In this document: one piece after another, positions 1 through 42,005 of the stretch
Layout of the letters: the number at the start of each line of letters is the position of its first letter
How positions within the stretch are numbered: position 1 is the stretch's first letter
From: a virus
Reading direction: 5' to 3' (one strand)
Length of the DNA: 42,005 nt
IMG/VR virus record: IMGVR_UViG_3300037088_000812
Coordinates: 64,001-106,005 of that record
The notes under the pieces: generated by a model
What the model saw: the letters and a program-made list of their open reading frames with translations, nothing else
Databases searched by the model: none
Told to the model about the DNA's origin: nothing
Translations under genes and position numbers: made by a program

Positions 1-897
1 GGATTTCTAGGTAGTCATTTGTGTGAAGCTTTATTGTTTCAGGGAGAAGAAGTCCTTTGCCTAGATAATTTCTCCACAGGTCGAAAACGTAATATTGTTC
101 ACATGTTTGGGAATCAAAATTTTGAGGTCGTCAGACATGATGTGACTTTTCCTTACTATATTGAAATAGACAGAATATTTAATCTAGCATGTCCAGCTAG
201 TCCTGTTCAATATCAAATTGATCCTGTACAAACTACAAAGACATCTGTACACGGGGCAATAAATATGCTTGGGCTTGCAAAACGAACTAAAGCTCGAATT
301 CTACAAGCTTCCACAAGCGAAGTCTATGGAGATCCTGAAATTCATCCACAAACAGAAAAATATTGGGGTCGTGTAAATCCCATTGGAATTCGTTCTTGTT
401 ATGACGAAGGCAAGCGATGCGCCGAAACACTATTTTTTGACTACTGGAGACAAAACAAAGTTGAGATAAAGGTTGTTCGAATATTCAACACTTACGGGCC
501 AAGGATGTCGCCTAACGACGGTCGGGTAGTGAGTAATTTTATTATTCAAGCGTTAAAAAACGACGACATTACCATATATGGTGATGGATCCCAAACTAGG
601 TCATTCTGCTATGTGGACGACTTAATTAAAGTTATATTGTTAATGATGAACTCGCCGTCGAGCTTTATTGGACCAGTTAATATTGGCAACCCTAACGAAT
701 TTACAATGCTCGAATTAGCCCAATTGGTTATTAAATTAACTAGCTCTAATTCACGCATAGTATTTCAACCTTTACCTGAAGATGATCCGCACCAACGAAA
801 GCCGGATATTAAATTAGCTCGAGAGACACTAGGGTGGGAGCCAAAGATAGAATTAGAAGAGGGCTTATCCAAAACAATTAGATATTTCGAATCATGA
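1..897 (+). CDS. uxs: UDP-glucuronate decarboxylase / UDP-xylose synthase (SDR family), 5'-partial (continues left of window)
   Basis: In-frame from nt 1 (GFLGSHLCE = end of the Rossmann GxxGxxG region). Near-colinear matches to UXS1 blocks [17 protein letters not shown].VNPIGxR.CYDEGKR.AET, RIFNT(F/Y)[17 protein letters not shown] and G.GSQTR.F.YV.DL, and C-terminal QRKPDI..A...LGWEP...LEEGL. The catalytic YxxxK lies in the missing/early region. Confidence 0.85.
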
Positions 898-1157
898 AAA
901 CAAACAAGAAAAAGAAAATTATACAACGCGAAAGAGCAAGACTAAAAAGAGATAAACCAATAGTAGTCAAAAATTTGCTCAAAGATCACATTTGCAAAAA
1001 TTGTCACTGGTCTCATTCAGGTTCTTATTTCTTGGCTTGTTGTACTAATCCTGTGAGAGTTCAACGAAAAAAGAATTACCCGCCATATTTAAAAAGCGTT
1101 GATTTTCCAAAAGATCTATCGTGTCGGCATTGGCAAAAATGGGATAGATATGCATAA
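894..1157 (+). CDS. Small Cys4 (zinc-ribbon-like) protein, paralog family member 1 ([12 protein letters not shown]...CRHWQKW)
   Basis: ATGA start/stop overlap with uxs. Shares the LLKDxxCxNC ... CxxW motif with six other ORFs in the window. Confidence 0.5.
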
Positions 1158-1186
1158 TTTAGTTAAAATGAAAGTAGGAATTAAAA

Positions 1187-1807
1187 GTGAATATATTAGA
1201 CTTCAAGGCAGACGAACTTAAGGGCCCGTTGTTAGATAAAGTTTTCACTGTAGTCGAAAGGATGTTCCTTGACAAATACAAGAGTTATCAACCTACAGTA
1301 AAAGATCTTCCAATTCCTTTAGACATTGACACGTTCGAAGGGCAAGTTGCAATGAAAGACTATCTAGAAATTCGTGTCATAGAAGAGCTAATGGAAATGA
1401 AAGAGGCCATAGAAAATAAAGATTTAATAGAACACGTCTACGAAGAAATTAGTGATTCATTTGCTTTCCTTGTCAACGCCTTTATACTTTATGGATGGAA
1501 GGCAAATAAGTTCCTTCCAGTAGAGAGACTTTGGCAAGATCTTAATGGCCGGCCCAAAATAGATAACGACAAAGCTATATTACAAGTAGTCTATGACATT
1601 TGTCTGGCATGTAATAAACTAAAAATACGGCCTTGGAAGAAGTCGCAATATTTAACTGACCTTTTGATCTTTGAAGAACGATTAGAAAAAGTATACTACT
1701 CCTATATGGAGCTAGTTTTTAATATGAATATCCATCCTGAAATGTTATGGGATATTTTTCATAGAAAAGTTTTATGTAATGATTTTAGGATTGAAACGGG
1801 GTACTGA
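1187..1807 (+). CDS. MazG-like all-alpha NTP pyrophosphohydrolase (candidate dCTPase/dUTPase, T4 gp56-like role)
   Basis: GTG start. Motifs EELMEMKEAIENKD and EEISDSFAFLVNAFILYGW resemble the MazG/dimeric-dUTPase EExxEL...EELGDVLfyL signature. Confidence 0.5.
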   Translation: MNILDFKADELKGPLLDKVFTVVERMFLDKYKSYQPTVKDLPIPLDIDTFEGQVAMKDYLEIRVIEELMEMKEAIENKDLIEHVYEEISDSFAFLVNAFILYGWKANKFLPVERLWQDLNGRPKIDNDKAILQVVYDICLACNKLKIRPWKKSQYLTDLLIFEERLEKVYYSYMELVFNMNIHPEMLWDIFHRKVLCNDFRIETGY

Positions 1808-2067
1808 TGAATATGGCGAAGGAACCAGAGATTGAAATAGTAGAAAATAAAACACATGAAGTCAAATTGACATTCTATGAGGGAAACTCTTCGAATATAA
1901 GAAGACGTTTATTGTATAGATTTTGGCCTACAGACGAAGACGGAAATTGGTCAATGGTTATACTAGACAGCTCTCTAAATGATGAGGCTGGACCGGCTCT
2001 ATATCTTCCAAAAGAAGTCATTGATATTTTATTGAGGCAAAAGGTGAAAGGAGATCTAAAGAGATGA
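1807..2067 (+). CDS. hypothetical protein
   Basis: ORF coupled by ATGA overlap to the upstream gene; in the same-strand gene train. Confidence 0.45.
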   Translation: MNMAKEPEIEIVENKTHEVKLTFYEGNSSNIRRRLLYRFWPTDEDGNWSMVILDSSLNDEAGPALYLPKEVIDILLRQKVKGDLKR

Positions 2068-2468
2068 GGGCAATTTTTCAGATCATAGTTTTCGTAGTAT
2101 GTGCGGGCGCTTTATTTGGGGTCGGTTACTTTTGGGGATCTGGCGATACGGATAAGACACTATTGAAGCAGGTCACCGAAGTAGTTAATAGTAAGTCGCC
2201 TATTAAATTACCGATTCCAACTACAACTATAATTTCAACAGATGAAAACACTGTAGATCTAATCAAGACCTTAGAGTCTATGAAAGGATTAGATTCCTGG
2301 TCATTAACTCAGGATCATTATTTTTGGAGCTTTAGCGATAAGAAGTGGAATCCAAACCTTAGAAGTTTACGCATTGAGTTTAAGGGCGGCGAAAGCTACA
2401 CCTTTAACAATAAGACTCCAAACGAGCTAATGTCTCTAGTTGGAGTAATTAGATCTCAACATGAGTGA
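2064..2468 (+). CDS. hypothetical membrane-anchored protein (N-terminal TM helix IFQIIVFVVCAGALFGVGYFWG)
   Basis: ATGA overlap with previous ORF; single N-terminal hydrophobic helix. Confidence 0.5.
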   Translation: MRAIFQIIVFVVCAGALFGVGYFWGSGDTDKTLLKQVTEVVNSKSPIKLPIPTTTIISTDENTVDLIKTLESMKGLDSWSLTQDHYFWSFSDKKWNPNLRSLRIEFKGGESYTFNNKTPNELMSLVGVIRSQHE

Positions 2469-2570
2469 AATTCTCATTTCAGTTTTGGGGCATAATCACA
2501 CAAAATTAGATATCGGTTTATGAATCTAATTCTAAGTGTATATAATATAAGAAAATACAAATAATAGAAC

Positions 2571-2600
2571 TTGGCATATTTATTGCATCTCTATTAGTAT
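2571..2600 (+). promoter_or_regulatory. Candidate sigma70-type promoter for the Hsp20 gene (TTGGCA - 17/18 nt - TAGTAT)
   Basis: TTGGCA at 2571-2576 and a TAGTAT-like -10 at about 2595-2600, roughly 20 nt upstream of the AAGGAGG RBS. A TATATAAT box at 2539-2546 is an alternative -10. Confidence 0.3.
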
Positions 2601-2620
2601 CTAATCTCAAGGAGGAATAC

Positions 2621-3016
2621 ATGAGATACAATTTCGATCTTTTCGATCCAGACGTTTTCAACTACGCATTTGGAAAGTTTTTTGACAACGGTTTGTTCAA
2701 CCGTATATTTGACCTTGACGAAGATATACCTCTTCGAGGTCTTATGAAGCAAACTGATACCGGTTATGCTGTAAAAGTTGAAGTGCCTGGATTCGACAAA
2801 GAAAACATCAAGGTTACTTACAACAGGCCATATCTAATGGTGAACGCCGAACAGACAGATGGCGAAGTAGTCAGGAAGTATTCCTATAAGACTTTCCTAC
2901 CAAACATCGACGTCAACGCAATCGACTCAAGCCTGAAAAACGGTGTCCTTACTTTAGCTTTGCCCAAGAAAGCCGAAGATCAACCCAAGCCAATTGACAT
3001 TAAAGTGAACGAATAA
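2621..3016 (+). CDS. Hsp20/alpha-crystallin family small heat-shock protein
   Basis: AAGGAGG RBS at 2609-2615. Alpha-crystallin domain pattern DTGYAVKVEVPGFDKENIKV ... GVLTLALPK. Confidence 0.8.
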   Translation: MRYNFDLFDPDVFNYAFGKFFDNGLFNRIFDLDEDIPLRGLMKQTDTGYAVKVEVPGFDKENIKVTYNRPYLMVNAEQTDGEVVRKYSYKTFLPNIDVNAIDSSLKNGVLTLALPKKAEDQPKPIDIKVNE

Positions 3017-3026
3017 CAAACTTTTA

Positions 3027-3051
3027 GGGCCGCCGCAATGCGGCCCTTTTT
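3027..3051 (+). terminator. Rho-independent terminator (GGGCCGC-cgcaat-GCGGCCC + TTTTT)
   Basis: Perfect 7-bp GC stem, 6-nt loop, then T5, directly after the Hsp20 stop. Confidence 0.7.
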
Positions 3052-3070
3052 GTGTGAGCATAATTCTAAT

Positions 3071-3256
3071 ATGGACAAGATCATAACCAAGAACTTGTTG
3101 AAGGACCATACATGTCAAAATTGTGAACTCTTCTATTCAATTGGAAGTTGTCCAAATTCAAGTCTAATAAAAAGACAAAGAGATTTTGATTCAGTAATGT
3201 TTTCTTGCGAACAATGGCATGAAGATAGAGGTGATGGACTGAGTTGGTTATTTTAA
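3071..3256 (+). CDS. Small Cys4 protein, paralog family member 2 (KNLLKDHTCQNC...CEQWHE)
   Basis: Track ORF 3038-3256, but its first ATG lies inside the terminator stem. Start more likely ATG 3071 (MDKIITKNLLKDH). Confidence 0.5.
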   Translation: MDKIITKNLLKDHTCQNCELFYSIGSCPNSSLIKRQRDFDSVMFSCEQWHEDRGDGLSWLF

Positions 3257-3430
3257 GTGGACAAAGAAATAACGCTTAACATACTGAAAAACAAATTTTG
3301 TGAAAATTGCTACCACGCAGTTCCTAAACCACTACCATCGAAATGGTTTGTCTGTTCAGTAGACATGACATATATGGGCATTACAAAAACAACAGAAGAA
3401 GAAACTTGTCTAAGATGGAAAAAGAAATAA
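3257..3430 (+). CDS. Small Cys4 protein, paralog family member 3 (GTG start; LNILKNKFCENC...CLRWKKK)
   Basis: Not in the ATG-based track. Same frame as member 2 and begins immediately after its TAA stop. Translates to VDKEITLNILKNKFCENCYH...CLRWKKK*. Confidence 0.4.
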   Translation: MDKEITLNILKNKFCENCYHAVPKPLPSKWFVCSVDMTYMGITKTTEEETCLRWKKK

Positions 3431-3627
3431 TGTTCAATAGAAAAAAGTATTCACAAAAAGCTTTAATTATCAATCTTCTTAAAAACAAAAACTGTAATAC
3501 TTGTGTTAATAGACGCGGGTCTGCATATTGCATAATAGATCCAAAAATACAATCGTGTATCAAGTGGGAAAGTTTAAAACTTTTCCTAATAAAACATCCA
3601 GAATATAAAAACAAAATTATAGCTTAA
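3430..3627 (+). CDS. Small Cys4 protein, paralog family member 4 (INLLKNKNCNTC...CIKWES)
   Basis: TAATG stop/start overlap with member 3. The track ORF 3343-3627 is longer, but its N-terminal part overlaps member 3 in another frame. Confidence 0.45.
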   Translation: MFNRKKYSQKALIINLLKNKNCNTCVNRRGSAYCIIDPKIQSCIKWESLKLFLIKHPEYKNKIIA

Positions 3628-3641
3628 TAGAGGTAATAAAA

Positions 3642-4205
3642 ATGTTCGTAATAGAAGGTGTCCGCTGTAGTGGGAAAAGCTTTACAGTAGATGTAATAAA
3701 AAGGAATTTCCCAAACGTGTGCGTATATAAAGATGTAGGATTGCGACTAGCTTCAGAGCGTCAATTAGATTTAGACGATTATGCTATTGGTAGAGATTTA
3801 ACTTACGCTCAAGCCTTGCCAGCATTAATGGATGACCACCTAACCGATACTGCCGTCTTCGATAGAATGTATTTTTCTTCTTATGTTTACGGAATAGCTT
3901 GGCGAAAAGGTGATAAACTGTTCTGGAAAGAACACATTGAATTAATAGAGAATATGTATGGCGACTTTCTTAAAAAAATCCACTTCATACTTTTAGACTT
4001 ACCCACCGATGCAGAACTAGATCGAATAAAGAAGATGCGTCGTCAAAAGGACAAGTGGGATAAGACGCTAGATTTCAAACGTCAGTATAGATTATATCTC
4101 GAAATCGTAAACAAAATCACTAAAGCTAAAGTGTCTTTTTTACCATCTTTTCAAAGCGAAGACTTTATAGTGAAGTTCTTTAAGGAAGTCTTTAGCCCTA
4201 GATAA
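3642..4205 (+). CDS. Deoxynucleoside monophosphate kinase, T4 gp1-like
   Basis: P-loop GVRCSGKS matches gp1 GVKRSGKD (GxxxxGK[ST] with Arg-Ser). An FDRMY motif is also shared with gp1. RBS AGAGG lies upstream. Confidence 0.7.
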   Translation: MFVIEGVRCSGKSFTVDVIKRNFPNVCVYKDVGLRLASERQLDLDDYAIGRDLTYAQALPALMDDHLTDTAVFDRMYFSSYVYGIAWRKGDKLFWKEHIELIENMYGDFLKKIHFILLDLPTDAELDRIKKMRRQKDKWDKTLDFKRQYRLYLEIVNKITKAKVSFLPSFQSEDFIVKFFKEVFSPR

Positions 4206-4211
4206 GATAAT
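4204..4211 (+). promoter_or_regulatory. AAGATAAT box (GATAAGATAATCTC) 3 nt upstream of ATG 4215
   Basis: Member of the recurrent start-proximal motif; no SD in between. Confidence 0.45.
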
Positions 4212-4214
4212 CTC

Positions 4215-4568
4215 ATGGGTTTATTCGGATTCAAGCCTTATGGCTTTACAGCTCCATATAAGCAGCATGAAGGTAAGTTAGTAGTATCAGCTTATAATAG
4301 TAAAAACTTCAAAGACGCTCTTGGTGTAGACAAAGTATACTTAGTAAAATTTACAAATCAGAATAAAAATCAAGTTGCTTATTTGGGCGTCAAATTTACT
4401 GTAGAAGCCGCGAAACATGGTAATCCAGCAATATCTGAACAAGAAGTGAGAGATATGTGGTTTCCGAAATCTACGGCTACAGGCTCTAAATCTAAAAACT
4501 GGTACAAGCTTACAGTCTTAACTAGCGCTGATAAAAAAGAAATATTCAGAGCAATTTTCAACCAATAG
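4215..4568 (+). CDS. hypothetical protein
   Basis: ORF immediately after the AAGATAATCTC box. Spurious-looking minus shadow ORF 4379-4561. Confidence 0.5.
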   Translation: MGLFGFKPYGFTAPYKQHEGKLVVSAYNSKNFKDALGVDKVYLVKFTNQNKNQVAYLGVKFTVEAAKHGNPAISEQEVRDMWFPKSTATGSKSKNWYKLTVLTSADKKEIFRAIFNQ

Positions 4569-4603
4569 AATTTCTCATCTAAGCATTTATCCCCACTAAA
4601 CGA

Positions 4604-4611
4604 AAGATAAT
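4604..4611 (+). promoter_or_regulatory. AAGATAAT box (CGAAAGATAATCTC) about 33 nt upstream of ATG 4645, with TAAGGAG RBS between
   Basis: Same 14-mer context as at 31201-31218. Confidence 0.45.
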
Positions 4612-4644
4612 CTCATACTACTTGCGTAAGGAGAATGTTGTAAG

Positions 4645-5184
4645 ATGGAAACAAATGACTACATCAATATTTTAAATCATATGCAGATCGGTGAGGATAG
4701 ATCAGAAGGTGGCTATAAGGGCCTTGCTACTAGACTATCTAACGATCTTGGCAGAGATATATCACCAGGAGCCGTTAAAAGCTATTTAAAGAAAAAGGAA
4801 AAGACGGCTGCTGTCAGAGACATAAAGCATAGAGCAAAAAGGGCTCGAAGTGAAGGTGCTTATAAATATGGCTCCAGTGGAGCCGTCTATAAGATGCTTA
4901 TAGGCCACTTTGATGAAGGCATCGAGTATAATCTAGAAGACATCGAAAGAGCCGAACTAGAAGAAGCAGTTAAAGAAGTAAAAAGTAAACACCCTGGTCT
5001 TAAACACGTATCTGCTAAGACGAGGAGTGAAACTGTAAAGAAAGCCAAGAAAGGCGAAAAAATTGGTGAGGGTGGCTTTAAAGCAGTTGAAGCCAAAGCA
5101 GCTAAGAGGTACGGCAGCGAAAAGTCAGGCAAAAGAGTGGCTGCTGCAGCCATGTGGAAAATGAAAAAGCTTAGGGGAAAATAA
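4645..5184 (+). CDS. Lys-rich basic protein (possible nucleic-acid-binding/virion protein)
   Basis: TAAGGAG RBS. About 20% K/R with a K-rich C-terminus. Confidence 0.5.
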   Translation: METNDYINILNHMQIGEDRSEGGYKGLATRLSNDLGRDISPGAVKSYLKKKEKTAAVRDIKHRAKRARSEGAYKYGSSGAVYKMLIGHFDEGIEYNLEDIERAELEEAVKEVKSKHPGLKHVSAKTRSETVKKAKKGEKIGEGGFKAVEAKAAKRYGSEKSGKRVAAAAMWKMKKLRGK

Positions 5185-5269
5185 TCTCGGAATAAGCGAT
5201 AATATTCTAATATATAGTCGTACGCCGCTGTCATAAAAGCGGCATGACTCCATGGAGAGGTAGTAGGTT

Positions 5270-6061
5270 GTGAACAATAAAGAGAAAATAATTATAAGGC
5301 TTATGACGCTCTGGGCTATAATAATGGCAGGGGCCGTTAAGCTTTGGGATAGTATTGTTAAACTTTTTGAAAATAAAAAAACTACACCTGCAACTACCAC
5401 GACTCCCAAAGCAACATTAACTGGTACGGCAGTTACGACATCAGTTGCAATACCAACTCCAACTCCAACACCAATTCCGGCGCCGGCATCACCAGCCCCA
5501 GTATCTTCTACAACTGGTAATAAAGTAGCCAACGTTATAGAAAAAATACTCCAGCTGATTGAAAAACACTGGAAAACAGTTTTGATAATTTTTGGTATCA
5601 TCATCATATTAGGAGCTGTAAATGAAATTTTTAGTTGCAGTATTAATAATAATCTTAAGCACGACATCTCTAGTCTTCAGTCAACAAACGCAGCCCTTGC
5701 CGCAACCAACTCCAACCTCACAAACAGTAACGCCGGACTCTCAGCCGACAATGCAAAGCTTACTACAGACAATGCCAGCCTCAAGTCAAACAATAACGAT
5801 CTCAAGGCAAACATTGCAAAGCTGGATGAACAAATTAGACAAAGCGCTGAGCTTGTTAAAAGACTCCAAGGCGACTATAAGCAACTTGCAGAACAGCTTG
5901 CAAGAAGCGAAAGTGATAGAGCTGAACTTGAAAAACGAATTAACCAAAGCTCAGGATTCACTGACCAGCTCAGCAGCGACAATACAGACATTACAGGAAT
6001 TGTTAGCGACGTCAGGGACAGTATCGGCCGCGCTCTCAGCCAAGATCCAGGAACAAAGTAA
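5270..6061 (+). CDS. Membrane protein with two TM helices, a Pro/Thr linker and a C-terminal coiled coil
   Basis: GGAGAGG RBS before the GTG start. Overlaps the next gene's frame for 440 nt. Confidence 0.45.
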   Translation: MNNKEKIIIRLMTLWAIIMAGAVKLWDSIVKLFENKKTTPATTTTPKATLTGTAVTTSVAIPTPTPTPIPAPASPAPVSSTTGNKVANVIEKILQLIEKHWKTVLIIFGIIIILGAVNEIFSCSINNNLKHDISSLQSTNAALAATNSNLTNSNAGLSADNAKLTTDNASLKSNNNDLKANIAKLDEQIRQSAELVKRLQGDYKQLAEQLARSESDRAELEKRINQSSGFTDQLSSDNTDITGIVSDVRDSIGRALSQDPGTK

Positions 6062-6290
6062 TCTAATAGATAGTCAAGGAATTACTATAGCCGACCAAGG
6101 TAAGAAAATAACTGACCAAGGTAAAACCATAGCAGACCAGAAGGCTCTTATAGCCCAACAAGGTACTGATATAGCTAATGTAGCTAAAGACGTCAAATCC
6201 CTACAAAACGAAAACACTATTCTAACTATAGGCGTTATTACATTGGGCATTACTACTGTAGCCGGTGTAGTTTGGGCATTAGTAAAATGA
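5622..6290 (+). CDS. Secreted/membrane-anchored coiled-coil repeat protein (signal-peptide-like N-terminus, C-terminal TM anchor, ITIADQGK-type repeats)
   Basis: GGAG RBS 6 nt upstream. N-terminal MKFLVAVLIIILSTTSLVFS and C-terminal ILTIGVITLGITTVAGVVWALVK. Confidence 0.45.
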   Translation: MKFLVAVLIIILSTTSLVFSQQTQPLPQPTPTSQTVTPDSQPTMQSLLQTMPASSQTITISRQTLQSWMNKLDKALSLLKDSKATISNLQNSLQEAKVIELNLKNELTKAQDSLTSSAATIQTLQELLATSGTVSAALSAKIQEQSNLIDSQGITIADQGKKITDQGKTIADQKALIAQQGTDIANVAKDVKSLQNENTILTIGVITLGITTVAGVVWALVK

Positions 6291-6601
6291 CACTTAATGA
6301 AGCTTTCAATAGAAAGTTCGACATGCCACCACATATAGAGGCAATATTTAATAAGCTTCGTGATCCAAGTGAGAATGTCAAAGGTTCTGAAATGAAAGTG
6401 CTTCAACAGTGGCTGTTAGGTGCCCCTACTGAAACTAAAAAATATTTCAAAAAGACTTGGTCAGCCAAAAGAAAGAAAGACAAAGTTGGTGATGAAGATG
6501 CCGAACATGAACTACATCAGCAACTCCCTGAATATCCTAGCGCATGGTCTCATCACGATACTAAACCTAACAGATGGCAAACATTCGACACACCAGGGTA
6601 A
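6287..6601 (+). CDS. hypothetical protein
   Basis: ATGA overlap with the upstream gene. Track ORF starts at 6272, but ATG 6287 is the coupled start. Confidence 0.45.
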   Translation: MTLNEAFNRKFDMPPHIEAIFNKLRDPSENVKGSEMKVLQQWLLGAPTETKKYFKKTWSAKRKKDKVGDEDAEHELHQQLPEYPSAWSHHDTKPNRWQTFDTPG

Positions 6602-6604
6602 TTG

Positions 6605-6844
6605 ATGAAAGTTTATTTACATAAAGGTGATAGGTGGTATGAAGCTTTTTTACCCGTGTACGAAAAAAAGAGATTTATTATGGCCCTGCACTTTTCTCAA
6701 ACAGCACGGTTAGATGTTTGGGATGAAAGCTATATAACACGTTGGCCATTAGTTACTAATTTTAAACCCACACTTTTAGAAATGAGAAATTCATTCATTG
6801 AAATATTTACCAACTACATCAAATATAAGTCGTTAATTAAATAA
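6605..6844 (+). CDS. hypothetical protein
   Basis: ATG 4 nt after the preceding stop. Confidence 0.4.
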   Translation: MKVYLHKGDRWYEAFLPVYEKKRFIMALHFSQTARLDVWDESYITRWPLVTNFKPTLLEMRNSFIEIFTNYIKYKSLIK

Positions 6845-6846
6845 CT

Positions 6847-7152
6847 ATGAAAGCTTTTCGTCACGAAGTGCCTGATGACCAAATAGAAAAAGGTGAGTCT
6901 GCCATAAAAACAGTAATCCCTCTTGTCCGCGTTAAATCAGATAAACCAGGTTGGGTAACTTTGTGGATTGACAAGAAAAAACCCAATATCTTTTATTTTC
7001 AACCTGTATTAGATTTTTCTCATTGGGGTGATGAAATGAAAAAAACTTTTAATTATGAACCCTCTACTGAACAAAAACAATTCATAATAAGAGACTTATT
7101 CAAAGACAAATCACAGTTTCTGTTTCTTTACAACGACTTCTATAACATGTAA
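6847..7152 (+). CDS. hypothetical protein
   Basis: ORF in the gene train. Confidence 0.45.
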   Translation: MKAFRHEVPDDQIEKGESAIKTVIPLVRVKSDKPGWVTLWIDKKKPNIFYFQPVLDFSHWGDEMKKTFNYEPSTEQKQFIIRDLFKDKSQFLFLYNDFYNM

Positions 7153-7171
7153 TAACAGCATATTTTTATCT

Positions 7172-7627
7172 ATGAGAAAGCGAGAATGGCACTATTTGTT
7201 GCCGCCAGCTGCATTTGAGCTGCGCTGCAATATTTGTAGTGGCGGCCGCGTTTGGTGGTCTGAATACGAACATATGATTTTTTGCTTCGACTGTCAGCTA
7301 GATGTTGACGGCACTGAGTCACTATTTGATGGGCCCATTCTACTTAAAACCTCTTATCTTTTAGGTCTTAACTTTGACAGGTACAATTTAACGACAAATC
7401 AGATTGAAAGACTTAACTTAGAAAAAAGCGATGTAGATGGTATCAAAGAATTAATCTATGATGATCCAAAAGAAGTAGAAAGAAACAAAGTCCTTGCTAA
7501 AGAACGCACAATAGAATTGTTGAAGACTGGCGAAGAAATTCTAGATCCCTATGGCGAAGGACTTAATCGATACGGCAAGAAGTATTTTAAACTTGTGCCA
7601 GGGGAGAAAGAAGATGGACAAACATGA
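7172..7627 (+). CDS. hypothetical zinc-ribbon protein (CNICSGG...CFDCQ)
   Basis: CxxC...CxxC pair near the N-terminus. Confidence 0.45.
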   Translation: MRKREWHYLLPPAAFELRCNICSGGRVWWSEYEHMIFCFDCQLDVDGTESLFDGPILLKTSYLLGLNFDRYNLTTNQIERLNLEKSDVDGIKELIYDDPKEVERNKVLAKERTIELLKTGEEILDPYGEGLNRYGKKYFKLVPGEKEDGQT

Positions 7628-8048
7628 TGTTATATTTGAACTCAAAAGAAAGGCAGCAATTTCGTTGTACCCTGACTTTGACGGAACTGAAAGCGACTAT
7701 CAACCAATAGTCGATCTGTTCGGTGACGTCGTCCTTCAAGTACAAGACGAAGATTACCAGGGCGATACTTGGGTTCTTTATAAAAGAGGAGAAACACGCT
7801 ACGGCCGACTTGAGTTTGGATGGGGCTCATGTTCAGGATGCGATGCGCTCCAAGCCTGTGGCTCATTAGGTGAAATCGACCAGTTGATAAATGAACTGTA
7901 TAACAGCATAGAATGGTTTGATGACGCTTCCGTTGCATTAAAATATTTCAAAGAACATAATGCAGATGAAGATATCGGTGGCAACGACAAAGCATTTACT
8001 GAAAAGGCAATAGAGTTACTTGAGGCCGTAGTTGGAAAAAAAGCGTAG
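7614..8048 (+). CDS. hypothetical protein (GWGSCSGCDALQACG motif)
   Basis: GGGGAGAAAG RBS before ATG 7614. The track's 7551 start overlaps the upstream gene. Confidence 0.45.
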   Translation: MDKHDVIFELKRKAAISLYPDFDGTESDYQPIVDLFGDVVLQVQDEDYQGDTWVLYKRGETRYGRLEFGWGSCSGCDALQACGSLGEIDQLINELYNSIEWFDDASVALKYFKEHNADEDIGGNDKAFTEKAIELLEAVVGKKA

Positions 8049-8445
8049 AGTCATTGAATGGTTGCAAGCTGTGCCTGGGGGCGAGCGTGTAACTAAAGTC
8101 GACGAAAATCATATTGAGCTCAAAACTTGGTGGCCAGATAACAAATATCAATTTGACGAAGCTCCCCATCTCCGTGAAATGTCTATCAAGTGGGGCCCAA
8201 ACGGTGATAACGATCATTATCACACTCGCGACGGCGAATACAAAGAATGGTACGAAAGTGGAGAATTAAGAGTACACTCATATTACAAACAAGGTCGAAT
8301 ACACGGAGAATGTAAAATTTGGACTAAAGACGGAAAAATAGATAGTCATGTATTCTTCAACCGCGGAGAAGAATTAAATAGAATTTTCTTTAATGCTAAA
8401 CCCGGCTATATTTTAGTAGACGGTAAATATTACTCTGATGACTAA
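8032..8445 (+). CDS. MORN-repeat protein
   Basis: Repeated G.....W...G.L.....Y..G...G pattern (EYKEWYESGELRVHSYYKQGRIHGECKIWTKDGKI). Confidence 0.55.
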   Translation: MEKKRRVIEWLQAVPGGERVTKVDENHIELKTWWPDNKYQFDEAPHLREMSIKWGPNGDNDHYHTRDGEYKEWYESGELRVHSYYKQGRIHGECKIWTKDGKIDSHVFFNRGEELNRIFFNAKPGYILVDGKYYSDD

Positions 8446-8626
8446 AAAAGAAATTACTAAAAGACTACTCCAAGATAAAAGATGCAGAACCTGTAATTGG
8501 ATAGGCCCCGGGGCCAAAGAAGTGGCTGGAGTAGAAGCATGTTATGGGGCTAGATTTCTTGATATAGTTGCTTTGCCCAAAACCCTTACATGCGAAAAAT
8601 GGGAACGCCGTTTGGGCATAAATTAA
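8438..8626 (+). CDS. Small Cys4 protein, paralog family member 5 (KRLLQDKRCRTC...CEKWERR)
   Basis: ATGA overlap with previous gene; family motif. Confidence 0.5.
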   Translation: MTKKEITKRLLQDKRCRTCNWIGPGAKEVAGVEACYGARFLDIVALPKTLTCEKWERRLGIN

Positions 8627-8641
8627 AGTGAGAGGCATAGA

Positions 8642-8938
8642 ATGACTGATATAGAGCTATTGAAGATGGTCGTCGAGCGCATGCAAAAGCAGCGCGAGTA
8701 TGATGAGCTCTATATTGCCTTTTTAGCTAAGCTCATAGATGAAGAAGAATTTAATAAGCAGTGTCAAGAATTCGTGTGGACACCAAGATTAAACTTTAAC
8801 AGAGTAGAACTTAAAGACCAGGTTCGTAGATTAATACAGCTTACAGGGACCAGATATACTACTTCAGATTTAGCTGATATTTTTCAAGTCGGTTTTGAAG
8901 ATTTGGATGATATACGTGAAGAAATTTCTAAAGAGTAA
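8642..8938 (+). CDS. hypothetical acidic protein
   Basis: GAGAGG RBS before ATG. Confidence 0.45.
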   Translation: MTDIELLKMVVERMQKQREYDELYIAFLAKLIDEEEFNKQCQEFVWTPRLNFNRVELKDQVRRLIQLTGTRYTTSDLADIFQVGFEDLDDIREEISKE

Positions 8939-9575
8939 TTGGTCTTTGATCTTATGTATTATTTACTGGGCAATATTTGCCTCCTCATTTGTATTTCCTT
9001 CGTTTAAGAAAACACCGATCTACTCAATAAGTCTAACATCGATTATAGTAGTCCAACTAGGGGGTGTAGGCAAAACAGTTTACAAAAGATGGCGAAAGAA
9101 GCATCCTACAAAAAAGACCATAGCTCTTAACCTCTTATCAGATAAACCAAAGCCAGATAGTGTGTGGCGCAGCTTTGACGATAGAATTACAAAAATCTAT
9201 GATACTCTTGGTCAAGTAAGTTGCGTCTCAATTAAATTAAATAATCGAAGATGTAAAATGTACATGTATCATAATGGTTTTCTTCGTTCTATTAGAATAG
9301 AACATAGAGGATTTGAAGAATGGTTTTCTTGGTTAAATGATATTAAATGCCACTTCTTTGAAAAGAAAAATACGAAATGTGCTCAATGGAAATCATGGTT
9401 TGCTAACGGCGAAATACAACAAAACGGCTGGATGAATAAAGAGGGTGATTGTATAACTTACCCACATATGACAGACGACAAGTTTGTTAACTCTCTAATA
9501 TTTAAAGACGGCTATGCATTAGGTCCTGATATGAAATATTACCCAGATGAAGATGAAGGATATGACGCAATTTAA
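8895..9575 (+). CDS. Membrane protein with C-terminal MORN-like repeats
   Basis: Two N-terminal hydrophobic helices; C-terminus WFANGEIQQNGWMNKEGDCITY... Confidence 0.5.
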   Translation: MKIWMIYVKKFLKSNWSLILCIIYWAIFASSFVFPSFKKTPIYSISLTSIIVVQLGGVGKTVYKRWRKKHPTKKTIALNLLSDKPKPDSVWRSFDDRITKIYDTLGQVSCVSIKLNNRRCKMYMYHNGFLRSIRIEHRGFEEWFSWLNDIKCHFFEKKNTKCAQWKSWFANGEIQQNGWMNKEGDCITYPHMTDDKFVNSLIFKDGYALGPDMKYYPDEDEGYDAI

Positions 9576-9876
9576 TTTGACTGATTTTGAAACAATAAAA
9601 AATAAGTGGGTATACGACGTTAGGAATTATCGTAAGTTGCTCATAAAGCCGCTAGAGACGTTTTTTCATATCGATGGTGGAAACTGCTTATCGGTATTAA
9701 TTATTACAGGTTGGTGGCCTGGTGCAGGTGTTGATATGGAAGAAGCTCAGATAGAAAAAACTTGGATGACAGAAGAAAGGCTAAAATATCTCCAGATAGA
9801 TACAGATGTAGATCCAGACTTAGTGGCAAATTGTAAAAATCTTGAAACACGATGGTTACTGAGGGGCAACAACTAA
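9547..9876 (+). CDS. hypothetical protein
   Basis: ORF overlapping the upstream gene by 29 nt. Confidence 0.4.
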   Translation: MKMKDMTQFNLTDFETIKNKWVYDVRNYRKLLIKPLETFFHIDGGNCLSVLIITGWWPGAGVDMEEAQIEKTWMTEERLKYLQIDTDVDPDLVANCKNLETRWLLRGNN

Positions 9877-9909
9877 TAAAAGCATAATTTAATTTATAGG
9901 AGAAAGTAA

Positions 9910-10641
9910 GTGAGAATATTTGCAAATCATCTTGAAGCTATTAAAGAATTATTACGTGAGTTGAAAGAACTATCTATTACTACGCCATTAAACCACTATC
10001 AAGATAAATGGGTAAAAGGTGATAAAAATTTCTATACTAAAGAATTAATCGGTTATACATATAAGGTAAGTGATGCTTCTGCTAAGCTCGATGAAATGGT
10101 AGAATTCCTTTACAAAGATGAAGCTAAACCAATCATTGAGTATTGCGAGCTTGAATTGCATGACCGCTTATCTGGCGAATCTAAAAATCCAGGCGATGCC
10201 CACAAATCAAGATATAGTCTTTGGGAAGAGTTCCTTGAGGATAAGCAGAAATTCAGCTATACCTATAGTGAAAGGATAAATGACCCCAAACTCGAAAAAA
10301 ATCAAATACAAACAATCATTGACGAACTAAAAACGTCACCTGATTCTCGACAAGCAATAGTACAAATCTATAACTACCTTTATGATTCAAAGAACATTGG
10401 CGGCAAACATAGAATACCGTGCTCAATGCATTATCAGTTCTTAATACGAAATAAGAAACTTCATGGTATTTATGTAATGCGATCTAACGACTTACTTACT
10501 CATTATGTAGTGGATATTTGGCTCGCTAGCAAGATCCAGATGCACATAGCTGAACAATTAGGAATAGGCGTAGGATCTTTCACCTATTTTTCTGGCAGTT
10601 TACATGCATATGCGAAAGACTTCCCGAAGTTTGTATTTTAA
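9910..10641 (+). CDS. Deoxycytidylate (dCMP) hydroxymethylase, T4 gp42-like (thymidylate synthase superfamily)
   Basis: SPDSRQAIVQIYN matches gp42 NPDSRRGIMIYTR. CSMHYQFLIRNKKLHGIYVMRSNDLLTHYVVD matches gp42 CTNTVQYLIRDKKINAVVNMRSNDVVFGFRND. GSLHAY matches GSLHVY. Catalytic Cys is present, and Asp replaces the TS Asn that specifies uracil. RBS TAGGAGAAAG; GTG start. Confidence 0.8.
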   Translation: MRIFANHLEAIKELLRELKELSITTPLNHYQDKWVKGDKNFYTKELIGYTYKVSDASAKLDEMVEFLYKDEAKPIIEYCELELHDRLSGESKNPGDAHKSRYSLWEEFLEDKQKFSYTYSERINDPKLEKNQIQTIIDELKTSPDSRQAIVQIYNYLYDSKNIGGKHRIPCSMHYQFLIRNKKLHGIYVMRSNDLLTHYVVDIWLASKIQMHIAEQLGIGVGSFTYFSGSLHAYAKDFPKFVF

Positions 10642-10650
10642 GGATTTATC

Positions 10651-10833
10651 ATGAATCATTGCGATAGTTGTAAACATTTTGAAAGAGATGGGGCATTTGA
10701 TGTTCCTTGCCCGCCAGATCTTAATTTACCTGGCCCGTGCCATTCTTTCGCACCTCATTGCACATATGATCCTAAGTGGATAAAAGTCAGTAGACCTGAA
10801 GAACACTATTGTGCTCACTGGCAAGAAGTATGA
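10651..10833 (+). CDS. small Cys/His-rich protein
   Basis: 7 Cys and 6 His in 60 aa. Confidence 0.4.
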   Translation: MNHCDSCKHFERDGAFDVPCPPDLNLPGPCHSFAPHCTYDPKWIKVSRPEEHYCAHWQEV

Positions 10834-10836
10834 ATT

Positions 10837-11064
10837 TTGGATAATGTAATATTCCTCGAATCAATACCTGATTTTCTACCTATCGAAAAAGCAACTGATT
10901 CTAATTATATCAAACACGTCATTTGTGAAGATGCACGTTTTCACGTGCTTTGGTGGGATACAAATGGCGAACACTGTTCTGAAGCAAAATGTATTATCAA
11001 CAAAGGTAAAAAAGTTAATGACAAAAAAAGAATGGATAAACTTCGGAGGCGAAGCAGAGTCTAA
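10837..11064 (+). CDS. hypothetical protein
   Basis: ORF; overlaps the next gene in another frame. Confidence 0.35.
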   Translation: MDNVIFLESIPDFLPIEKATDSNYIKHVICEDARFHVLWWDTNGEHCSEAKCIINKGKKVNDKKRMDKLRRRSRV

Positions 11065-11494
11065 AGTTTTAGAATGGTTAAGAGACACACGTTTAGTCGT
11101 CTTTACTACAACCTACCTATTTGGTGACCCAGATACACTCGAAAAAAATGAAGACGCTATTTATGCTCGTCAATGTAACAAGATATTAGGTGATATAGTT
11201 ATAGTTGGATACGGTAGCGTAGATGTTAAAAGAGGTATCTATAGCATTGCCTGTTCATCTATTATTGGCTTCAAAGGTAAAGACTATATTCTTACTAACA
11301 CCAACATGGAAAGAGATAAGACTTGGGTCATTCCAGGTCATGCAGCCAAGAACTACGTTAAAAACATTAAACCAATAAAATTAGCAGCAGGAGGAATGGG
11401 TTATAGACTAAAACCATGGAACATGTATACAGCTAAACTATTTGACGTTTGGCTAAAGGAGTTGATACATGGAAGCAAAACTCTATCAAGTTAA
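11018..11494 (+). CDS. hypothetical protein
   Basis: Track ORF 10925-11494. ATG 11018 (MTKKEWINFGG) has an AAGGT RBS and the least overlap. Confidence 0.4.
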   Translation: MTKKEWINFGGEAESKVLEWLRDTRLVVFTTTYLFGDPDTLEKNEDAIYARQCNKILGDIVIVGYGSVDVKRGIYSIACSSIIGFKGKDYILTNTNMERDKTWVIPGHAAKNYVKNIKPIKLAAGGMGYRLKPWNMYTAKLFDVWLKELIHGSKTLSS

Positions 11495-11759
11495 TTTTCA
11501 TCAGGGCGAAGACGTTAAGACATTATGGGAAGTTTACATTTTACAAATTGGTATTGCAATAAATGAACAGGGTGAATGTAGAAGATGCAAATTTGAAAGG
11601 GTCCGAGCTCTCAATCAAAATTTAATTGATGTAGATGTCTCATATGATTTCACAGTAACAGTCGATAAATTTATGAGAATTAAAGAAGATTTAATGCAAG
11701 CCACAGATGAGGAGTTCAAAGACCTCATAGAAGAATATGGAAGCGAAGGATCTAACTAA
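11469..11759 (+). CDS. hypothetical protein
   Basis: ORF in the gene train. Confidence 0.4.
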   Translation: MEAKLYQVNFHQGEDVKTLWEVYILQIGIAINEQGECRRCKFERVRALNQNLIDVDVSYDFTVTVDKFMRIKEDLMQATDEEFKDLIEEYGSEGSN

Positions 11760-11973
11760 GCACTTACTTAAAGATGACTCTTGTCGTAACTGCCGAATTG
11801 CCTTTAGTATGGTTGGCCGTTTGGGCAAAGATATTCCAAAATTAATAGCTTGGAATAGATGTAAATGTAAGTTCGACGAGAGTAACATTAACACAAAAGA
11901 AGTGCACTTACAACCGCCCAAAGATTGGATTTGTGATAGTTATAAAAGACACGAGACGTGGGATGGAAGCTAA
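11737..11973 (+). CDS. Small Cys4 protein, paralog family member 6 (KHLLKDDSCRNC...WICDSYK)
   Basis: Family motif. Confidence 0.5.
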   Translation: MEAKDLTKHLLKDDSCRNCRIAFSMVGRLGKDIPKLIAWNRCKCKFDESNINTKEVHLQPPKDWICDSYKRHETWDGS

Positions 11974-12220
11974 AGAAAGAACAATACATTTACTAAAAGA
12001 CGAAAGCTGCGAAACTTGCTTCGTCATTCATCAATTAAATTTCATGCTACGGAAAGATATTGAATTAGCGCTAAGCCAACTCAAATGCAAATGTATAATC
12101 GATCATTTAAACTCAAATGGTAACGATCTTACTTTAAAAGCGCCTGAAGCTATGATCTGTGAAAATTACAGCAAAGATAGAGGCATTATAGTAAACTATA
12201 AAATTTTTAACCTACCCTGA
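11963..12220 (+). CDS. Small Cys4 protein, paralog family member 7 (IHLLKDESCETC...MICENYSK)
   Basis: Start MEAKERT overlaps the previous paralog's stop. The two adjacent members share MEAKxxTxHLLKD N-termini. Confidence 0.5.
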   Translation: MEAKERTIHLLKDESCETCFVIHQLNFMLRKDIELALSQLKCKCIIDHLNSNGNDLTLKAPEAMICENYSKDRGIIVNYKIFNLP

Positions 12221-12276
12221 TTTTTCTCATCTAAACCCCATATATAATATACTATATAAAAAGTTATGGGGGAAGA

Positions 12277-13209
12277 ATGTATTATCAAAATGACGACATC
12301 AATCGTATATACTTCAATGCAATCAGCGACCTATATCAATTAGGTAATCTAACTGGTAAAAGAAAAGAATTACCATTTTTAAATTTCACGCTCACAAACT
12401 CTGATAAAAATATTCTCTTAGCACCTATGTTTGCCCAACGTAATTGGCCGTGGATTTTAAGAGAATGCTCTGATAGGCTATTTAGTATAAAGAATCCAGG
12501 CATAGCTTTTCGTTATAGCAAGAACTGGGAAAACCGCCAAGAAGATTCGGGTTTATATTCCTACCACTATTCAGACCGGTTAAATGGTCAAATGAAAGAA
12601 CTATTGTCTAAGAATAAACATGGCCGAGATAAAATTGTGATGGTTTGGAACAAGGGAGACACAGGGATAGACGGTCGTCAACCTTGCACAATTTTCTTAC
12701 AACCATTTATGGAACACGATAACAAGATGAGTATGTTAGTTACTATGAGAAACAATGATATGATTAACATTTTTCCAAGCGACATATTCATTCATAGTTC
12801 TTATCTGAAATTTTGGTGCATAAAAAACAACATTGAATACAAGAACATCTACTGGGTATCAGCAATTGCATATTACCAAAAGAAACGAGATAAGATCAAG
12901 TTTGTAGACCGACTTATAAATCAATGGAATGGTAACTATGATAATATTCAAACTACTCACTGGGATAAAGATATAATAAACGACCTTGAGATCAAAGAAA
13001 CCATAGAAGCAAATGTCCGAGATGGAGGTAAGATTGAATTGATTAACGGTCTTAAGACACCATATGTCCGAGAATGGACTAACATCATGTTAATGGCTGA
13101 AGCTAAAATGCGAGACGACAAAGAGACATTTTCTCAGTTAAAGAACTTAACATGGACTACAGAGTTTGCTTTTATTCGTGATAGTTTACTCACCCAGAAG
13201 TTTCGATAG
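12277..13209 (+). CDS. Second thymidylate-synthase/dCMP-hydroxymethylase family paralog (pyrimidine C5-modifying enzyme, specificity unknown)
   Basis: DKIVMVWNKGD matches the TS RRIIVSAWNPAD block. QPCTIFLQPF carries the catalytic Cys. MRNNDMINIFPSDIF matches gp42 MRSNDVVFGFRNDY, again with Asp at the TS-Asn position. About 100-aa N-terminal extension. GGGGGAAG RBS. Confidence 0.65.
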   Translation: MYYQNDDINRIYFNAISDLYQLGNLTGKRKELPFLNFTLTNSDKNILLAPMFAQRNWPWILRECSDRLFSIKNPGIAFRYSKNWENRQEDSGLYSYHYSDRLNGQMKELLSKNKHGRDKIVMVWNKGDTGIDGRQPCTIFLQPFMEHDNKMSMLVTMRNNDMINIFPSDIFIHSSYLKFWCIKNNIEYKNIYWVSAIAYYQKKRDKIKFVDRLINQWNGNYDNIQTTHWDKDIINDLEIKETIEANVRDGGKIELINGLKTPYVREWTNIMLMAEAKMRDDKETFSQLKNLTWTTEFAFIRDSLLTQKFR

Positions 13210-13226
13210 GGAGTTATACTCATCTT

Positions 13227-13502
13227 ATGTTAATAGATTTAAAAGACAAGAAAACAAATGTTCACCGTATCCACGAAGAAGAGCTATTTCAGCTTGGTCA
13301 TTTCAGGACTATACAAGATCTTGCTAACGTTGCAGTAGGTACAACAGTAGAGGGCACATGGCCAATAACTTTACTCAGCGGTGAAAAATTCACTGCCATC
13401 GGCACTTTAAAGAGCTATGATTCTCTACTCAAAATCTTGATCCGTCGAACAACCTCCAGGAAAAGAAAGCCCAAAGATAAAAACGACATAATATTAAAAT
13501 AG
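13227..13502 (+). CDS. hypothetical protein
   Basis: ORF in the gene train. Confidence 0.4.
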   Translation: MLIDLKDKKTNVHRIHEEELFQLGHFRTIQDLANVAVGTTVEGTWPITLLSGEKFTAIGTLKSYDSLLKILIRRTTSRKRKPKDKNDIILK

Positions 13503-13518
13503 CGCATAATTATTTGTA

Positions 13519-13734
13519 ATGTTAAAAAGTTCTAATAATGTAGTCCCGTTTGTAAGTTTGTCAGATTATTTCTCTGAAATTAAAACGACCAATATGGGCG
13601 TCATTCGTGGAAATTGCAAAATTTGTAAAGCTAATGATATAGCAATATTCGAACATCCTTGCTGGGTGGCTATACGCGAAGAATCCAAAAAGATCTTCGC
13701 TAAATTACAACAGGAGGCAGGGGATGAAGGATAA
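13519..13734 (+). CDS. hypothetical protein
   Basis: ORF in the gene train. Confidence 0.4.
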   Translation: MLKSSNNVVPFVSLSDYFSEIKTTNMGVIRGNCKICKANDIAIFEHPCWVAIREESKKIFAKLQQEAGDEG

Positions 13735-13921
13735 GATTTTCTCTGGCATCTATTGTTACAGTGCACCTCAAAAATGTCCCTATGCCCTCAAGTTTTCTAA
13801 AGACGTTGGACCGTGGTTTTGTGGCTTTTACAGTGAGACACTCCAGAGCGAGGGATCAGGACCTGATAAAGTATTGCGCTGCCCAACATGCGTCAGAAGG
13901 TCCTCTTTCTCCGGTAGATAA
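13724..13921 (+). CDS. small Cys-rich protein
   Basis: GGAGG RBS before ATG. Cys pairs CPYALK...CGFYSE...CPTCVRR. Confidence 0.35.
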   Translation: MKDKIFSGIYCYSAPQKCPYALKFSKDVGPWFCGFYSETLQSEGSGPDKVLRCPTCVRRSSFSGR

Positions 13922-14056
13922 CTACCTCACATAGCGCATATTTCATACTATAAAGTATTGATTCATGCGCGACAAAGAATTAACAAAAAAACTTCTTAAG
14001 GGATCACTCTGTACTATTGCATACGAAAGCGTCTTTCGTGGTTCAATGATAAGGGT

Positions 14057-14332
14057 GTGCTTGAACGTTTCTGCGGTGACTTCGAACAAGAACCTGCATA
14101 CGAAGTACAATGCACTTGCGGAAGCTTTCTAAGCGCTGACATAGCTGATGGCTCAGTCAAGCAACTTTTAGATGTTGTCAGAAAAAGTTATCCAGTTTCA
14201 ATTGCTAGAACTAAAACCTTTGAAGAGTTAGGTAAAATTTTTGGAGACGCTGTAGCTGAAGACATAATCAAAGCTGGTGAAATTGAAAAAAGTTGGGTTG
14301 AGCAAAAAAGAAAAAACGAAGAGACTTCTTAA
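14057..14332 (+). CDS. hypothetical protein
   Basis: ORF in the gene train. Confidence 0.4.
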   Translation: MLERFCGDFEQEPAYEVQCTCGSFLSADIADGSVKQLLDVVRKSYPVSIARTKTFEELGKIFGDAVAEDIIKAGEIEKSWVEQKRKNEETS

Positions 14333-14412
14333 GATCGTCGTTAATAGGTAAATCAGAGTATGAATGGTTGATTTGTAGATATTCTAAAATCATAAAAAAT
14401 TTGGAGAAGTAG

Positions 14413-15366
14413 ATGGAATATAACGAAGAGAAATTATGTATATTATGGCACTCTGACGCAGATGGCCTATACTCGGCTATTGCTTATTACTTAGCTCAGG
14501 GTAAACCTGAAATAGGCGGCTATCATTCTGTTGATTATGGAATTGATCATTCTAATCTAAAAGATCAATACGACAAGTTTTGGATATTTGACTACGCCGA
14601 CAATATTGGCGGTGATAAAACTGTGCTATGGGTTGATCATCATCTTAGAAGGGATGATACTTGTAAGGGAGTAGAAATTATCGAAGAAGCACCTTCTTGT
14701 GTAAGATTACTAGCTCGCAAGAATATGATTCAAATGAAAGAGAAAGATATATTATGTATAGACACAGTAGACTCTGGCGACTATACTTGGTCTGATTCCT
14801 TCACTAGAGAAGACTTATTATTCCCTGAACCAAAAGATCGATTAAGTAAATACATCATTCTAAACCAGCTCTTAAGAAAGAATAGGAAACACGGTTTAGC
14901 CGAGCGTCTATTCAACATAGAAACTCTAGACGTAGATACAAATCTTTATTACATAGAGAAAGACCCTAGCGCTGTAAGATATACTGAATATATGAATAAT
15001 AAGCAGCGCCTATTTGATAAGTTATTAAAGGGCAAATTCATTAAATATTTTGATGGCATACCCGTCCTATTTACGAAAGAGTTCGAAAAGAACGACTGGA
15101 AAGGATGGGATATGAACATGTTGGGTTATTTAAGTCATAAATCACCTTTCATGATTATTGTCTTTGATATGGCCGAAAACATAAATGTGCAAGTATTAAG
15201 AAATGTGTTTTTTAATGGTGAAAGGAAATCAGTTTTTGATATTCTTAAGGACTCCATAGATAAACCCCGTGGCCATGAAAATATATTGAACTTTACCTAC
15301 AAGACACACAATGAAGCTATAACTAAGCTAGATGGCATAATATCTAAACTAAGTGTTGAACTTTAA
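14413..15366 (+). CDS. DHH-family phosphoesterase (RecJ/nanoRNase-like)
   Basis: Motif I ILWHSDADGLYSA, motif II FDYADN and motif III LWVDHH. TTGGAGAAG RBS. Confidence 0.6.
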   Translation: MEYNEEKLCILWHSDADGLYSAIAYYLAQGKPEIGGYHSVDYGIDHSNLKDQYDKFWIFDYADNIGGDKTVLWVDHHLRRDDTCKGVEIIEEAPSCVRLLARKNMIQMKEKDILCIDTVDSGDYTWSDSFTREDLLFPEPKDRLSKYIILNQLLRKNRKHGLAERLFNIETLDVDTNLYYIEKDPSAVRYTEYMNNKQRLFDKLLKGKFIKYFDGIPVLFTKEFEKNDWKGWDMNMLGYLSHKSPFMIIVFDMAENINVQVLRNVFFNGERKSVFDILKDSIDKPRGHENILNFTYKTHNEAITKLDGIISKLSVEL

Positions 15367-15429
15367 AAATCCTCGCGAACTGACAAGTTAATATAAAATG
15401 CATTTTTTATTAAGTGAGGTGCACAAAAG

Positions 15430-15975
15430 ATGAGACAGTCAAAAGATGCCGAAGAGGTTATGGAGCTTCAGAAAGTAACAGAGCAACTAGCCGAAGATGG
15501 CGTAATATACGCAACCAATCATGGTAGCGCTCCGTTCCAGAACGGACCCGGAATGGCAGAAAAGAAATTCAGTAAACAGCAGATAATGCAAATGCTTGAT
15601 TATTGCAAAACTTATATAATGAAGGGTTACATGGATAGAAACCAGACTTGGTTAAACAAGCTTGGTATTGGTATGGAAGAGTTCCTGAAACTACGTGATG
15701 GATCTCCAAACCTTGATTATATAGAACATGATTCTGCTATTCAGTCTGACAAAGGCGATCAGCATGCACAGGGTGGCGGACCACGCGAGAAGCTTTCCTG
15801 GAACAAGACTGAGAAAGGCAAATACAATCAGATGGCACAGGGACCCGGGCCTGGACCAGTAACATCAAGAAGCAAGGATAATCCAAGGACTTCAGAAATC
15901 GACAAGCCAGAAAGCGAACTATCTTGGAAGAAGAGACCAGCTGGCAAAAAGATTACTTACGTTACAGACTACTAA
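15430..15975 (+). CDS. hypothetical protein
   Basis: TGAGGTG RBS; ORF. Confidence 0.45.
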   Translation: MRQSKDAEEVMELQKVTEQLAEDGVIYATNHGSAPFQNGPGMAEKKFSKQQIMQMLDYCKTYIMKGYMDRNQTWLNKLGIGMEEFLKLRDGSPNLDYIEHDSAIQSDKGDQHAQGGGPREKLSWNKTEKGKYNQMAQGPGPGPVTSRSKDNPRTSEIDKPESELSWKKRPAGKKITYVTDY

Positions 15976-15996
15976 GACATAAGCATATTTTCTTTT

Positions 15997-16323
15997 ATGG
16001 ATGAATTAGAAAAAGAAATATATAGCAAGTTAGATTGTAAGCATGAGATTACTAAAGAATATATAAAGGTTTTGATAGAATCTGTAAAACGGTTTGAGAA
16101 AAAACAAGAAGTATATGACATCTCAAATATCGCCGATTCTGGAGAAATAGGAATATTTACTAGAATCGGCGATTTCTTTTCCAAGATTAAAAAATACCTT
16201 TCTATTAGCGAAGAAAAACGCAAAGAACTCATGCTGACTGAAGAGAAAGTAGATAAGTACTTTTTCGATCTGGCTATTTTCGCCTTTATTGGTTACATAC
16301 TAAGAAAAGGCAATTGGAAATAG
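15997..16323 (+). CDS. hypothetical protein with C-terminal TM helix
   Basis: ORF; C-terminal hydrophobic segment DLAIFAFIGYIL. Confidence 0.4.
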   Translation: MDELEKEIYSKLDCKHEITKEYIKVLIESVKRFEKKQEVYDISNIADSGEIGIFTRIGDFFSKIKKYLSISEEKRKELMLTEEKVDKYFFDLAIFAFIGYILRKGNWK

Positions 16324-16412
16324 CATATTTAAAACAAATAAAACGTCTGTCAGACGATTAAAAACAAAAGTGTTTCGACTCACTTTAAAAACGTTTAAGG
16401 AGAAAAGTAAAT

Positions 16413-17279
16413 ATGGACGAGAAGAAAGTAAGCAGCAAAGGCACGAATCTGGAAAAACTTAAGAGAGCATTCGAGGCCGAGAAATCTAACAATGAAGGCG
16501 GGATGAATTGGTGGAGGCCCCAGTTTGGGATCAACACAGTAAGAATCCTACCAGCTGAAGATCCAGAAGATATCTTTTTCTTTCCTACCGCACGACACAA
16601 AATCGACGACGATTATTACTACTGCCTAAAGTATCATACAGATCCAGATACTGGACGTGGTGAAAAGTGTCCTGTCTGCGAAACTAGAAAGAGGCTCTTC
16701 CGAAGCGGAGATCCTACTCTAATTAGAATTGCGAAGGACATCAAAGCAAAGAAACAGTTCCTGATGAACTTGATCGATAGAGCCAGTGAAGATCCTGCAA
16801 AGGTATTCATTTTCGCCGCAGGCGTGAAGATCAATGATAAGATCTGTTCATCAATGATCGATGACAACATCGATATTACTGACGTCGAAAAAGGCTATGA
16901 CTTCATAGTCAAGAAGGAAGAAGGGCCCAAGACTGAAAATGGAACTTTCCCTTCCTATGATAATTCAAAGGCAAAGAGAGCTTCTACTCCTTTGCACGAT
17001 GACGCTGAAGTTGTACAGGCAATTCTAGAATCACGAAATGACCTCAAGTCAATTCCACGATTCGACTCTCCCGACATTCTACAGAATGCCATTGATTCCT
17101 ATATCAAGAATCTAACTGAGGGCGGCTCAAAGAACGATAAGTTCTATGAGGAAGAGAATAAGGGTGAGGAAGCACCAGCACCTTCACAAAAGGCAAAAGC
17201 TTCAATCTCTGACTTCAAAAAGAAACTACAAGATTCACTCAAGGTAGAAGATGATGAAGAGACAGAGGAAGACGAGTAA
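16413..17279 (+). CDS. Single-stranded DNA-binding protein, T4 gp32-like
   Basis: AAGGAG RBS. VRILPAEDP...FFF..ARHK....YYC..........EKCPVCE parallels the gp32 core (AVIRFLPS...H...C...CPVC zinc site). Highly acidic C-terminal tail (EDDEETEEDE) as in gp32. Confidence 0.85.
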   Translation: MDEKKVSSKGTNLEKLKRAFEAEKSNNEGGMNWWRPQFGINTVRILPAEDPEDIFFFPTARHKIDDDYYYCLKYHTDPDTGRGEKCPVCETRKRLFRSGDPTLIRIAKDIKAKKQFLMNLIDRASEDPAKVFIFAAGVKINDKICSSMIDDNIDITDVEKGYDFIVKKEEGPKTENGTFPSYDNSKAKRASTPLHDDAEVVQAILESRNDLKSIPRFDSPDILQNAIDSYIKNLTEGGSKNDKFYEEENKGEEAPAPSQKAKASISDFKKKLQDSLKVEDDEETEEDE

Positions 17280-17300
17280 AGTAATTATTACAAACATTAA

Positions 17301-17326
17301 GGGAAGCTCAACGGCTTCCCTTTTTT
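17301..17326 (+). terminator. Rho-independent terminator (GGGAAGC-tcaacg-GCTTCCC + TTTTTT)
   Basis: 7-bp stem plus T6 directly after the gp32-like gene. Confidence 0.7.
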
Positions 17327-17344
17327 ATTGCATATTTATATCAA

Positions 17345-18022
17345 ATGAGTGACACTTGGGAAAAGTTTAGATTCAATATTAAAGAGCGATCTATTTGGGA
17401 GATTTATAAAGCTTACCAATTAGCTATAAGGAAGAGAGGTGATTTCCGCAATTATCTCCCAACTAAAGAAGATCCACGTGAAAGTAAAAATTGGAAATAT
17501 TTTGAACAGACCTACGAGAGCTTTTCTCAAGACGCTATGTTTGATCCTTATATATTCATAGAAGCTCAATTCTATAATGTGCCTAAGGGTCAATCTATTT
17601 TTCCAGCGCAACTTAAAACAAAAGTTGCTGTAAATAGATATAAAGAACATAGAGAAGCACTAAAGATCAAAGACTTTAATACTGACAGCAAGGCCATTAT
17701 GGAAAATCTAGCTGCTACATATAGATTTTTAAAGAAGTGGTGGAAACGCAACAACTTACCACCCAACTCGTTTAATGAATTCTTTAGAGTCGAAGAAAAT
17801 GAGCTTATGAGTCAAGGAATGTTGTATTGTCTTCAAGGGATGGTAAGCAAATATTTCATGGCTGTCAGTATGCATTTTAATAGAGAATATCGTAAATTAG
17901 ACGATGATTTCAAATATGAAATTATAGACCCAGAAGATTTGAAAAGCTATCGAACTAAGCTTGCATTAGATGACGATGCTTATGATTTCGCAAAACAAGT
18001 TTTTGTGGGTGAAATAATATGA
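17345..18022 (+). CDS. hypothetical protein
   Basis: 225-aa ORF. Confidence 0.45.
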   Translation: MSDTWEKFRFNIKERSIWEIYKAYQLAIRKRGDFRNYLPTKEDPRESKNWKYFEQTYESFSQDAMFDPYIFIEAQFYNVPKGQSIFPAQLKTKVAVNRYKEHREALKIKDFNTDSKAIMENLAATYRFLKKWWKRNNLPPNSFNEFFRVEENELMSQGMLYCLQGMVSKYFMAVSMHFNREYRKLDDDFKYEIIDPEDLKSYRTKLALDDDAYDFAKQVFVGEII

Positions 18023-18031
18023 GGTAAAATT

Positions 18032-18256
18032 ATGAATTATGTAGAACGTTTACAGAAAGACTTTCCTGATCATACTTTTGAAGCTGTACCAGTTGAGAAC
18101 GAGGAAAGAAGCTGGCGATTAAAAATGGATGGTAAAGATGTAAAAATTAAATGGTCACAAGAGGCCGAGACTGATTTAGAAACTTATCACAACCTTCGCG
18201 TTGAAGATGAACTTTACAGTCTTATACATAACGAGATTAGAGACCACGCTCTTTAG
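18032..18256 (+). CDS. hypothetical protein
   Basis: ORF in the gene train. Confidence 0.4.
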   Translation: MNYVERLQKDFPDHTFEAVPVENEERSWRLKMDGKDVKIKWSQEAETDLETYHNLRVEDELYSLIHNEIRDHAL

Positions 18257-18259
18257 GAT

Positions 18260-18520
18260 GTGAGTATCATGGAAAATGAAAATGTTGAAATGAAAAGTAG
18301 ATACCCTAACGACGAATTATTAGAAGATAAAGAAATGGCTGATAAAATATTGGCCAACGATAAAGAAACAGGAATAATGATTTGGGGAGACGACGGACCT
18401 GACGGCAAGACTATATTCACTAACATTGGTAATGTTACAATAAGCCTACCAGAAACAGTCTTTTACTCTCTTACTAAGACTACACAATTAGCAGCAAAAA
18501 AACTTTTAAACATAGAGTGA
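18260..18520 (+). CDS. hypothetical protein
   Basis: Track ORF from GTG 18260; ATG 18269 is an alternative start. Confidence 0.4.
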   Translation: MSIMENENVEMKSRYPNDELLEDKEMADKILANDKETGIMIWGDDGPDGKTIFTNIGNVTISLPETVFYSLTKTTQLAAKKLLNIE

Positions 18521-18526
18521 GGAAAC

Positions 18527-19285
18527 ATGGCTAACATTCTTATGAAGCCCGGCGCAGATTGGTTGCCAGATCGATTGACCGATATGGAAGCAACTAAATG
18601 TGAAGAAAAATTTGACGATTTTTTAGACTCATTACACGTATGTTATTTTAAGAACGACGGCTTACTACATGAGTTTTCAGAATTTAAGCAATATTCAATT
18701 TTCTTTCCGCCCAATTCTCCAATGTATGGTAGCCCACAATTTCACAATAAAATTAAACTATTTTTCAAGGCTCAAAGAAATTTCTATAAAAAGAAACCGG
18801 ATTCAGTAGGATACCTTGAGCTACGCAAAAACCAATTTAACAACATATCTAAGCCCGACGTAGGCTCAGCTTTATTTTGTTGTTATTCACAGCAAGAAGA
18901 CGACTTCGCGATTAAGCCGCTTGCTAGCATTAGAGGTTATCTAAGCGCTTTAGAGCGTCATATGCCTAAAGGGTTAGTTGAAAAACGCCAAAGGAATAAG
19001 TTCCTAATACGTTTAACGCCCTTGATAACAAAGAAAATAAGAGCCATGGAACAAAGCGGCGAAGCGGGCGGATATAGTGGCAAATATCCAAAACGGAATG
19101 CAGATGGAACTTTAAGCCTCATTGTTGCTGGAACAGGTGGGGCAGAATTTAGTATAACACATAAAGCCTACTATTTAGTAACGCGAGATGAGTTTGCTGC
19201 ATACCTAGAACAACATAACAATTATCCAGAAGGCTGGAAGTTGAAATTCAAACTAATAAGAAACTTATTAACAAAGGAGTTTTAA
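18527..19285 (+). CDS. hypothetical protein
   Basis: GAGG RBS; 252-aa ORF. Confidence 0.5.
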   Translation: MANILMKPGADWLPDRLTDMEATKCEEKFDDFLDSLHVCYFKNDGLLHEFSEFKQYSIFFPPNSPMYGSPQFHNKIKLFFKAQRNFYKKKPDSVGYLELRKNQFNNISKPDVGSALFCCYSQQEDDFAIKPLASIRGYLSALERHMPKGLVEKRQRNKFLIRLTPLITKKIRAMEQSGEAGGYSGKYPKRNADGTLSLIVAGTGGAEFSITHKAYYLVTRDEFAAYLEQHNNYPEGWKLKFKLIRNLLTKEF

Positions 19286-19286
19286 T

Positions 19287-19595
19287 ATGAGCGAGAGTCT
19301 TATGAAGAAATTCAGCGCCCTCGATGAAAACGAGAAGGCGGCATTTAAGGATGGGCTTAGCACCTACTTGGGTTACTTAGCAGAGTCCAAAGAAACTAGA
19401 GACGCAATGAAAGATCAGATTGCTCTTACAGCCAAAAAGGTCCCTTCCCTTTCTAAGAAAGATGTTCGAAAGTTCTTCACTTATTTCAAGAACGGTGTAG
19501 ACCCAGCTGAGCTTAAGGAAGACGCCAAGATCCTTGAGGAAATGCAAGAGGTCATGGGAACTGATGAAGAAAGCGACGAAGACGAAGAAGCCTAG
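19287..19595 (+). CDS. hypothetical acidic protein
   Basis: AAGGAG RBS; acidic C-terminus. Confidence 0.4.
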   Translation: MSESLMKKFSALDENEKAAFKDGLSTYLGYLAESKETRDAMKDQIALTAKKVPSLSKKDVRKFFTYFKNGVDPAELKEDAKILEEMQEVMGTDEESDEDEEA

Positions 19596-19623
19596 AGAGC
19601 CCGTATTATGGTTTGCCAACCAG

Positions 19624-19866
19624 ATGGAGCGAAAGTTATCTCAGCATGATGATCGCCCTGGTTGGCAAAATGAAAACTTTGAATACCTACTCATACGACT
19701 AATGGAAGAGCAGGGCGAGCTTAACAACCTGATGATGGACTTAGGCGAGCTCAGCGAGTTATCTTCTGATGCAGACATACAAGACGTCATTAACGAAGCT
19801 ACAGATGTTGGAAACTTTGCAATGATGATTGCAGACAATGCGAGGCGCTTCATCAAAGATAATTAA
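19624..19866 (+). CDS. Small MazG-like NTP pyrophosphohydrolase domain protein
   Basis: LMEEQGELNNLMMD and ATDVGNFAMMIADNA resemble the two MazG helices. Track ORF starts at 19534; ATG 19624 avoids overlap (19564 is an alternative). Confidence 0.45.
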   Translation: MERKLSQHDDRPGWQNENFEYLLIRLMEEQGELNNLMMDLGELSELSSDADIQDVINEATDVGNFAMMIADNARRFIKDN

Positions 19867-19881
19867 AAAGAGGTAATGAAA

Positions 19882-20214
19882 ATGAGGGGTTATGGACTAG
19901 ATGAAGATATCGAAGTCGAATTAAATAGGCAAGTAGATCACGCAGAACAACGTGTTCGTATGAATCCAGAAGATAGTAGAGAAAACCCTTATCTTAATGA
20001 AACGCCTGAGGATTTAGTCACTAGAATAGACAGATGTAGTAATGAGATTAAAGCAATCCTACCTCTCATTGCAATGAGTAAAGCAATGGGTATGCCAGCT
20101 AATGACACACAAGTATCTCAGGATGAAAGAGTTCTAAATGCCGCTAAAGATCTTTTGAAAAAAGAAGTTGAAGCATTATGTGATTTTACAGAAGCCTTAT
20201 TTAACGAGCGATAA
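19882..20214 (+). CDS. hypothetical protein
   Basis: AAAGAGGT RBS, spaced 7 nt from ATG 19882 (track start 19876). Confidence 0.45.
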   Translation: MRGYGLDEDIEVELNRQVDHAEQRVRMNPEDSRENPYLNETPEDLVTRIDRCSNEIKAILPLIAMSKAMGMPANDTQVSQDERVLNAAKDLLKKEVEALCDFTEALFNER

Positions 20215-20505
20215 ATGAATCAGACCCTACTTGGTAAGTTCACAAATGAGAAAGAGTCTAGCGAAGTATATCTTATTTTTGGATTTTACAAAGACAGTAA
20301 CGACAATTTAGTTAGACCAATTGGAATAAGGGCCGACAAAATAATTAAGAGAAACGCTGTAATAGGCTTGGCAGCCGATATGTTAAAGCCTAAAGATTTT
20401 AAAAGATGGTATCAGATTGTTCACTACGATAAGTTATTCTATAACGTCATAAAGAGCGCAATTAGAGGTAACTTAGATATTTGGATGAAGGACGAGTTAA
20501 TATAA
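20215..20505 (+). CDS. hypothetical protein
   Basis: TAAATG junction with upstream gene. Confidence 0.4.
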   Translation: MNQTLLGKFTNEKESSEVYLIFGFYKDSNDNLVRPIGIRADKIIKRNAVIGLAADMLKPKDFKRWYQIVHYDKLFYNVIKSAIRGNLDIWMKDELI

Positions 20506-20684
20506 TGGAAGAGCTATTAAAAAAGATACTTGAACAACTGACAAAGACTAATGCCTTACTACAACGCAACACAGATCTGTTAGAAATTCTAACTAGAATA
20601 ATTGAGAAGGCTGACGCTGACGAATTTATGAATAGCGAAACACAAAGGGACATACATGGAGCTTCATACCCCAGACGCGGATAA
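20505..20684 (+). CDS. hypothetical small protein
   Basis: TAATG overlap start (MEELLKK); track start 20481. Confidence 0.35.
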   Translation: MEELLKKILEQLTKTNALLQRNTDLLEILTRIIEKADADEFMNSETQRDIHGASYPRRG

Positions 20685-20705
20685 AAATAAAAAAAGAATA
20701 AAGAA

Positions 20706-20960
20706 GTGTATTTATTTAGAAAACCACCCAGAGCAAATAGAGAAGAGAAAAATACGTCAACGGCTTTACTAGATCATATAAATGGCGGAGGACGAAAACA
20801 AAGGCGAGAAATGGGCGGAAGCCTCAAAATTTACAAATGGTTGATAGCCAACAACTTTCCTGAAGGATTTAGACTTTTGTGTATGAATTGTAATTTTGCA
20901 TTAGGACGTTGCGGATATTGTCCGCATAAGGGTAAAGATGTCATTGCTAACGGGGGTTAA
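20706..20960 (+). CDS. hypothetical Cys-rich protein (LCMNCNFALGRCGYCPH)
   Basis: ORF in the gene train. Confidence 0.35.
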   Translation: MYLFRKPPRANREEKNTSTALLDHINGGGRKQRREMGGSLKIYKWLIANNFPEGFRLLCMNCNFALGRCGYCPHKGKDVIANGG

Positions 20961-21543
20961 TATAGCCCAGATTAAAGTATACTTAGAGACTCAAGAAGAT
21001 TCGGCACACGTGTACCAGAACTTTCGAATAGTAGCACCCGAGATTCATTTACTACGTTACTTCACAGATGAAATGTATTTGGGTTATCATGCTCTAGAAA
21101 GAGCGATGTCTAAATACTATGTAGGTGACGGAGAGACTATCATATTTCGAAAGAAATTTAGATTTAATAATTTAACGACCTTAACTTTTGACAAGACCAA
21201 TCCTGTAGTCGAAATAAGGCCAGAATTAATAAGCGCTCAGTTTATGGTGGAGACAACTATTCCTGCCACTCATGGATGTTTAGATTGCGAACACTTCCGT
21301 CCAAGCAATAGGATGTGTATGTACTACCAAACACTGGGTATAAAGATTAGAAAAAATTGTCCTGATTTTAGGCAAAAAGAAGAGAGGAATAATATGTCTG
21401 AAAGTAATGCCAATCTAATATTAGAGATTGCCAACAAGCTTGGAACTACCGTAGACCAACTCCTGGCAGAATATGGCGATGCAGATATTGTAGTTGAAAT
21501 GTACAAAGCCGGAACTTTAAAACTACTTAGCGAAGAAAAATAA
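20938..21543 (+). CDS. hypothetical protein
   Basis: 201-aa ORF. Confidence 0.45.
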   Translation: MSLLTGVNIAQIKVYLETQEDSAHVYQNFRIVAPEIHLLRYFTDEMYLGYHALERAMSKYYVGDGETIIFRKKFRFNNLTTLTFDKTNPVVEIRPELISAQFMVETTIPATHGCLDCEHFRPSNRMCMYYQTLGIKIRKNCPDFRQKEERNNMSESNANLILEIANKLGTTVDQLLAEYGDADIVVEMYKAGTLKLLSEEK

Positions 21544-21554
21544 AAACTCACTAA

Positions 21555-22487
21555 ATGTCAAATAAATACTTATTGCTAGATGGGAACAATTTAGCGCATA
21601 TTGCGTTCCACAGAGCTAAGTCAATAATCATCAAAAAGAAGAAAGCCCTAGCTGAGGCTGAAAAGCTTATTCTTCCTGAAGGTGTCATTGACCAAACTGA
21701 TCACTCTATAATAGAAAGCGTGATGTACCACGTATTTTTTTTAAAGTTACACAAACACTTTAAGAAATTCAAGGGCTATCAGTTTATAGTATGTTGGGAC
21801 AACCCAGGTTCGCATGAATGGCGAAGAGAAATCTATCCAGAATATAAGGTCCGTCGCGTTTATGATCAAGACCCGGTCTGGCGAGTTATGTTCAATGGAA
21901 TAGCTAAACTTCAAAACATACTCTCAGCTTATCCTATAGTTCAAGTCATTATAGAAAAGCTCGAGGCAGATGATATACTCTATGCCTACTCAAGTGTGCT
22001 TAGAGAGTATGGTGAAGTCGTCATTATATCAGGTGATAGCGACCTTATACAAGCCGTACAAGACTTTGGTGTAAGATTATACCACCCAATTACTGACAAG
22101 TGGGTTAAGGCTCCTACTACATATGATTATTGTTTAGCAAAAGCAATACGGGGAGACAACACAGATGACATACCTGGTATTTATGGTTATGGTCCAGTCA
22201 AGTCTACTGCGCTGGCCGAAGCTTGTAAAAAGGACCCTAGCGCAATAAATAAGCTAGACAAAGACCAGCAGGTAATCGTATCCAGGAACATGCACCTAAT
22301 ACAGATTAAGAACAACCCTAATCTGATCAAAGCAAAACTAGAAGTAGCTAATATCGTAGACATTAATAACCACTTCAAAATCAATACGCAGAGAATCAAG
22401 AAGTTCTATTTTGACAACAAGCTCAAGGCTCTACTAGAAGACTTCGATTCAGTAATAAGTATATTTTCAGATGAATCGGAAGAATGA
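21555..22487 (+). CDS. 5'-3' exonuclease / flap endonuclease (T4 RNase H family)
   Basis: LLLDGNNLAHIAFH; FIVCWDNPGSHEWRREIYPEYKVRR; EADDILYAY; VIISGDSDLIQAV; and helix-3-turn-helix GDNTDDIPGIYGYGPVKSTAL. Confidence 0.8.
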   Translation: MSNKYLLLDGNNLAHIAFHRAKSIIIKKKKALAEAEKLILPEGVIDQTDHSIIESVMYHVFFLKLHKHFKKFKGYQFIVCWDNPGSHEWRREIYPEYKVRRVYDQDPVWRVMFNGIAKLQNILSAYPIVQVIIEKLEADDILYAYSSVLREYGEVVIISGDSDLIQAVQDFGVRLYHPITDKWVKAPTTYDYCLAKAIRGDNTDDIPGIYGYGPVKSTALAEACKKDPSAINKLDKDQQVIVSRNMHLIQIKNNPNLIKAKLEVANIVDINNHFKINTQRIKKFYFDNKLKALLEDFDSVISIFSDESEE

Positions 22488-22953
22488 AATAACTAAGGCT
22501 TTATTAGGCGGGAAGACCGACTATAACCAATGGTTCTGGAATTGGTTTTGGGAAGAGGGATATCTTAACACTCCGCCGTCTATATTCCTTGTTACAATAG
22601 TTTTTGAGCGAATTCAAAGTGAAGGACAAACACCAAAATATTATAAATGGTTATTGCCTTTAGCTTTTAGACTTTTCAAAGTCCTTAAGTATGATGAGAT
22701 ACAAATTAGTGAAACTAAAGAAAACGAAACGTTCGTATCTGAATTCGAAGAACCAGAGAATTGCTTTCACGGCCTACTTGTAAGCGCCGAATATTGTGCA
22801 GAACTCGGTAAAAAACTAATTAGCGTTTATAGAAAAGTTGGTTCTATCTTTTCACTAGAAATAAAGCCAGTGCCATGGAATACGCCAAAAGAAAAGACTC
22901 TTGCTATGTTAAAAAATGTTAATACTAAACTGGGGCTCTATTTAATTCACTAA
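22471..22953 (+). CDS. hypothetical protein
   Basis: ORF in the gene train. Confidence 0.45.
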   Translation: MNRKNEITKALLGGKTDYNQWFWNWFWEEGYLNTPPSIFLVTIVFERIQSEGQTPKYYKWLLPLAFRLFKVLKYDEIQISETKENETFVSEFEEPENCFHGLLVSAEYCAELGKKLISVYRKVGSIFSLEIKPVPWNTPKEKTLAMLKNVNTKLGLYLIH

Positions 22954-23060
22954 GCAGCATTCTCATTTTGAGAGAAAGTAGGAACGTAGCTCTAAAGTCC
23001 TTTTACATGTAAACTGCCTATGAATTCGTGTCCAGCGTATAATCTTCTCACAGCCCGCTC

Positions 23061-23068
23061 AAGATAAT
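23061..23068 (+). promoter_or_regulatory. AAGATAAT box 34 nt upstream of GTG 23102 (AAAGGTGG RBS between). A TATAAT at 23038-23043 and the conserved 22-mer 23015-23036 lie just upstream
   Basis: Direct observation of motif order: 22-mer, TATAAT, AAGATAAT, RBS, start. Confidence 0.4.
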
Positions 23069-23101
23069 TATACAAACACTCATTTATAAAGGTGGTACTA
23101 T

Positions 23102-23521
23102 GTGTCGTCACATGAAAAAATGTACTTGGTTAATTTTGGAGCTAAACTAAGTGATGAAGTTTTAGAGGCTGTTAAGAACGAGGTAAAGGCTGAAACTATA
23201 GAACAGATCATTAAGAAAGTCAACTTAGATCTATCTAAAAATCCTTATCTTCAAATACATGATGTAGTTTTCTCTGTTAAAAAATATCTGCTTGATGATT
23301 ACCCTTCTGTAATAAATTTACCGGGTCTACCTATAGCATGTGTATTTATAGTGAATGAAATAGAAGCACTAACTGGTAAACCACCAGTGATAGTGTTTAC
23401 GTCTAGAGATATTTCAAAAGAGGGCTACTTTTCTGATTTCAAATTCAAAAGATTATTTAGCTTAAATTATGAACGAACAGCGACGAGAGAAAGATTCAAG
23501 AATGGAAATTGTTCTGAATAG
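23102..23521 (+). CDS. hypothetical protein
   Basis: GTG start 7 nt after the AAAGGTGG RBS. Confidence 0.45.
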   Translation: MSSHEKMYLVNFGAKLSDEVLEAVKNEVKAETIEQIIKKVNLDLSKNPYLQIHDVVFSVKKYLLDDYPSVINLPGLPIACVFIVNEIEALTGKPPVIVFTSRDISKEGYFSDFKFKRLFSLNYERTATRERFKNGNCSE

Positions 23522-24131
23522 GGTAGCACCTATAATACCCATATCTATAAATTGGTTCGGGCTATTTTCTTATTCAGGCGATGAATATTCAATTAGGGGC
23601 TCTCCCGTATGGGCGCCAAACGTAAAATCAACTGACGTAAGAGAGCGCGATCTAACGAAGTGGGTAGAGAATCAAATGCCCGGAGATCTTAAAAGAGGCT
23701 TCATTAAAATTAAAAAAGCTGACTTTAAAGAGGTAACAGTTTCTTTTGATTGCGCAAGATGGCTCAGAGAAAATTTCCTCAAGGAACCAGTTATTGAATA
23801 TCATCTTCCCACAAGCTTAGTTTGGTCGTTCAAAAATAGGCTGCCAGATGTTTTAACTTCTCACGTACCATGGAACACCTTAAAGAAATACGTTGAAGAT
23901 CGTTTCAAAAATTTCTTTCGGAGCTATAATAAATCTGGTCTTAAGGGCTTATATGTAGTCTTAAGGAAAGCTAAATACGATTGGTTCACTTACGAGGCAG
24001 ACTTGCAAATGAACAAGATATATATGAAGGTACGTCCAATAATTTTGATAACTCTGATGGTAGGTGCCAAAGTTGCCAAGGATGTCTTATTAGGGGCACC
24101 AGATAGGCCCTGGAGTAATAGGCATGAATAA
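23502..24131 (+). CDS. hypothetical protein
   Basis: Track ORF 23469-24131; ATG 23502 (MEIVLNR) minimises overlap. Confidence 0.45.
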   Translation: MEIVLNRVAPIIPISINWFGLFSYSGDEYSIRGSPVWAPNVKSTDVRERDLTKWVENQMPGDLKRGFIKIKKADFKEVTVSFDCARWLRENFLKEPVIEYHLPTSLVWSFKNRLPDVLTSHVPWNTLKKYVEDRFKNFFRSYNKSGLKGLYVVLRKAKYDWFTYEADLQMNKIYMKVRPIILITLMVGAKVAKDVLLGAPDRPWSNRHE

Positions 24132-25680
24132 AGATCGTATAGTTGAGAAAGGAATGCAAAACTTTCTTAAGCTGTTAACAGAAGCAGAAGATCAGTCTGA
24201 ATTAGATTTTGCCCAAGAGCAACCACAACAGCGCGAACTACCTATGGACACATCGTTGGAAACACAACCTGAATTAAAGCCCCAAGCAGTAGACGCTGGT
24301 ACTAACATCAAATTCTTATCGACATTGACCATGTTCACTACTAAGAATCCACCCGATAGTAATACGTGGATACATGAAAATAATCCGCAATATATACCAT
24401 TAAAAGACGGCAGGATAGTAAAAACTATTTCTAAGCTATTCCCCGAGCTTAGAGTTAAAAGTGCTAACGCAGCTAGATATGGTGATAACCAATTTAGAAT
24501 TTTATTACACGGTCAACTTAGAGCTCCTACAAAAATTAAGATAAAAGGATTTACACGAGAGCGAGCTGAAGAAGGTTTACAACGCGAACAACGCGAACAG
24601 CGACTAAGGGGCTCTACTGAAACTTACTTAGACTATATAAGAGTTGAAAATAAAGCTGGTTTACCATTACAGGGTAAAGAAGAGTTGCTCACGACTCTCA
24701 AAGAAAATAAAAAAATAAAACTCAAAGGTATTGATTTGACAGATCTAATGGTCTGGACACAAATAATGCCGCCAGAAGAGGCTCAAGTAAAGAAAGTAAT
24801 AAAACCAGAAGAGGAAGAACCAGAAGAAAAGAAAGTGAGCGGCAAACAAGAAAAGAAGCCGGAAGAAGAACGTCCTATAGAAAACCCAGAAGATAACCCC
24901 AACTATGAAGCAATAGTCAAACAAATAATGGATGATTACGATAAGAAATCTAAAGAAGCTAGACGAATGGCTAAAGAGGCTATGATAGATTGGTCTAAAA
25001 AGAATAATGGTAAAAATATAACAGCAAGAGATATAGAAGCTATAGTACGTGATGCTAAGCTAGAGTCAATTTCGTATGGTAAATCATCTGATGAATTTGG
25101 TAGATATTTTAGAATGTTGTTAGAGGCCCAAAACTCAACTGAACTTGAAAGCGGTAAAGGTGGAGAAATATTAAGCCACTTGAACGATAGAATTTTTGAA
25201 ACTTGGTTTAGCGGTAAAGGCGGAATTGCGGCACCCACAACTAATCGAGTTTTTATAGGTAATGTATTTGAGTGGTTTGCAGCCGAGTCAGCAATATTCA
25301 AACCAGAAAAAAGAACAGTAGATAAAGTTAGAGAAAAAAGCAGTATAGATATAACTCTTGACGGCGCTTTAATAATGGAAGTTGAAGTTTGGGTAGATGC
25401 ACGACTAATGGGAACCAATATCAGAGATGATTGGACTTTTCAAATGCTAAGCAATGGTGGTGGAAAAGTAATAGCCAAACAAAGTTATAAGACCCCTGGA
25501 TCTCTTATGAGGACAGGTAAAGAAGCTAAGCCAGATTTACAACAACAAGCGGCTGTAAATCCACAACCCGCAGAAAAAACAACAACACCAAAACTAGGAG
25601 CGACAAATATGCTACAATCGGCTAGTAAAAAAGTTGGTCAAGCTCTCGGACGAGTTGGCAAATCTGGAGTGGGTAAATAA
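24124..25680 (+). CDS. Large hypothetical protein (518 aa; charged K/E-rich central region)
   Basis: ATGAATAA overlap with upstream gene. Confidence 0.5.
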   Translation: MNKDRIVEKGMQNFLKLLTEAEDQSELDFAQEQPQQRELPMDTSLETQPELKPQAVDAGTNIKFLSTLTMFTTKNPPDSNTWIHENNPQYIPLKDGRIVKTISKLFPELRVKSANAARYGDNQFRILLHGQLRAPTKIKIKGFTRERAEEGLQREQREQRLRGSTETYLDYIRVENKAGLPLQGKEELLTTLKENKKIKLKGIDLTDLMVWTQIMPPEEAQVKKVIKPEEEEPEEKKVSGKQEKKPEEERPIENPEDNPNYEAIVKQIMDDYDKKSKEARRMAKEAMIDWSKKNNGKNITARDIEAIVRDAKLESISYGKSSDEFGRYFRMLLEAQNSTELESGKGGEILSHLNDRIFETWFSGKGGIAAPTTNRVFIGNVFEWFAAESAIFKPEKRTVDKVREKSSIDITLDGALIMEVEVWVDARLMGTNIRDDWTFQMLSNGGGKVIAKQSYKTPGSLMRTGKEAKPDLQQQAAVNPQPAEKTTTPKLGATNMLQSASKKVGQALGRVGKSGVGK

Positions 25681-26463
25681 ATGAAACTTAAAGATCTATT
25701 TGAAATGGGAATGGGGGCAGCAACTACTTCAGCTGGGGTGGGAGGTGCAGCAGCTACTACATCTGCAAATGTCCAAGGCGTACCCAAACCCGTAGGTGCT
25801 GTCATTACTCGTGAGTATGCGGGATATGATGCCGATCGTAGAAAGAAAAAGAAGAAGAAGGATGCTAATACATTCAGCGCTCCAACGTGGAAACATTATA
25901 AGAGTCCCATGAGACGACCTATGCATGAGGAAGAGGCTCATGGTGAAGCCGTGAATCCATCTGATAGAAAGAATGCCGACGATGGAAATGCCACTAAACT
26001 TGGTCGATTAGCATTCAAAGGTGATAGACCTAGATACAAGCCTAAGAAAACTTTCATTACAAGAAAACCAGCTAAACCCAAAGACATTAAAGAACAAGAT
26101 GAGTGGGAGCCATTACAACAGCGCACTCCTGCTATGGACTTAGAATGGTTAAGAAGAGGTTTTGAAGGTGATCGGCCAGGTTATGTACCCAAGAAACAAA
26201 AGATCACTAAGAAAGACAAAAGCCACAAGGGTATCAAAAAGTCAGTGCCAGTAGAAGAACAATTCATGGGTCCGCAATTATTTTATGATTCATCGCCGTA
26301 TCATGATCTAGAATTTTTAGTTAAGTTCTGGAGAGGTAGCAAGAAAGGCGAATTGATGCGACCGGAAAGTGCACCTAAAAGAAAGAAACGAGAAGATAAG
26401 CCATTAGGTACTTATGGCACTTCAATGCCGACATCTTCTACGCCACCAAAATCAGCTACTTAA
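25681..26463 (+). CDS. Basic K/R/P-rich hypothetical protein
   Basis: TAAATG junction. Gly/Ala/Thr-rich N-terminus, then poly-K and repeated GDRPxYxPKK segments. Confidence 0.45.
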   Translation: MKLKDLFEMGMGAATTSAGVGGAAATTSANVQGVPKPVGAVITREYAGYDADRRKKKKKKDANTFSAPTWKHYKSPMRRPMHEEEAHGEAVNPSDRKNADDGNATKLGRLAFKGDRPRYKPKKTFITRKPAKPKDIKEQDEWEPLQQRTPAMDLEWLRRGFEGDRPGYVPKKQKITKKDKSHKGIKKSVPVEEQFMGPQLFYDSSPYHDLEFLVKFWRGSKKGELMRPESAPKRKKREDKPLGTYGTSMPTSSTPPKSAT

Positions 26464-27619
26464 TATATCGGAAAATATCTCTTATTAGTTTTTTATTAAC
26501 TTCACCTTTTGGTCGACCGTCAAGGTCAAAACTATAAGTATGATTATTGTTGTCAAAACTAGCATCTATTTCGTTATAATTAATATCCATATCCACATTA
26601 GAAAAAACATTTGGTAATACAGTAGTAGTTTTATTACCGTCATATTTTACAACACCACAACGTTTTTCGTCCCCCACCGTACCCGCAATATATAAAAAAC
26701 CTTTATGTGTTTCAACATCAATTTCATCATAACTAGCATTCAATATATTTCGATGATGTTTGAAACTAAATAAGTTTTCATCGCCGCTACCCATGGTGAC
26801 TGGCATTAGATGATCGCCTTTGAAAGCTATTGTGTCGTATTGATTAACCTCTTGATAATTAAAAGGTATTATTATATTACCATTGGCATCTACCATGCCC
26901 TGCCTATTGCCTAGTGTTAATATGACATAAAGTTGCTTATCGATTCTAATAGTTTCATATTCATCATTATAATTAGTTGGTAATATCATATTACCAGTTT
27001 TCTTATTATACATTCCAACTTGATCATCTTTGCTTACTATCAATATGTCTTTAGTGAGATGCTCTAACACCTCGTCGTAAGCAACAGATAGAATTTTAAG
27101 TGTTTTTATATCTCTATGTTCAATAGTACCATCATCTTTAATTAACGATAAAGCTTTTGGATGTTCAAGAGTATCGACTTGATCATACTCATCAGGCAAT
27201 ACTTTTTTACCGTTTGTATCACAAACAGTCCACACATCGTCATCGTCTTTTAAGGCAATAAATTTATTAGATATACCCCATGCGCCCCTATACATGAAGT
27301 CTGTTAGATTTTTTCCCTGCGGATTAAATAATGCAAAATTATTATGTTCTTTAGTGACAATCCAATAGTAGTTGCCATGTGTAGCATCTATTTTATATTT
27401 AGGTGGAAGTATCGTCTTTTTGTGGATTTTGTCTCTTAGGCCGTGATTATAATTATCGTTCCAATCATTTCGTTTAGGCCGTTTAAAATCGCTAATGCCA
27501 TATTTATTAGCGTTACCTACATAGACAATTTTCTTTTTCTTCTTCTTTTTAGGCGTAGCGACGGGTACTACAACTTTCTTCTTTTTAGCTTCATCTAAAA
27601 TATCTAGTATAGAATTCAT
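26456..27619 (-). CDS. WG/beta-propeller-like repeat protein with poly-Lys N-terminal region and a C-terminal KKLIRDIFRYIK motif
   Basis: Only long minus-strand ORF. Repeats of the type G.....GK.ILP..Y..V. The C-terminal motif matches the small-protein tandem family. AAGATAAC box 7 nt upstream. Confidence 0.5.
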   Translation of the reverse strand: MNSILDILDEAKKKKVVVPVATPKKKKKKKIVYVGNANKYGISDFKRPKRNDWNDNYNHGLRDKIHKKTILPPKYKIDATHGNYYWIVTKEHNNFALFNPQGKNLTDFMYRGAWGISNKFIALKDDDDVWTVCDTNGKKVLPDEYDQVDTLEHPKALSLIKDDGTIEHRDIKTLKILSVAYDEVLEHLTKDILIVSKDDQVGMYNKKTGNMILPTNYNDEYETIRIDKQLYVILTLGNRQGMVDANGNIIIPFNYQEVNQYDTIAFKGDHLMPVTMGSGDENLFSFKHHRNILNASYDEIDVETHKGFLYIAGTVGDEKRCGVVKYDGNKTTTVLPNVFSNVDMDINYNEIDASFDNNNHTYSFDLDGRPKGEVNKKLIRDIFRYIK

Positions 27620-27641
27620 TTATAGTTATCTTTTGTACATT

Positions 27642-27649
27642 AAGATAAT
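27642..27649 (+). promoter_or_regulatory. AAGATAAT box 3 nt upstream of ATG 27653. The complementary-strand AAGATAAC (27625-27632) serves the divergent minus gene
   Basis: 33-nt divergent intergenic region carries one box per strand. Confidence 0.45.
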
Positions 27650-27652
27650 TTT

Positions 27653-28237
27653 ATGAAGAAGAAAATTAAACGACCGCAAACTAAAGAACAAAGGAAATTT
27701 GAGCGGGAAAAGAGAAACGCCCGTTACGGCAAACACTGGGATGAAATAAGACAATATGTTTACCAGCGTGATGGATTTATGTGCAGAGCGTGTGGAAAGG
27801 GCGTACCAGAAGTAAAGAAACTCAATGCCCATCATATACTTTTACTTAGAGTAAGTCAGACAAACGATATAAGAAACTTAGTTACGCTCTGCGACGAATG
27901 TCATAAAATAATAGAAACTAAAGCTCTTAATTTACTTAAGGCTGGCGGGCATAGATTTGAAGTTTTTAGAATGACGCACAGATATTTATATGAGTGTAAA
28001 TTAAAAAGACAACAAGCTCTGTTAGAAGAATTAAATAAAAAACATGGCGAGCCGAAGCCCGCCATAGAGTTAGATTATAAACCTAATGTTGCAGTTGTCG
28101 TAGATGGTCCTGATAGCTTAGGTGCAACCGCTGGTGCCGCTACTGGTGCTGGTGTCGCTGGGACTACCGGTGCTGGTACCGCTACTGGTGCTGGTGCCGC
28201 TACTGGTGCTGGTGGGACTACCGGTGCCGCGGGCTGA
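27653..28237 (+). CDS. HNH endonuclease with low-complexity Gly/Ala/Thr C-terminal tail
   Basis: CRACGK...NAHHILLLRVSQTNDIRNLVTLCDECH is an HNH motif. The tail is encoded by 9/18-nt tandem repeats and overlaps the convergent minus gene. Confidence 0.7.
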   Translation: MKKKIKRPQTKEQRKFEREKRNARYGKHWDEIRQYVYQRDGFMCRACGKGVPEVKKLNAHHILLLRVSQTNDIRNLVTLCDECHKIIETKALNLLKAGGHRFEVFRMTHRYLYECKLKRQQALLEELNKKHGEPKPAIELDYKPNVAVVVDGPDSLGATAGAATGAGVAGTTGAGTATGAGAATGAGGTTGAAG

Positions 28238-28425
28238 ATCGGTGCTACGACCTTTGGCTTTGAAGTAGCAATCACTTCTTGTATCGCAGCCTTAGCTCTG
28301 ACTTCTAATTCTTTAGCCATAGACTCTAATTTAACCTCAAGTTCCTTGGCTTTATTTTCTAGATTTTTAACATAGGCCTCAAGCTCAACCTCGTTAAAAA
28401 TCTTTCCACTAACGCTAATATTCAT
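28075..28425 (-). CDS. Coiled-coil protein with Pro/Ala/Val-rich (PAPV) repeat linker
   Basis: GGAGG RBS 5 nt before the ATG on the minus strand. AAGATAAT box (plus-strand coordinates 28443-28450) upstream. Confidence 0.5.
   Translation of the reverse strand: MNISVSGKIFNEVELEAYVKNLENKAKELEVKLESMAKELEVRAKAAIQEVIATSKPKVVAPIQPAAPVVPPAPVAAPAPVAVPAPVVPATPAPVAAPAVAPKLSGPSTTTATLGL
28121..28233. repeat. Tandem 9/18-nt repeat (ACTGGTGCTGGTGCCGCT-like) in the convergent overlap of the HNH gene and minus gene 28075-28425
   Basis: Direct reading: at least 6 imperfect units. Encodes (GA/T)n on + and (PAPVA)n on -. Confidence 0.8.
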
Positions 28426-28442
28426 ATTTACCTCCGTATTTA

Positions 28443-28450
28443 ATTATCTT
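28443..28450 (-). promoter_or_regulatory. AAGATAAT box (minus strand), about 18 nt upstream of minus gene start 28425
   Basis: The reverse complement of ATTATCTT reads AAGATAAT. Confidence 0.4.
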
Positions 28451-28470
28451 TCTTATTCTGCCCTAAACAA

Positions 28471-28478
28471 AAGATAAT
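28471..28478 (+). promoter_or_regulatory. AAGATAAT box 3 nt upstream of ATG 28482
   Basis: No SD between box and start. Confidence 0.45.
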
Positions 28479-28481
28479 AGT

Positions 28482-29075
28482 ATGAACTCTTTATATCAAG
28501 CTGTGCTAAATAAGATACGTAGAATTCCAAAGGTGCTACCGCCCATAAGATCTATTATAGCCCCTAAACCGCTAGCAACAGCAATTCCTTTTGCAATGGG
28601 ACGTATATATCAATGTATATATAGAAACTATAAACATGATCCAAGACCAGTTATTTTTGTCTTAGCTAGCAATGCGTTTTATACGCATGGTTTGAATCTG
28701 CACTATTTGGGTGGAATGACAGGTACGTTATTCCAAATCATTATGGACTTACGCCGTAGCAACAGACCGCTAACCGGAATGATCATTTACAAATACATAA
28801 AGATGAGAGCTCCAGCTATACCGAAAATAGCATATAGAGTTTATTTTACCAAATACTTAGCTGGCAAATTAGTATCAGATGGCGTAAGTCAAATACCTAT
28901 GCCTGGCAAAAATAAGTTCGTAGTAGAACCTATGGTTAGAGCTCTAAATCAGATGATGAGACCTAAAATAATTAATCCATATAGAATGACGCAAAATGAA
29001 ATAGATAATCTAAAAACTAACATGGATAGAGCTGTGATATCGGCTGACCAGACTATAATAGGTAGGAAGCGATAA
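28482..29075 (+). CDS. hypothetical protein
   Basis: 197-aa ORF immediately after the box. Confidence 0.5.
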   Translation: MNSLYQAVLNKIRRIPKVLPPIRSIIAPKPLATAIPFAMGRIYQCIYRNYKHDPRPVIFVLASNAFYTHGLNLHYLGGMTGTLFQIIMDLRRSNRPLTGMIIYKYIKMRAPAIPKIAYRVYFTKYLAGKLVSDGVSQIPMPGKNKFVVEPMVRALNQMMRPKIINPYRMTQNEIDNLKTNMDRAVISADQTIIGRKR

Positions 29076-29076
29076 A

Positions 29077-29325
29077 TTGAAAATCATAATTGGTAAATGG
29101 TTCAAAGAGGAATCGTATTATTTCTATGCGATTAACAAAAATGAACACATTGTTATAAGCTTTAATTATAATGCAGTTGAATTATATAAAACTGGAGAAT
29201 TAGTATTAGGTCAAAAATTACCTCCTTTTATCAAAGAAGTTGAACCAATCCAATCTAATAAATTAAACATCATTTTAATAACAGGCATATTCACTAAACT
29301 AAAAGATGAAAGGTCTAAAGGATAA
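29077..29325 (+). CDS. hypothetical protein (TTG start in track)
   Basis: ORF; weak start evidence. Confidence 0.3.
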   Translation: MKIIIGKWFKEESYYFYAINKNEHIVISFNYNAVELYKTGELVLGQKLPPFIKEVEPIQSNKLNIILITGIFTKLKDERSKG

Positions 29326-29334
29326 GTTAATAAT

Positions 29335-31176
29335 ATGGCAACAAAGCCCAAGCCCTATACACCATTTCCATATTATCAATTAGGTGAACCGTTAACACCC
29401 TACCTTTCGTTAATTTTTAGAGGTAGTCCAAGTTTTGCATATACGTTTCCTAATCAACAAAATAGAATATATGTAGATAGAGCTACGTTCTCAGTTTTAG
29501 ATGATCAGGGCTATTCGACAGCTAGTATATCGCTAGCAGATCCAGATTTTGTAAATCTAGAAGCGCTATTCTTAAAAGCCTTATTTTTAGCCAACTCTTT
29601 AACAATAGAAGAGGGTAACTGGTATTGTTCAGCGCAATGGGGTTGGAACTCTTATGGAGCAGCAGATATTTATCATACGGGAAATAGCGGTCGCCATTTT
29701 TACATGCTGAAAAATTTGACATATGATTTGACAGATATCGAGCTTAGAGTCACAATAGATTTAATGGATATTGGTTATGCTACATTTGGCACTACAGATC
29801 AATCAGGTACTAAAGGCGTTGTTGTAGGTTTATTAACACAAGGATCAGGCTTTAGTCAATATAACTCAAGTAACCAATCCCTTATTAATGGTGGAGTTGA
29901 AAAATCACTTGATTCAGTTTTTAAGCCTGTAGCAGATTCATTAAACGCAGGAGTCCAGAAAGATGATGTCCCAGCTACAGCGACAGCCACTGGCTCTGGC
30001 GTTTCCATAGATTTTAAGCCGGCGACGCCTACCTCTAGTACATCGCCCGGAACTTCTCCCACTTATACAAACGTAGTAACAGGTAAGACATATTGGGAAA
30101 TCATACAAATAGTATTAGCAGCACATAATATAAAAGCTATAGCTAGATTACGCAACCAAGAAATCGTACCTAAGGATGGGCCCCCTGGTGGCTCGGGTGA
30201 TGCAACTCCGACACTTGCCCAAAGTGAAAGCACTAGAAATACTAGCGGCGTAATTGGTCAATATTCAATACCAGCAGATTCTAGTCTTAAAGATACAATA
30301 GAAACTCTTAAGACCCACATACCTCCAATAAATGCAAGTCCCGGTCAATCTGGAAAACACTGGGACATATTAGCAGGTGGTGTTACAGATGCAGTCCACG
30401 ATGAAGCTAAACAGAATATGGTATGGGGTTGGAAGGTTGACCCACCAAAAGGAGATACCGATAATCAAACTACAGTTGGCTCAGATACTACGCCGCCACT
30501 TTCTGATAACTATAGATTAGCAAGAACCTTTGTTTATAGGCCAGGATATAAAGGTCAAATTGCTAGAGGTGAAACGCAAATACTTTCATTAAAGTATGAC
30601 TGGACCTCAAGGGGATATTTGGGCGTAGGCTTACCAGCAGTTTTTGGAATAACCAAAGATCAATTCGGACAGTTTCATGTATACACTACTAACGAAGACT
30701 TTGTTAAAAGAAATCCAAACGAAACAGATTTATTAGCTGGAGCTAAATCATCACAACCGGGCGTTAATTCGTTTAGCTTCAATCAAATACAAAAACTAAC
30801 TGGTATCCAAGTACACTTTAATTTCGATAGTTCTACTATGACCAATGATACTATTTCTGCAAATGCTAATGCTATCATTATAAACGTATGGAACTACTTC
30901 TTACACGAGATTGTAACTATTCAGATAGAAATATTGGGCGATCCGTGGTTGGACAATACGCTATTCTTATCAGACGGAACTGTGGCGGATAATAATTTTT
31001 TTGTAGATCCGTTTAATTCTTATTTCCAAATTACTATTTTCAAGCCTGGTGAAGGTACTTCATACAACGTCACTAACCCGATACTCTCTGGCCAATATCT
31101 TTGCCTTAAAGGAATAAGGCACGACATCAGCGAGGGTGAATACATGACTCATCTTGAGTTAATGAAGCCTTTCTAA
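29335..31176 (+). CDS. Large hypothetical protein (613 aa), probable virion structural component
   Basis: Longest ORF in the window, in the late-region context. No recognisable catalytic motifs. Confidence 0.5.
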   Translation: MATKPKPYTPFPYYQLGEPLTPYLSLIFRGSPSFAYTFPNQQNRIYVDRATFSVLDDQGYSTASISLADPDFVNLEALFLKALFLANSLTIEEGNWYCSAQWGWNSYGAADIYHTGNSGRHFYMLKNLTYDLTDIELRVTIDLMDIGYATFGTTDQSGTKGVVVGLLTQGSGFSQYNSSNQSLINGGVEKSLDSVFKPVADSLNAGVQKDDVPATATATGSGVSIDFKPATPTSSTSPGTSPTYTNVVTGKTYWEIIQIVLAAHNIKAIARLRNQEIVPKDGPPGGSGDATPTLAQSESTRNTSGVIGQYSIPADSSLKDTIETLKTHIPPINASPGQSGKHWDILAGGVTDAVHDEAKQNMVWGWKVDPPKGDTDNQTTVGSDTTPPLSDNYRLARTFVYRPGYKGQIARGETQILSLKYDWTSRGYLGVGLPAVFGITKDQFGQFHVYTTNEDFVKRNPNETDLLAGAKSSQPGVNSFSFNQIQKLTGIQVHFNFDSSTMTNDTISANANAIIINVWNYFLHEIVTIQIEILGDPWLDNTLFLSDGTVADNNFFVDPFNSYFQITIFKPGEGTSYNVTNPILSGQYLCLKGIRHDISEGEYMTHLELMKPF

Positions 31177-31206
31177 ACTACATATAAATATTTATACATT
31201 AATCGA

Positions 31207-31214
31207 AAGATAAT
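31207..31214 (+). promoter_or_regulatory. AAGATAAT box (CGAAAGATAATCTC) 22 nt upstream of ATG 31236, with GAAGGAGG RBS between
   Basis: Same 14-mer as at 4601-4614. Confidence 0.45.
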
Positions 31215-31235
31215 CTCCCGAAGGAGGTTACCTAA

Positions 31236-31664
31236 ATGAAGTACCTATTTTTTACAAGTGTTTTCTTTCTTTTAGTTAGTGTGGCGGTCTTCGCACAGAA
31301 GATCGCAAAGGAATATCAAGGTACTTGGTATATAAATAATATGTCTACAGATGGCGGACAATCATATAGTGAATTTGATACCCCTAAGATAGCAGAGGTA
31401 GATTCAGATAAGATAATATTAGGTGAAGGTGATAAGCAAGTCACGTTAAATATAGAAAGCGTAGATAAGAGAGTAAATGAAGATGGAATTACCGCTTATT
31501 TAATATTGTTCAAAGAGGATAATGAAGCTTTCATAGTAATGACAGACGGTCATGATTATATGTTGGTAATAGCAGATAAGAACACTCACGTCGAAGCTAT
31601 AAGATGTAATATAACTAGAAATATGCCGTCGTTTAATGTGCCAAAGGTGGCAGACGGAGTTTAA
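31236..31664 (+). CDS. Secreted protein (cleavable signal-peptide-like N-terminus MKYLFFTSVFFLLVSVAVFAQ)
   Basis: Strong RBS; N-terminal signal peptide pattern. Confidence 0.55.
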   Translation: MKYLFFTSVFFLLVSVAVFAQKIAKEYQGTWYINNMSTDGGQSYSEFDTPKIAEVDSDKIILGEGDKQVTLNIESVDKRVNEDGITAYLILFKEDNEAFIVMTDGHDYMLVIADKNTHVEAIRCNITRNMPSFNVPKVADGV

Positions 31665-31673
31665 GAGGATTAC

Positions 31674-31943
31674 TTGAAGTTTAAAAAGGGCGACGTAATA
31701 TTTTACAAAAATAAGAAGTACAAAGGTATTGCTTGGAATTGGATTAGAAGAGTTCAAGGCGATTTTGCTTGGCTATCTTTTTCGATTAATTGGATATATG
31801 ACTTTAATTCAATGGTTGTCAATTATGATCCAACTTTACCTCTATCGGTTGTGAGCGTACAAATAGCAACAACTAATAATAAGAGAAAATTGATTAAAGC
31901 AATATTAGAGATAGAACGTATAAATGTGAAAAAGAAAAATTAG
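31674..31943 (+). CDS. hypothetical protein
   Basis: ORF in the gene train. Confidence 0.4.
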   Translation: MKFKKGDVIFYKNKKYKGIAWNWIRRVQGDFAWLSFSINWIYDFNSMVVNYDPTLPLSVVSVQIATTNNKRKLIKAILEIERINVKKKN

Positions 31944-31956
31944 AGAGATAAGAAAT

Positions 31957-31982
31957 AAAGGGCGAGGATTAACTCGCCCTTT
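31957..31982. terminator. Bidirectional hairpin terminator (AAAGGGCGAG-gattaa-CTCGCCCTTT) between convergent genes
   Basis: 10-bp stem flanked by A-rich sequence on the 5' side and T-rich sequence on the 3' side. Confidence 0.6.
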
Positions 31983-32019
31983 ATTGTGTGTTGTGTGTTA
32001 TTATCTATGACCGCCGTTA

Positions 32020-32330
32020 TGGCCGCCACTGTTGCCACCGTTATGGCCGCCACCGTTATGACCACTGCCACCTGGTGCTACAGCCATTTCCACTGTTTCC
32101 GCCGCCGTTATGACCACTGTTTCCGCCGCCGTTATGACCACTGTTTCCGCCGCCGTTATGACCGCCATCACAAGGAGGATGCGGTGGAGGACAAGGTGGC
32201 TTTGGCGGAGGACAAGGAGGTTTTGGTGGAGGACATGGAGGAGGTTTTGGTGGAGGACATGGAGGTGGACCTGGAGGAGGTGTTGGCCCAGGAGGCGTTG
32301 GAGTAGGACCGGGTCCTGGATTATGTCCTC
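32020..32330. repeat. Tandem nucleotide repeats (3 x 24 nt at 32091-32162, plus GGAGGACAAGG/TGG..TTTGG units 32170-32300)
   Basis: Direct reading of exact 24-nt units CACTGTTTCCGCCGCCGTTATGAC. Confidence 0.85.
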
Positions 32331-32526
32331 CCGTATTAATGATTGTTAAATCACTATTACATGGCCATGGCGTACATGGAACGCATGGGATATATGGAGG
32401 CCATATAATAAGAGGTATACTAATTTCTGCTACCCCACTATCCAGCTTCTTAGTATCTACCTTAGATTTATCAGAAGAAGTTATAATAGTTTTCTTCTCA
32501 ATGACAATAGTTTTCTTCACTATCAC
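32056..32526 (-). CDS. Pro-rich repeat protein (PPCPPPKPP repeats; GHNGGGNS x3 C-terminal repeats)
   Basis: GTG start in the track. Encoded by tandem nucleotide repeats. The open frame continues upstream to 32709 and there encodes a lipobox-like signal (IIRAILFGLLAVLVGC) without a canonical start. Confidence 0.45.
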   Translation of the reverse strand: MIVKKTIVIEKKTIITSSDKSKVDTKKLDSGVAEISIPLIIWPPYIPCVPCTPWPCNSDLTIINTGGHNPGPGPTPTPPGPTPPPGPPPCPPPKPPPCPPPKPPCPPPKPPCPPPHPPCDGGHNGGGNSGHNGGGNSGHNGGGNSGNGCSTRWQWS

Positions 32527-32802
32527 CTTATCAGCTTCTACTACTTTATTACAATGTCGCTGATAAATACCTACGTCATTACCAGAGGTAGATTCTTTCT
32601 TGCAACAATAGTAGTTATAATAATAATTATTGGTCGTTGTGACTGGGTTATAACAACCAACTAGGACTGCTAAGAGTCCAAATAATATAGCCCTGATGAT
32701 TACATTTATTTACTCGCATATTTAAATTGGCATAAATTGGTTAGCTTTTCTTATGAGAATAATTTAAGTTCATCAGCGACATCGCTCTTTGTTTCTTTAA
32801 GG

Positions 32803-32817
32803 TTATCTTAAGATAAT
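32803..32817. promoter_or_regulatory. Palindromic double box TTATCTTAAGATAAT between divergent genes (minus Pro-rich gene and plus glycosyltransferase)
   Basis: Perfect 14-nt palindrome (32803-32816) containing AAGATAA on both strands. Confidence 0.45.
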
Positions 32818-32951
32818 ACTAATAGAACTCTTGTGGTTAATTGTAAATGAACAAGAAAAATGTAAACGAGGTAAAAATGAAAAAAGTCTTAATACTTAAA
32901 TGGCAATTCCACTTTTGTGGGTTAATACATTATAAATATAAAGGAGGTCCA

Positions 32952-34022
32952 ATGAGCGCTATTAAGATTCTATTTATAGTTAAGAAACGTGAAGGTAACA
33001 TGATCTGGCATAACGATGACTACGGCTATACCCATCCATCATCTGGTCTTTTAAATTCTGTTGAGATGCTTTCAGCTATGCTAACAGCAGCTGGAGTGGA
33101 CAACAAAGTAGTTGAGGTTGTTGACAACAACAGTATAGACAAAGAAGTTCATGATTATAGACCTGATATTGTAATCATAGAAGCATTATGGGTAGTACCT
33201 GAAAAGTTCCCTATATTGATAAAACTACACCCAAGAGTAAAGTGGATTGTACGCTTACATAGTAATACGCCGTTCTTAGCAAACGAAGGAATTGCGTTTG
33301 AGTGGATATTTAAATATCTGCAACTATCACAAATGTATGTTGCGGCCAATAACAGTAAAATATATCAAGAACTCAAAAATTTAGTACCTGACCAAATACA
33401 CGCAAAGCACATATTATATCTACCAAATCATTACACTATCACTGAGTCTACAACTACTAAAACAACAGACGCAAATAATGTAGTAAGAATTGGTTGCTTT
33501 GGTGCTATAAGACCATTGAAGAATCAACTGATACAAGCTGTAGCGGCAATTGACTTTGCTAACGATATGGGATTAACTTTGAAGTTTTATATAAACGCTA
33601 CGCGTGAAGAATTAGGCGGCGGCTCTGTACTAAAAAACTTAAGATCACTATTTGCTAATACGCCGCACCAATTAGTTGAAGTGCCTTGGTTAAGTCATGC
33701 TAATTTCCTTATCTATTTAAAACAAAATATAGATATCGGAATGCAAGTCAGTTTCACTGAGACGTTCAATATAGTAACCGCAGATTATGTAAGCCAAGAT
33801 ATTCCAGTTGTAACTTCAAGCGAAGTTGAACATGTATCTAGTATATTTAAAACTGATACCACTGATGCAGAGAAAATAGCTTCAAAATTGAAATTTGTTT
33901 ACTTTGCAAGATTTAGCAATGCCCACAGCGTCAATAAGTATTTACTGACCAAAAATAATAAAGCAGCTCAAAAGGTGTGGTTTAAAATTCTAGACAGTTT
34001 TGAGCAATCAATGCAATTCTAA
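32952..34022 (+). CDS. GT-B fold glycosyltransferase (GT4-like)
   Basis: AGGAGG RBS 4 nt before ATG 32952; the track ORF starts upstream at 32847. Rossmann-like N-terminal domain (KILFIVKK...PDIVIIE). C-terminal domain carries RIGCFGAIRPLKN and ETFNIVTADYVSQDIPVVTS, matching the GT-B E-x7-E-like donor-binding block. Confidence 0.6.
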   Translation: MSAIKILFIVKKREGNMIWHNDDYGYTHPSSGLLNSVEMLSAMLTAAGVDNKVVEVVDNNSIDKEVHDYRPDIVIIEALWVVPEKFPILIKLHPRVKWIVRLHSNTPFLANEGIAFEWIFKYLQLSQMYVAANNSKIYQELKNLVPDQIHAKHILYLPNHYTITESTTTKTTDANNVVRIGCFGAIRPLKNQLIQAVAAIDFANDMGLTLKFYINATREELGGGSVLKNLRSLFANTPHQLVEVPWLSHANFLIYLKQNIDIGMQVSFTETFNIVTADYVSQDIPVVTSSEVEHVSSIFKTDTTDAEKIASKLKFVYFARFSNAHSVNKYLLTKNNKAAQKVWFKILDSFEQSMQF

Positions 34023-34039
34023 TTTTAAACAAGAATTAG

Positions 34040-34068
34040 GTGGCCGAGTATGAATCTCTCGGCCACCC
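34040..34068 (+). terminator. Hairpin terminator candidate (GGTGGCCGAG-tatgaatct-CTCGGCCACC)
   Basis: 10-bp GC-rich stem after the glycosyltransferase stop; weak T-tract. Confidence 0.45.
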
Positions 34069-34087
34069 TTATCTATAATCCAACTAC

Positions 34088-34095
34088 AAGATAAT
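34088..34095 (+). promoter_or_regulatory. AAGATAAT box 5 nt upstream of ATG 34101
   Basis: No SD between box and start. Confidence 0.45.
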
Positions 34096-34100
34096 TCATA

Positions 34101-34313
34101 ATGAAACAACCAGTAAGCTTGCGGCATAGCGCGATCAGAACTATCTTCAAAAGGATGGGCTCGCAGCTAGATATAAAAATGGTGCCGATTGATGATAGTG
34201 GACAAAAGTGGTTTCACGTACATTACTTTAATGGTGAAATCCTTTTATCTGTTCACAGCAAATTAGAACAATACTACGCAACTGATTTGATGAGGAAGTT
34301 TAGAGTAAAATGA
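34101..34313 (+). CDS. hypothetical protein
   Basis: ORF immediately after the box. Confidence 0.4.
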   Translation: MKQPVSLRHSAIRTIFKRMGSQLDIKMVPIDDSGQKWFHVHYFNGEILLSVHSKLEQYYATDLMRKFRVK

Positions 34314-34459
34314 AATTGTTCTTTTCCAAACAACATGATGTATATGAATTCGGTTCTGGCCCAGATAGTGTTACTACTCTTGCTTTAGTTATAGTTTATC
34401 AGTTGCCTGATCTCAAGAAATTTAGAATAATATATCACGCTAACCAGGCTGGAGAATAG
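34310..34459 (+). CDS. hypothetical small protein (49 aa)
   Basis: ATGA overlap with upstream gene; below the track size cut-off. Confidence 0.25.
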   Translation: MKLFFSKQHDVYEFGSGPDSVTTLALVIVYQLPDLKKFRIIYHANQAGE

Positions 34460-34764
34460 ATAAAAAAGCTAAAGAAGCTAACAACCACGATTTGATATCT
34501 ATTATATTTAAAGCAATGTCTATAAAGAAGAGCGACACATGATTCGCGCATATACTTATAATATTTCTCAGGGTGGCCGAGGCTACGGAGTCGCACTAAA
34601 CAATGAAAGCTATTATGTTGTTTTAGACCACTCAGGTAAGAGAAGTAGTTGGGGACATTTTTTAGAAAAATAAAAGAAACACAAGCTACATTTTATGAAC
34701 CTGGTGAAAGCAATGGAATACCTATTGCAGCCCGTCGTTTTATGGTAGGGCGAATTTTCAAAGG

Positions 34765-35313
34765 CTAAGCAGCAAAACTCTTTCTTCGAATCAAGTCAAC
34801 CACTTCCAAGGTTATACTGCCAATAATGAGAATCGTTGCAAGAGTTGTGAAAGTTGGCGAAAGCGGAATGAAGATAGCTATGAGTCCTACGCCAAAGCCC
34901 AAGACATCTAGCCATCTTGGAATAAGACTCTTGTATGGTTTTTTCGTGATTTGAAGCTTTGAAATGCGAGGTTGACGATATTCATACGCCTGGCCATTGG
35001 GGTGCCTTTCCCGTTCTCGCTGTGCTTCTTCGACAAGATTTTTTGTTTCTAATTCTTCAAGCGTCAAAGGCTTGGGTTGATGAGCTCGTTTGTATGACAG
35101 CACTTCAGCTTGTATTTCAGTTTCTTCTTGTTCTCGCTGTTCTCTAATTTTTATATACTGTTCTCGGGCTTGGCGTTTTTCTTCAGCAATCCTCTCTTCG
35201 GTGATTTGGTTCAGGCGCTGTCTTTCAATTTCAACGGGTGTTGGCCCAGACATAGCACTTCCAGCTATGACACCAATCCCGAAGCTTTTCCAGTCAAACC
35301 CTTTCTTATCCAT
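34765..35313 (-). CDS. Membrane protein with charged coiled-coil segment and two C-terminal TM helices
   Basis: Minus-strand ORF. Hydrophobic segments LDVLGFGVGLIAIFIPL and LATILIIGSITL. Confidence 0.45.
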   Translation of the reverse strand: MDKKGFDWKSFGIGVIAGSAMSGPTPVEIERQRLNQITEERIAEEKRQAREQYIKIREQREQEETEIQAEVLSYKRAHQPKPLTLEELETKNLVEEAQRERERHPNGQAYEYRQPRISKLQITKKPYKSLIPRWLDVLGFGVGLIAIFIPLSPTFTTLATILIIGSITLEVVDLIRRKSFAA

Positions 35314-35342
35314 ACCTAAGTATATATCATAGTCGAAAGTAT

Positions 35343-35350
35343 AAGATAAA
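35343..35350 (+). promoter_or_regulatory. AAGATAAA variant box 3 nt upstream of ATG 35354 (first gene of the tandem array)
   Basis: CGAAAGTATAAGATAAACTTATG. Confidence 0.35.
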
Positions 35351-35353
35351 CTT

Positions 35354-35581
35354 ATGTGGATGTATGTAGAGGCTGAGAAGTTTGACGCTTGGTGGCATGA
35401 CGGTGGTGTATTATATACGTCTGGTCAAACCAATATAGGATCAAACGACAAACCTGGAAAATTTACAATATGGCCTGATTGGGGTGAATCTATGCCAGCT
35501 ATGATACATGCCAGTAGAACACATCTGCGTAAGTTAATTCCAACTATATTTAATGCCAAAGAAATAATGAGCAGTTCATGA
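35354..35581 (+). CDS. Tandem small-protein family member (C-terminus RKLIPTIFNAKEIMSS)
   Basis: Shared C-terminal motif [RK]xL[IL]xx[IL][FW]xxKx[IF]. Confidence 0.5.
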   Translation: MWMYVEAEKFDAWWHDGGVLYTSGQTNIGSNDKPGKFTIWPDWGESMPAMIHASRTHLRKLIPTIFNAKEIMSSS

Positions 35582-35826
35582 AACTAAAGAGAGGTATGTT
35601 AATAAAGACAAATTATGAAGCCTACTGTCTAGTGACTAAAGTTGAGGGCCTTAATGTTTTTGGTGTTTGGTTAACTTCTACTTATTTAGACGTTAGTCCT
35701 CTGCCGGCGTTTGATGACGCCAATGACACTAAACAATTGACAAAAGTTAATCGGGCAGAAACGCGATATTTTCTAAAGAGCATATTCGAATGTTTTGACA
35801 AAGGATTTGTAAGAACAAAAATATGA
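35578..35826 (+). CDS. Tandem family member (C-terminus TRYFLKSIFECFDKGF)
   Basis: ATGA overlap; motif variant. Confidence 0.45.
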   Translation: MKLKRGMLIKTNYEAYCLVTKVEGLNVFGVWLTSTYLDVSPLPAFDDANDTKQLTKVNRAETRYFLKSIFECFDKGFVRTKI

Positions 35827-36086
35827 AATTATTTAAATGGGTTGGCGCGAAGGACATTATATTATTACCTTTTACTCGTATATTATTTAGAGATGACGTT
35901 TCTTATAAAATAATCTGGGGGGACAAAACAAGCGGTGAGTGGGAATCAGCTAATCTTCCTGAGGTCAGTCTTAAATTATATAAGCCTATGGAAAATGTAA
36001 AGCTACAACCAGTATCCTATAAAACTTTAGTGGAGTTTATATGGAGTAAAAAGTTTAGCGACTTTTTGAAGAAGACCTTAAAATGA
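35823..36086 (+). CDS. Tandem family member (KTLVEFIWSKKFSDF)
   Basis: ATGA overlap. N-terminus MKLFKWVGAKDIILLPF resembles that of 36358. Confidence 0.5.
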   Translation: MKLFKWVGAKDIILLPFTRILFRDDVSYKIIWGDKTSGEWESANLPEVSLKLYKPMENVKLQPVSYKTLVEFIWSKKFSDFLKKTLK

Positions 36087-36361
36087 CTTGGCAAAATGTT
36101 AATGCTGGCGAGTGGTTGAGAAGATCTTTTAAAGAATCTTTCTCTACTGGTGTAACCTACATTCATGTAAGTTATAAGACTGACAAGTTGGTAAGATACA
36201 AAGTATTCACGCTTATCAAAGGTCCCAGTAAGCTAGTATGTTATAAGAATGAATTAGTCAACCTAGACACTAAAATTCCAGCACCTTTTAAAAAGACTAA
36301 AACATATAGACCGCTAATATCAATCATTTTTAATACTAAAGAGTTTGATGTAAGATTATGA
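36083..36361 (+). CDS. Tandem family member (RPLISIIFNTKEFDV)
   Basis: ATGA overlap; motif. Confidence 0.5.
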   Translation: MTWQNVNAGEWLRRSFKESFSTGVTYIHVSYKTDKLVRYKVFTLIKGPSKLVCYKNELVNLDTKIPAPFKKTKTYRPLISIIFNTKEFDVRL

Positions 36362-36627
36362 AAGAAAAGCTTTTCAAATGGCACAAACGTGAAGATATGA
36401 TAGCCTTGCCATACAGAATATTAAAGCATCGGCATTATGCAATAATTTATAAAGAAAAAGGTGCCCCATATTGGACTGAGGGCACAATACATAAAGAAGA
36501 CCTAGAAAAATTTCATCAGATTAACTATAACTCAAAATTTGATTTTAGAGAGTTTATTAAAAATATGTTTAGCTGGGATTGGTCATTGCTGCCAACTATG
36601 AGCTGGACCCCGGGGTATTATAAATGA
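36358..36627 (+). CDS. Tandem family member (REFIKNMFSWDWSL)
   Basis: ATGA overlap; N-terminus MKEKLFKWHKREDMIALPY. Confidence 0.45.
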   Translation: MKEKLFKWHKREDMIALPYRILKHRHYAIIYKEKGAPYWTEGTIHKEDLEKFHQINYNSKFDFREFIKNMFSWDWSLLPTMSWTPGYYK

Positions 36628-36863
36628 TGTGGTGGTATTCAAATGGTCGCGACGTGTGGCAAGCTGGTAATAGATATTTTAAGTATTTAAACGACACACT
36701 TCGTGTTACAATCTTAGACACAGATGAGTTAATAGGAACACCCAAAGCCTCTGATGTATTAATGCGCAAGTTGTTTATAGTAATCTTCAAAGCTAAAGAC
36801 TTTGTAATAAATGAACCGAAGTGGAAAATGCCTAAGGGCATCTCTATAGTAGGTTTAAAATGA
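36624..36863 (+). CDS. Tandem family member (RKLFIVIFKAKDFVI)
   Basis: ATGA overlap; motif. Confidence 0.5.
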   Translation: MMWWYSNGRDVWQAGNRYFKYLNDTLRVTILDTDELIGTPKASDVLMRKLFIVIFKAKDFVINEPKWKMPKGISIVGLK

Positions 36864-37084
36864 AAGAACCATTCATGTTTTTCTATTCCACTGAAGTAGC
36901 TGATAATTGGAGAGTGCATAAAAATAATGATGCATTTAAGTATGACTTTGCAAGCAGCGCACTTATAACTACTGATCATCAATTTTCTACTACAGTAGGA
37001 ATGAGACCAGCAACTAGAAAACAATTGCAGAAACTTGTCCTTCGCATTTTTCAAGCTAATAGAATAACGAGTTATAATACATGA
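36860..37084 (+). CDS. Tandem family member (KLVLRIFQANRITS)
   Basis: ATGA overlap; motif. Confidence 0.5.
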   Translation: MKEPFMFFYSTEVADNWRVHKNNDAFKYDFASSALITTDHQFSTTVGMRPATRKQLQKLVLRIFQANRITSYNT

Positions 37085-37521
37085 AAGCAAATTATGGATT
37101 AATTGAATCAATATTTGAAGACCCTAGTTATCTAAGTAAAGATGGTCCAAGAAGGTTACCTGAAAACGCAGATGTGGGTCTTTGTATACTATATGCTAAA
37201 ATATGGCCTGAGTGGAAGAACGCTTTTGAAGACCCTAGTCAATATAACGTGCATCCGACAGAAGCCGTTTTAACGCAGTTCCAAAATGCTTTAGATACCA
37301 ACAAGAAAAAATACAACAAATATAATATGAGCCTTGATGATACAGACGACGGTTGGTCATTATATAAACAACAATATAAATGGAGAGTTTCTTTTACAGC
37401 TTATCCAAAAGGTAATTACACTTATTATATTTCTATAGGTATAAAGAAAAACGGTACTCTAGATATTAATGATATAGCAATAGATAAAGAAGAAGAAGAA
37501 TTTGATTGGACCGAAACCTAA
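37081..37521 (+). CDS. hypothetical protein (146 aa; not an obvious family member)
   Basis: ATGA overlap; lacks the C-terminal motif. Confidence 0.45.
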   Translation: MKANYGLIESIFEDPSYLSKDGPRRLPENADVGLCILYAKIWPEWKNAFEDPSQYNVHPTEAVLTQFQNALDTNKKKYNKYNMSLDDTDDGWSLYKQQYKWRVSFTAYPKGNYTYYISIGIKKNGTLDINDIAIDKEEEEFDWTET

Positions 37522-37727
37522 TGGTAAGATATAAAAACTACGGTAAAACAATAGTATGGATAGTAGGTAACAAATTCCTCATACATGAATATGAAGGACG
37601 ATTGATTGCTGTAACTAAATATAGAGCGTGGCACCCTGGTGAAGAAACAGCGACCCAAAACATAGAACATATACATGAATTAATCCGTGCACTGTTTAGA
37701 GCAAAAGCAATGAAGGTAGAGCTATGA
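37506..37727 (+). CDS. Tandem family member (HELIRALFRAKAMKV)
   Basis: Motif. Confidence 0.5.
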   Translation: MDRNLMVRYKNYGKTIVWIVGNKFLIHEYEGRLIAVTKYRAWHPGEETATQNIEHIHELIRALFRAKAMKVEL

Positions 37728-37963
37728 TCTTACCCAAGATAAAGCGAATTGTAAGATTCAACAAGGATTTCTTTTTAATCACTCGAACCAGAAACGGCGA
37801 ACCGTATGGCCCTATGGTTTGGCCCGTAGATAAATTAATAGAATACAGCCCAGGTTCAAATTTATATGCTGAAGACTATAAAGACGCCGAAGAGCTTACA
37901 CAAACGGAGCGTCGATCTTTAATACCCATGTTTTTTACTTTTAGATGGACTAAAGCAACTTAA
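37724..37963 (+). CDS. Tandem family member (RSLIPMFFTFRWTKA)
   Basis: ATGA overlap; motif variant. Confidence 0.45.
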   Translation: MILPKIKRIVRFNKDFFLITRTRNGEPYGPMVWPVDKLIEYSPGSNLYAEDYKDAEELTQTERRSLIPMFFTFRWTKAT

Positions 37964-38012
37964 CCTAATTTCAAATCTTCAAACTCTACACATATAGTTA
38001 TCCCTTACTAAT

Positions 38013-38020
38013 AAGATAAT
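38013..38020 (+). promoter_or_regulatory. AAGATAAT box 6 nt upstream of ATG 38027
   Basis: No SD between box and start. Confidence 0.45.
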
Positions 38021-38026
38021 TGTCTA

Positions 38027-38284
38027 ATGAAAATTTGGAGCAAGTTTCAAGGCGCAAAAGGATTACCAGTCTTTATACCATTTAAGTATGGCAAGCAATA
38101 TTGCACACTTTATCTAGATTCAAAGTATGATAAGTATTGGCGTAATAGCTGGGCGGACACTGAATATATAGCAGAGTGGCACTTAGAGGAATACAAGCCT
38201 ACTGAAAAAGATTACCACAATATTATGCTAACAATATTTGAGGCAGTGCGTTCCTACGATTGGACACCTCCGCTGAGAAAATAA
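38027..38284 (+). CDS. Tandem family member (HNIMLTIFEAVRSYD)
   Basis: Motif. Confidence 0.5.
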   Translation: MKIWSKFQGAKGLPVFIPFKYGKQYCTLYLDSKYDKYWRNSWADTEYIAEWHLEEYKPTEKDYHNIMLTIFEAVRSYDWTPPLRK

Positions 38285-38667
38285 TGAGTGGATTTAACCA
38301 AGACATAATATGTCCTTATTGTGATTTTGAAATGGCTGAATTGACAGAAAACTATAAAGGTGCAGCTGAATATAAAGGTGTAGAATATGGCAAGTTCTCT
38401 GGTTGTCCTTTATGTGGTTGGACAATGTGGGAAGATGCTATAAACAGGAAAGCCGACGACAAAGAAAAAATACCACCTAAGTCTGTCATTCTACAGGCCA
38501 AAAAGATAGTAAGGCTTTATGATAAAATACCAGATAATAATCACGCTTTAATAGATTACTTTGTAGGGTTCGCCACTTTCGTGTTTGATGATTACGCAAA
38601 CGTCAATAGAACCTATGTAAACTTCTTACGTGGTCTAGCATCCTATATATGGTATGGAGAAGTATAG
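38260..38667 (+). CDS. hypothetical zinc-ribbon protein (CPYCDF...CPLCGW)
   Basis: Two CxxC pairs; not a family member. Confidence 0.45.
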   Translation: MDTSAEKIMSGFNQDIICPYCDFEMAELTENYKGAAEYKGVEYGKFSGCPLCGWTMWEDAINRKADDKEKIPPKSVILQAKKIVRLYDKIPDNNHALIDYFVGFATFVFDDYANVNRTYVNFLRGLASYIWYGEV

Positions 38668-38885
38668 TGGCTAAATTATATTATGACATTAGCGGCTATA
38701 TGATATACTGGTGGGCTGATAAGATTGGTCCTGCACCAGTTTACACTTGGGATTATAGTGCTAGTGTGTTTGAAGTTGCACCTAGAGAATATTTTCATTT
38801 TAGAGAAGACTCAAAACTAGCTGGTATAATGCAACAGCATATACTGATAAATGCAATATGGGAAGCTAAAACAATAAGGCGCTAA
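38649..38885 (+). CDS. Tandem family member (QHILINAIWEAKTIRR)
   Basis: Motif. Confidence 0.5.
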   Translation: MVWRSIVAKLYYDISGYMIYWWADKIGPAPVYTWDYSASVFEVAPREYFHFREDSKLAGIMQQHILINAIWEAKTIRR

Positions 38886-39107
38886 ATGTGGTATTATAAA
38901 GATCATGTATGGCTACATGGCTATAAAATGTTTAGGGTATATTTGAAAATACCCGCTGAAACTAGTGTGTATTCTTTAAGCACTCAAACGTTAAAAAACT
39001 TAGAAAATGTACTTAGCATAAGAACCATATTGAAGCCAGCAACTGACAGCAATTTAAAAGAACTGATAACGTCTATTTGGAAGACCAAACATATAGAGGC
39101 TCGCTAA
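38886..39107 (+). CDS. Tandem family member (KELITSIWKTKHIEAR)
   Basis: Motif. Confidence 0.5.
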   Translation: MWYYKDHVWLHGYKMFRVYLKIPAETSVYSLSTQTLKNLENVLSIRTILKPATDSNLKELITSIWKTKHIEAR

Positions 39108-39310
39108 CTATGACGTATTTATACCATGATGACAAAATTCATAGCCGGTGGTTTTTAGCACCAGACATATGTTGGTTGTGGGGAAAGGATACTAATCGCT
39201 TAGTGGCTATTAGACCTTATGCTATACCGCTCGCCTATGTCAAAGCAACTAATATAAATTTGAGAGGATTAATAAGGGCAATCTGGTTGGCCAAAGAGAT
39301 AGTCTCATGA
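39077..39310 (+). CDS. Tandem family member (RGLIRAIWLAKEIVS)
   Basis: Motif. Confidence 0.5.
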   Translation: MEDQTYRGSLTMTYLYHDDKIHSRWFLAPDICWLWGKDTNRLVAIRPYAIPLAYVKATNINLRGLIRAIWLAKEIVS

Positions 39311-39498
39311 GTCAATATGGTCCATGGATTATAGGCAAATGGCACTATACGTATTACTCTGGTGCAGATATGTTTATCTCACGCGAGTATGATAATGATA
39401 CGTTTGGCCACTTCCATAAGATTGACAAGAAAATGAAATCTATATTTTCAACGATATTTAAGGCTAATGAATTTGACGAAGAGATACCCGCATTATAG
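39307..39498 (+). CDS. Tandem family member (KSIFSTIFKANEFDEE)
   Basis: ATGA overlap; motif. Confidence 0.5.
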   Translation: MSQYGPWIIGKWHYTYYSGADMFISREYDNDTFGHFHKIDKKMKSIFSTIFKANEFDEEIPAL

Positions 39499-39512
39499 TA
39501 TGAGGTTAAAAT

Positions 39513-39731
39513 ATGAATCTTAAAGATGTAGCAAAAGATGCAGCTAAAAAAGAAGCTGAGAAAGAAGGAAAAAAGAAAGGCACTTCTATGTGGCAATTCG
39601 TGTCCAAAGATGGTAAGACTAAAGTGAGGCAATTAAGTCCAGACAGCTGGCAGTTATGGCAAGATGGTAAAACTGAAACTATTGACCTTAAAGCTCTTTT
39701 AAAGAAAGCTGTAGATTTAACACAAGCCTAA
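39513..39731 (+). CDS. hypothetical Lys-rich small protein (not a family member)
   Basis: GAGG RBS; ORF. Confidence 0.4.
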   Translation: MNLKDVAKDAAKKEAEKEGKKKGTSMWQFVSKDGKTKVRQLSPDSWQLWQDGKTETIDLKALLKKAVDLTQA

Positions 39732-39732
39732 G

Positions 39733-40008
39733 ATGTGGTTATATAGTAAACAAGAGTGGGGCTTTGGCCCTGAAGATGTAAGACATCGCTTTAAGTATAT
39801 TAAACAAAGCTCCCACTCAAAAGATTTATATTATGAATTGGCTGATATAATGTTCACATTAAATAGAGAGGTAGTTTATAGTTTTAAGGATCGCATAAAA
39901 CACGCTACCTTTATACAGGATAGGACAGAAGATAGAGCTGACGAGGAACAACTTAAATTTTTAATTAAGGCTATATTTATGACAGATAAAAATATAAGGA
40001 GTGCTTGA
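39733..40008 (+). CDS. Tandem family member (LKFLIKAIFMTDKNI)
   Basis: Motif. Confidence 0.5.
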   Translation: MWLYSKQEWGFGPEDVRHRFKYIKQSSHSKDLYYELADIMFTLNREVVYSFKDRIKHATFIQDRTEDRADEEQLKFLIKAIFMTDKNIRSA

Positions 40009-40234
40009 TTTGATTAAAGCTTATACACCAGATGTTGATGCGCCCTATGAAGCATTCGCAACTTGGTCAATGGAGAAGTATTTTTACATTTGGTATGGAG
40101 CAGGTAGCGCTAGAAGATTAGCTATAACTCAAGCAGGACAAGCTAGTAAAGAGATGGCTAAGGCTACTAACAAACAATTGCACATGTTAATTGCAGTAAT
40201 ATTTCATGCTAGGGAAATAGAGGTGAACATATGA
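40001..40234 (+). CDS. Tandem family member (KQLHMLIAVIFHAREIEV)
   Basis: Motif. Confidence 0.5.
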   Translation: MLDLIKAYTPDVDAPYEAFATWSMEKYFYIWYGAGSARRLAITQAGQASKEMAKATNKQLHMLIAVIFHAREIEVNI

Positions 40235-40449
40235 TCTATTATATGAAAATCACCAAAGCTTCCCCAGATAGTTTCTGGTTCTTTAGCCAAAAGAATACTA
40301 CTTTCACCTGGCTCTCTCGCACTAGTATGTTGGGTATAGAGCATATGAACTATCACCCTAATTGGGCTAAAGACGAGGCTAATAGAAATCAATTACATCA
40401 GCTGTTGAAAATAGTATGGACAGTCAAAAGAATTGAAGGATATAAATGA
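40231..40449 (+). CDS. Tandem family member (NQLHQLLKIVWTVKRIEG)
   Basis: ATGA overlap; motif. Confidence 0.5.
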   Translation: MIYYMKITKASPDSFWFFSQKNTTFTWLSRTSMLGIEHMNYHPNWAKDEANRNQLHQLLKIVWTVKRIEGYK

Positions 40450-40742
40450 TAATCTATTATTTGACTAACTGGGACACGAAGTTCTGGCCAGGATATTGGC
40501 CTGCTTATGAATATTTCATTGAAGGTAACTTTGTACCAAAGATGCTTAAAGGCTCAACTAAGACACCTAACGAAGGTTATATAAGTGGCCTATGGTTTGT
40601 ACAGCAAGACAATAAAGTGGTAGCCAATCATACGGTAGCTAAAACTGAAATAGTGCCCTTACCTAAAAATGCTTATTTAGAAAATGGGCTTTGTGAATAT
40701 TTGATCACAGCACTCTTTAATGTGAATGAGATAGAAGATTAA
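40446..40742 (+). CDS. Tandem family member (EYLITALFNVNEIED)
   Basis: ATGA overlap; motif. Confidence 0.5.
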   Translation: MIIYYLTNWDTKFWPGYWPAYEYFIEGNFVPKMLKGSTKTPNEGYISGLWFVQQDNKVVANHTVAKTEIVPLPKNAYLENGLCEYLITALFNVNEIED

Positions 40743-40958
40743 GATGATTGAAATAAGAAAAACTAAAGGCGATAAAAGATTTTTTATCAAAAGACCTTAG
40801 CAAATCAGAAGGAAGTACACATGCTCATTCATATAATATTTGACGCAAGCGAGACAGAACGGAATGGGTAAAAAGTCAAATTTGAGAGCCAGTCGGAACG
40901 CTACCCTAAGAACTAAAGGGCTGCTTTTTGCCTACACATTCGTGTCCGGCATGAAGAA

Positions 40959-41288
40959 GTGATTATGAAAATAGGACAATGGTATTATTGGAAGAGTCAT
41001 ACTAAACGCTATATATTGCCATTGAAAGTACTCCCTGGAGAGAAGTTCCTGTTCATAATTGGTGAAGAAGGATCCAAGAACGAAAGCGATGTGATCGAAT
41101 GGTATGACGAAAAGATCCACAGAACTAGAGTAGAAATAAGCAAACATAAAGTCATATTCTGGGATCTTAGAACGGACTATATGGGAAACTATAATCTAAT
41201 AGATAAACAGCTAGCCCCAAAAGGCCTTCCAATAATAGTAAAGCTACCGTCGAATATAGCTCATAAAGTAATAAGGAATGTGATATGA
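40959..41288 (+). CDS. hypothetical protein, N-terminally related to the tandem family (KIGQWYYWKSHTKRYILPLKVL)
   Basis: ORF preceded by the conserved 22-mer at 40929-40950. Confidence 0.4.
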   Translation: MIMKIGQWYYWKSHTKRYILPLKVLPGEKFLFIIGEEGSKNESDVIEWYDEKIHRTRVEISKHKVIFWDLRTDYMGNYNLIDKQLAPKGLPIIVKLPSNIAHKVIRNVI

Positions 41289-41305
41289 TTTGCTCTCAGC
41301 CACAA

Positions 41306-41426
41306 GAAAACGTTATGGCAAACGCCGAATTGACGGCCAGTTGTTCTTGCGGTATAGAAACTAGCAAGGCGCTTTTTGCCTATGAGTTCGTGTCCAGGAA
41401 AACGTTATGGCAAACGCCGAATTGAC
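41306..41426 (+). repeat. 29-nt perfect direct repeat GAAAACGTTATGGCAAACGCCGAATTGAC (41306-41334 and 41398-41426)
   Basis: Exact duplicate read from sequence; the copies flank one copy of the conserved 22-mer. Confidence 0.9.
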
Positions 41427-41644
41427 AGCCCGCCGGTCGCCTGGCTCTAAAGCGCCCAGGGTTGAAACAGCCTATACTATCGTGTCTAGCGTAGTACTAG
41501 AGGCCTTTGCGTGATAGGCGTAGCTCGTGCGTGGGATCGCTACACTACTTGGAAGGTGGGTGCTAAGCTCGAGCCTGAGCTCATTACTCTTATCTGGACT
41601 GTGGAGATTATATCAGTATGATACTATTTAAAGCGGTGATGATA

Positions 41645-41878
41645 TCATATTATGTCTGGCGAACAGGCAGGATGCAGATAGTATATGACGAAGCTGAGAA
41701 TACTGTCTGCCTTCCATATGATAGGGAAGATCATCCTTAGTTGTTCAGTAGCAGCTTTACTAAAGCCCTCTGGCAGAGCGGATCTAGCCCGAAAGCATTC
41801 AATAGGTTGGTCTAGCCTCACTAATCTAGCAAAGAACCAAAGTGTTTGCCCGGGATAGCTATAGTCATAGTATATCAT
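41645..41878 (-). CDS. Inverted copy of the tandem family (MIYY...LWFFARL...EQLRMIFPIIWKADSIL), possibly a decaying pseudogene
   Basis: Homology to 40231-40449 (MIYYMKITKASPDSFWFFSQ...NQLHQLLKIVWTVKRI) on the opposite strand. Reads through past the motif for 16 extra residues. Confidence 0.3.
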   Translation of the reverse strand: MIYYDYSYPGQTLWFFARLVRLDQPIECFRARSALPEGFSKAATEQLRMIFPIIWKADSILSFVIYYLHPACSPDII

Positions 41879-42005
41879 CTAATACACTGTTCATATGGAA
41901 TGGCAACGAGCTAAGAGTTAATTATCCTGACTACATACCAAGCTGGGCCGAGAAGCAAGCTACTCCTAAACAATTGCATGATCTGATGTATCATATATGG
42001 AACGC
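41842..42005 (+). CDS. Partial tandem-family member running off the right edge (...PKQLHDLMYHIWN)
   Basis: GTG 41842 opens a frame containing the family motif. No ATG; 3'-truncated by the window. Confidence 0.3.
   Translation, partial: MFARDSYSHSISSNTLFIWNGNELRVNYPDYIPSWAEKQATPKQLHDLMYHIWN

Follow-up and report, generated by a model that had tools for sequence, protein, structure and literature searches.

The first 13 kb of the window, the 42,005-nucleotide stretch of viral DNA analyzed here, very probably encodes a module for C5 modification of cytosine before replication, and the sequences of its enzymes point to the logic of phage T4. The region as a whole is best explained, with reasonable confidence, by a pathway to C5-modified dC joined by a UDP-xylose synthase (UXS) gene as a possible source of a sugar donor. 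The parent contig (L001) is about 178 kb in length and derives from a large uncultured phage, whose replication genes include a PolIII-alpha-type polymerase, a gp32-like SSB, and a FEN nuclease. Within the early/replication region of this phage, the 13 kb stretch forms the part devoted to nucleotide metabolism. As shown in Table 1, the ORFs listed in an earlier sequence-only reading were all found in place on the plus strand, and that gene set is borne out.

Table 1. Features of the window discussed in the text.
Feature	Position	Strand	Basis or remark
UDP-glucuronate decarboxylase / UDP-xylose synthase (UXS)	1..897	+	Pfam Epimerase/GDP_Man_Dehyd; human UXS1 match
Small Cys-rich ORF	894..1157	+	Start overlaps UXS stop (ATGA)
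gp56-like dCTPase/dUTPase (all-alpha NTP pyrophosphohydrolase, dUTPase_2 family)	1187..1807	+	PHROG, jackhmmer, Pfam
Terminator-like GC hairpin and T-run	3026..3047 (L001 11840-11861)	+	Consensus match only; 3' of HSP20 gene
Thymidylate-kinase-like nucleotide kinase, predicted modified-dCMP phosphorylation	3642..4205	+	Pfam Thymidylate_kin 29.3 bits; jackhmmer
TS1, cytosine-type thymidylate-synthase homolog, predicted dCMP C5-hydroxymethylase	9910..10641	+	Pfam Thymidylat_synt 5.8e-20; residues
TS2, second cytosine-type TS paralog, MilA-like C-terminal helical domain	12277..13209	+	Pfam 6.5e-6; AlphaFold2/Foldseek
GT-B (GT4-like) glycosyltransferase	32952..34022	+	AlphaFold2 pLDDT 91; Foldseek SenB, BshA, MshA

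The T4-type module proposed from the sequence consists of a dCTPase, a cytosine-type thymidylate synthase (TS) homolog, and a kinase, and this trio recurs elsewhere. It is kept in L013, L014, L015, L021, and Clostridium phage P21; its carriers comprise two related phages, a PolB phage, IMG/VR phages, and cultured Clostridium perfringens phages. The joint occurrence of the three genes in unrelated phages lends good support to a module for C5-cytosine modification before replication. L014 adds a dCMP deaminase, a dUTPase, and ThyX, giving a full T4-like nucleotide set. Where L013 differs from the window, its accessory genes are a GT-A and a methyltransferase, and in L214 a cytidylyltransferase-like gene directly follows TS1.

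The dCTPase had been put forward as an NTPase that could fill the gp56 role. Alone, the protein gives a weak dUTPase_2 match below the cut-off (16.8 bits) and a PHROG match to nucleotide pyrophosphohydrolases (9e-12). Its jackhmmer family reaches T4 gp56 (2.8e-14), and gp56 and three orthologs of the window protein pass Pfam dUTPase_2 (PF08761), which establishes, by profile homology, that it is truly homologous to the T4 gp56 dCTPase. The kinase had been called gp1-like. It is indeed a kinase with a P-loop (GVRCSGKS) and an FDRMY motif, whose T4 gp1 counterparts are GVKRSGKD and FDRMYW, but the profile similarity to gp1 is confined to the 27-residue P-loop (hhalign 54%). Over its full length, the protein is homologous to RB69 gp45 (jackhmmer, 5.6e-20) and other thymidylate-kinase-like proteins, and its family includes kinases adjoining TS genes in 12 other loci. 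The gp1-like identity was thus rejected in favor of the RB69 gp45 type. The window phage also differs from T4 in having a second TS paralog, a PolIII-alpha-type replisome instead of PolB, and UXS instead of a T4-type glucosyltransferase.

TS1 is 28% identical to T4 gp42 (BLASTP, 6e-12), with aligned blocks CSMHYQFLIRNKK/MRSNDLL/..D against CTNTVQYLIRDKK/MRSNDVV/..D. In multiple alignments, the catalytic Cys146 and the Asn177-to-Asp cytosine switch are seen, together with Ser147, Arg166, Asp169, and an Arg at position 143 (E. coli numbering). Its C-terminus lies about 30 residues past His207, as in gp42, and it lacks the C-terminal segment with which TS shuts its active site for the hydride transfer step. 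The equivalents of Cys146 and Asp177 in gp42 are Cys148 and Asp179, and Asp169 is shared, while gp42 has Asp at the 143 position. The best solved sequence relative of TS1 is MilA (6.7e-13), the CMP 5-hydroxymethylase of the mildiomycin pathway (PDB 5b6d/5jnh), which also has Asp at 177. The TS1 family comprises 91 clusters. It was reported that cytosine-modified and unmodified virome contigs are best told apart by Asp177 and a residue other than His at 147 (MetaGPA, eLife 2021, PMC8670742), and TS1, with its Ser147, carries this signature of the virome TS homologs.

TS2 was missing from the sequence-only reading. It has Cys146 and Asp177, and its AlphaFold2 model (pLDDT 88.7) matches MilA best in Foldseek, with a TM-score of 0.77-0.79 over 330 columns; the match spans the full protein and takes in the C-terminal helical domain. 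MilA, a bacterial enzyme of an antibiotic pathway with CMP as its substrate, has Asp143 and keeps His207 and Tyr209, whereas in TS2 position 143 is Arg and His207 has given way to another residue (Ala in the window protein, within the family motif AYYQKKR). TS1 and TS2 lie on common contigs across the phage group and in many viral lineages, and a second Asp177 TS gene was found within 10 kb of TS2 in nine of 12 IMG/VR loci. The structural model suggests that TS2 may be a MilA-like second cytidylate C5-modifying paralog, conserved with TS1. Its role could be to form a second product, to act on another substrate (a ribonucleotide or one with a different phosphorylation state), or to work as a partner of TS1. 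In distant TS2-bearing phages, C5-cytosine DNA methylases adjoin the TS gene; complete replacement of cytosine is hard to reconcile with this arrangement there.

What is the product of these enzymes? In every tested 5-hydroxy-dCMP synthase, position 169 is Asn (PMC13326640), while Asp169 is retained in TS1, TS2, and all their relatives. This speaks against 5-hydroxycytosine and favors a product of the folate type, most likely a hydroxymethyl one. Position 143 holds an Arg where gp42, MilA, and RB69 gp48 have Asp/Glu, so the product is not readable from the known rules. Thus, the proposed gp42-like dCMP hydroxymethylase stands as a cytosine-type TS homolog, while 5hm-dC, in the enzyme and in the DNA, is a best guess, which the residues make the somewhat favored outcome for TS1. 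It is unlikely that TS1 and/or TS2 are instead dCMP methyltransferases, which would put 5-methyl-dC into the DNA like that of Xanthomonas phage XP12, or that they make another one-carbon product. According to literature cited with MetaGPA, Asp177 by itself suffices to make TS a dCMP methylase; position 143 lacks the acidic residue associated with hydroxymethyl products, and two paralogs allow two products. However, TS1 ends early in the manner of gp42, residue 143 is charged, whereas exclusion of water is ascribed to a bulky hydrophobic residue there, and for both paralogs the best relatives of solved structure are cytidylate hydroxymethylases. It is highly improbable that the TS homologs are flavin-dependent 5-hydroxy-dCMP synthases like those of RB69, DLP3, and HY126, with a sugar ether-linked to 5-hydroxycytosine. 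The clusters of these phages do resemble the window: a TS homolog is grouped with a kinase homologous to the window kinase, and dCTPase, GT-B transferases, and phage sugar-nucleotide synthesis genes are present (Lee et al., NAR 2026, PMC13326640). In addition, TS1 and TS2 both match the HY126 dCMP hydroxylase (9iqu, about 1e-9). Their TS homologs are D169N proteins that form 5-hydroxy-dCMP with flavin and O2 (PMC13326640), in contrast to the Asp169 proteins of the window.

In the favored hydroxymethyl pathway, the gp56-like pyrophosphohydrolase would destroy dCTP and dCDP and supply dCMP. Cys146 of TS1 would attack C6 of dCMP, the cytosine being read via Asp177, and the methylene group of CH2-THF would be transferred to C5. 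With no C-terminal lid and a charge at residue 143, TS1 would release 5-hydroxymethyl-dCMP rather than 5-methyl-dCMP. The kinase would then form the diphosphate and the host NDP kinase the triphosphate, and the phage polymerase would incorporate it. Overall, dC would be replaced by C5-modified dC before replication.

The identity of UXS is clear from homology. It matches human UXS1 (7.6e-124), the catalytic TSE, YxxxK, and R residues included in the alignment, and is 70-79% identical to bacterial UXS proteins, indicating a canonical enzyme of bacterial origin. A possible truncation or loss of the catalytic Tyr/Lys had been raised; the full 307-residue gene is intact in the parent contig (L001 8788-9711), and the window edge removes only about nine N-terminal residues. 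UXS and the downstream genes are closely packed, with start/stop overlaps at 894-897, 1805-1807, and 2064-2067, and UXS and the dCTPase gene belong to one tightly packed string. The first terminator-like site downstream of UXS is the hairpin in Table 1, and no strong terminator was found between UXS and that site at about 3026. The small ORF following UXS is one of seven paralogs with a K.LLKD..C..C motif (motif scan), and a weak homolog exists in L013, which itself has no UXS.

Does UXS feed a DNA sugar? UXS would convert UDP-glucuronate into UDP-xylose; the former is presumably host-derived, because no UDP-glucose dehydrogenase was found in the 62 kb examined. In the most interesting reading, UDP-xylose would donate the xylose that is attached to the hydroxymethyl group after replication. 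A supply of DNA sugar by UXS is a tentative proposal, about as probable as a role of this bacterial-derived gene in auxiliary metabolism unrelated to DNA, with an independent cytosine module. In the latter case, UXS may remodel host nucleotide-sugar pools, e.g. by draining UDP-glucuronate or by UDP-xylose feedback on UDP-glucose dehydrogenase, or provide xylose for glycosylation of the virion or host surface glycans. Its close similarity to ordinary bacterial enzymes fits such a role, as does its distribution. UXS is a lineage-specific accessory gene, absent from the related phages L013 and L014, which keep the whole cytosine module, and from 12 further TS loci; none was found among the TS1/TS2 loci examined. 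Conversely, none of 17 IMG/VR viral UXS loci has a TS gene within 10 kb, and some viral UXS neighbors are of LPS type (HtrL_YibB, Glyco_transf_17, extra SDR epimerases). No DNA-type glycosyltransferase was found next to UXS, near the cytosine genes, or elsewhere in the 62 kb covered. On the other hand, UXS sits within a nucleotide-metabolism/replication string and is translationally packed with the dCTPase operon. In other phages, it adjoins TAGT (TET-associated DNA glycosyltransferase), UDP-glucose dehydrogenase, TS homologs, RecA/DnaB, primase, or RNR, not structural or lysis genes. In L121-L123, its neighbors are TAGT and UDP-glucose dehydrogenase; in Pseudomonas phage QdP_Psa3, they are a dUMP-hydroxymethylase-type TS homolog and UDP-glucose dehydrogenase; and in a megaphage, UXS lies amid replication genes. 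The TAGT and QdP_Psa3 arrangements make a DNA-sugar role plausible. Of the pentosylated hmC proposed earlier, the genuine UXS in the dCTPase gene string stands; the link to DNA is no more than plausible, and the absence of UXS from the other TS loci speaks against it.

The GT-B protein, the only glycosyltransferase in the window, had been named as the candidate transferase. It has the right fold and no match in Pfam or PHROG, and it is quite unlikely to be a DNA glycosyltransferase that transfers xylose from UDP-xylose onto hmC. Its structural neighbors BshA (3mbo) and MshA (3c4q) were also reported for the RB69/DLP3 DNA arabinosyltransferases, the family is phage-specific, the gene adjoins DNA polymerase and primase in phiRSL1, and a close relative with TS1 (contig of P0005 and P0094) has it. 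However, it lies 22 kb from the module, and its family has more than 5,400 clusters versus 91 for TS1. A TS-like ORF was found within 10 kb in only seven of 80 viral loci and TS2 in none, while a tRNA gene lies within 2 kb in 28 of the 80, often less than 100 bp away. The protein is nearly neutral (pI 7.2, versus 9.05 for T4 beta-GT), and T4 beta-GT is not among its top 50 structural matches. It probably lies outside the cytosine module.

Phage NDP-sugar enzymes for DNA modification have precedents in RB69/DLP3, RL38J1, SP-15, and Thanatos. The analogy with arabinosyl-hmC is outdated: in RB69, arabinose is carried on 5-hydroxycytosine and comes from arabinose-5-phosphate, and the donor of the RB69/DLP3/HY126 group is UDP-arabinofuranose derived from ribulose-5-P (PMC13326640), not a UXS product. 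In MetaGPA and a related study (bioRxiv 2023.12.21.572611), TS homologs co-occur with MazG/PRA-PH-type pyrophosphohydrolases and deaminases, and phage clusters pair glycosyltransferases with sugar epimerases or nucleotidyltransferases. Neither xylose nor UXS appears in those two studies; the sugar enzyme of the window lies near the TS module, and no associated glycosyltransferase was found. Bacillus phage SP-15 has its own UDP-glucose dehydrogenase for a glucuronate-bearing base, which is, unlike that proposed here, a uracil derivative. In Shewanella phage Thanatos, cytosine bears a pentose, and a phage protein shows UDP-xylose pyrophosphorylase activity; the UDP-sugar arises through this pyrophosphorylase instead of a decarboxylation, and the TS homolog belongs to the D169N (5-hydroxy) type.

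It was found that a kinase, a dCTPase-type pyrophosphohydrolase (hereafter dCTPase), and TS1, a cytosine-type homolog of thymidylate synthase (TS), recur together across phage loci. For TS1, 91 relatives were detected, which fall into two clades, and the trio is carried by phages as different as close relatives of the window phage, a ~62-kb PolB phage, and the cultured Clostridium perfringens phage P21 (Table). Thus, the kinase, the dCTPase, and the TS homolog form a functional unit. The assignment of a cytosine-modification module is solid. Base hypermodification is a main way in which phages escape from restriction enzymes and CRISPR, and new base chemistries have each given enzymes for epigenetic sequencing and DNA labelling. 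With this locus, the T4-type cytosine pathway is seen to reach a large environmental phage of the PolIII type.

The window sits on a 178,186-bp contig (scaffold_57 of ENA ERZ28656093, an exact-protein match), near-identical copies of which are present in other samples. Nearly all of its ORFs, many of them small, are on the + strand, and the 10 kb upstream encode a split PolIII-alpha/PHP polymerase, a NUDIX protein, and a CCA-adding enzyme. A megablast comparison of positions 1-13209 with 50,697 phage records gave no match, and no cultured phage among these records is similar at the DNA level. The window phage is large and uncultured, and the locus represents the nucleotide-metabolism section of the early/replication region. 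Interspersed among the nucleotide-metabolism genes are seven short paralogs of 57-95 aa, which share K.LLKD..C..C near the N-terminus, followed further along by C..W, and have a weak homolog in L013, a related phage.

Table. Positions of the features in the window and in the compared viral loci, with the gene content of phages related through TS1
Locus	Feature	Position	Remarks
Window	UDP-xylose synthase (UXS), + strand	1-897	
Window	dCTPase	1187-1807	
Window	Kinase	3642-4205	
Window	TS1	9910-10641	
Window	ORF 3' of TS1	10925-11494	Not homologous to the cytidylyltransferase-like gene in the same slot of L214
Window	TS2	12277-13209	
Window	DHH-like protein	14413-15366	
Window	gp32-like SSB	16413-17279	
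Window	FEN/5'-3' exonuclease	21555-22487	
Window	HNH endonuclease	27653-28237	
Window	Low-complexity stretch, both strands	31986-32526	
Window	GT-B protein (GT)	32952-34022	
Window	K.LLKD..C..C paralogs	894-1157, 3038-3256, 3257-3430, 3343-3627, 8438-8626, 11737-11973, 11933-12220	
L214, close relative	dCTPase, kinase, TS1 (80%), TS2		N6/N4 methylase
L214	Cytidylyltransferase-like gene	10735-11256	Directly 3' of TS1
L013, related phage	dCTPase, kinase, TS1 (74%), TS2		Interval from CCA enzyme to dCTPase lacks UXS
L013	TS2	11602-12540	
L013	GT-A glycosyltransferase and methyltransferase	16012-17210	Further along, near the DHH gene
L014, related phage	dCTPase, kinase, TS1 (61%)		dCMP deaminase, dUTPase, ThyX; no UXS
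L015, ~62-kb PolB phage	Kinase, dCTPase, TS1-type gene		N6/N4 methylase, asparagine-synthase-like gene
L015	tmRNA gene and tRNA-Met	13985-14346	
L032, cultured C. perfringens phage P21 and relatives	Kinase, dCTPase, TS		249-aa ORF between dCTPase and TS
L021, distant TS2-bearing phage	C5-cytosine DNA methylase beside TS1-type gene	15469-16497	
L025, IMG/VR phage	TS1-type gene with intein	12055-14001	
L123 (also L121, L122), small temperate-phage-like contig	TAGT, UXS, primase-helicase, UDP-glucose dehydrogenase	8286-15772	
L114, Pseudomonas phage QdP_Psa3 (PV055685)	TS homolog, UXS homolog, helicase, UDP-glucose dehydrogenase	2691-11540	Replication region

The genes that vary around the functional unit (UXS, the cytidylyltransferase-like gene, and the GT-A glycosyltransferase with its methyltransferase) would be of the kind that tailors a modification. 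UXS was found solely in the species-level group of the window (L001-L006), in a comparison that for L214 covered the other genes. The accessory genes of L214 and L013 lie where the window differs from these relatives. The 339-aa ORF after TS1 in L014 is not a TS2 homolog. In the PolB phage, the asparagine-synthase-like gene adjoins the kinase, and the tmRNA and tRNA-Met genes (ARAGORN) lie ~3 kb 3' of the TS1-type gene.

TS1 belongs to the TS fold family (Pfam PF00303, 5.8e-20), and the catalytic Cys (E. coli C146, T4 C148) is aligned. The sequence-only reading had described a block of TS1 as near-colinear with T4 gp42; this alignment is real, at 28% identity and 6e-12. The residue states of TS1 and of its paralog TS2 were read from alignments with E. 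coli ThyA, T4 gp42, and RB69 gp48, and are given in E. coli ThyA numbering. According to published rules, Asp instead of Asn at 177 denotes a dCMP substrate, Asp or Glu at 143 a hydroxymethyl product as in T4 gp42 and MilA, and Asn instead of Asp at 169 a flavin-dependent 5-hydroxy-dCMP synthase (Lee et al., NAR 2026, PMC13326640). TS1 has C146, S147, R166, S167, D169, and D177, and TS2 has C146, T147, R166, N167, D169, and D177; Asp at 177 (T4 D179) is present in every relative aligned. Positions 177 and 147 best separate the TS homologs of cytosine-modified virome contigs from those of unmodified ones, the modified set being marked by Asp177 and a non-His residue at 147 (MetaGPA, eLife 2021, PMC8670742). 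Both TS1 and TS2 match the pattern of the modified set. Judging from these residues, cytosine is very likely the substrate of both.

The product was assessed in the same alignments. A 5-hydroxycytosine product would call for the D169N mark of the 5-hydroxy-dCMP synthases RB69 gp48 and HY126 AfhB; RB69 gp48 shows N169 as expected, and the mark is absent from TS1 and TS2. This reading was rejected because both proteins retain Asp169, and 5-hydroxycytosine is predicted to be an unlikely product. The acidic residue at the position of E. coli L143, Asp in T4 and Glu in RB69, is also absent, being Arg in TS1, TS2, and all relatives aligned. The Arg143 state lies outside the published residue rules; since the residue is charged and non-hydrophobic, it is compatible with water access. 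Among proteins of solved structure, the closest to TS1 in sequence is the CMP hydroxymethylase MilA (6.7e-13), followed by ordinary TS (2e-9), the HY126 dCMP hydroxylase (5e-9), and T4 gp42 (1.6e-6). The C-terminus of TS1 extends ~30 residues past H207, as does that of gp42. The alignment of E58 differed from run to run. A hydroxymethyl group is the most probable predicted product of the TS homologs. The earlier proposal of hydroxymethylcytosine DNA stands as a prediction, complicated by Arg143 and by the second TS paralog. The locus reveals an uncharacterised cytosine-type TS clade with Arg143, together with a conserved MilA-like second paralog.

That paralog, TS2, had been missed in the sequence-only reading. 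The genes listed there were confirmed, and the interpretation given there is supported in part. A full-library search gave only ~27 representatives of the TS2 family below 1e-10. There are ~50 orthologous TS2 clusters in the phage group of the window, several of which share contigs with TS1 orthologs. Moreover, 9 of the 12 IMG/VR loci with TS2 relatives (L016-L027) have a second TS-family gene within 10 kb, and the second TS genes aligned from them all have Asp177, Asp169, and Arg143. TS2 is kept alongside a TS1-type gene in many viral lineages, including the window phage and L013. The TS2 family keeps E58, Y94, C146, R166, D169, and D177, while A-Y-Y-Q-K-K-R replaces the H207-x-Y209 motif. 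The AlphaFold2 model of TS2 (pLDDT 88.7) matches MilA from end to end, the C-terminal helical domain included (TM 0.77-0.79), while its match to ordinary TS is confined to the core. In TS, H207 and Y209 touch the deoxyribose 3'-OH. Since this motif is replaced, it is conceivable that TS2 acts on a different sugar/phosphate moiety or in partnership with TS1. The two proteins may constitute a two-enzyme system, producing two different C5-modified cytidylates or forming a heterodimer. In the distant TS2-bearing phages (L016-L027), one or two C5-cytosine DNA methylase genes directly adjoin the TS1-type gene, which is difficult to explain if these phages replace all of their cytosine. In L025, an intein carrying a LAGLIDADG endonuclease domain splits the TS1-type gene.

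The suggestion that the dCTPase could fill the role of T4 gp56 has become firmer, since the two proteins are homologous members of the all-alpha NTP-PPase family (Pfam dUTPase_2). A jackhmmer search from the window protein recovered orthologs of nine other phage loci and then gp56 (2.8e-14); the relationship surfaced by iterative search only, direct BLASTP against gp56 being not significant and phmmer against PDB giving nothing. Alone, the window protein scores 16.8 bits for Pfam dUTPase_2, under the 22.9 cut-off, while the orthologs score 25.5-50 bits and gp56 25.4 bits; gp56 and three orthologs clear the cut-off. The kinase should be relabelled as thymidylate-kinase-like. It does have the P-loop and the FDRMY motif in common with T4 gp1, the basis of its description as gp1-like, but the similarity to gp1 is limited to the P-loop (residues 1-27) in hmmsearch and hhalign, and to the P-loop (0.004) and the FDRMY segment (0.20) in BLASTP; no PDB entry (gp1 is 1DEK/1DEL) matched at E<=1. 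No full-length homology to gp1 was seen. Rather, the protein is homologous over its full length to thymidylate-kinase-like kinases including RB69 gp45 (jackhmmer 5.6e-20), scores 29.3 bits against the 27-bit cut-off of Pfam Thymidylate_kin, and has homologs adjoining TS genes in 12 other loci. In the hypermodification clusters of RB69, DLP3, and RL38J1, the gene neighbouring the TS homolog is that of the gp45 "nucleotide kinase". By homology and by its place beside a TS homolog, the window kinase falls in the RB69 gp45/DLP3 gp78 class.

The UXS of the window matches human UXS1 over its full length (residues 3-306, 7.6e-124), and the catalytic Thr/Ser-Glu, Tyr-x3-Lys, and Arg as well as the NAD motif GxxGxxG (GGAGFLG) all align. 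It is predicted to be an active UDP-xylose synthase of the extended SDR type. The gene is complete in the parent contig (307 aa), which removes the earlier concern about truncation. It lies head-to-tail with the dCTPase gene string, with start/stop overlaps, and the first strong terminator-like hairpin occurs only after an HSP20 gene; a promoter scan around UXS gave nothing above the shuffled expectation. In a genome-collection scan, bacterial UXS proteins from many phyla were 70-79% identical, a spread that carries no information on the host. Two apparent phage UXS sources were set aside: the "Bacteriophage sp." fecal fragments (62-68% identical), of which MT835983 has bacterial-type neighbours (a two-component system and PAPS reductase) and the others were excluded by gene layout alone, and "Aphanizomenon phage Yong-DA", whose record includes a polysaccharide gene cluster of bacterial kind.

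A role for UXS in DNA modification would have precedents: RB69/DLP3, RL38J1, SP-15, and Thanatos encode sugar-nucleotide enzymes with which they decorate bases; in the literature searched, no report of xylose on phage DNA was found. UXS may instead be an auxiliary gene unrelated to DNA modification, a reading with a probability somewhat short of even. Neither the related phages nor any other TS locus has UXS, and no TS gene lies within 10 kb in the 17 IMG/VR UXS loci. The 62 kb examined (the larger window ORFs, 10 kb upstream, and ~9 kb downstream) contain no UDP-glucose dehydrogenase, further glycosyltransferase, TET, TET-associated DNA glycosyltransferase (TAGT), or DNA-type glycosyltransferase. 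In favour of a role in DNA modification are the packing of UXS with the dCTPase gene string, ahead of the first strong terminator-like hairpin, and its neighbours in other viral contigs, which are mostly replication/nucleotide genes (RNR, PolIII-alpha, PolB, DnaB, UvsX, and primase). Independent comparative support for xylose came from two specific contexts. A temperate-phage lineage (L121-L123) has a TAGT (PF20691, 4.2e-45), a 203-aa ORF, UXS, a primase-helicase, and UDP-glucose dehydrogenase within ~7.5 kb; the ORFs scanned there included no recognisable TET or TS gene. In Pseudomonas phage QdP_Psa3, which is in culture, a stretch of 9 kb encodes a helicase, UDP-glucose dehydrogenase, a UXS homolog that bears the UXS motifs, and a TS homolog of the uracil type (Asn177); this phage is a candidate for sugar-modified hydroxymethyluracil.

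The earlier idea of xylosylated DNA is plausible. The analogy with arabinosyl-hydroxymethylcytosine does not hold. That UXS feeds a DNA sugar in the window phage is a tentative reading, with the odds leaning against it. The contexts that would fit xylose are the window (hydroxymethylcytosine), QdP_Psa3 (hydroxymethyluracil), and L121-L123 (via the TAGT). A wider proposal, that some phages put xylose or a UDP-xylose-derived pentose, with phage UXS making the donor, on hydroxymethylated pyrimidines, and that TS1 and the MilA-like TS2 may work as a two-enzyme system, is rather unlikely as it stands. Together with QdP_Psa3 and the phages having TAGT, UXS, and UDP-glucose dehydrogenase, the locus suggests UDP-xylose as a donor for DNA glycosylation, and this idea is directly testable since QdP_Psa3 is cultured.

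The GT had been proposed as the transferase. Since it has no match in Pfam, PHROG, or NCBIfam, its fold had to be predicted; the AlphaFold2 model (pLDDT 91) is GT-B/GT4-like, and Foldseek matched it to SenB, BshA, and MshA (1e-13 to 1e-9). The fold fits the proposal, but the genomic setting does not. The GT family comprises >5,400 clusters in phage contexts, and only 7 of 80 IMG/VR loci (L132-L211) have a TS-like ORF within 10 kb, with TS2 in none and a weak kinase match and a weak pyrophosphohydrolase match in one each. The association with a TS homolog or TET by which DNA base glycosyltransferases are recognised was not seen, and in the window the GT is 22 kb from the TS module. Instead, tRNA genes lie within 10 kb in 42 of the 80 loci and within 2 kb in 28, often <100 bp away or with the GT inside a tRNA array, as compared with 0 of 33 TS- and UXS-anchored loci. 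No tRNA gene was found in the window, and the CCA-adding enzyme is encoded upstream of it. Given the few TS neighbours and the tRNA association, the GT is a weak candidate for a DNA transferase, and its earlier naming as the transferase does not hold; its acceptor may be tRNA, or it may simply reside in tRNA islands. The occurrence of this family near tRNA arrays in thousands of phages is a separate lead. ORF258 of phiRSL1 is a member of the family. Immediately 5' of the GT gene of the window, the low-complexity stretch gives repeat ORFs that are rich in Pro/Gly on one strand and in His/Arg on the other.

Follow-up and report, generated by a model that had tools for sequence, protein, structure and literature searches.

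The DNA analyzed here (the window, 42,005 nt) is part of a 178-kb contig from an uncultured metagenomic phage without a close cultured relative, and it raises the question of why one short box recurs just before its start codons. The first-pass annotation had offered three readings: a promoter specific to the phage whose transcripts have no leader or a very short one, a long promoter like those of single-subunit RNA polymerases (RNAPs), and an operator or translation-initiation element. The first of these is favoured by the N4 spacing between box and ATG, the pattern of Shine-Dalgarno (SD) sequences, the boxes of divergent genes, and conservation in relatives. Judged from sequence, AAGATAA(T/C) is likely to be the core of a phage-specific, −10-only promoter giving leaderless or short-leader mRNAs, and it is apparently the only sequence-specific element of that promoter. 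The leaderless strategy is known; here it would be used with a new sequence and in a new phage family.

Seven loci of relatives (36–71% protein identity) were compared, and family-wide counts were made on 173 kb of pooled family sequence. Gene content was searched in 60 kb of the 178-kb genome and in about 110 kb of the relatives' loci. The upstream zone for word enrichment comprised the positions within 45 nt 5′ of a called start on the same strand.

Distribution and Conservation of the Box

AAGATAAT was found in 12 copies in the window, a modest excess over the 5.1 ± 2.2 expected from dinucleotide shuffles (at least 12 copies in 1 of 100 shuffles). Ten of these copies, or 11 if the 116-aa minus-strand gene is counted, fall in the 5% of strand positions lying up to 45 nt upstream of called starts. 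Thus, AAGATAAT ranked first among all 8-mers for start-upstream enrichment in an unbiased scan (binomial p 6.6e-12), and the start-proximal concentration is stronger than first described.

The positions earlier given for boxes directly before starts without an SD (4204, 27642, 28471, 34088, 35343, and 38013) and for more distant boxes with an SD in between (4604, 23061, and 31207) were all correct (Table 1); the sites at 19856 and 29324 and a possible variant at 15385 had been missed. The longer contexts reported for three sites, CGAAAGATAATCTC and GATAAGATAATCTC, do exist (4604, 31207, and 4204), and a fourth extended context, AAGATAATCTCATG, was found 8.6 kb left of the window. Two boxes lie within the 3′ end of the preceding gene: that at 4204, which begins within the stop codon of a dTMP-kinase-like gene, and one at 46895 in the extended contig. 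The copy at 31410, the only clearly intragenic exact one, is probably a chance or non-functional occurrence and is also present in relative L013.

Table 1. Boxes in the window, with the start codons that they precede
Position	Strand	Box	Class	Sequence or distance to start	Start	Gene	SD
4204..4211	+	AAGATAAT	adjacent (leaderless)	CTC	ATG 4215	117-aa	none
4604..4611	+		leadered	AAGATAA-TCTC-A; 33-nt leader	ATG 4645		AAGGAG
15385..15392	+	AAGTTAAT	possible variant, weak call	63-nt gap before gene	ATG 15430	181-aa	GTGAGGTG
19856..19863	+		leadered	12 nt	ATG 19876		AAGAGG
23061..23068	+		leadered	33 nt	GTG 23102	heads 139/220/518/260-aa operon	AAGGTGG
27625..27632	−	AAGATAAC	predicted 2-nt leader	5 nt	ATG 27619	387-aa WG-repeat	
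27642..27649	+	AAGATAAT	adjacent	TTT	ATG 27653	HNH endonuclease	none
28443..28450	−		leadered	AAGATAA-TTAA-A	ATG 28425	116-aa	ACGGAGG
28471..28478	+	AAGATAAT	adjacent	AGT	ATG 28482	197-aa	none
29324..29331	+	AAGTTAAT	variant	AAT	ATG 29335	613-aa tail-module protein	
31207..31214	+		leadered	21 nt	ATG 31236	142-aa secreted protein	GAAGGAGG
31410..31417	+	AAGATAAT	intragenic	no start codon following		inside 142-aa gene	
32802..32817	both	two, overlapping	palindrome TTATCTTAAGATAA at 32803-32816		ATG 32847 (+)	391-aa (+); Pro-rich lipoprotein (−)	
34088..34095	+	AAGATAAT	very short leader	TCATA	ATG 34101	70-aa	none
35343..35350	+	AAGATAAA	adjacent	CTT	ATG 35354	heads array of about 10 small overlapping ORFs	none
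38013..38020	+	AAGATAAT	very short leader	TGTCTA	ATG 38027	heads next array, about 11 small ORFs	none

In the seven relatives' loci, the AAGATAA word was again at or near the top of the upstream-enriched words; at 70, 48, and 38% identity, AAGATAA or AGATAA ranked first or second. Orthologous sites retain the box. The box at 23061 is kept in L013 and L014 and that at 31207 in L013, and the HNH orthologs in L013, L016, and L018 have the same box arrangement as at 27642. The 613-aa gene is preceded in L017 by an exact AAGATAA-N4-ATG, and the L018 ortholog of the 197-aa gene has its box 12 nt upstream, not adjacent.

Position of the Box Relative to the Start Codon

AAGATAA-N4-ATG is the dominant arrangement of the box relative to the start codon. 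Among the 114 AAGATAA copies in the family sequence, 21 are followed after exactly 4 nt by an ATG that opens an ORF of 40 codons or more, versus a maximum of 7 for unrelated 7-mers at any offset to ATG. At these sites the box spans −11 to −5 (A of ATG being +1), and nAAGAT occupies −12 to −7, with A(−11) and T(−7) as in a sigma70-type −10 element. Variation is tolerated at −8, AAGTTAA and AAGGTAA being found before real gene starts; A(−11) and T(−7) are kept. The distance of 6 nt from nAAGAT to the ORF equals the geometry published for leaderless genes, a TANNNT −10 motif being found about 6–7 bp upstream of leaderless ORFs in Deinococcus (PMC12340547). The start codons are supported by the HNH, WG-repeat, and 613-aa families, in which the N-termini of the orthologs coincide with the Met that immediately follows the box.

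Of 27 adjacent-type sites, 24 have A at +1, which largely reflects the ATG used for site selection and is therefore not independent evidence, and 20 have a pyrimidine at −1. At the leadered sites, where no ATG selection applies, A stands at the fifth position past the box in 16 of 27 and in most of the clearly intergenic ones; the test is not clean, since A is somewhat enriched there at other AAGATAA copies as well (22/46). None of the 32 box-adjacent genes has an SD with dG of −6 kcal/mol or lower; the proportion is 50% among genes with a box 8–45 nt upstream and 27% among the remaining genes. The strongest SDs belong to genes with a box 12–40 nt upstream.

No conserved sequence was found from −36 to −12, and beyond +1 nothing but the ATG is conserved; the information is confined to 7–8 bp. 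This leaves the long single-subunit-RNAP-type promoter unsupported. Neither a −35 nor a TG element was found to accompany the box, and sigma70-type −35/−10 matches were not above shuffles.

Predicted Promoter

Numbered as a −10 element, the box is n(−12) A(−11) A G A T(−7) A A(−5). We infer that it has the role of such an element in the DNA and predict that the first base of the transcript is the fifth one following AAGATAA. In the commonest arrangement this base is the A of ATG, and the predicted mRNA would be leaderless, its 5′-terminal AUG being translated without an SD. Where the ATG lies 2–3 nt beyond the start site, a 2–3-nt leader would result, and where the gene starts 12–40 nt further on, a short leader would bear a strong SD.

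A(−11) and T(−7) are the bases captured by sigma70-family factors on promoter melting. Since both are kept, the reader of the box is most likely a bacterial RNAP core with a sigma70-family specificity subunit. This subunit may be phage-encoded, following a T4 gp55-like logic, or may be a host sigma retargeted by phage proteins, and it would need no −35 contact. T(−12) and TG(−15/−14), which are usual for −10-only promoters under the primary sigma, are absent from box sites, and the conserved G(−9) and AA(−6/−5) are not sigma70-like. No sigma-, gp55-, gp33-, or RNAP-like gene was found in the 60 kb or the relatives' loci. The 7-mer carries only about 12 bits, and roughly half of the AAGATAA copies lie inside genes, without an obvious role; extra specificity would therefore be needed elsewhere, or the intragenic copies fire too.

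A phage-encoded RNAP, either a multisubunit non-virion enzyme (phiKZ, AR9) or a single-subunit one, is an unlikely reader in place of a host core with a sigma-type factor. A short motif directly upstream of the start site without a −35 does resemble the late promoters of AR9 (AACA-N6-TA/G) and phiKZ (TATG) (PMC5312081), the genome is large, with 60 kb of it examined, and many of its large ORFs have no family assignment. However, the motif differs, and those promoters need phage multisubunit RNAP genes, whereas neither the 60 kb nor about 110 kb of the relatives' loci gave an RNAP-like Pfam or PHROG match. The box holds too little information for a T7-type promoter, the A(−11)/T(−7) pattern and 6-nt distance fit sigma-type −10 recognition, and AR9 transcripts have UTRs of 26–491 nt and are not leaderless (PMC5312081).

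Alternative Roles of the Box and Divergent Gene Pairs

It is rather improbable that the box works in RNA, with AAGAUAA recognized or cleaved by an endoribonuclease of the phage or the host. Polycistronic transcripts would then be cut just before AUGs or 12–40 nt before them, giving leaderless and short-leader mRNAs post-transcriptionally, as likened to MazF or T4 RegB, which act on other sequences. Such cutting would likewise account for the strand specificity, the fixed AUG distance, the missing SD at adjacent sites, and the boxes inside the 3′ end of an upstream gene, and in T4 primer-extension ends cannot separate initiation from processing (PMC2988020). However, divergent pairs 25–56 bp apart have only the one box per strand conserved between them and would need promoters inside the opposite gene, where nothing is conserved, and boxes head operons or follow hairpins instead of lying between most co-transcribed genes. 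Moreover, the register and distance of the box match −10 element geometry, and no RNase candidate was identified.

The divergent pairs carry back-to-back boxes, one per strand, as had been noted for both tight divergent gaps of the window (33 and 56 bp between ATGs; boxes 27625 with 27642 and 28443 with 28471). Because no −35 would be needed, two promoters can fit back-to-back in these intervals. A full inverted box was found within 40 nt upstream of 10 of the 30 adjacent-type boxes (background 1.2%) and TTATC upstream of 14 (background 7%). These copies, together with the perfect palindrome TTATCTTAAGATAA, which was confirmed and is kept in L013 (the 70% relative) without its flanks, could be dimer sites of an operator bound by a phage repressor or activator and overlapping unrelated promoters. 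We consider this distinctly improbable. Ten of the 14 TTATC copies are simply the divergent neighbour's own box, and inverted boxes are spaced anywhere between 0 and 20 nt apart, so that the pairs look like independent back-to-back promoters and not like a dimer operator. Most sites are single, oriented half-sites; an operator gives no reason for the fixed 4-nt ATG distance or for the correlation with SD loss, and no other conserved promoter-like signal is present for it to regulate.

There is only a slim chance that AAGAUAA (−11 to −5) replaces the SD, through pairing with the 16S rRNA 3′ end or through a phage translation factor or RegA-like repressor: at adjacent sites, whose genes lack an SD, the box has the exact SD position, and UAAG can pair with the 3′-terminal CUUA of 16S rRNA, but the same box lies 12–40 nt before genes with their own strong SD, orthologs switch between adjacent and distant boxes, most operon-internal genes have no box yet need initiation too, and the minus-strand partners in divergent gaps favour a DNA-level role. 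With this variable distance, separate SD, and switching of arrangement, the operator or translation-initiation option is disfavoured.

Comparison with Known Systems

The predicted −10-only promoter is best read as analogous to the T4 late promoters and to the middle/late promoters of Thermus phage phiYS40. In phiYS40 (and P23-45), a large lytic phage, middle/late mRNAs mostly have no leader (PMC3594737), and a −10-type element lies a few bases before the ATG without −35 dependence (PMC7403470); the same features are predicted here. In phiYS40, the first 50 kb contain TG-n-TAnnnT 6–10 nt before many ATGs without an SD. These elements are, however, loose, host-like extended −10 sequences (TGTGATAAT, TGCTATAAT) read by the sigma-A holoenzyme of the host, whose phylum itself makes wide use of leaderless genes, whereas the box here is a near-invariant AAGATAA that lacks both TG and T(−12). 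The two phages are unrelated in sequence: the 613-aa protein gave no tblastn match, and no Thermus phage was among the matches listed in the gp32 and DnaE searches.

The T4 late promoter has likewise a single 8-bp AT-rich box at −10 with a tight consensus and no −35, found on either strand and before structural and endonuclease genes (PMC2988020), and a gp32-family SSB (PF08804) is encoded here too. It differs from AAGATAAT in sequence (TATAAATA, used with gp55, gp33, and the gp45 sliding clamp) and in register, spanning −13 to −6 (PMC2988020) versus a predicted −11 to −4. At N4 sites, a T4-late-like register would put the start inside or after the ATG, so the box here would have to lie 1–2 bp nearer the start site. 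Leaderlessness is not characteristic of T4 late mRNAs, the T4 replicase is of the gp43 type and that of this phage of the DnaE type, and no gp55, gp33, or gp45 homologs were found in the 60 kb examined.

In Deinococcus-Thermus, a −10 element 6–7 bp upstream of the ORF suffices as a promoter, and genes of this kind occur in one genome alongside SD-led genes as the other option (PMC12340547), in line with the nAAGAT-to-ATG distance here. Those are host housekeeping elements with a degenerate TANNNT, whereas the near-invariant 7-mer is phage-specific and common to an uncultured phage family.

Genes Preceded by the Box

The box had been said to mark the late/structural half of the window. This holds in so far as the 23–34 kb region is flanked in relatives by genes of the tail type and the tape-measure operon has a variant box in front of it. 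It does not hold for the boxes found before HNH endonuclease genes, a NUDIX gene, and the tiny-ORF arrays, or before replication-module genes in this phage and a relative. The temporal class of the predicted promoter is probably middle or late. In addition, a 10-bp GC-rich hairpin (~34041–34067) precedes the box at 34088.

The Phage and Its Genomic Context

The window has a G+C content of 37%, and nearly all of its genes lie on the plus strand. No tRNAs and no Rfam families were found in it. By an exact-protein look-up, it was placed in a 178,186-bp metagenomic contig (ENA ERZ28656093, scaffold_57); the same phage is present in more than 20 other assemblies. The analysis covered the window joined with its 10-kb flanks (59.8 kb). 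The left flank contains a split DnaE-type polymerase, a CCA-adding enzyme, and a NUDIX gene, and the right flank a probable tape-measure gene.

Six contigs of relatives (L013-L018) were collected through homologs of the 613-aa protein, which form a graded series from 70% down to 36% identity, and one (L019) through a flank gene. No matches were found in a megablast search of 12 kb against cultured phages, in a tblastn search of the 613-aa protein against cultured phages, in an IMG/VR scan for the 613-aa family, or in a scan of GTDB genomes with a 17-sequence alignment for a host clue. Queries with the gp32, DnaE, and exonuclease proteins matched only single proteins of cultured cyanophages and Bacillus phages at 22-32% identity, and no published transcript map is therefore usable.

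One of the two thymidylate-synthase-family genes is canonical and the other is very divergent (E 3e-9). A dTMP-kinase-like gene and a pyrophosphohydrolase accompany the pair, and a dCMP deaminase and dUTPase/DCD occur in relatives; this gene set is reminiscent of phages making a modified pyrimidine. Homing-endonuclease genes are frequent across the phage family.

Table. Coordinates of genes, individual sites, and repeated elements in the window, its left flank, and contigs of relatives
Feature	Position	Strand	Basis or remark
DnaE-type polymerase, several ORFs, left flank (L010)	L010 1-4403		
DnaE-type polymerase, several ORFs, relative (L019)	L019 5667-9518		intein/Hint signatures; extra genes interrupting
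Thymidylate-synthase-like gene	9910-10641		family search
Thymidylate-synthase-like gene	12277-13209		family search
T4 gp32-family single-strand DNA-binding protein	16413-17279		family search
5'-3' exonuclease	21555-22487		family search
HNH endonuclease	27653-28237		family search
Pro-rich gene	32056-32700	minus	ortholog of an intact lipoprotein gene in L013
Array of tiny overlapping ORFs	35354 onward		long; preceded by box
Array of tiny overlapping ORFs	38027 onward		long; preceded by box
Box	19856		additional site
AAGTTAAT-N3-ATG	29335		variant box immediately before 613-aa gene
AAGATAAAGAAATG	18324-18337		in frame within called 86-aa ORF (GTG 18260)
GTTTCGACT	16375-16383		before gp32-like gene
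GTTTCGACT	35325-35335	minus	before 182-aa gene
GTTTCGACT	L015 ~13160	minus	
GCCTAT(N3-4)TTCGTGTCCAG	23016-23045; 40923-40949; 41371-41397; 41470-41489		~20 nt
GCCTAT(N3-4)TTCGTGTCCAG, relative	L013 ~2465-2485		
Repeat-rich region	40743-42005		~1.2 kb, 40% G+C
TTCTCAT(C/T)T	2469; 4569; 12221; 22954		right after stop codon, opening intergenic gap

Copy Number and Position of the Box

The box coordinates reported by the first-pass annotation are all correct, and two further sites, the box at 19856 and the variant before the 613-aa gene, had been overlooked. The 8-mer AAGATAAT is present in 12 copies, whereas dinucleotide shuffles give 5.1. What decides the matter is position rather than copy number. 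Every 8-mer was scanned for enrichment in the zone reaching 45 nt upstream of starts, which makes up 5% of strand positions, using genes called mechanically; AAGATAAT was the top word, with 10 of its 12 copies in the zone (p 6.6e-12); this bears out the earlier observation that the 8-mer is concentrated near starts. An eleventh copy faces the 116-aa minus-strand gene, which was dropped from the greedy gene set. Among 7-mers, AAGATAA ranked first (14/27 copies in the zone).

The 173 kb of family sequence contain 114 copies of AAGATAA. The ATG of an ORF of 40 codons or more stands exactly 4 nt downstream in 21 cases, 6 nt downstream in 6 cases, and 7 nt downstream in 2 cases; unrelated 7-mers reached at most 7 cases at any offset from 0 to 10.

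Sequence and Register of the Box

In a position matrix built from 27 adjacent-type sites, the information is confined to the 7-mer (7-8 bp in all), with a weak pyrimidine preference at -4, -3, and -1. An A at the fifth base after the box mostly reflects the ATG used for site selection. No conservation was found from -36 to -12 in this matrix, including any -35 element or TG at -15/-14, and T is not conserved at position -12 (A6/C8/G3/T10).

With the A of ATG as +1, the box occupies -11 to -5 and the hexamer nAAGAT positions -12 to -7, ending 6 nt from the ORF at 21 sites. A(-11) and T(-7) of the box fall on the two positions required by sigma70-family factors. Single-mismatch variants before real starts alter mainly -8 (AAGTTAA three times, AAGGTAA twice, AAGCTAA once) and leave -11 and -7 unchanged. 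In the leaderless -10-adjacent class, the hexamer has A in second and T in sixth place and lies 6-7 bp from the start, and the box agrees with this; the T(-12) and/or extended -10 TG of that class were not found.

Two other readings of the sequence were rejected. GATAAT as the -10 hexamer would put the start of transcription after the ATG at sites with 4-nt spacing, and matches to the classical sigma70-type -35/-10 consensus are no commoner than in shuffles.

Two Classes of Sites

None of the 32 genes with an adjacent box has an SD (duplex dG <= -6 kcal/mol). Among genes with a box 8-45 nt upstream, 50% have an SD, including the strongest ones in the data set, and among the other genes 27%. 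The lack of an SD between element and start, in a phage whose other genes use SD, also agrees with the leaderless class. At least nine well-placed sites lie 12-40 nt upstream of a start that has a separate SD. In this leadered class, AAGATAA is followed at the fifth base by A in 16 of 27 cases, including most clearly intergenic sites, although this test is not clean because an A is also enriched there at other copies (22/46). The preference fits a predicted start site at this base, whether or not it belongs to an ATG.

The box-adjacent ATGs are true starts, since orthologous proteins, for example the HNH proteins (MKKKIKRPQTKEQ, MSKRPKTKQQK, and MKRPKTPAQKK), begin at the Met right after the box. 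Orthologous genes can belong to different classes. The box of the 197-aa gene is adjacent in the window and 12 nt upstream in L018, and members of the 613-aa family have an exact box in L017, a variant box in the window, and a plain SD within an operon in L016 and L018. Such turnover is expected of a promoter and not of a ribosome-binding element. The suggestion that the box acts in translation initiation is thus at odds both with this switching and with distant boxes whose genes have an SD of their own.

Two gene calls are touched by these sites. For a box-adjacent flank gene, the callers took a downstream ATG, giving 124 aa instead of 129 aa. At AAGATAAAGAAATG, the real gene may be a 61-codon leaderless ORF starting from ATG 18335.

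Conservation in Relatives and Divergent Gene Pairs

In an unbiased k-mer scan of L013-L015, AAGATAA or AGATAA ranked first or second for enrichment upstream of starts. The box is kept before the HNH gene in four phages and, on the opposite strand, before the WG-repeat gene in three, as well as before orthologs of the 139-aa operon, the 142-aa secreted protein, and the 70-aa gene. The palindrome TTATCTTAAGATAA is also kept at the orthologous site. At 32810 and 34088, the intergenic sequences of the window and L013 are unalignable and the box survives.

A complete inverted box (TTATCTT) was found within 40 nt upstream of 10 of 30 adjacent-type boxes, whereas only 1.2% of random 40-mers contain one. 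Divergent start codons in the window are separated by only 33 and 56 bp, and those in L013, L015, and L019 by similar or smaller distances; the two boxes are the sole conserved content of these gaps. Each of the divergent genes needs a promoter, and gaps this small can accommodate only a -10-only promoter. This is the main argument for a role at the DNA level and against an RNA-processing site. The inverted pairs could recall an operator, another of the functions initially proposed; the main argument against a dimeric one is the variable distance between inverted boxes, from 0 to 20 nt.

Genes Preceded by the Box

Downstream of boxes in the window and its flanks lie HNH endonuclease genes, the WG-repeat gene, the 197-aa/613-aa block, the genes for the secreted protein and the lipoprotein, the 391-aa gene, and both arrays of tiny ORFs. 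The box is also found before the NUDIX gene and small genes beside the DnaE genes, and the variant AAGTTAAT precedes an operon ending in the tape-measure gene. The replication and nucleotide-metabolism block (5-19 kb) is essentially box-free. This uneven distribution suggests one temporal class of genes, middle or late.

Because in relatives the 613-aa gene is immediately followed by tape-measure-like, hub-like, and Phage_base_V genes, the 23-34 kb region is plausibly a tail module. The claim that the box marks the late/structural half is right only in part: it would fit this predicted module and is too narrow for the NUDIX gene and the genes beside DnaE.

Possible Reader of the Box and Similarity to Known Promoters

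The proposal of a phage-specific promoter producing leaderless or very-short-leader transcripts is well supported by the comparative and positional evidence. Judged from its sequence and register, the box is predicted to be a -10-type element read without -35 contact, most likely by the bacterial core with a sigma70-family specificity subunit, of phage or retargeted host origin. Promoters of this kind are already known: late promoters of T4, leaderless middle and late promoters of phiYS40 and P23-45, and -10-adjacent ORFs of Deinococcus. In Deinococcus leaderless genes, TANNNT about 6-7 bp upstream of the ORF suffices as a promoter (PMC12340547), and the distance from the box to the ORF has the same geometry. 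According to a review (PMC3594737), most middle and late mRNAs of the Thermus phage phiYS40 are leaderless; by eye, the first 50 kb of its genome show the same -10-near-ORF geometry. The box shares with the T4 late promoter a tight 8-bp element at -10, the lack of a -35 element, and occurrence on either strand (PMC2988020). However, the T4 element is TATAAATA at -13 to -6 (PMC2988020), whereas here it is AAGATAA(T/C), with a predicted register of -11 to -4. The register must be 1-2 bp nearer the start than in T4, because otherwise the ATG would not be transcribed.

Searches against PHROG and Pfam, which took in about 60 proteins of this contig, revealed no sigma-, gp55-, gp33-, or RNAP-like proteins in about 60 kb of the 178-kb contig and about 110 kb of the relatives' loci. 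In the same 60 kb and relatives' loci, no tested protein matched a sliding clamp in PHROG or Pfam, and no sequence match was found for phage split beta/beta'-like RNAP subunits. A literature search for AAGATAAT as a phage promoter returned primer matches only.

It is rather unlikely, though conceivable, that the box is read by an unrecognised phage specificity factor or polymerase contacting -11 to -5, so that an entire temporal class would depend on leaderless translation; the phage might also modify the apparatus of translation initiation. If true, this reading would parallel phiYS40, although the host lineage would be non-thermophilic and would not normally rely on leaderless expression. 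The many genes without SD are a hint of a host that uses SD poorly. Short late promoters near the start site, read by phage multisubunit polymerases, are known in AR9 and phiKZ, and those of AR9 give leaders of 26-491 nt (PMC5312081). A long promoter of the single-subunit RNAP type, also suggested at first, is disfavoured and its T7 form ruled out, since only 7-8 bp are informative here vs. about 17-23 continuous bp from about -17 to +6.

For the preferred -10-type promoter, the new features are the consensus, its near invariance, and the 4-nt spacing kept across an uncultured family of large phages. These phages would be a second, independent group with predicted -10-only promoters joined directly to start codons. 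In relatives down to about 40% protein identity, the arrangement has stayed stable in evolution, and single genes flip between predicted leaderless and SD-led forms. The sites provide a testable transcription map for an uncultured lineage of about 178 kb that encodes a gp32-type SSB and a DnaE-type polymerase and whose cultured relatives do not exceed about 32% protein identity. In the window alone, about 15 start sites are predicted, and they fix several gene starts. The near-invariant 7-mer is a handle for finding the responsible sigma factor or polymerase. It is also useful for recognising the family in metagenomes and for correcting gene starts, as callers chose downstream ATGs for at least one box-adjacent gene.

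Other Elements and Additional Observations

When box-less intergenic regions were screened for a further type of promoter by k-mer enrichment, only two weak candidates emerged, TTTCGAC (4 of 16 copies upstream) and TATTGCAT. GTTTCGACT, found in box-less upstream regions, among them the one before the gp32-like gene, may belong to a different class of promoter or regulator.

A CTCTAAAG-like stretch precedes all four copies of GCCTAT(N3-4)TTCGTGTCCAG in the window. About 45 nt upstream of each of the three at 40.9-41.5 kb is a -35-like TTGAC(A/G)GCCAGT, and the remaining copy lies 40 nt upstream of the box at 23061. The 41.3-41.5 kb segment resembles a diverged 92-nt duplication; TRF and Rfam gave no match for these repeats. 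One possibility is that they are promoters of a second class with a conserved 5' leader; others are small RNAs and iterons. The surrounding repeat-rich region contains only short doubtful ORFs and many direct and inverted repeats, in contrast to the tightly packed coding sequence elsewhere in the window.

The intact L013 ortholog of the Pro-rich gene begins with MKKFLYLFGILAILVGCYNP. In the window, the signal peptide and lipobox (..IIRAILFGLLAVLVGCYNP..) are in frame without an ATG, GTG, or TTG start, the codons there being ATA, AAT, GTA, and ATC; a standard start is likewise missing in two other assemblies. Probably, either GTG 32526 was miscalled as the start or translation begins at a non-canonical codon. 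The number of C-terminal GGHNGGGNS repeats varies among assemblies (3, 2, and 1). Finally, TTCTCAT(C/T)T, which opens four intergenic gaps (e.g., AATTTCTCATCTAAGCA and TTTTTCTCATCTAAACCCC), may be a transcript-end or processing signal.

Follow-up and report, generated by a model that had tools for sequence, protein, structure and literature searches.

Two long open reading frames (ORFs) on the same strand of a phage genome share several hundred nucleotides, and both appear to encode coiled-coil membrane proteins. Are both frames translated, and if so, what might the two proteins do together? The locus lies in a 42,005 nt stretch of viral DNA, which was analysed as a whole and is called the window here. 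The initial annotation had located the ORFs at 5270..6061 and 5622..6290 and had offered two readings, a genuine overprinted gene pair or a repeat-driven artefact with one spurious frame. The coordinates and the 440 nt overlap (5622-6061) proved correct, as did the GGAG ribosome-binding site (RBS) of the second frame inside the first, which is present at 5612-5615, 6 nt 5′ of the ATG. Several of the protein features claimed were likewise found, namely a linker rich in P and T, a coiled-coil region of the NxxL type, the ITIADQGKKITDQGKTIADQ repeat and the C-terminal transmembrane (TM) segment of the second protein. The two ORFs are called gene A and gene B; all features listed are on the plus strand.

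5254..5260, plus strand: Shine-Dalgarno-like GGAGAGG of A, 9 nt 5′ of the GTG start
5270..6061, plus strand: gene A, GTG start, 263 aa (ORF list, homologues, AF2, hydropathy, PHROG matches)
5375..5518, plus strand: PT/PA-rich disordered linker of A, aa ~36-83 (AF2 pLDDT, TRF, alignment)
5570..5629, plus strand: conserved TM helix of A, aa ~101-120 (Kyte-Doolittle hydropathy, AF2, invariant alignment block)
5612..5615, plus strand: GGAG ribosome-binding site of B, 6 nt 5′ of the ATG, encoded by Leu-Gly-Ala codons of A
5622..5681, plus strand: predicted signal peptide of B, aa 1-20 (alignments of N-termini)
5622..6061, plus strand: A/B overlap, 440 nt, very probably dual-coding (resampling, conservation by codon position)
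5622..6290, plus strand: gene B, ATG start, 222 aa, +1 frame of A (ORF list, homologues, AF2, hydropathy)
6087..6139, plus strand: tandem repeat in the part coding for B only, 2.5 copies of 21 nt (7 aa) (TRF)
6216..6284, plus strand: C-terminal TM helix of B, aa ~199-221 (hydropathy, AF2, conserved ends)
6287..6290, plus strand: overlap of the B stop with the start of the next gene (AAATGA junction, also in lineages L002/L003 and L004)

Start sites and operon structure

A Shine-Dalgarno (SD) core is present at 16 of the 38 gene starts of the window, compared to 6.1% of internal ATGs. The sequence upstream of both starts suggests that A is translated from GTG 5270 and B independently from ATG 5622, using the GGAG located within the TM codons of A. 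The B start context is taGGAGcygtaaATG in the window and in L001, and a GGGGG run is found in L002/L003 and L005. ATG 5303 was considered as an alternative start of A. GTG 5270 was kept, given that L001 has an in-frame TTG at the aligned position, preceded by an SD-like GGGGTGG and with the KEKI peptide conserved, but the choice between the two is uncertain. A late internal start of B was rejected, its three internal ATGs having no SD and the signal peptide being conserved. The stop/start overlap downstream of B was also found in L010 and L011. Since the stop codon of B overlaps the start of the next gene, the genes belong to one operon.

Coding capacity of the overlapping frames

One protein was held fixed, its synonymous codons were resampled and the stop codons appearing in the other frame were counted, in both directions. 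With A of the window fixed, 12.4 stops are expected in the 146 codons of the +1 frame; none was observed, and the frame was open in 0 of 20,000 resamples. The same holds for all nine lineages with overlapping genes (GC 0.36-0.60): 0 stops were seen where 4-13 are expected in either direction, and the probability of an open frame per lineage ranges from <2e-4 to 0.014. As controls from the window, the +2 frame contains 21 stops and the A-only upstream part 13 stops in its +1 frame; the longest open off-frame run among the 38 other window ORFs is 60 codons. The +1 frame of each overlapped locus has its start at a conserved position and stays open to beyond the stop of A.

Conservation leads to the same result. 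Nucleotide conservation at the three codon positions is 0.71/0.84/0.57 in the A-only part versus 0.73/0.74/0.77 in the overlap. The synonymous-site check suggested initially thus shows that the freedom of the wobble position is gone where the frames overlap. Mean pairwise amino acid identity is 0.35 for A and 0.39 for B, compared to 0.28 for the +2 control. Codon usage had also been suggested as a check. By its log-likelihood, frame A is preferred as far as ~5960 and frame B from ~5990 onwards, with the last ~25 codons of A scoring non-coding-like. Taken alone, codon usage is misleading for B, which looks non-coding over most of the overlap.

Could one of the frames be spurious and held open by the low-complexity or repeat composition of a coiled-coil sequence? 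Such sequences are compositionally biased, codon usage of B is off-frame-like over 5630-5960, and an antisense ORF (5125-5667) is likewise open across the PT-rich part. Against this stand the 0 stops versus 4-13 expected in nine lineages with composition and protein both fixed, the 17-21 stops found as expected in the +2 frame, the lost wobble pattern and the independent recovery of the B family by HMM search. Moreover, there are no tandem repeats besides the 6-nt PT repeat, which lies in the A-only linker, and the 21-nt repeat, which lies outside of the overlap. We regard this reading as refuted, and with it the repeat-driven artefact proposed at the outset.

Alternatively, the locus might be one gene in which a +1 frameshift, whether programmed or due to a sequencing error, fuses the N-terminal part of A to the C-terminal part of B. 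The codon usage crossover at ~5960/~5990, the non-coding-like last ~25 codons of A and a GAAAAAC run at 5931-5937 would fit such an event. However, nine lineages that were assembled independently keep the C-terminal 40 residues of A and the position of its stop, and the start codon, RBS and signal peptide of B are conserved 340-440 nt 5′ of the A stop. In addition, the B frame has no stop along the entire overlap and exceeds the +2 control in conservation there. In L013 the genes are separate and complete. The comparative data effectively refute a fusion, which is thus very improbable.

Both ORFs occur in the same frame relation in nine overlapped lineages, and a tenth has A and B apart; relatives keeping just one of the ORFs, which would have spoken for a spurious frame, were looked for among the related genomes and did not occur. 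Because A and B are adjacent, non-overlapping genes in L013, they are two separate proteins. The region 5270-6290 is therefore, with high confidence, a genuine same-strand overlapping gene pair, as the initial annotation had considered, and its overlap is under purifying selection in both frames. It resembles other long same-strand overprinted pairs of viruses in having two conserved ORFs on one strand, a loss of third-position freedom and one frame with atypical codon usage. It differs from them in that both products are predicted bitopic membrane coiled coils of opposite topology, indels keep the heptads in both frames, and a derived separated version exists.

The gene pair in other phage lineages

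Homologous A/B pairs were identified in nine other metagenomic phage lineages (GC 34-60%), with B always in the +1 frame of A. In the window and five others of the ten lineages (six in all) the genes overlap; three lineages show almost complete embedding, and L013 alone has separate genes. With 335-440 nt, the overlap takes up as much as ~95% of A, and among the compact forms it is A that lies nested inside B. All ten lineages have B together with A, and the pair spans very different phage types, among them a T4-like large phage and a ~49-kb phage with an SU10-type portal. We infer that the overlapped state is ancestral and that the separation in L013 arose via duplication, followed by loss of one frame per copy.

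Three homologues of A (P0001, P0002 and P0004) keep its length, C-terminal motif and stop position; further ones are found in L005, L008, L010, L011, L012 and L013. Full-length homologues of B are P0003, P0006, P0007, P0008 and P0013, and B is also found in L001, L004 and L012. An exhaustive HMM search recovered members of the B family that measure 163-171 aa and share this layout. Compared pairwise with the window copy, A of the overlapped lineages is 18-52% identical and B 24-58%.

Among 50,697 records of deposited phage genomes, neither blastn with the region nor tblastn with A of the window and L010 and B of L005 gave a real match; the family is missing from this set. Profile scans with A and B of IMG/VR, JGI metagenome contigs and GTDB genomes yielded nothing new, the sole match being the IMG/VR copy of the L008 contig. 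These scans found no prophage copy that would point to a host. Against Pfam, NCBIfam and PADLOC, A and B produced nothing beyond coiled-coil noise under the thresholds (such as crescentin, SMC, JetC, LmuB and DivIC), and Foldseek searches of the AF2 models of A and B against BFVD were uninformative, as expected for long helices. All automatic gene calls examined for the pair were wrong: either B was shortened to 96-102 aa or A was left out. These gene-call errors make the family invisible in current annotation.

The gene A protein

In its predicted layout, A has one TM helix that passes into a continuous helical rod of ~140 residues with a conserved tail, ...SIGRALSQDPGTK, at its end; a disordered linker rich in P and T and, as an optional element at the N-terminus, an amphipathic helix come before the TM helix. 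The last 40 residues and the position of the stop are kept in nine lineages from independent assemblies, with the tail ...IGRALG....K. The TM helix, TVLIIFGIIIILGAV, is preceded by ...EKHWK and followed by NEIFSCS; its last codons double as RBS and start codon of B. Two TM helices had been claimed for A. The one at residues ~101-120 is conserved, but the N-terminal hydrophobic helix is lineage-specific and missing in 5/9 homologues. Hydropathy of nine members places a single TM segment right before the coil in each A, and the K/H-rich EKHWK precedes it in the six long forms. By the positive-inside rule, A is thus predicted to be a bitopic type II inner-membrane protein (N-in/C-out).

AF2 models residues 101-258 as a continuous helix, with the TM helix at 101-120 and pLDDT >90 for ~130-220, so that the ectodomain is predicted to be a single long alpha-helical rod of ~20 nm. 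The linker is modelled with much lower confidence (pLDDT below 50 for residues 35-85). It carries a 6-nt CCAACT (PT) repeat at 5453-5478 (TRF), and the alignment shows that it is lineage-specific and missing from the short forms of A. An antisense ORF spanning 5125-5667 is open across the PT-rich part too. A single Cys, that of the FSCS motif at the border between TM helix and periplasm, is present in 5/9 A proteins (window, L001, L002, L004 and L005); the only Cys of L008 and L010 is inside the TM helix, and A of L011 and L012 has none.

The gene B protein

In B, a predicted type-I signal peptide (MKFLVAVLIIILSTTSLVFS, followed by QQ) leads into a disordered linker rich in P, T and Q. Two helical segments come next, and the protein closes with a C-terminal TM helix that has the end ...VWALVK. 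With a cleavable type-I signal peptide and the C-terminal TM helix as anchor, it is predicted to be a type I protein (N-out, C-in). A predicted signal-peptidase-I type site followed by Gln (S, G or A before the Gln) is present in 8/9 lineages, with HG↓EQ as the form seen in L011. Another protein of the window (31236-31664) has a signal, ...VFA↓QK, similar to that of B.

In the AF2 model the N-terminus is flexible and P/S/T-rich, a short hinge joins the two helical segments, and the helix runs unbroken into the C-terminal TM segment. The cytoplasmic tail is very short, 1-3 residues across the family, and ends in Lys (..K in the window; ..VKR/..VKK in L008/L010); the C-termini are conserved as ...GIIYGLVK/ALVKK. 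No Cys was found anywhere in the B copies of the window, L001, L002 and L004.

Indels in A and B are multiples of 7 aa. Those of A measure 14, 21 and 28 aa in the alignment, and B of the window has insertions of 8 and 20 aa relative to L002 and L004. The A rod of the window is 28 aa longer than that of L002/L004, and its B has 28 aa more coil in the B-only part, a covariation seen in one lineage only. The 21-nt repeat is the source of the extra ITIADQGKKITDQGKTIADQ heptads that lengthen the B rod in the window lineage.

The pair represents a clean and statistically strong case of long (335-440 nt) same-strand dual coding, kept across phages of very different composition and type. The overlap would also rank among the longest stretches of conserved same-strand dual coding known from tailed phages. 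Since both products of the overlap are structured membrane proteins, it is useful for studying how two heptad patterns are accommodated in one stretch of DNA.

Genomic neighbourhood

In the window, the pair sits among nucleotide-metabolism and early-type genes. It is found at the end of, or inside, a tail-fibre module in L005, L008 and L012, and small one- or two-TM (holin-like) genes lie directly 5′ of it in L005, L008, L011 and L012. No recognised endolysin gene adjoins the pair in any locus examined. The only nearby candidate is an M23 peptidase gene in L002 (780-1604, minus strand), 4.5 kb off and on the strand opposite to the pair. A PHROG scan of 60 neighbour genes returned tail and head genes, and all of its endolysin/peptidase matches are most simply attributed to this single M23 gene. 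A search of the window and of ~70 kb of related loci turned up no other lipobox ORF fit for a canonical o-spanin or u-spanin.

Relatives of gp32 of the window occur mostly in phages of diderm hosts. Searches by tblastn with the L008 portal, a 535-aa protein of L005 and a 613-aa protein of the window gave no useful host signal; the one distant match was to a Methanomicrobiales-associated virus. A literature search for DUF261, encoded next to the pair in L008, yielded text matches to DUF2612 instead.

This neighbourhood would be compatible with a real membrane coiled-coil pair acting outside lysis, in superinfection exclusion, in interference with the divisome by mimicry of FtsB/FtsL/DivIC or in lysis-timing control. 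The lack of an adjacent endolysin in every locus and the early, nucleotide-metabolism surroundings in the window speak for such a role, and morons and exclusion genes, too, are typically sited beside tail-fibre genes. Both anchors are furthermore predicted to reside in the inner membrane, B has no lipid anchor, and A gives weak sub-threshold matches to DivIC, ZapB and ZapG-like models. However, these Pfam matches are far under threshold and equal generic coiled-coil noise, whereas Rz-like spanins alone are matched consistently. The T4 spanin genes pseT.3/pseT.2 are located outside of a lysis cassette as well, in an early region. Conservation over very different phage types speaks for a core function rather than an accessory one. 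A role outside lysis is a serious possibility, if a doubtful one.

Comparison with spanins

The initial annotation had pointed to a resemblance to i-spanin/o-spanin pairs, with the caveat that no lipobox Cys is present, and both parts are borne out: A is i-spanin-like, with phrog_739 matched by 6/9 A proteins, and B lacks the feature that defines an o-spanin. Against the PHROGs, A matches phrog_739 'Rz-like spanin' in 6/9 members (best E 3.9e-5), phrog_89 in 3/9 and phrog_214 in 1/9, all weakly and in the coiled coil only. Rz-like spanin PHROGs are the only families matched consistently by A; the likeness is weak (E at least 3.9e-5) and could be compositional.

Several traits are shared with the two-component spanins (lambda Rz/Rz1, P2 LysB/LysC, phiKZ gp141/gp141.1). 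Like an i-spanin, A has an N-terminal TM segment and a long coiled-coil periplasmic domain, and its partner likewise lies in the +1 frame and starts inside the first gene. The mature N-terminus of B is P/S/T-rich in several lineages, as is Rz1. Spanin genes are known in three architectures, embedded, overlapped and separated (PMC6139136; PMC12894885), and the A/B family shows the same three layouts: overlapped, nearly embedded and separated.

Other traits differ. In contrast to two-component spanins, A/B have neither a conserved periplasmic Cys pair nor an adjacent endolysin; the periplasmic Cys typical of these spanins is absent from B, and in A it is at the membrane boundary and missing in 2/9 lineages. 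Whereas o-spanins have a short, largely unstructured periplasmic domain and no TM segment, B is 152-222 aa long, mostly helical and ends in a TM helix, so that it should remain in the inner and not the outer membrane. Unlike o-spanins, B has no lipobox Cys in 8/9 lineages; a lipobox-like sequence, LLLAC↓G, is present only in B of L008. Because the lipobox is absent in 8/9, B is by definition neither an o-spanin nor a u-spanin. The order of elements in B (N-terminal secretion signal, periplasmic domain, C-terminal TMD) is nevertheless that of the u-spanins of the T1 gp11 type, which also have no periplasmic Cys, like B of the window lineage and its closest relatives (PMC6139136). U-spanins are defined by an outer-membrane lipoprotein signal, which B does not have in 8/9 lineages. 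In addition, the u-spanin periplasmic domain is beta-rich and acts alone, whereas B is alpha-helical and always paired with A.

A different link to lysis would arise if the hosts were monoderm or without a classical outer membrane, with A/B as an XhlA-kind accessory lysis-membrane factor assisting the holin. As in XhlA-type proteins, the coiled coil of B leads straight into a C-terminal TM helix, and B matches phrog_1193 'hemolysin' (XhlA-like) in 2/9 cases (best E 1e-4). A separate XhlA-like gene of 88-92 aa lies directly 5′ of the pair in L005 and L012 (weak phrog_1193 match, E 0.018), and strong SD sites are in use. But B is twice as long as these proteins, and its signal peptide makes the coil extracytoplasmic. 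XhlA proteins are not known to have a cleavable signal peptide, while that of B is short and of the Gram-negative type. The PHROG matches are also weak and inconsistent across the family, and the relatives of the window gp32 are mostly found in phages of diderm hosts. Taken together, we consider an XhlA-kind factor unlikely.

A possible spanin-like envelope complex

Taken as a whole, an overlapping membrane pair that forms a spanin-like envelope complex is the best explanation, to which we assign a probability of about 0.5. That A/B work in lysis as a non-canonical spanin-like complex is a tentative proposal, to which we would give somewhat less than even odds. Still more tentatively, A/B might represent an unrecognised class of two-component spanin-type lysis system, in which the lipoprotein is replaced by the coiled-coil protein B, whose +1-frame gene extends over nearly all of the i-spanin-like gene. 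Points in favour of a spanin-like role, besides the Rz-like PHROG matches of A and the three gene layouts, are the holin-like genes directly 5′ of the pair in four lineages, the lack of another lipobox ORF in the loci searched and the indels in multiples of 7 aa.

In such a system, the extracytoplasmic coiled coils of A and B would assemble in the periplasm as a length-matched hetero-oligomeric rod, and the complex would act like a two-component spanin at the final step of lysis. It would build up in the envelope until holin and endolysin lift the constraint of the wall, and would then shift its conformation and destroy the remaining envelope barrier. The difference to Rz/Rz1 would be that the +1-frame partner is a Sec-exported, C-terminally anchored coiled-coil protein and not an outer-membrane lipoprotein. 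Since B is not such a lipoprotein, the outer layer would have to be contacted via the distal ends, namely the conserved C-terminal tail of A and the P/S/T-rich N-terminus of B. Both anchors are apparently in the inner membrane with no obvious link to the outer membrane, which counts against a spanin-like role, as do the lack of a recognised endolysin gene next to the pair and its early-type surroundings in the window.

If the spanin-like reading is true, B would be a lipoprotein-independent partner for an i-spanin-like protein, an architecture that, as Kongari et al. (2018) state explicitly, their criteria would miss. Of the phages infecting Gram-negative hosts, ~13% have no identifiable spanin, and such a partner would bear on how these breach the outer membrane. 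A new spanin class, if real, would provide a lipoprotein-independent route through the last envelope layer and could explain some 'spanin-less' phages. The Shewanella phage LambdaSo was considered as an example of a phage with no obvious spanin and was discarded, as the preprint in fact shows a canonical nested Rz/Rz1 pair.

The overlapping gene pair

Both open reading frames of the same-strand overlap proposed in the initial annotation were confirmed in the raw sequence. They share 440 nt, with B in the +1 frame of A.

5270..6061, + strand: ORF A, GTG start, 263 aa (ORF listing and raw sequence)
5622..6290, + strand: ORF B, ATG start, 222 aa (ORF listing and raw sequence)

The GGAG ribosome binding site ascribed to B is located inside A (5612-5615), 6 nt 5′ of the ATG, and an ATGA at 6287-6290 combines the TGA of B with the ATG that starts the following gene. 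Upstream of the RBS of A, after the preceding gene (stop at 5184), lies a hairpin whose 6-bp stem is perfect and whose loop has 8 nt (GCCGCT gtcataaa AGCGGC, 5224-5243). With no T-run downstream, this hairpin does not have the form of a classic intrinsic terminator but could serve in RNA processing or stability. A 180-aa antisense ORF (5125-5667, - strand), open opposite the N-terminal and PT-linker part of A and with the low-complexity translation GAGDAGAGIGVGVGVG..., probably reflects the PT-repeat composition and not a gene. A second same-strand overlap in the window spans 77 nt and involves two ORFs of 150-165 aa (7172-7627 and 7551-8048), the second of which may have its true start further 3′.

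Homologues in other phage lineages

Searching 5.8 billion proteins with A returned three homologues: P0001 (265 aa), P0002 (159 aa) and P0004 (158 aa), the last reached by profile. The C-terminal motif of A and its stop are kept in all three (...SIGRALSQDPGTK, ...AIGTALGRNSGTK, ...SIGRAISEGTGSRKANK, ...DIKSALGQDRPADSIDKNQ). On the metagenomic phage contigs of these homologues (L001, L002 and L004), an ATG in precisely the window's position opens a +1 frame that runs beyond the stop of A. This ATG falls within the invariant A motif LGAVNEIFSCS, with GGAG or GGGGG just 5′, and P0003 is the full-length B protein of the L002 phage. With a B profile, an exhaustive HMM search covering 1.84 billion representative proteins added P0006, P0007, P0008 and P0013 (163-171 aa) plus some fragments, from loci with a GC content of 36% to 60%. 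The B-family matches have a common layout: a signal peptide (followed by Gln in most), a coiled coil and, at the C-terminus, a TM helix whose last residues read ...YGLAK or ...ALVKK. On the contigs of the HMM-found proteins gene callers had annotated only B; an A homologue is encoded one base back in every case. The overlapped form in L005 and L012 is long or medium. Only 2-20 nt separate the two start codons in L008, L010 and L011 (e.g., AGGAGGATGAATG and ATGTG), where A is nearly wholly nested in B. L008 (L015 in IMG/VR) is a phage contig of ~49 kb with an SU10-type portal.

In a tenth lineage, L013 (GC 34%, noisy long-read assembly), the genes are separate: A ends ...GTGAAGTAA and the ATG of B follows one base later. 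Both genes were confirmed by tblastn. Here (3703-4562) A contains an in-frame TGA (DIKLYK*TNTV) and B a frameshift, and the contig's DnaB is likewise broken into three. Assembly errors of the long reads most likely account for these disruptions, with TGA recoding as a possible alternative.

Nested spanin genes are well known; the A/B family is new. Searches of 50,697 deposited phage genomes yielded no member. Scans with Pfam, NCBIfam and PADLOC gave no above-threshold match for the window copy, and B has no PHROG match that is consistent across the family. Gene calls were wrong wherever seen, with either B cut to 96-102 aa (P0005, P0010) or A uncalled (L005, L008, L010, L011), which is why the family has been overlooked until now.

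Evidence for dual coding

The amino acid sequence of A was held fixed and synonymous codons were redrawn according to codon usage in the window. The expectation was 12.4 stops in the +1 frame across the 146 overlap codons, where none was seen; the frame was open in 0 of 20,000 resamples. As controls, the +2 frame carries 21 stops, the part of A 5′ of B carries 13 in its +1 frame, and the longest open off-frame run among 38 other window ORFs is 60 codons. A repeat-driven artefact had been considered for one of the frames. The open frame is not accounted for by tandem repeats: TRF detected only the 6-nt PT repeat in the linker of A and one of 21 nt in the B-only part. Resampling both ways (A fixed, then B fixed) in the nine overlapped lineages, window included, predicted 4-13 stops in the other frame, where none was observed (P(open) per lineage <2e-4 to 0.014).

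One codon-based nucleotide alignment was read in all three frames. Mean pairwise amino acid identity in the shared overlap was 0.39 for frame B, 0.35 for frame A and 0.28 for the +2 control. Nucleotide conservation by A-codon position follows the classic wobble pattern in the A-only part (0.71/0.84/0.57); in the overlap this pattern is lost (0.73/0.74/0.77) and the third position of A, which is the second of B, is the best kept.

Codon usage, also proposed as a check, was misleading at first: frame A scores as coding-like to about 5960, but frame B looks off-frame there and clearly coding only from about 5990. The crossover had suggested that A and B are fused by a +1 frameshift or that B starts late; the comparative data rule out both. 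Together with the separated arrangement in L013, the cross-lineage sequence tests establish A and B as a genuine overprinted pair, predicted to be two independently translated proteins that are both selected; the frameshift and artefact hypotheses are thereby rejected.

In L013, the separate A and B share homology with the overlapped versions across regions that are dual-coding elsewhere. Because homologous sequences cannot slide over each other and stay homologous, we infer that the overlapped state must be ancestral to that in L013, which would most simply have arisen by duplication followed by loss of one frame per copy. Over most of the overlap, codon usage points to A as the older frame, at odds with B being the better-conserved protein there.

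Predicted architecture of the two proteins

These data show that the dual-coding operon segment encodes two proteins, predicted to be bitopic membrane proteins of opposite topology with long extracytoplasmic helices. In every lineage the core of A has a short N-terminus in the cytoplasm and a single TM helix, which EKHWK precedes in the six long forms; a helical rod follows, and then a conserved tail, S.GF.G.I.SD...A.G(I/L)V..V...IGRALG....K. Of the two TM helices originally assigned to A, the core one is conserved throughout, but the N-terminal one is an extra amphipathic helix present in the window, L001, L005 and L012. It is followed by a PT-rich disordered linker in the window and L001, which is short in L005 and essentially absent in L012. 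The positive-inside rule suggests an N-in/C-out topology. An AF2 model shows one helix over residues 101-258 (pLDDT above 90 over about 130-220), and by hydropathy the ectodomain comprises 138 residues (~20 nm).

The signal peptide, coiled coil and C-terminal TM anchor described for B were recovered in the window protein and in the family layout. The signal peptide of about 20 residues is followed in several lineages by a P/S/T/Q-rich disordered stretch (window: residues 18-60). In the window, helices span residues 62-112 and, after a short break at SLTSS, 118-221, continuous into the TM helix; the very short cytoplasmic tail has Lys as last residue. Since a signal peptide is combined with a C-terminal TM helix and cytoplasmic tail, B is predicted to be a type I membrane protein (N-out, C-in).

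Every indel spans a multiple of seven residues (14, 21 or 28). The A rod in the window is 28 aa longer than in L002/L004, and this insertion reads as a non-helical P/T/Q linker in the B frame. The B coil separately gained 8 + 20 = 28 aa in its B-only part via the 21-nt tandem repeat. The equal gains, in a single lineage, hint that the rods are length-matched, and therefore interact or span the same distance.

A possible spanin-like function

A and B might assemble as a hetero-oligomeric rod in the periplasm and act in a spanin-like manner at the last step of lysis, to which we assign a probability of roughly 0.4. This reading is based on Rz-like PHROG matches, the +1-frame partner architecture and recurrent holin-like neighbours. 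When nine A proteins were compared with 38,880 PHROG families, phrog_739 was matched by six, phrog_89 by three and phrog_214 by one; Rz-like spanins were the only families matched consistently. A partner gene in the +1 frame, embedded, overlapped or separated, is a hallmark of two-component spanins (PMC6139136; PMC12894885), and A/B loci occur in all three layouts. About 13% of surveyed genomes of phages of Gram-negative hosts have no identifiable spanin (PMC6139136).

The i-spanin/o-spanin resemblance raised in the initial annotation thus holds for A and the gene layout but not for B, which lacks the defining lipobox and therefore has no evident link to the outer membrane. As noted there, a lipobox Cys is absent; B of the window, L001, L002 and L004 has no Cys at all, and its architecture fails the definitions of both o-spanin and u-spanin. 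Also against a spanin-like role, the similarity of A to the PHROG families is weak and confined to the coiled coil, and no recognised endolysin stands next to the pair in any locus. Another envelope function (exclusion, divisome interference or lysis timing) is a plausible alternative that we consider only somewhat less likely.

Apart from L008 B, no canonical lipobox ORF was found in the window or about 70 kb of related loci. The N-terminus of L008 B (10001-10075, GC 60%) reads LLLAC|G, the only lipobox-like sequence among B homologues, and this protein would formally have a u-spanin layout, a lipoprotein signal plus a C-terminal TMD. Its closest relative, in L010, reads ...GLPLCA|Q, a sequence that departs from the standard lipobox.

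Genomic context and host

In L005 and L012 the pair ends a late operon, after tail-fibre genes, a 75-aa protein with two TM helices (L012) and, directly 5′ of the pair, a conserved XhlA-like protein of 88-92 aa (L005 9503-9769, MTQQERDVL...; L012 2910-3188, MTQDEHDML...). The XhlA-like protein has an N-terminal helical part, a C-terminal TM helix and a weak XhlA/'hemolysin' PHROG match (E 0.018); in L012 it is preceded by the 2-TM protein, and both are possible holin-type partners. Tail-fibre genes surround the pair in L008, where genes for a 31-aa TM peptide and a 59-aa 2-TM protein immediately precede it; in L011 a small multi-TM protein lies just 5′. These small neighbours are holin-like in appearance but have no above-threshold family assignment. 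A PHROG scan of 60 neighbouring genes found tail and head genes; its endolysin/peptidase matches are most simply attributed to a single M23 peptidase in L002, 4.5 kb from the pair on the opposite strand. Three genes 5′ of the pair in L008, a 140-aa protein (9271-9693) exceeds the Pfam gathering threshold for DUF261 (35.7 bits vs 26.1), a domain known mainly from Borrelia.

That A/B is an XhlA-type holin accessory in a monoderm host appears improbable. Short signal peptides, and most detectable gp32 relatives being phages of diderm hosts, weakly suggest a diderm host. No prophage copies were found in GTDB genomes and no close cultured relatives were found.

The window is AT-rich (about 37% GC), with genes almost all on the + strand. 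Its phage-like content includes a thymidylate kinase (3642-4205), two thymidylate-synthase-like genes, a gp32-type SSB, an exonuclease, Hsp20 and an HNH endonuclease; nucleotide-metabolism and early-type genes surround the pair. The relationship of the phage to T4-like phages is very distant (gp32 about 28% identical to cyanomyophage gp32). The thymidylate-synthase-like genes (9910-10641 and 12277-13209) match phrog_160 (E 2e-32 and 3e-9), and one may encode a dNMP hydroxymethylase-type enzyme, hinting at modified bases. Two ORFs with strongly repetitive translations (31986-32306 and 28122-28268; HCFRRRYD x3 with MAATVATVMAATVM, and PLLVLV repeats) may represent spurious readings of repetitive DNA, or unusual small proteins. 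Besides B, the phage has another exported protein, of 142 aa (31236-31664), with a clear type-I signal peptide (MKYLFFTSVFFLLVSVAVFA|QK) much like that of B.

Follow-up and report, generated by a model that had tools for sequence, protein, structure and literature searches.

Bacterial and phage operons contain short coupled and leader ORFs, with termination-reinitiation at ATGA, GTGA or TGATG overlaps. Repeated elements between small phage genes have been described as PeSL in T4-type phages, where an early promoter and a stem-loop recur at small-gene cassette junctions in hyperplastic regions (PMC2839356, PMC4122927); its defining parts are the stem-loop and a promoter of sigma-70 type, TTGACA-N17-TATAAT or a variant thereof (PMC4122927).

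The window, the whole stretch of 42,005 nt that was analysed, is AT-rich and phage-like (37% GC). Its predicted products include a single-strand DNA-binding protein resembling gp32, a 5'-3' exonuclease and a protein similar to thymidylate synthase. A long plus-strand array of genes of 60-100 aa, with a C-terminal motif common to the members, begins at about 35.3 kb. The region 40743-41640 recalls the PeSL in that a conserved repeat of tens of nucleotides lies between small ORFan genes, in a variable part of a large phage with T4-like replication genes, and in that the cassette content at the element junctions varies between relatives. Unlike the PeSL, its repeated element has neither a promoter nor a stem-loop and is an open reading frame. 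Like coupled and leader ORFs, the frames concerned are very short, fill the intergenic gap, start near the upstream stop, stop over the downstream start and are conserved only at the peptide ends. They differ in their many repeats per genome, one fixed motif, a fixed 16-codon spacing and fixed rare codons; they have no attenuator or terminator hairpin, and their translation is predicted. Finally, a GC-rich patch without a long ORF in an AT-rich genome is also a trait of the structured phage RNAs of Rfam families, but no model match, excess stability or conserved pairing was found here. We propose that the locus belongs to a family of micro-ORFs that are unannotated, coupled in translation and conserved at their ends, a reading whose chances we rate as about even.

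The features of the region, together with the distant copy c1, are the following.

22968..23042 (+), copy c1, with the 23-codon layout (TTG, 16 codons, motif); holds 22-mer copy 1 (23015-23036)
40744..40871 (+), broken family gene (family HMM E = 9.5e-6); its first frame runs from ATG 40744 for 18 codons and its second (40776-40871) carries the family C-terminal motif …KEVHMLIHIIFDASE…
40882..40962 (+), candidate micro-ORF c2, TTG start, 26 codons, MRASRNATLRTKGLLFAYTFVSGMKK and stop; holds 22-mer copy 2 (40929-40950)
40965..41288 (+), 107-aa gene, directly 3' of c2
41303..41338 (+), copy 1 of a 36-nt repeat: ribosome-binding region, ATG and first 8 codons (MANAELTA) of c3
41315..41425 (+), candidate micro-ORF c3, MANAELTASCSCGIETSKALFAYEFVSRKTLWQTPN and stop; holds 22-mer copy 3 (41377-41398)
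41395..41430 (+), copy 2 of the 36-nt repeat: start region of c4 and, in another frame, the tail of c3
41407..41514 (+), candidate micro-ORF c4, MANAELTARRSPGSKAPRVETAYTIVSSVVLEAFA and stop; holds the degenerate motif copy (41469-41490)
41511..41621 (+), 36-aa ORF with a GTG start, resembling the small-gene family over the family's C-terminal half only (…ELITLIWTVEI…)
41608..41634, 27-nt block TTATATCAGTATGATACTATTTAAAGC, between c4 and the 3' end of the minus-strand gene; 25 of 27 positions kept in L025 (1766-1791)
41645..41878 (-), member of the small-gene family, 77 aa (family HMM E ~1e-3)

The sequence-only reading of this DNA had noted a 22-mer pattern at 23015, 40929 and 41377, which was recovered at all three positions with 0 occurrences expected (100 shuffles). 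A relaxed search combined with a small profile revealed a fourth, degenerate copy, AGCCTATACTATCGTGTCTAGC, at 41469-41490. The TATAAT reported after copy 1 is present at 23038-23043 and is unique to that copy among the motif copies. The assignment of each copy to non-coding sequence, by contrast, did not hold, as copies 2, 3 and 4 lie in frame within the ORFs 40882-40962, 41315-41425 and 41407-41514. Translated in the common frame, the window copies read AYEFVS, AYTFVS, AYEFVS and AYTIVS, and the differences between them are largely synonymous. The 22-mer would be, rather than an intergenic signal, the codon block (Phe)-Ala-Tyr-x-Phe-Val-Ser-(Arg/Ser) of very short ORFs, which would have a common core of 23 codons and a whole length of 26-50 codons and would mostly be missed by gene callers.

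The ends of these frames lie close to their neighbours. For c2, in-frame alternatives to the TTG start exist at ATG 40864 and TTG 40840, and the stop TGA (40960-40962) is located 2 nt 5' of ATG 40965 of the 107-aa gene and overlaps GTG 40959. The open frame of c3 reaches back to ATG 41285, a codon overlapping the 107-aa gene's stop; its conserved TTG is at 41330, 16 codons 5' of the Ala codon at 41378, and its stop TGA (41423-41425) overlaps the TTG of c4 (41422-41424). An AGGA (41396-41399) stands 7 nt 5' of ATG 41407 of c4, whose stop TGA (41512-41514) overlaps GTG 41511 of the following ORF. The TTG of c1 is found 15 nt after the stop of the upstream gene, and its frame is interrupted by an in-frame TAA (23010-23012) that aligns with GAA in c4, one step away.

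Relatives of the phage were found only through a protein database combined with contig look-ups, queries with the 933-aa and 107-aa proteins against viral and metagenome contigs having returned none. The downstream 933-aa protein has homologues that are 69, 62, 57, 51, 44 and 35% identical (contigs L019-L024), and a further relative, L025, was reached through a 72% homologue of the 107-aa protein. Ten further full copies were identified in this way (four in L019, one in L020, two in L022, one in L023 and two in L025), all on the gene strand, while the two most distant relative contigs yielded no motif copies. The set comprises 14 copies from six related phage contig sets, namely c1-c4 of the window, k1-k4 (L019), m1 (L020), n1 and n2 (L022), p1 (L023) and q1 and q2 (L025); a partial fifteenth copy, p2 (L023), was left out of the counts. 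These 14 copies come from a single phage lineage and are not independent. The positional orthologues of c2 are k4 in L019, a called 39-aa gene with an ATGA overlap, and q1 in L025, with a TGATG overlap; the 107-aa protein that follows is 75% identical in L019 and 72% in L025.

Comparison of the 14 copies revealed that the motif always occupies one reading frame, Ala-[Tyr/His/Cys]-x-[Phe/Ile/Tyr]-Val-Ser. In 10 of the 14 the Ala codon is preceded, at a distance of exactly 16 codons, by a start codon (ATG in 4, TTG in 6), and in k2 and k3 the start is offset by exactly one codon. Within the 15 variable codons of 12 copies, stops occur twice in the motif frame compared with 14 and 8 times in the other frames. 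Inside the motif the copies vary chiefly at third codon positions, and most of the changes are synonymous (GCC/GCT, TAT/TAC, CAC/CAT, GAA/GAG, ACA/ACT, TCC/TCT), and the differences summed over all pairs of 12 copies are distributed as 103/88/164 by codon position. Many copies start 0-17 nt past the upstream stop, an operon-like placement, and in 8 of the 10 intact ORFs the stop lies on or over the start codon of the following gene. The stop/start junctions are TGAnnATG/GTGA in c2, TTGA in c3, GTGA in c4 and k2, ATGA in k4 and TGATG in q1, with short overlaps in k3 and m1. A Shine-Dalgarno sequence is weak or absent before most of the conserved ATG or TTG codons and clear before other genes of the phage; among the copies, the ribosome-binding site is clear for c4 (AGGA, 7 nt) and p1 (AGGAG, 5 nt). 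Gene callers had recorded three of the micro-ORFs (P0014, P0015, P0016), two in L019 and one in a JGI contig, the last (P0014) being a 46-aa version of c3 called once.

Substitution patterns between pairs of copies were analysed in the three frames. The copies c4 and q2 (L025) differ at 15 nucleotides, distributed 6/2/7 by codon position, which produce only 6 amino-acid changes, fewer than expected from random placement (P = 0.019 in the motif frame versus 0.57 and 0.97 in the others), with pS at 0.34 against a pN of 0.14. The same test gave P = 0.005 in the motif frame for c3/c4 and P = 0.003 for c2/q1, although in the latter pair the differences are clustered and the other frames also score low. 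Among the 7 differences between k3 and n2, 4 are synonymous third positions, and the pairs c2/k4, k3/m1 and n2/m1 gave no coding signal. Taken as orthologue pairs, these copies appear to carry a moderate coding signal. The ORF at 41285-41425 had been guessed to be non-coding; the motif in frame, the conserved start position and the stops overlapping the next start point instead to coding.

From this arrangement we infer that the micro-ORFs are translated and that the peptide or the coupling has a role. Since they start near the preceding stop and end on or over the next start, they would be read within the long plus-strand polycistronic message of the small-gene array. Each would begin at an ATG or TTG, either exactly 16 codons 5' of Ala or a few more, usually 0-17 nt from the preceding stop, and would most likely hand ribosomes to the next gene by termination-reinitiation coupling. 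The product would be a short peptide with conserved ends, and the putative peptides from 40743-41640 would include LLFAYTFVSGMK and VETAYTIVSSVVLEAFA. On this account the region would consist of c2, c3 and c4, the ordinary 107-aa gene and fragments of the array family. If the micro-ORFs are real, standard annotation of this phage lineage has missed a recurrent gene family, and the apparent 'gene deserts' of the lineage would be tightly packed, translationally coupled coding sequence. Such a family could help to explain the expression, and perhaps the reshuffling, of long arrays of tiny genes; it opens no long-standing question. In practice, a repeated 'intergenic motif' in a phage should be checked for a common reading frame before it is labelled regulatory.

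Several observations are hard to square with coding alone, the weak Shine-Dalgarno sequences of most copies among them. Two copies are interrupted by in-frame stops, c1 (TAA) and n1 (TAG), yet in both the 21-mer matches that of the intact k1 exactly. In n2 a start codon is missing altogether, and q2, which lacks one in the usual place, starts from an ATG lying farther 5'. Codon choice in the motif is narrow: the Val codon is the rare GTG in 12/12 copies (12-21% of Val codons in the phage), the Phe/Ile/Tyr codon ends in C in 12/12, the Ser codon is only TCC or TCT (TCC making up 5-7% of the phage's Ser codons), and GCC encodes Ala in 9/12 (about 15% of its Ala codons). Because the rare codons of the motif never vary, an extra constraint on the nucleotide string TTCGTGTC itself is suggested. 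The spacer between start and motif, that is, the middle of the peptide, appears to evolve almost neutrally: the positional orthologues c2 and k4 share 46% of their nucleotides (pN 0.50, pS 0.66), against 75% protein identity for the adjoining downstream gene. The 21-mer shared by c1, k1 (L019) and n1 (L022), TGCCTATGAATTCGTGTCCAG, spans three phages whose 933-aa proteins are only 57-69% identical, and it ranks among the three longest exact matches between the genomes of the window phage, L019 and L022.

These features suit the main alternative, which we regard as possible but somewhat unlikely, in which the conserved unit is a cis-acting element at gene-cassette junctions, made of the boxes AAAWTGAGRG and GCCTAYNNNTTCGTGTCCAG placed 48 nt apart, and the open frame is a by-product. 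Such an element could serve as a binding site for a phage protein (e.g. a translational operator) or as a homology patch for cassette exchange by recombination. It would account for a 21-mer that stays identical in three phages despite the divergence of the 933-aa protein, for the fixed rare codons, for the retention of both boxes and their spacing in the two copies with in-frame stops, and for a spacer that is nearly neutral yet constant in length. The copies k1 and n1 lie on opposite sides of one orthologous gene and the cassette content at the junctions differs between the window, L019 and L025, both of which speak for such an element. It leaves unexplained the interchange of ATG and TTG at a fixed position, the shortage of stops in one frame only, the whole-codon indels and the stops overlapping the next start codon; in addition, the motif is not palindromic and neither promoter-like hexamers nor a hairpin accompany it. 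Both kinds of constraint would be reconciled if the micro-ORF were translated and its two ends were also kept as nucleotide homology patches or phage-protein binding sites for swapping small-gene cassettes both inside one phage and among phages of the lineage, a dual purpose that we consider doubtful. Were it true, the family would be a coding counterpart of the T4-type PeSL junction elements, without promoter or hairpin.

The exact 29-mer repeat, with copies 92 nt apart, was confirmed, and lies within the 36-nt repeat (41303-41338 and 41395-41430), which has 2 mismatches. In terms of the micro-ORFs, the 29-nt repeat is the predicted ribosome-binding site (AGGA, 7 nt), the ATG and the first eight codons common to the adjacent paralogues c3 and c4. 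Alignment of these two ORFs revealed 94% identity over the 5' 36 nt and about 45% over the remainder, the lengths being exactly equal. This pattern suggests either an old duplication with a 5' end that was later homogenised or recombination within the conserved start region; the contrast between the two parts is also what a junction element would produce after recombination or gene conversion within its box.

The gene content around the element changes between relatives. Every copy is located between small genes, and the neighbour genes differ among the window, L019, L022 and L025. Compared with the window, L025 has an extra family gene between q1 and a 115-aa gene and a complete family gene at the position of c3, and it has no counterpart of 41495-41607; as read from this comparison, the junctions in the region do undergo turnover. 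Several family-gene fragments are found in 40743-41640, including the broken gene at 40744-40871, whose two frames join at a six-T run, and the 36-aa ORF at 41511-41621, whose match to the family HMM is weak (E = 0.08) and which has no counterpart in L025. The micro-ORFs could on these grounds be decaying remnants with no present function, in which only the 5' end of a former gene survived deletions and insertions in a fast-turnover array, as the 4 of 14 copies with a broken frame or no start in the usual place, the broken family genes of the region, the indels relative to L025 and the presence of only three members in the protein database might suggest. We find this reading unlikely, for the element has been retained in six related phage contig sets, and its boxes, 48-nt spacing and open frame are conserved while the spacer has diverged to 46-63% identity; neutral decay would erode the boxes as fast as the spacer. 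The suggestion that the locus is a rearrangement scar was partly right. Indels and gene fragments do occur at the cassette junctions, with L025 differing at c3 and lacking 41495-41607, but the inverted gene is also present in L025 and so is not the scar of a recent inversion.

The higher GC content attributed to the region was confirmed: the window stands at 0.371, whereas 41289-41640 has 0.494 and 41430-41640 has 0.507, values that place both segments in the top 0.7-1.3% of windows of the same size; 41430-41640 indeed contains no ORF of at least 60 aa. The rise in GC would come from an Arg/Pro/Gly/Ala-rich c4-type ORF, from the GC-rich rare codons of the motif and from the adjoining gene fragment, the 36-aa ORF accounting for much of the GC-rich stretch. 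A composition of 49% GC in a 37% genome and the lack of a long ORF could also point to a structured non-coding RNA in 41289-41640, or to several, such as an sRNA, an intron or a tRNA-like molecule. The covariance-model search proposed with that idea gave no Rfam match for the whole window at the gathering threshold and chance-level matches only for 40400-42005 at E up to 10, and ARAGORN detected neither tRNA nor tmRNA. Folding of 41289-41640 against dinucleotide shuffles gave z scores of +1.65 (plus strand) and -1.58 (minus strand), and six sub-regions ranged from -0.4 to +1.0, so that the region described as structured folds no more stably than shuffled sequence. An 11-bp hairpin was confirmed at 41674-41684/41700-41710. 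RNAalifold returned 0 consensus pairs for 12 copies, and for five c4-type copies a weak consensus of -7.1 kcal/mol. A long-range helix enclosing the start codon, between an upstream GGC-AAA segment and the TTTGCC of the motif, was considered and rejected, being notable only in c2 and c3, where the complementarity is weak (combined P = 0.02, selected post hoc). This complementarity is the one further point in favour of a structured RNA; with folding z between -1.6 and +1.65, no Rfam or tRNA match, hardly any consensus pairing and 41495-41607 missing from L025, we judge that explanation very improbable. An attC-like inverted-repeat structure was likewise sought and none was found.

Direct repeats in a region with few called genes, and the TATAAT right after copy 1, could suggest that the recurring 22-mer forms the basis of a replication origin or of a cluster of promoters. 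The motif copies are spaced by 448 and 92 nt, which is not iteron-like, the region is GC-rich and not AT-rich, and the cumulative GC skew of the window, proposed as a check on an origin, rises monotonically without a turn. A search for sigma-70-like promoters found no hexamer pair on any motif copy, the TATAAT belongs to copy 1 only, and no -10 element is conserved in the sequence 17 nt past the TTGA box. In c2, c3, k4 and q1 the motif ends 8-14 nt from the next start codon, and a promoter of the next gene is unlikely there because this spacing is too short. We therefore regard an origin or promoter cluster as the most remote of the readings. Overall, the observations of the sequence-only reading were mostly accurate, whereas its interpretations as non-coding sequence, structured RNA or a regulatory hub or origin found no support in the matches, stability, consensus structure, promoters or skew examined.

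Beyond the lineage, the motif has no evident counterpart. Scans returned 3 matches in viral_contigs, within long unrelated ORFs and at chance level, 0 in metagenome_contigs, and 5 in genome_contigs (a Dactylosporangium gene and one MAG), which were taken as chance. A profile search of the protein database with ten micro-peptides returned only the three members already known, Pfam and PHROGs gave no homologue for the micro-peptides or the neighbouring proteins, the 107-aa protein included, and comparison of 40400-42005 at the DNA level with 50,697 phage records found no match. Three further identities were discarded. Homology of the micro-ORFs with the N-terminal end of small-gene family members, as in YAFVSY of the gene at 42032, was unsupported by HMM searches in both directions; a programmed frameshift joining a micro-ORF to its downstream gene is at odds with a frame relation that varies between copies; and all three stop codons end ordinary genes in this phage, against stop-codon recoding.

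The exact 107-aa protein is encoded on 24 public metagenome contigs, the longest of 178 kb. All public contigs of the window phage are at least 99.9% identical to the window and therefore represent a single phage population, and their 100% identity within the region is uninformative because the overall identity is already that high. Across about 15 of the public contigs, no gene was called between 41289 and 42031. The lineage is a large uncultivated phage, its source contigs being metagenome assemblies of up to 178 kb.

Downstream of c4, the inverted copy of a family gene that had been noted was verified as the minus-strand ORF 41645-41878, with its match to the family HMM; L025 keeps the C-terminal part, …QLR[M/S]IFPIIWKA, likewise on its minus strand. 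The 27-nt block that precedes it (41608-41634) overlaps the single promoter-like match of the area, TGGACT-16-TATGAT (41595-41622).

Dozens of genes encoding proteins of 60-100 aa are arranged in tandem at 35354-40742 in the window and at 11068-20324 in L004. These genes share a common C-terminal motif (…atxkQLhxLIkaIF/W…), and searches of Pfam and PHROG returned no match for them. The array genes flank a 933-aa protein, which in the distant relatives L021 and L024 is found within a tail/baseplate module (Phage_base_V, gp25). The 9-mer TTCGTGTCC, present in five exact copies in the window versus about 0.3 expected, occurs in frame at 39597-39605 within the ORF 39513-39731 (…MWQFVSK…), and its complement is located at 40472-40480, within the region of the gene 40446-40742 that encodes the N-terminus.

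Phage genomes do not usually contain pseudogene-like fragments. Several members of this small-gene family are truncated or broken, both in the window and in the related phage contig L019:

Window 40744-40871: family gene in two frames, split at a T6 run
Window 41511-41621: family member, C-terminal half only
Window 41842 to past the window end (42027): family member with a GTG start, overlapping the minus-strand gene at its 5′ end
L019 8773-8998: frameshifted family member

The micro-ORF (c4 in the window, q2 in the related contig L025) and the minus-strand family gene converge, and the gap between the former and the latter's 3′ end holds a 27-nt block, TTATATCAGTATGATACTATTTAAAGC. Comparison of window 41608-41634 with positions 1766-1791 of L025, a relative whose homologue of the 107-aa protein is 72% identical, revealed that 25 of the 27 positions are kept. 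This block, which includes the palindrome AGTAT-G-ATACT, could bind a protein or act as either a late-type promoter or a terminator.

Further right, three independent Logan assemblies (L010, L012 and L013) all end at window position 41704, which falls within an 11-bp hairpin (41674-41710, plus strand, -20 kcal/mol), in its 3′ arm. No repeated 14-mer accounting for this break was found in the 51 kb searched; the common end may mark strain variation to the right of 41704.

The GC peaks at ~28.2 kb and ~32.2 kb in the window are caused by tandem repeats that are GC-rich, recur every 12-24 nt and have Gly/Ala/Thr-rich codons:

Window 28131-28245: GC-rich tandem repeats
Window 31999-32286: GC-rich tandem repeats

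In the related contig L023, a GC-rich unit of ~18 nt, CTTTTTCAAGCAGGACC, is repeated four times in tandem at 1890-2010, between two copies of the 22-mer motif and within one called ORF of 154 aa. The box GGGCAAACG, located 5′ of c4-type copies in other phages, recurs in this stretch of L023 in a different reading frame.
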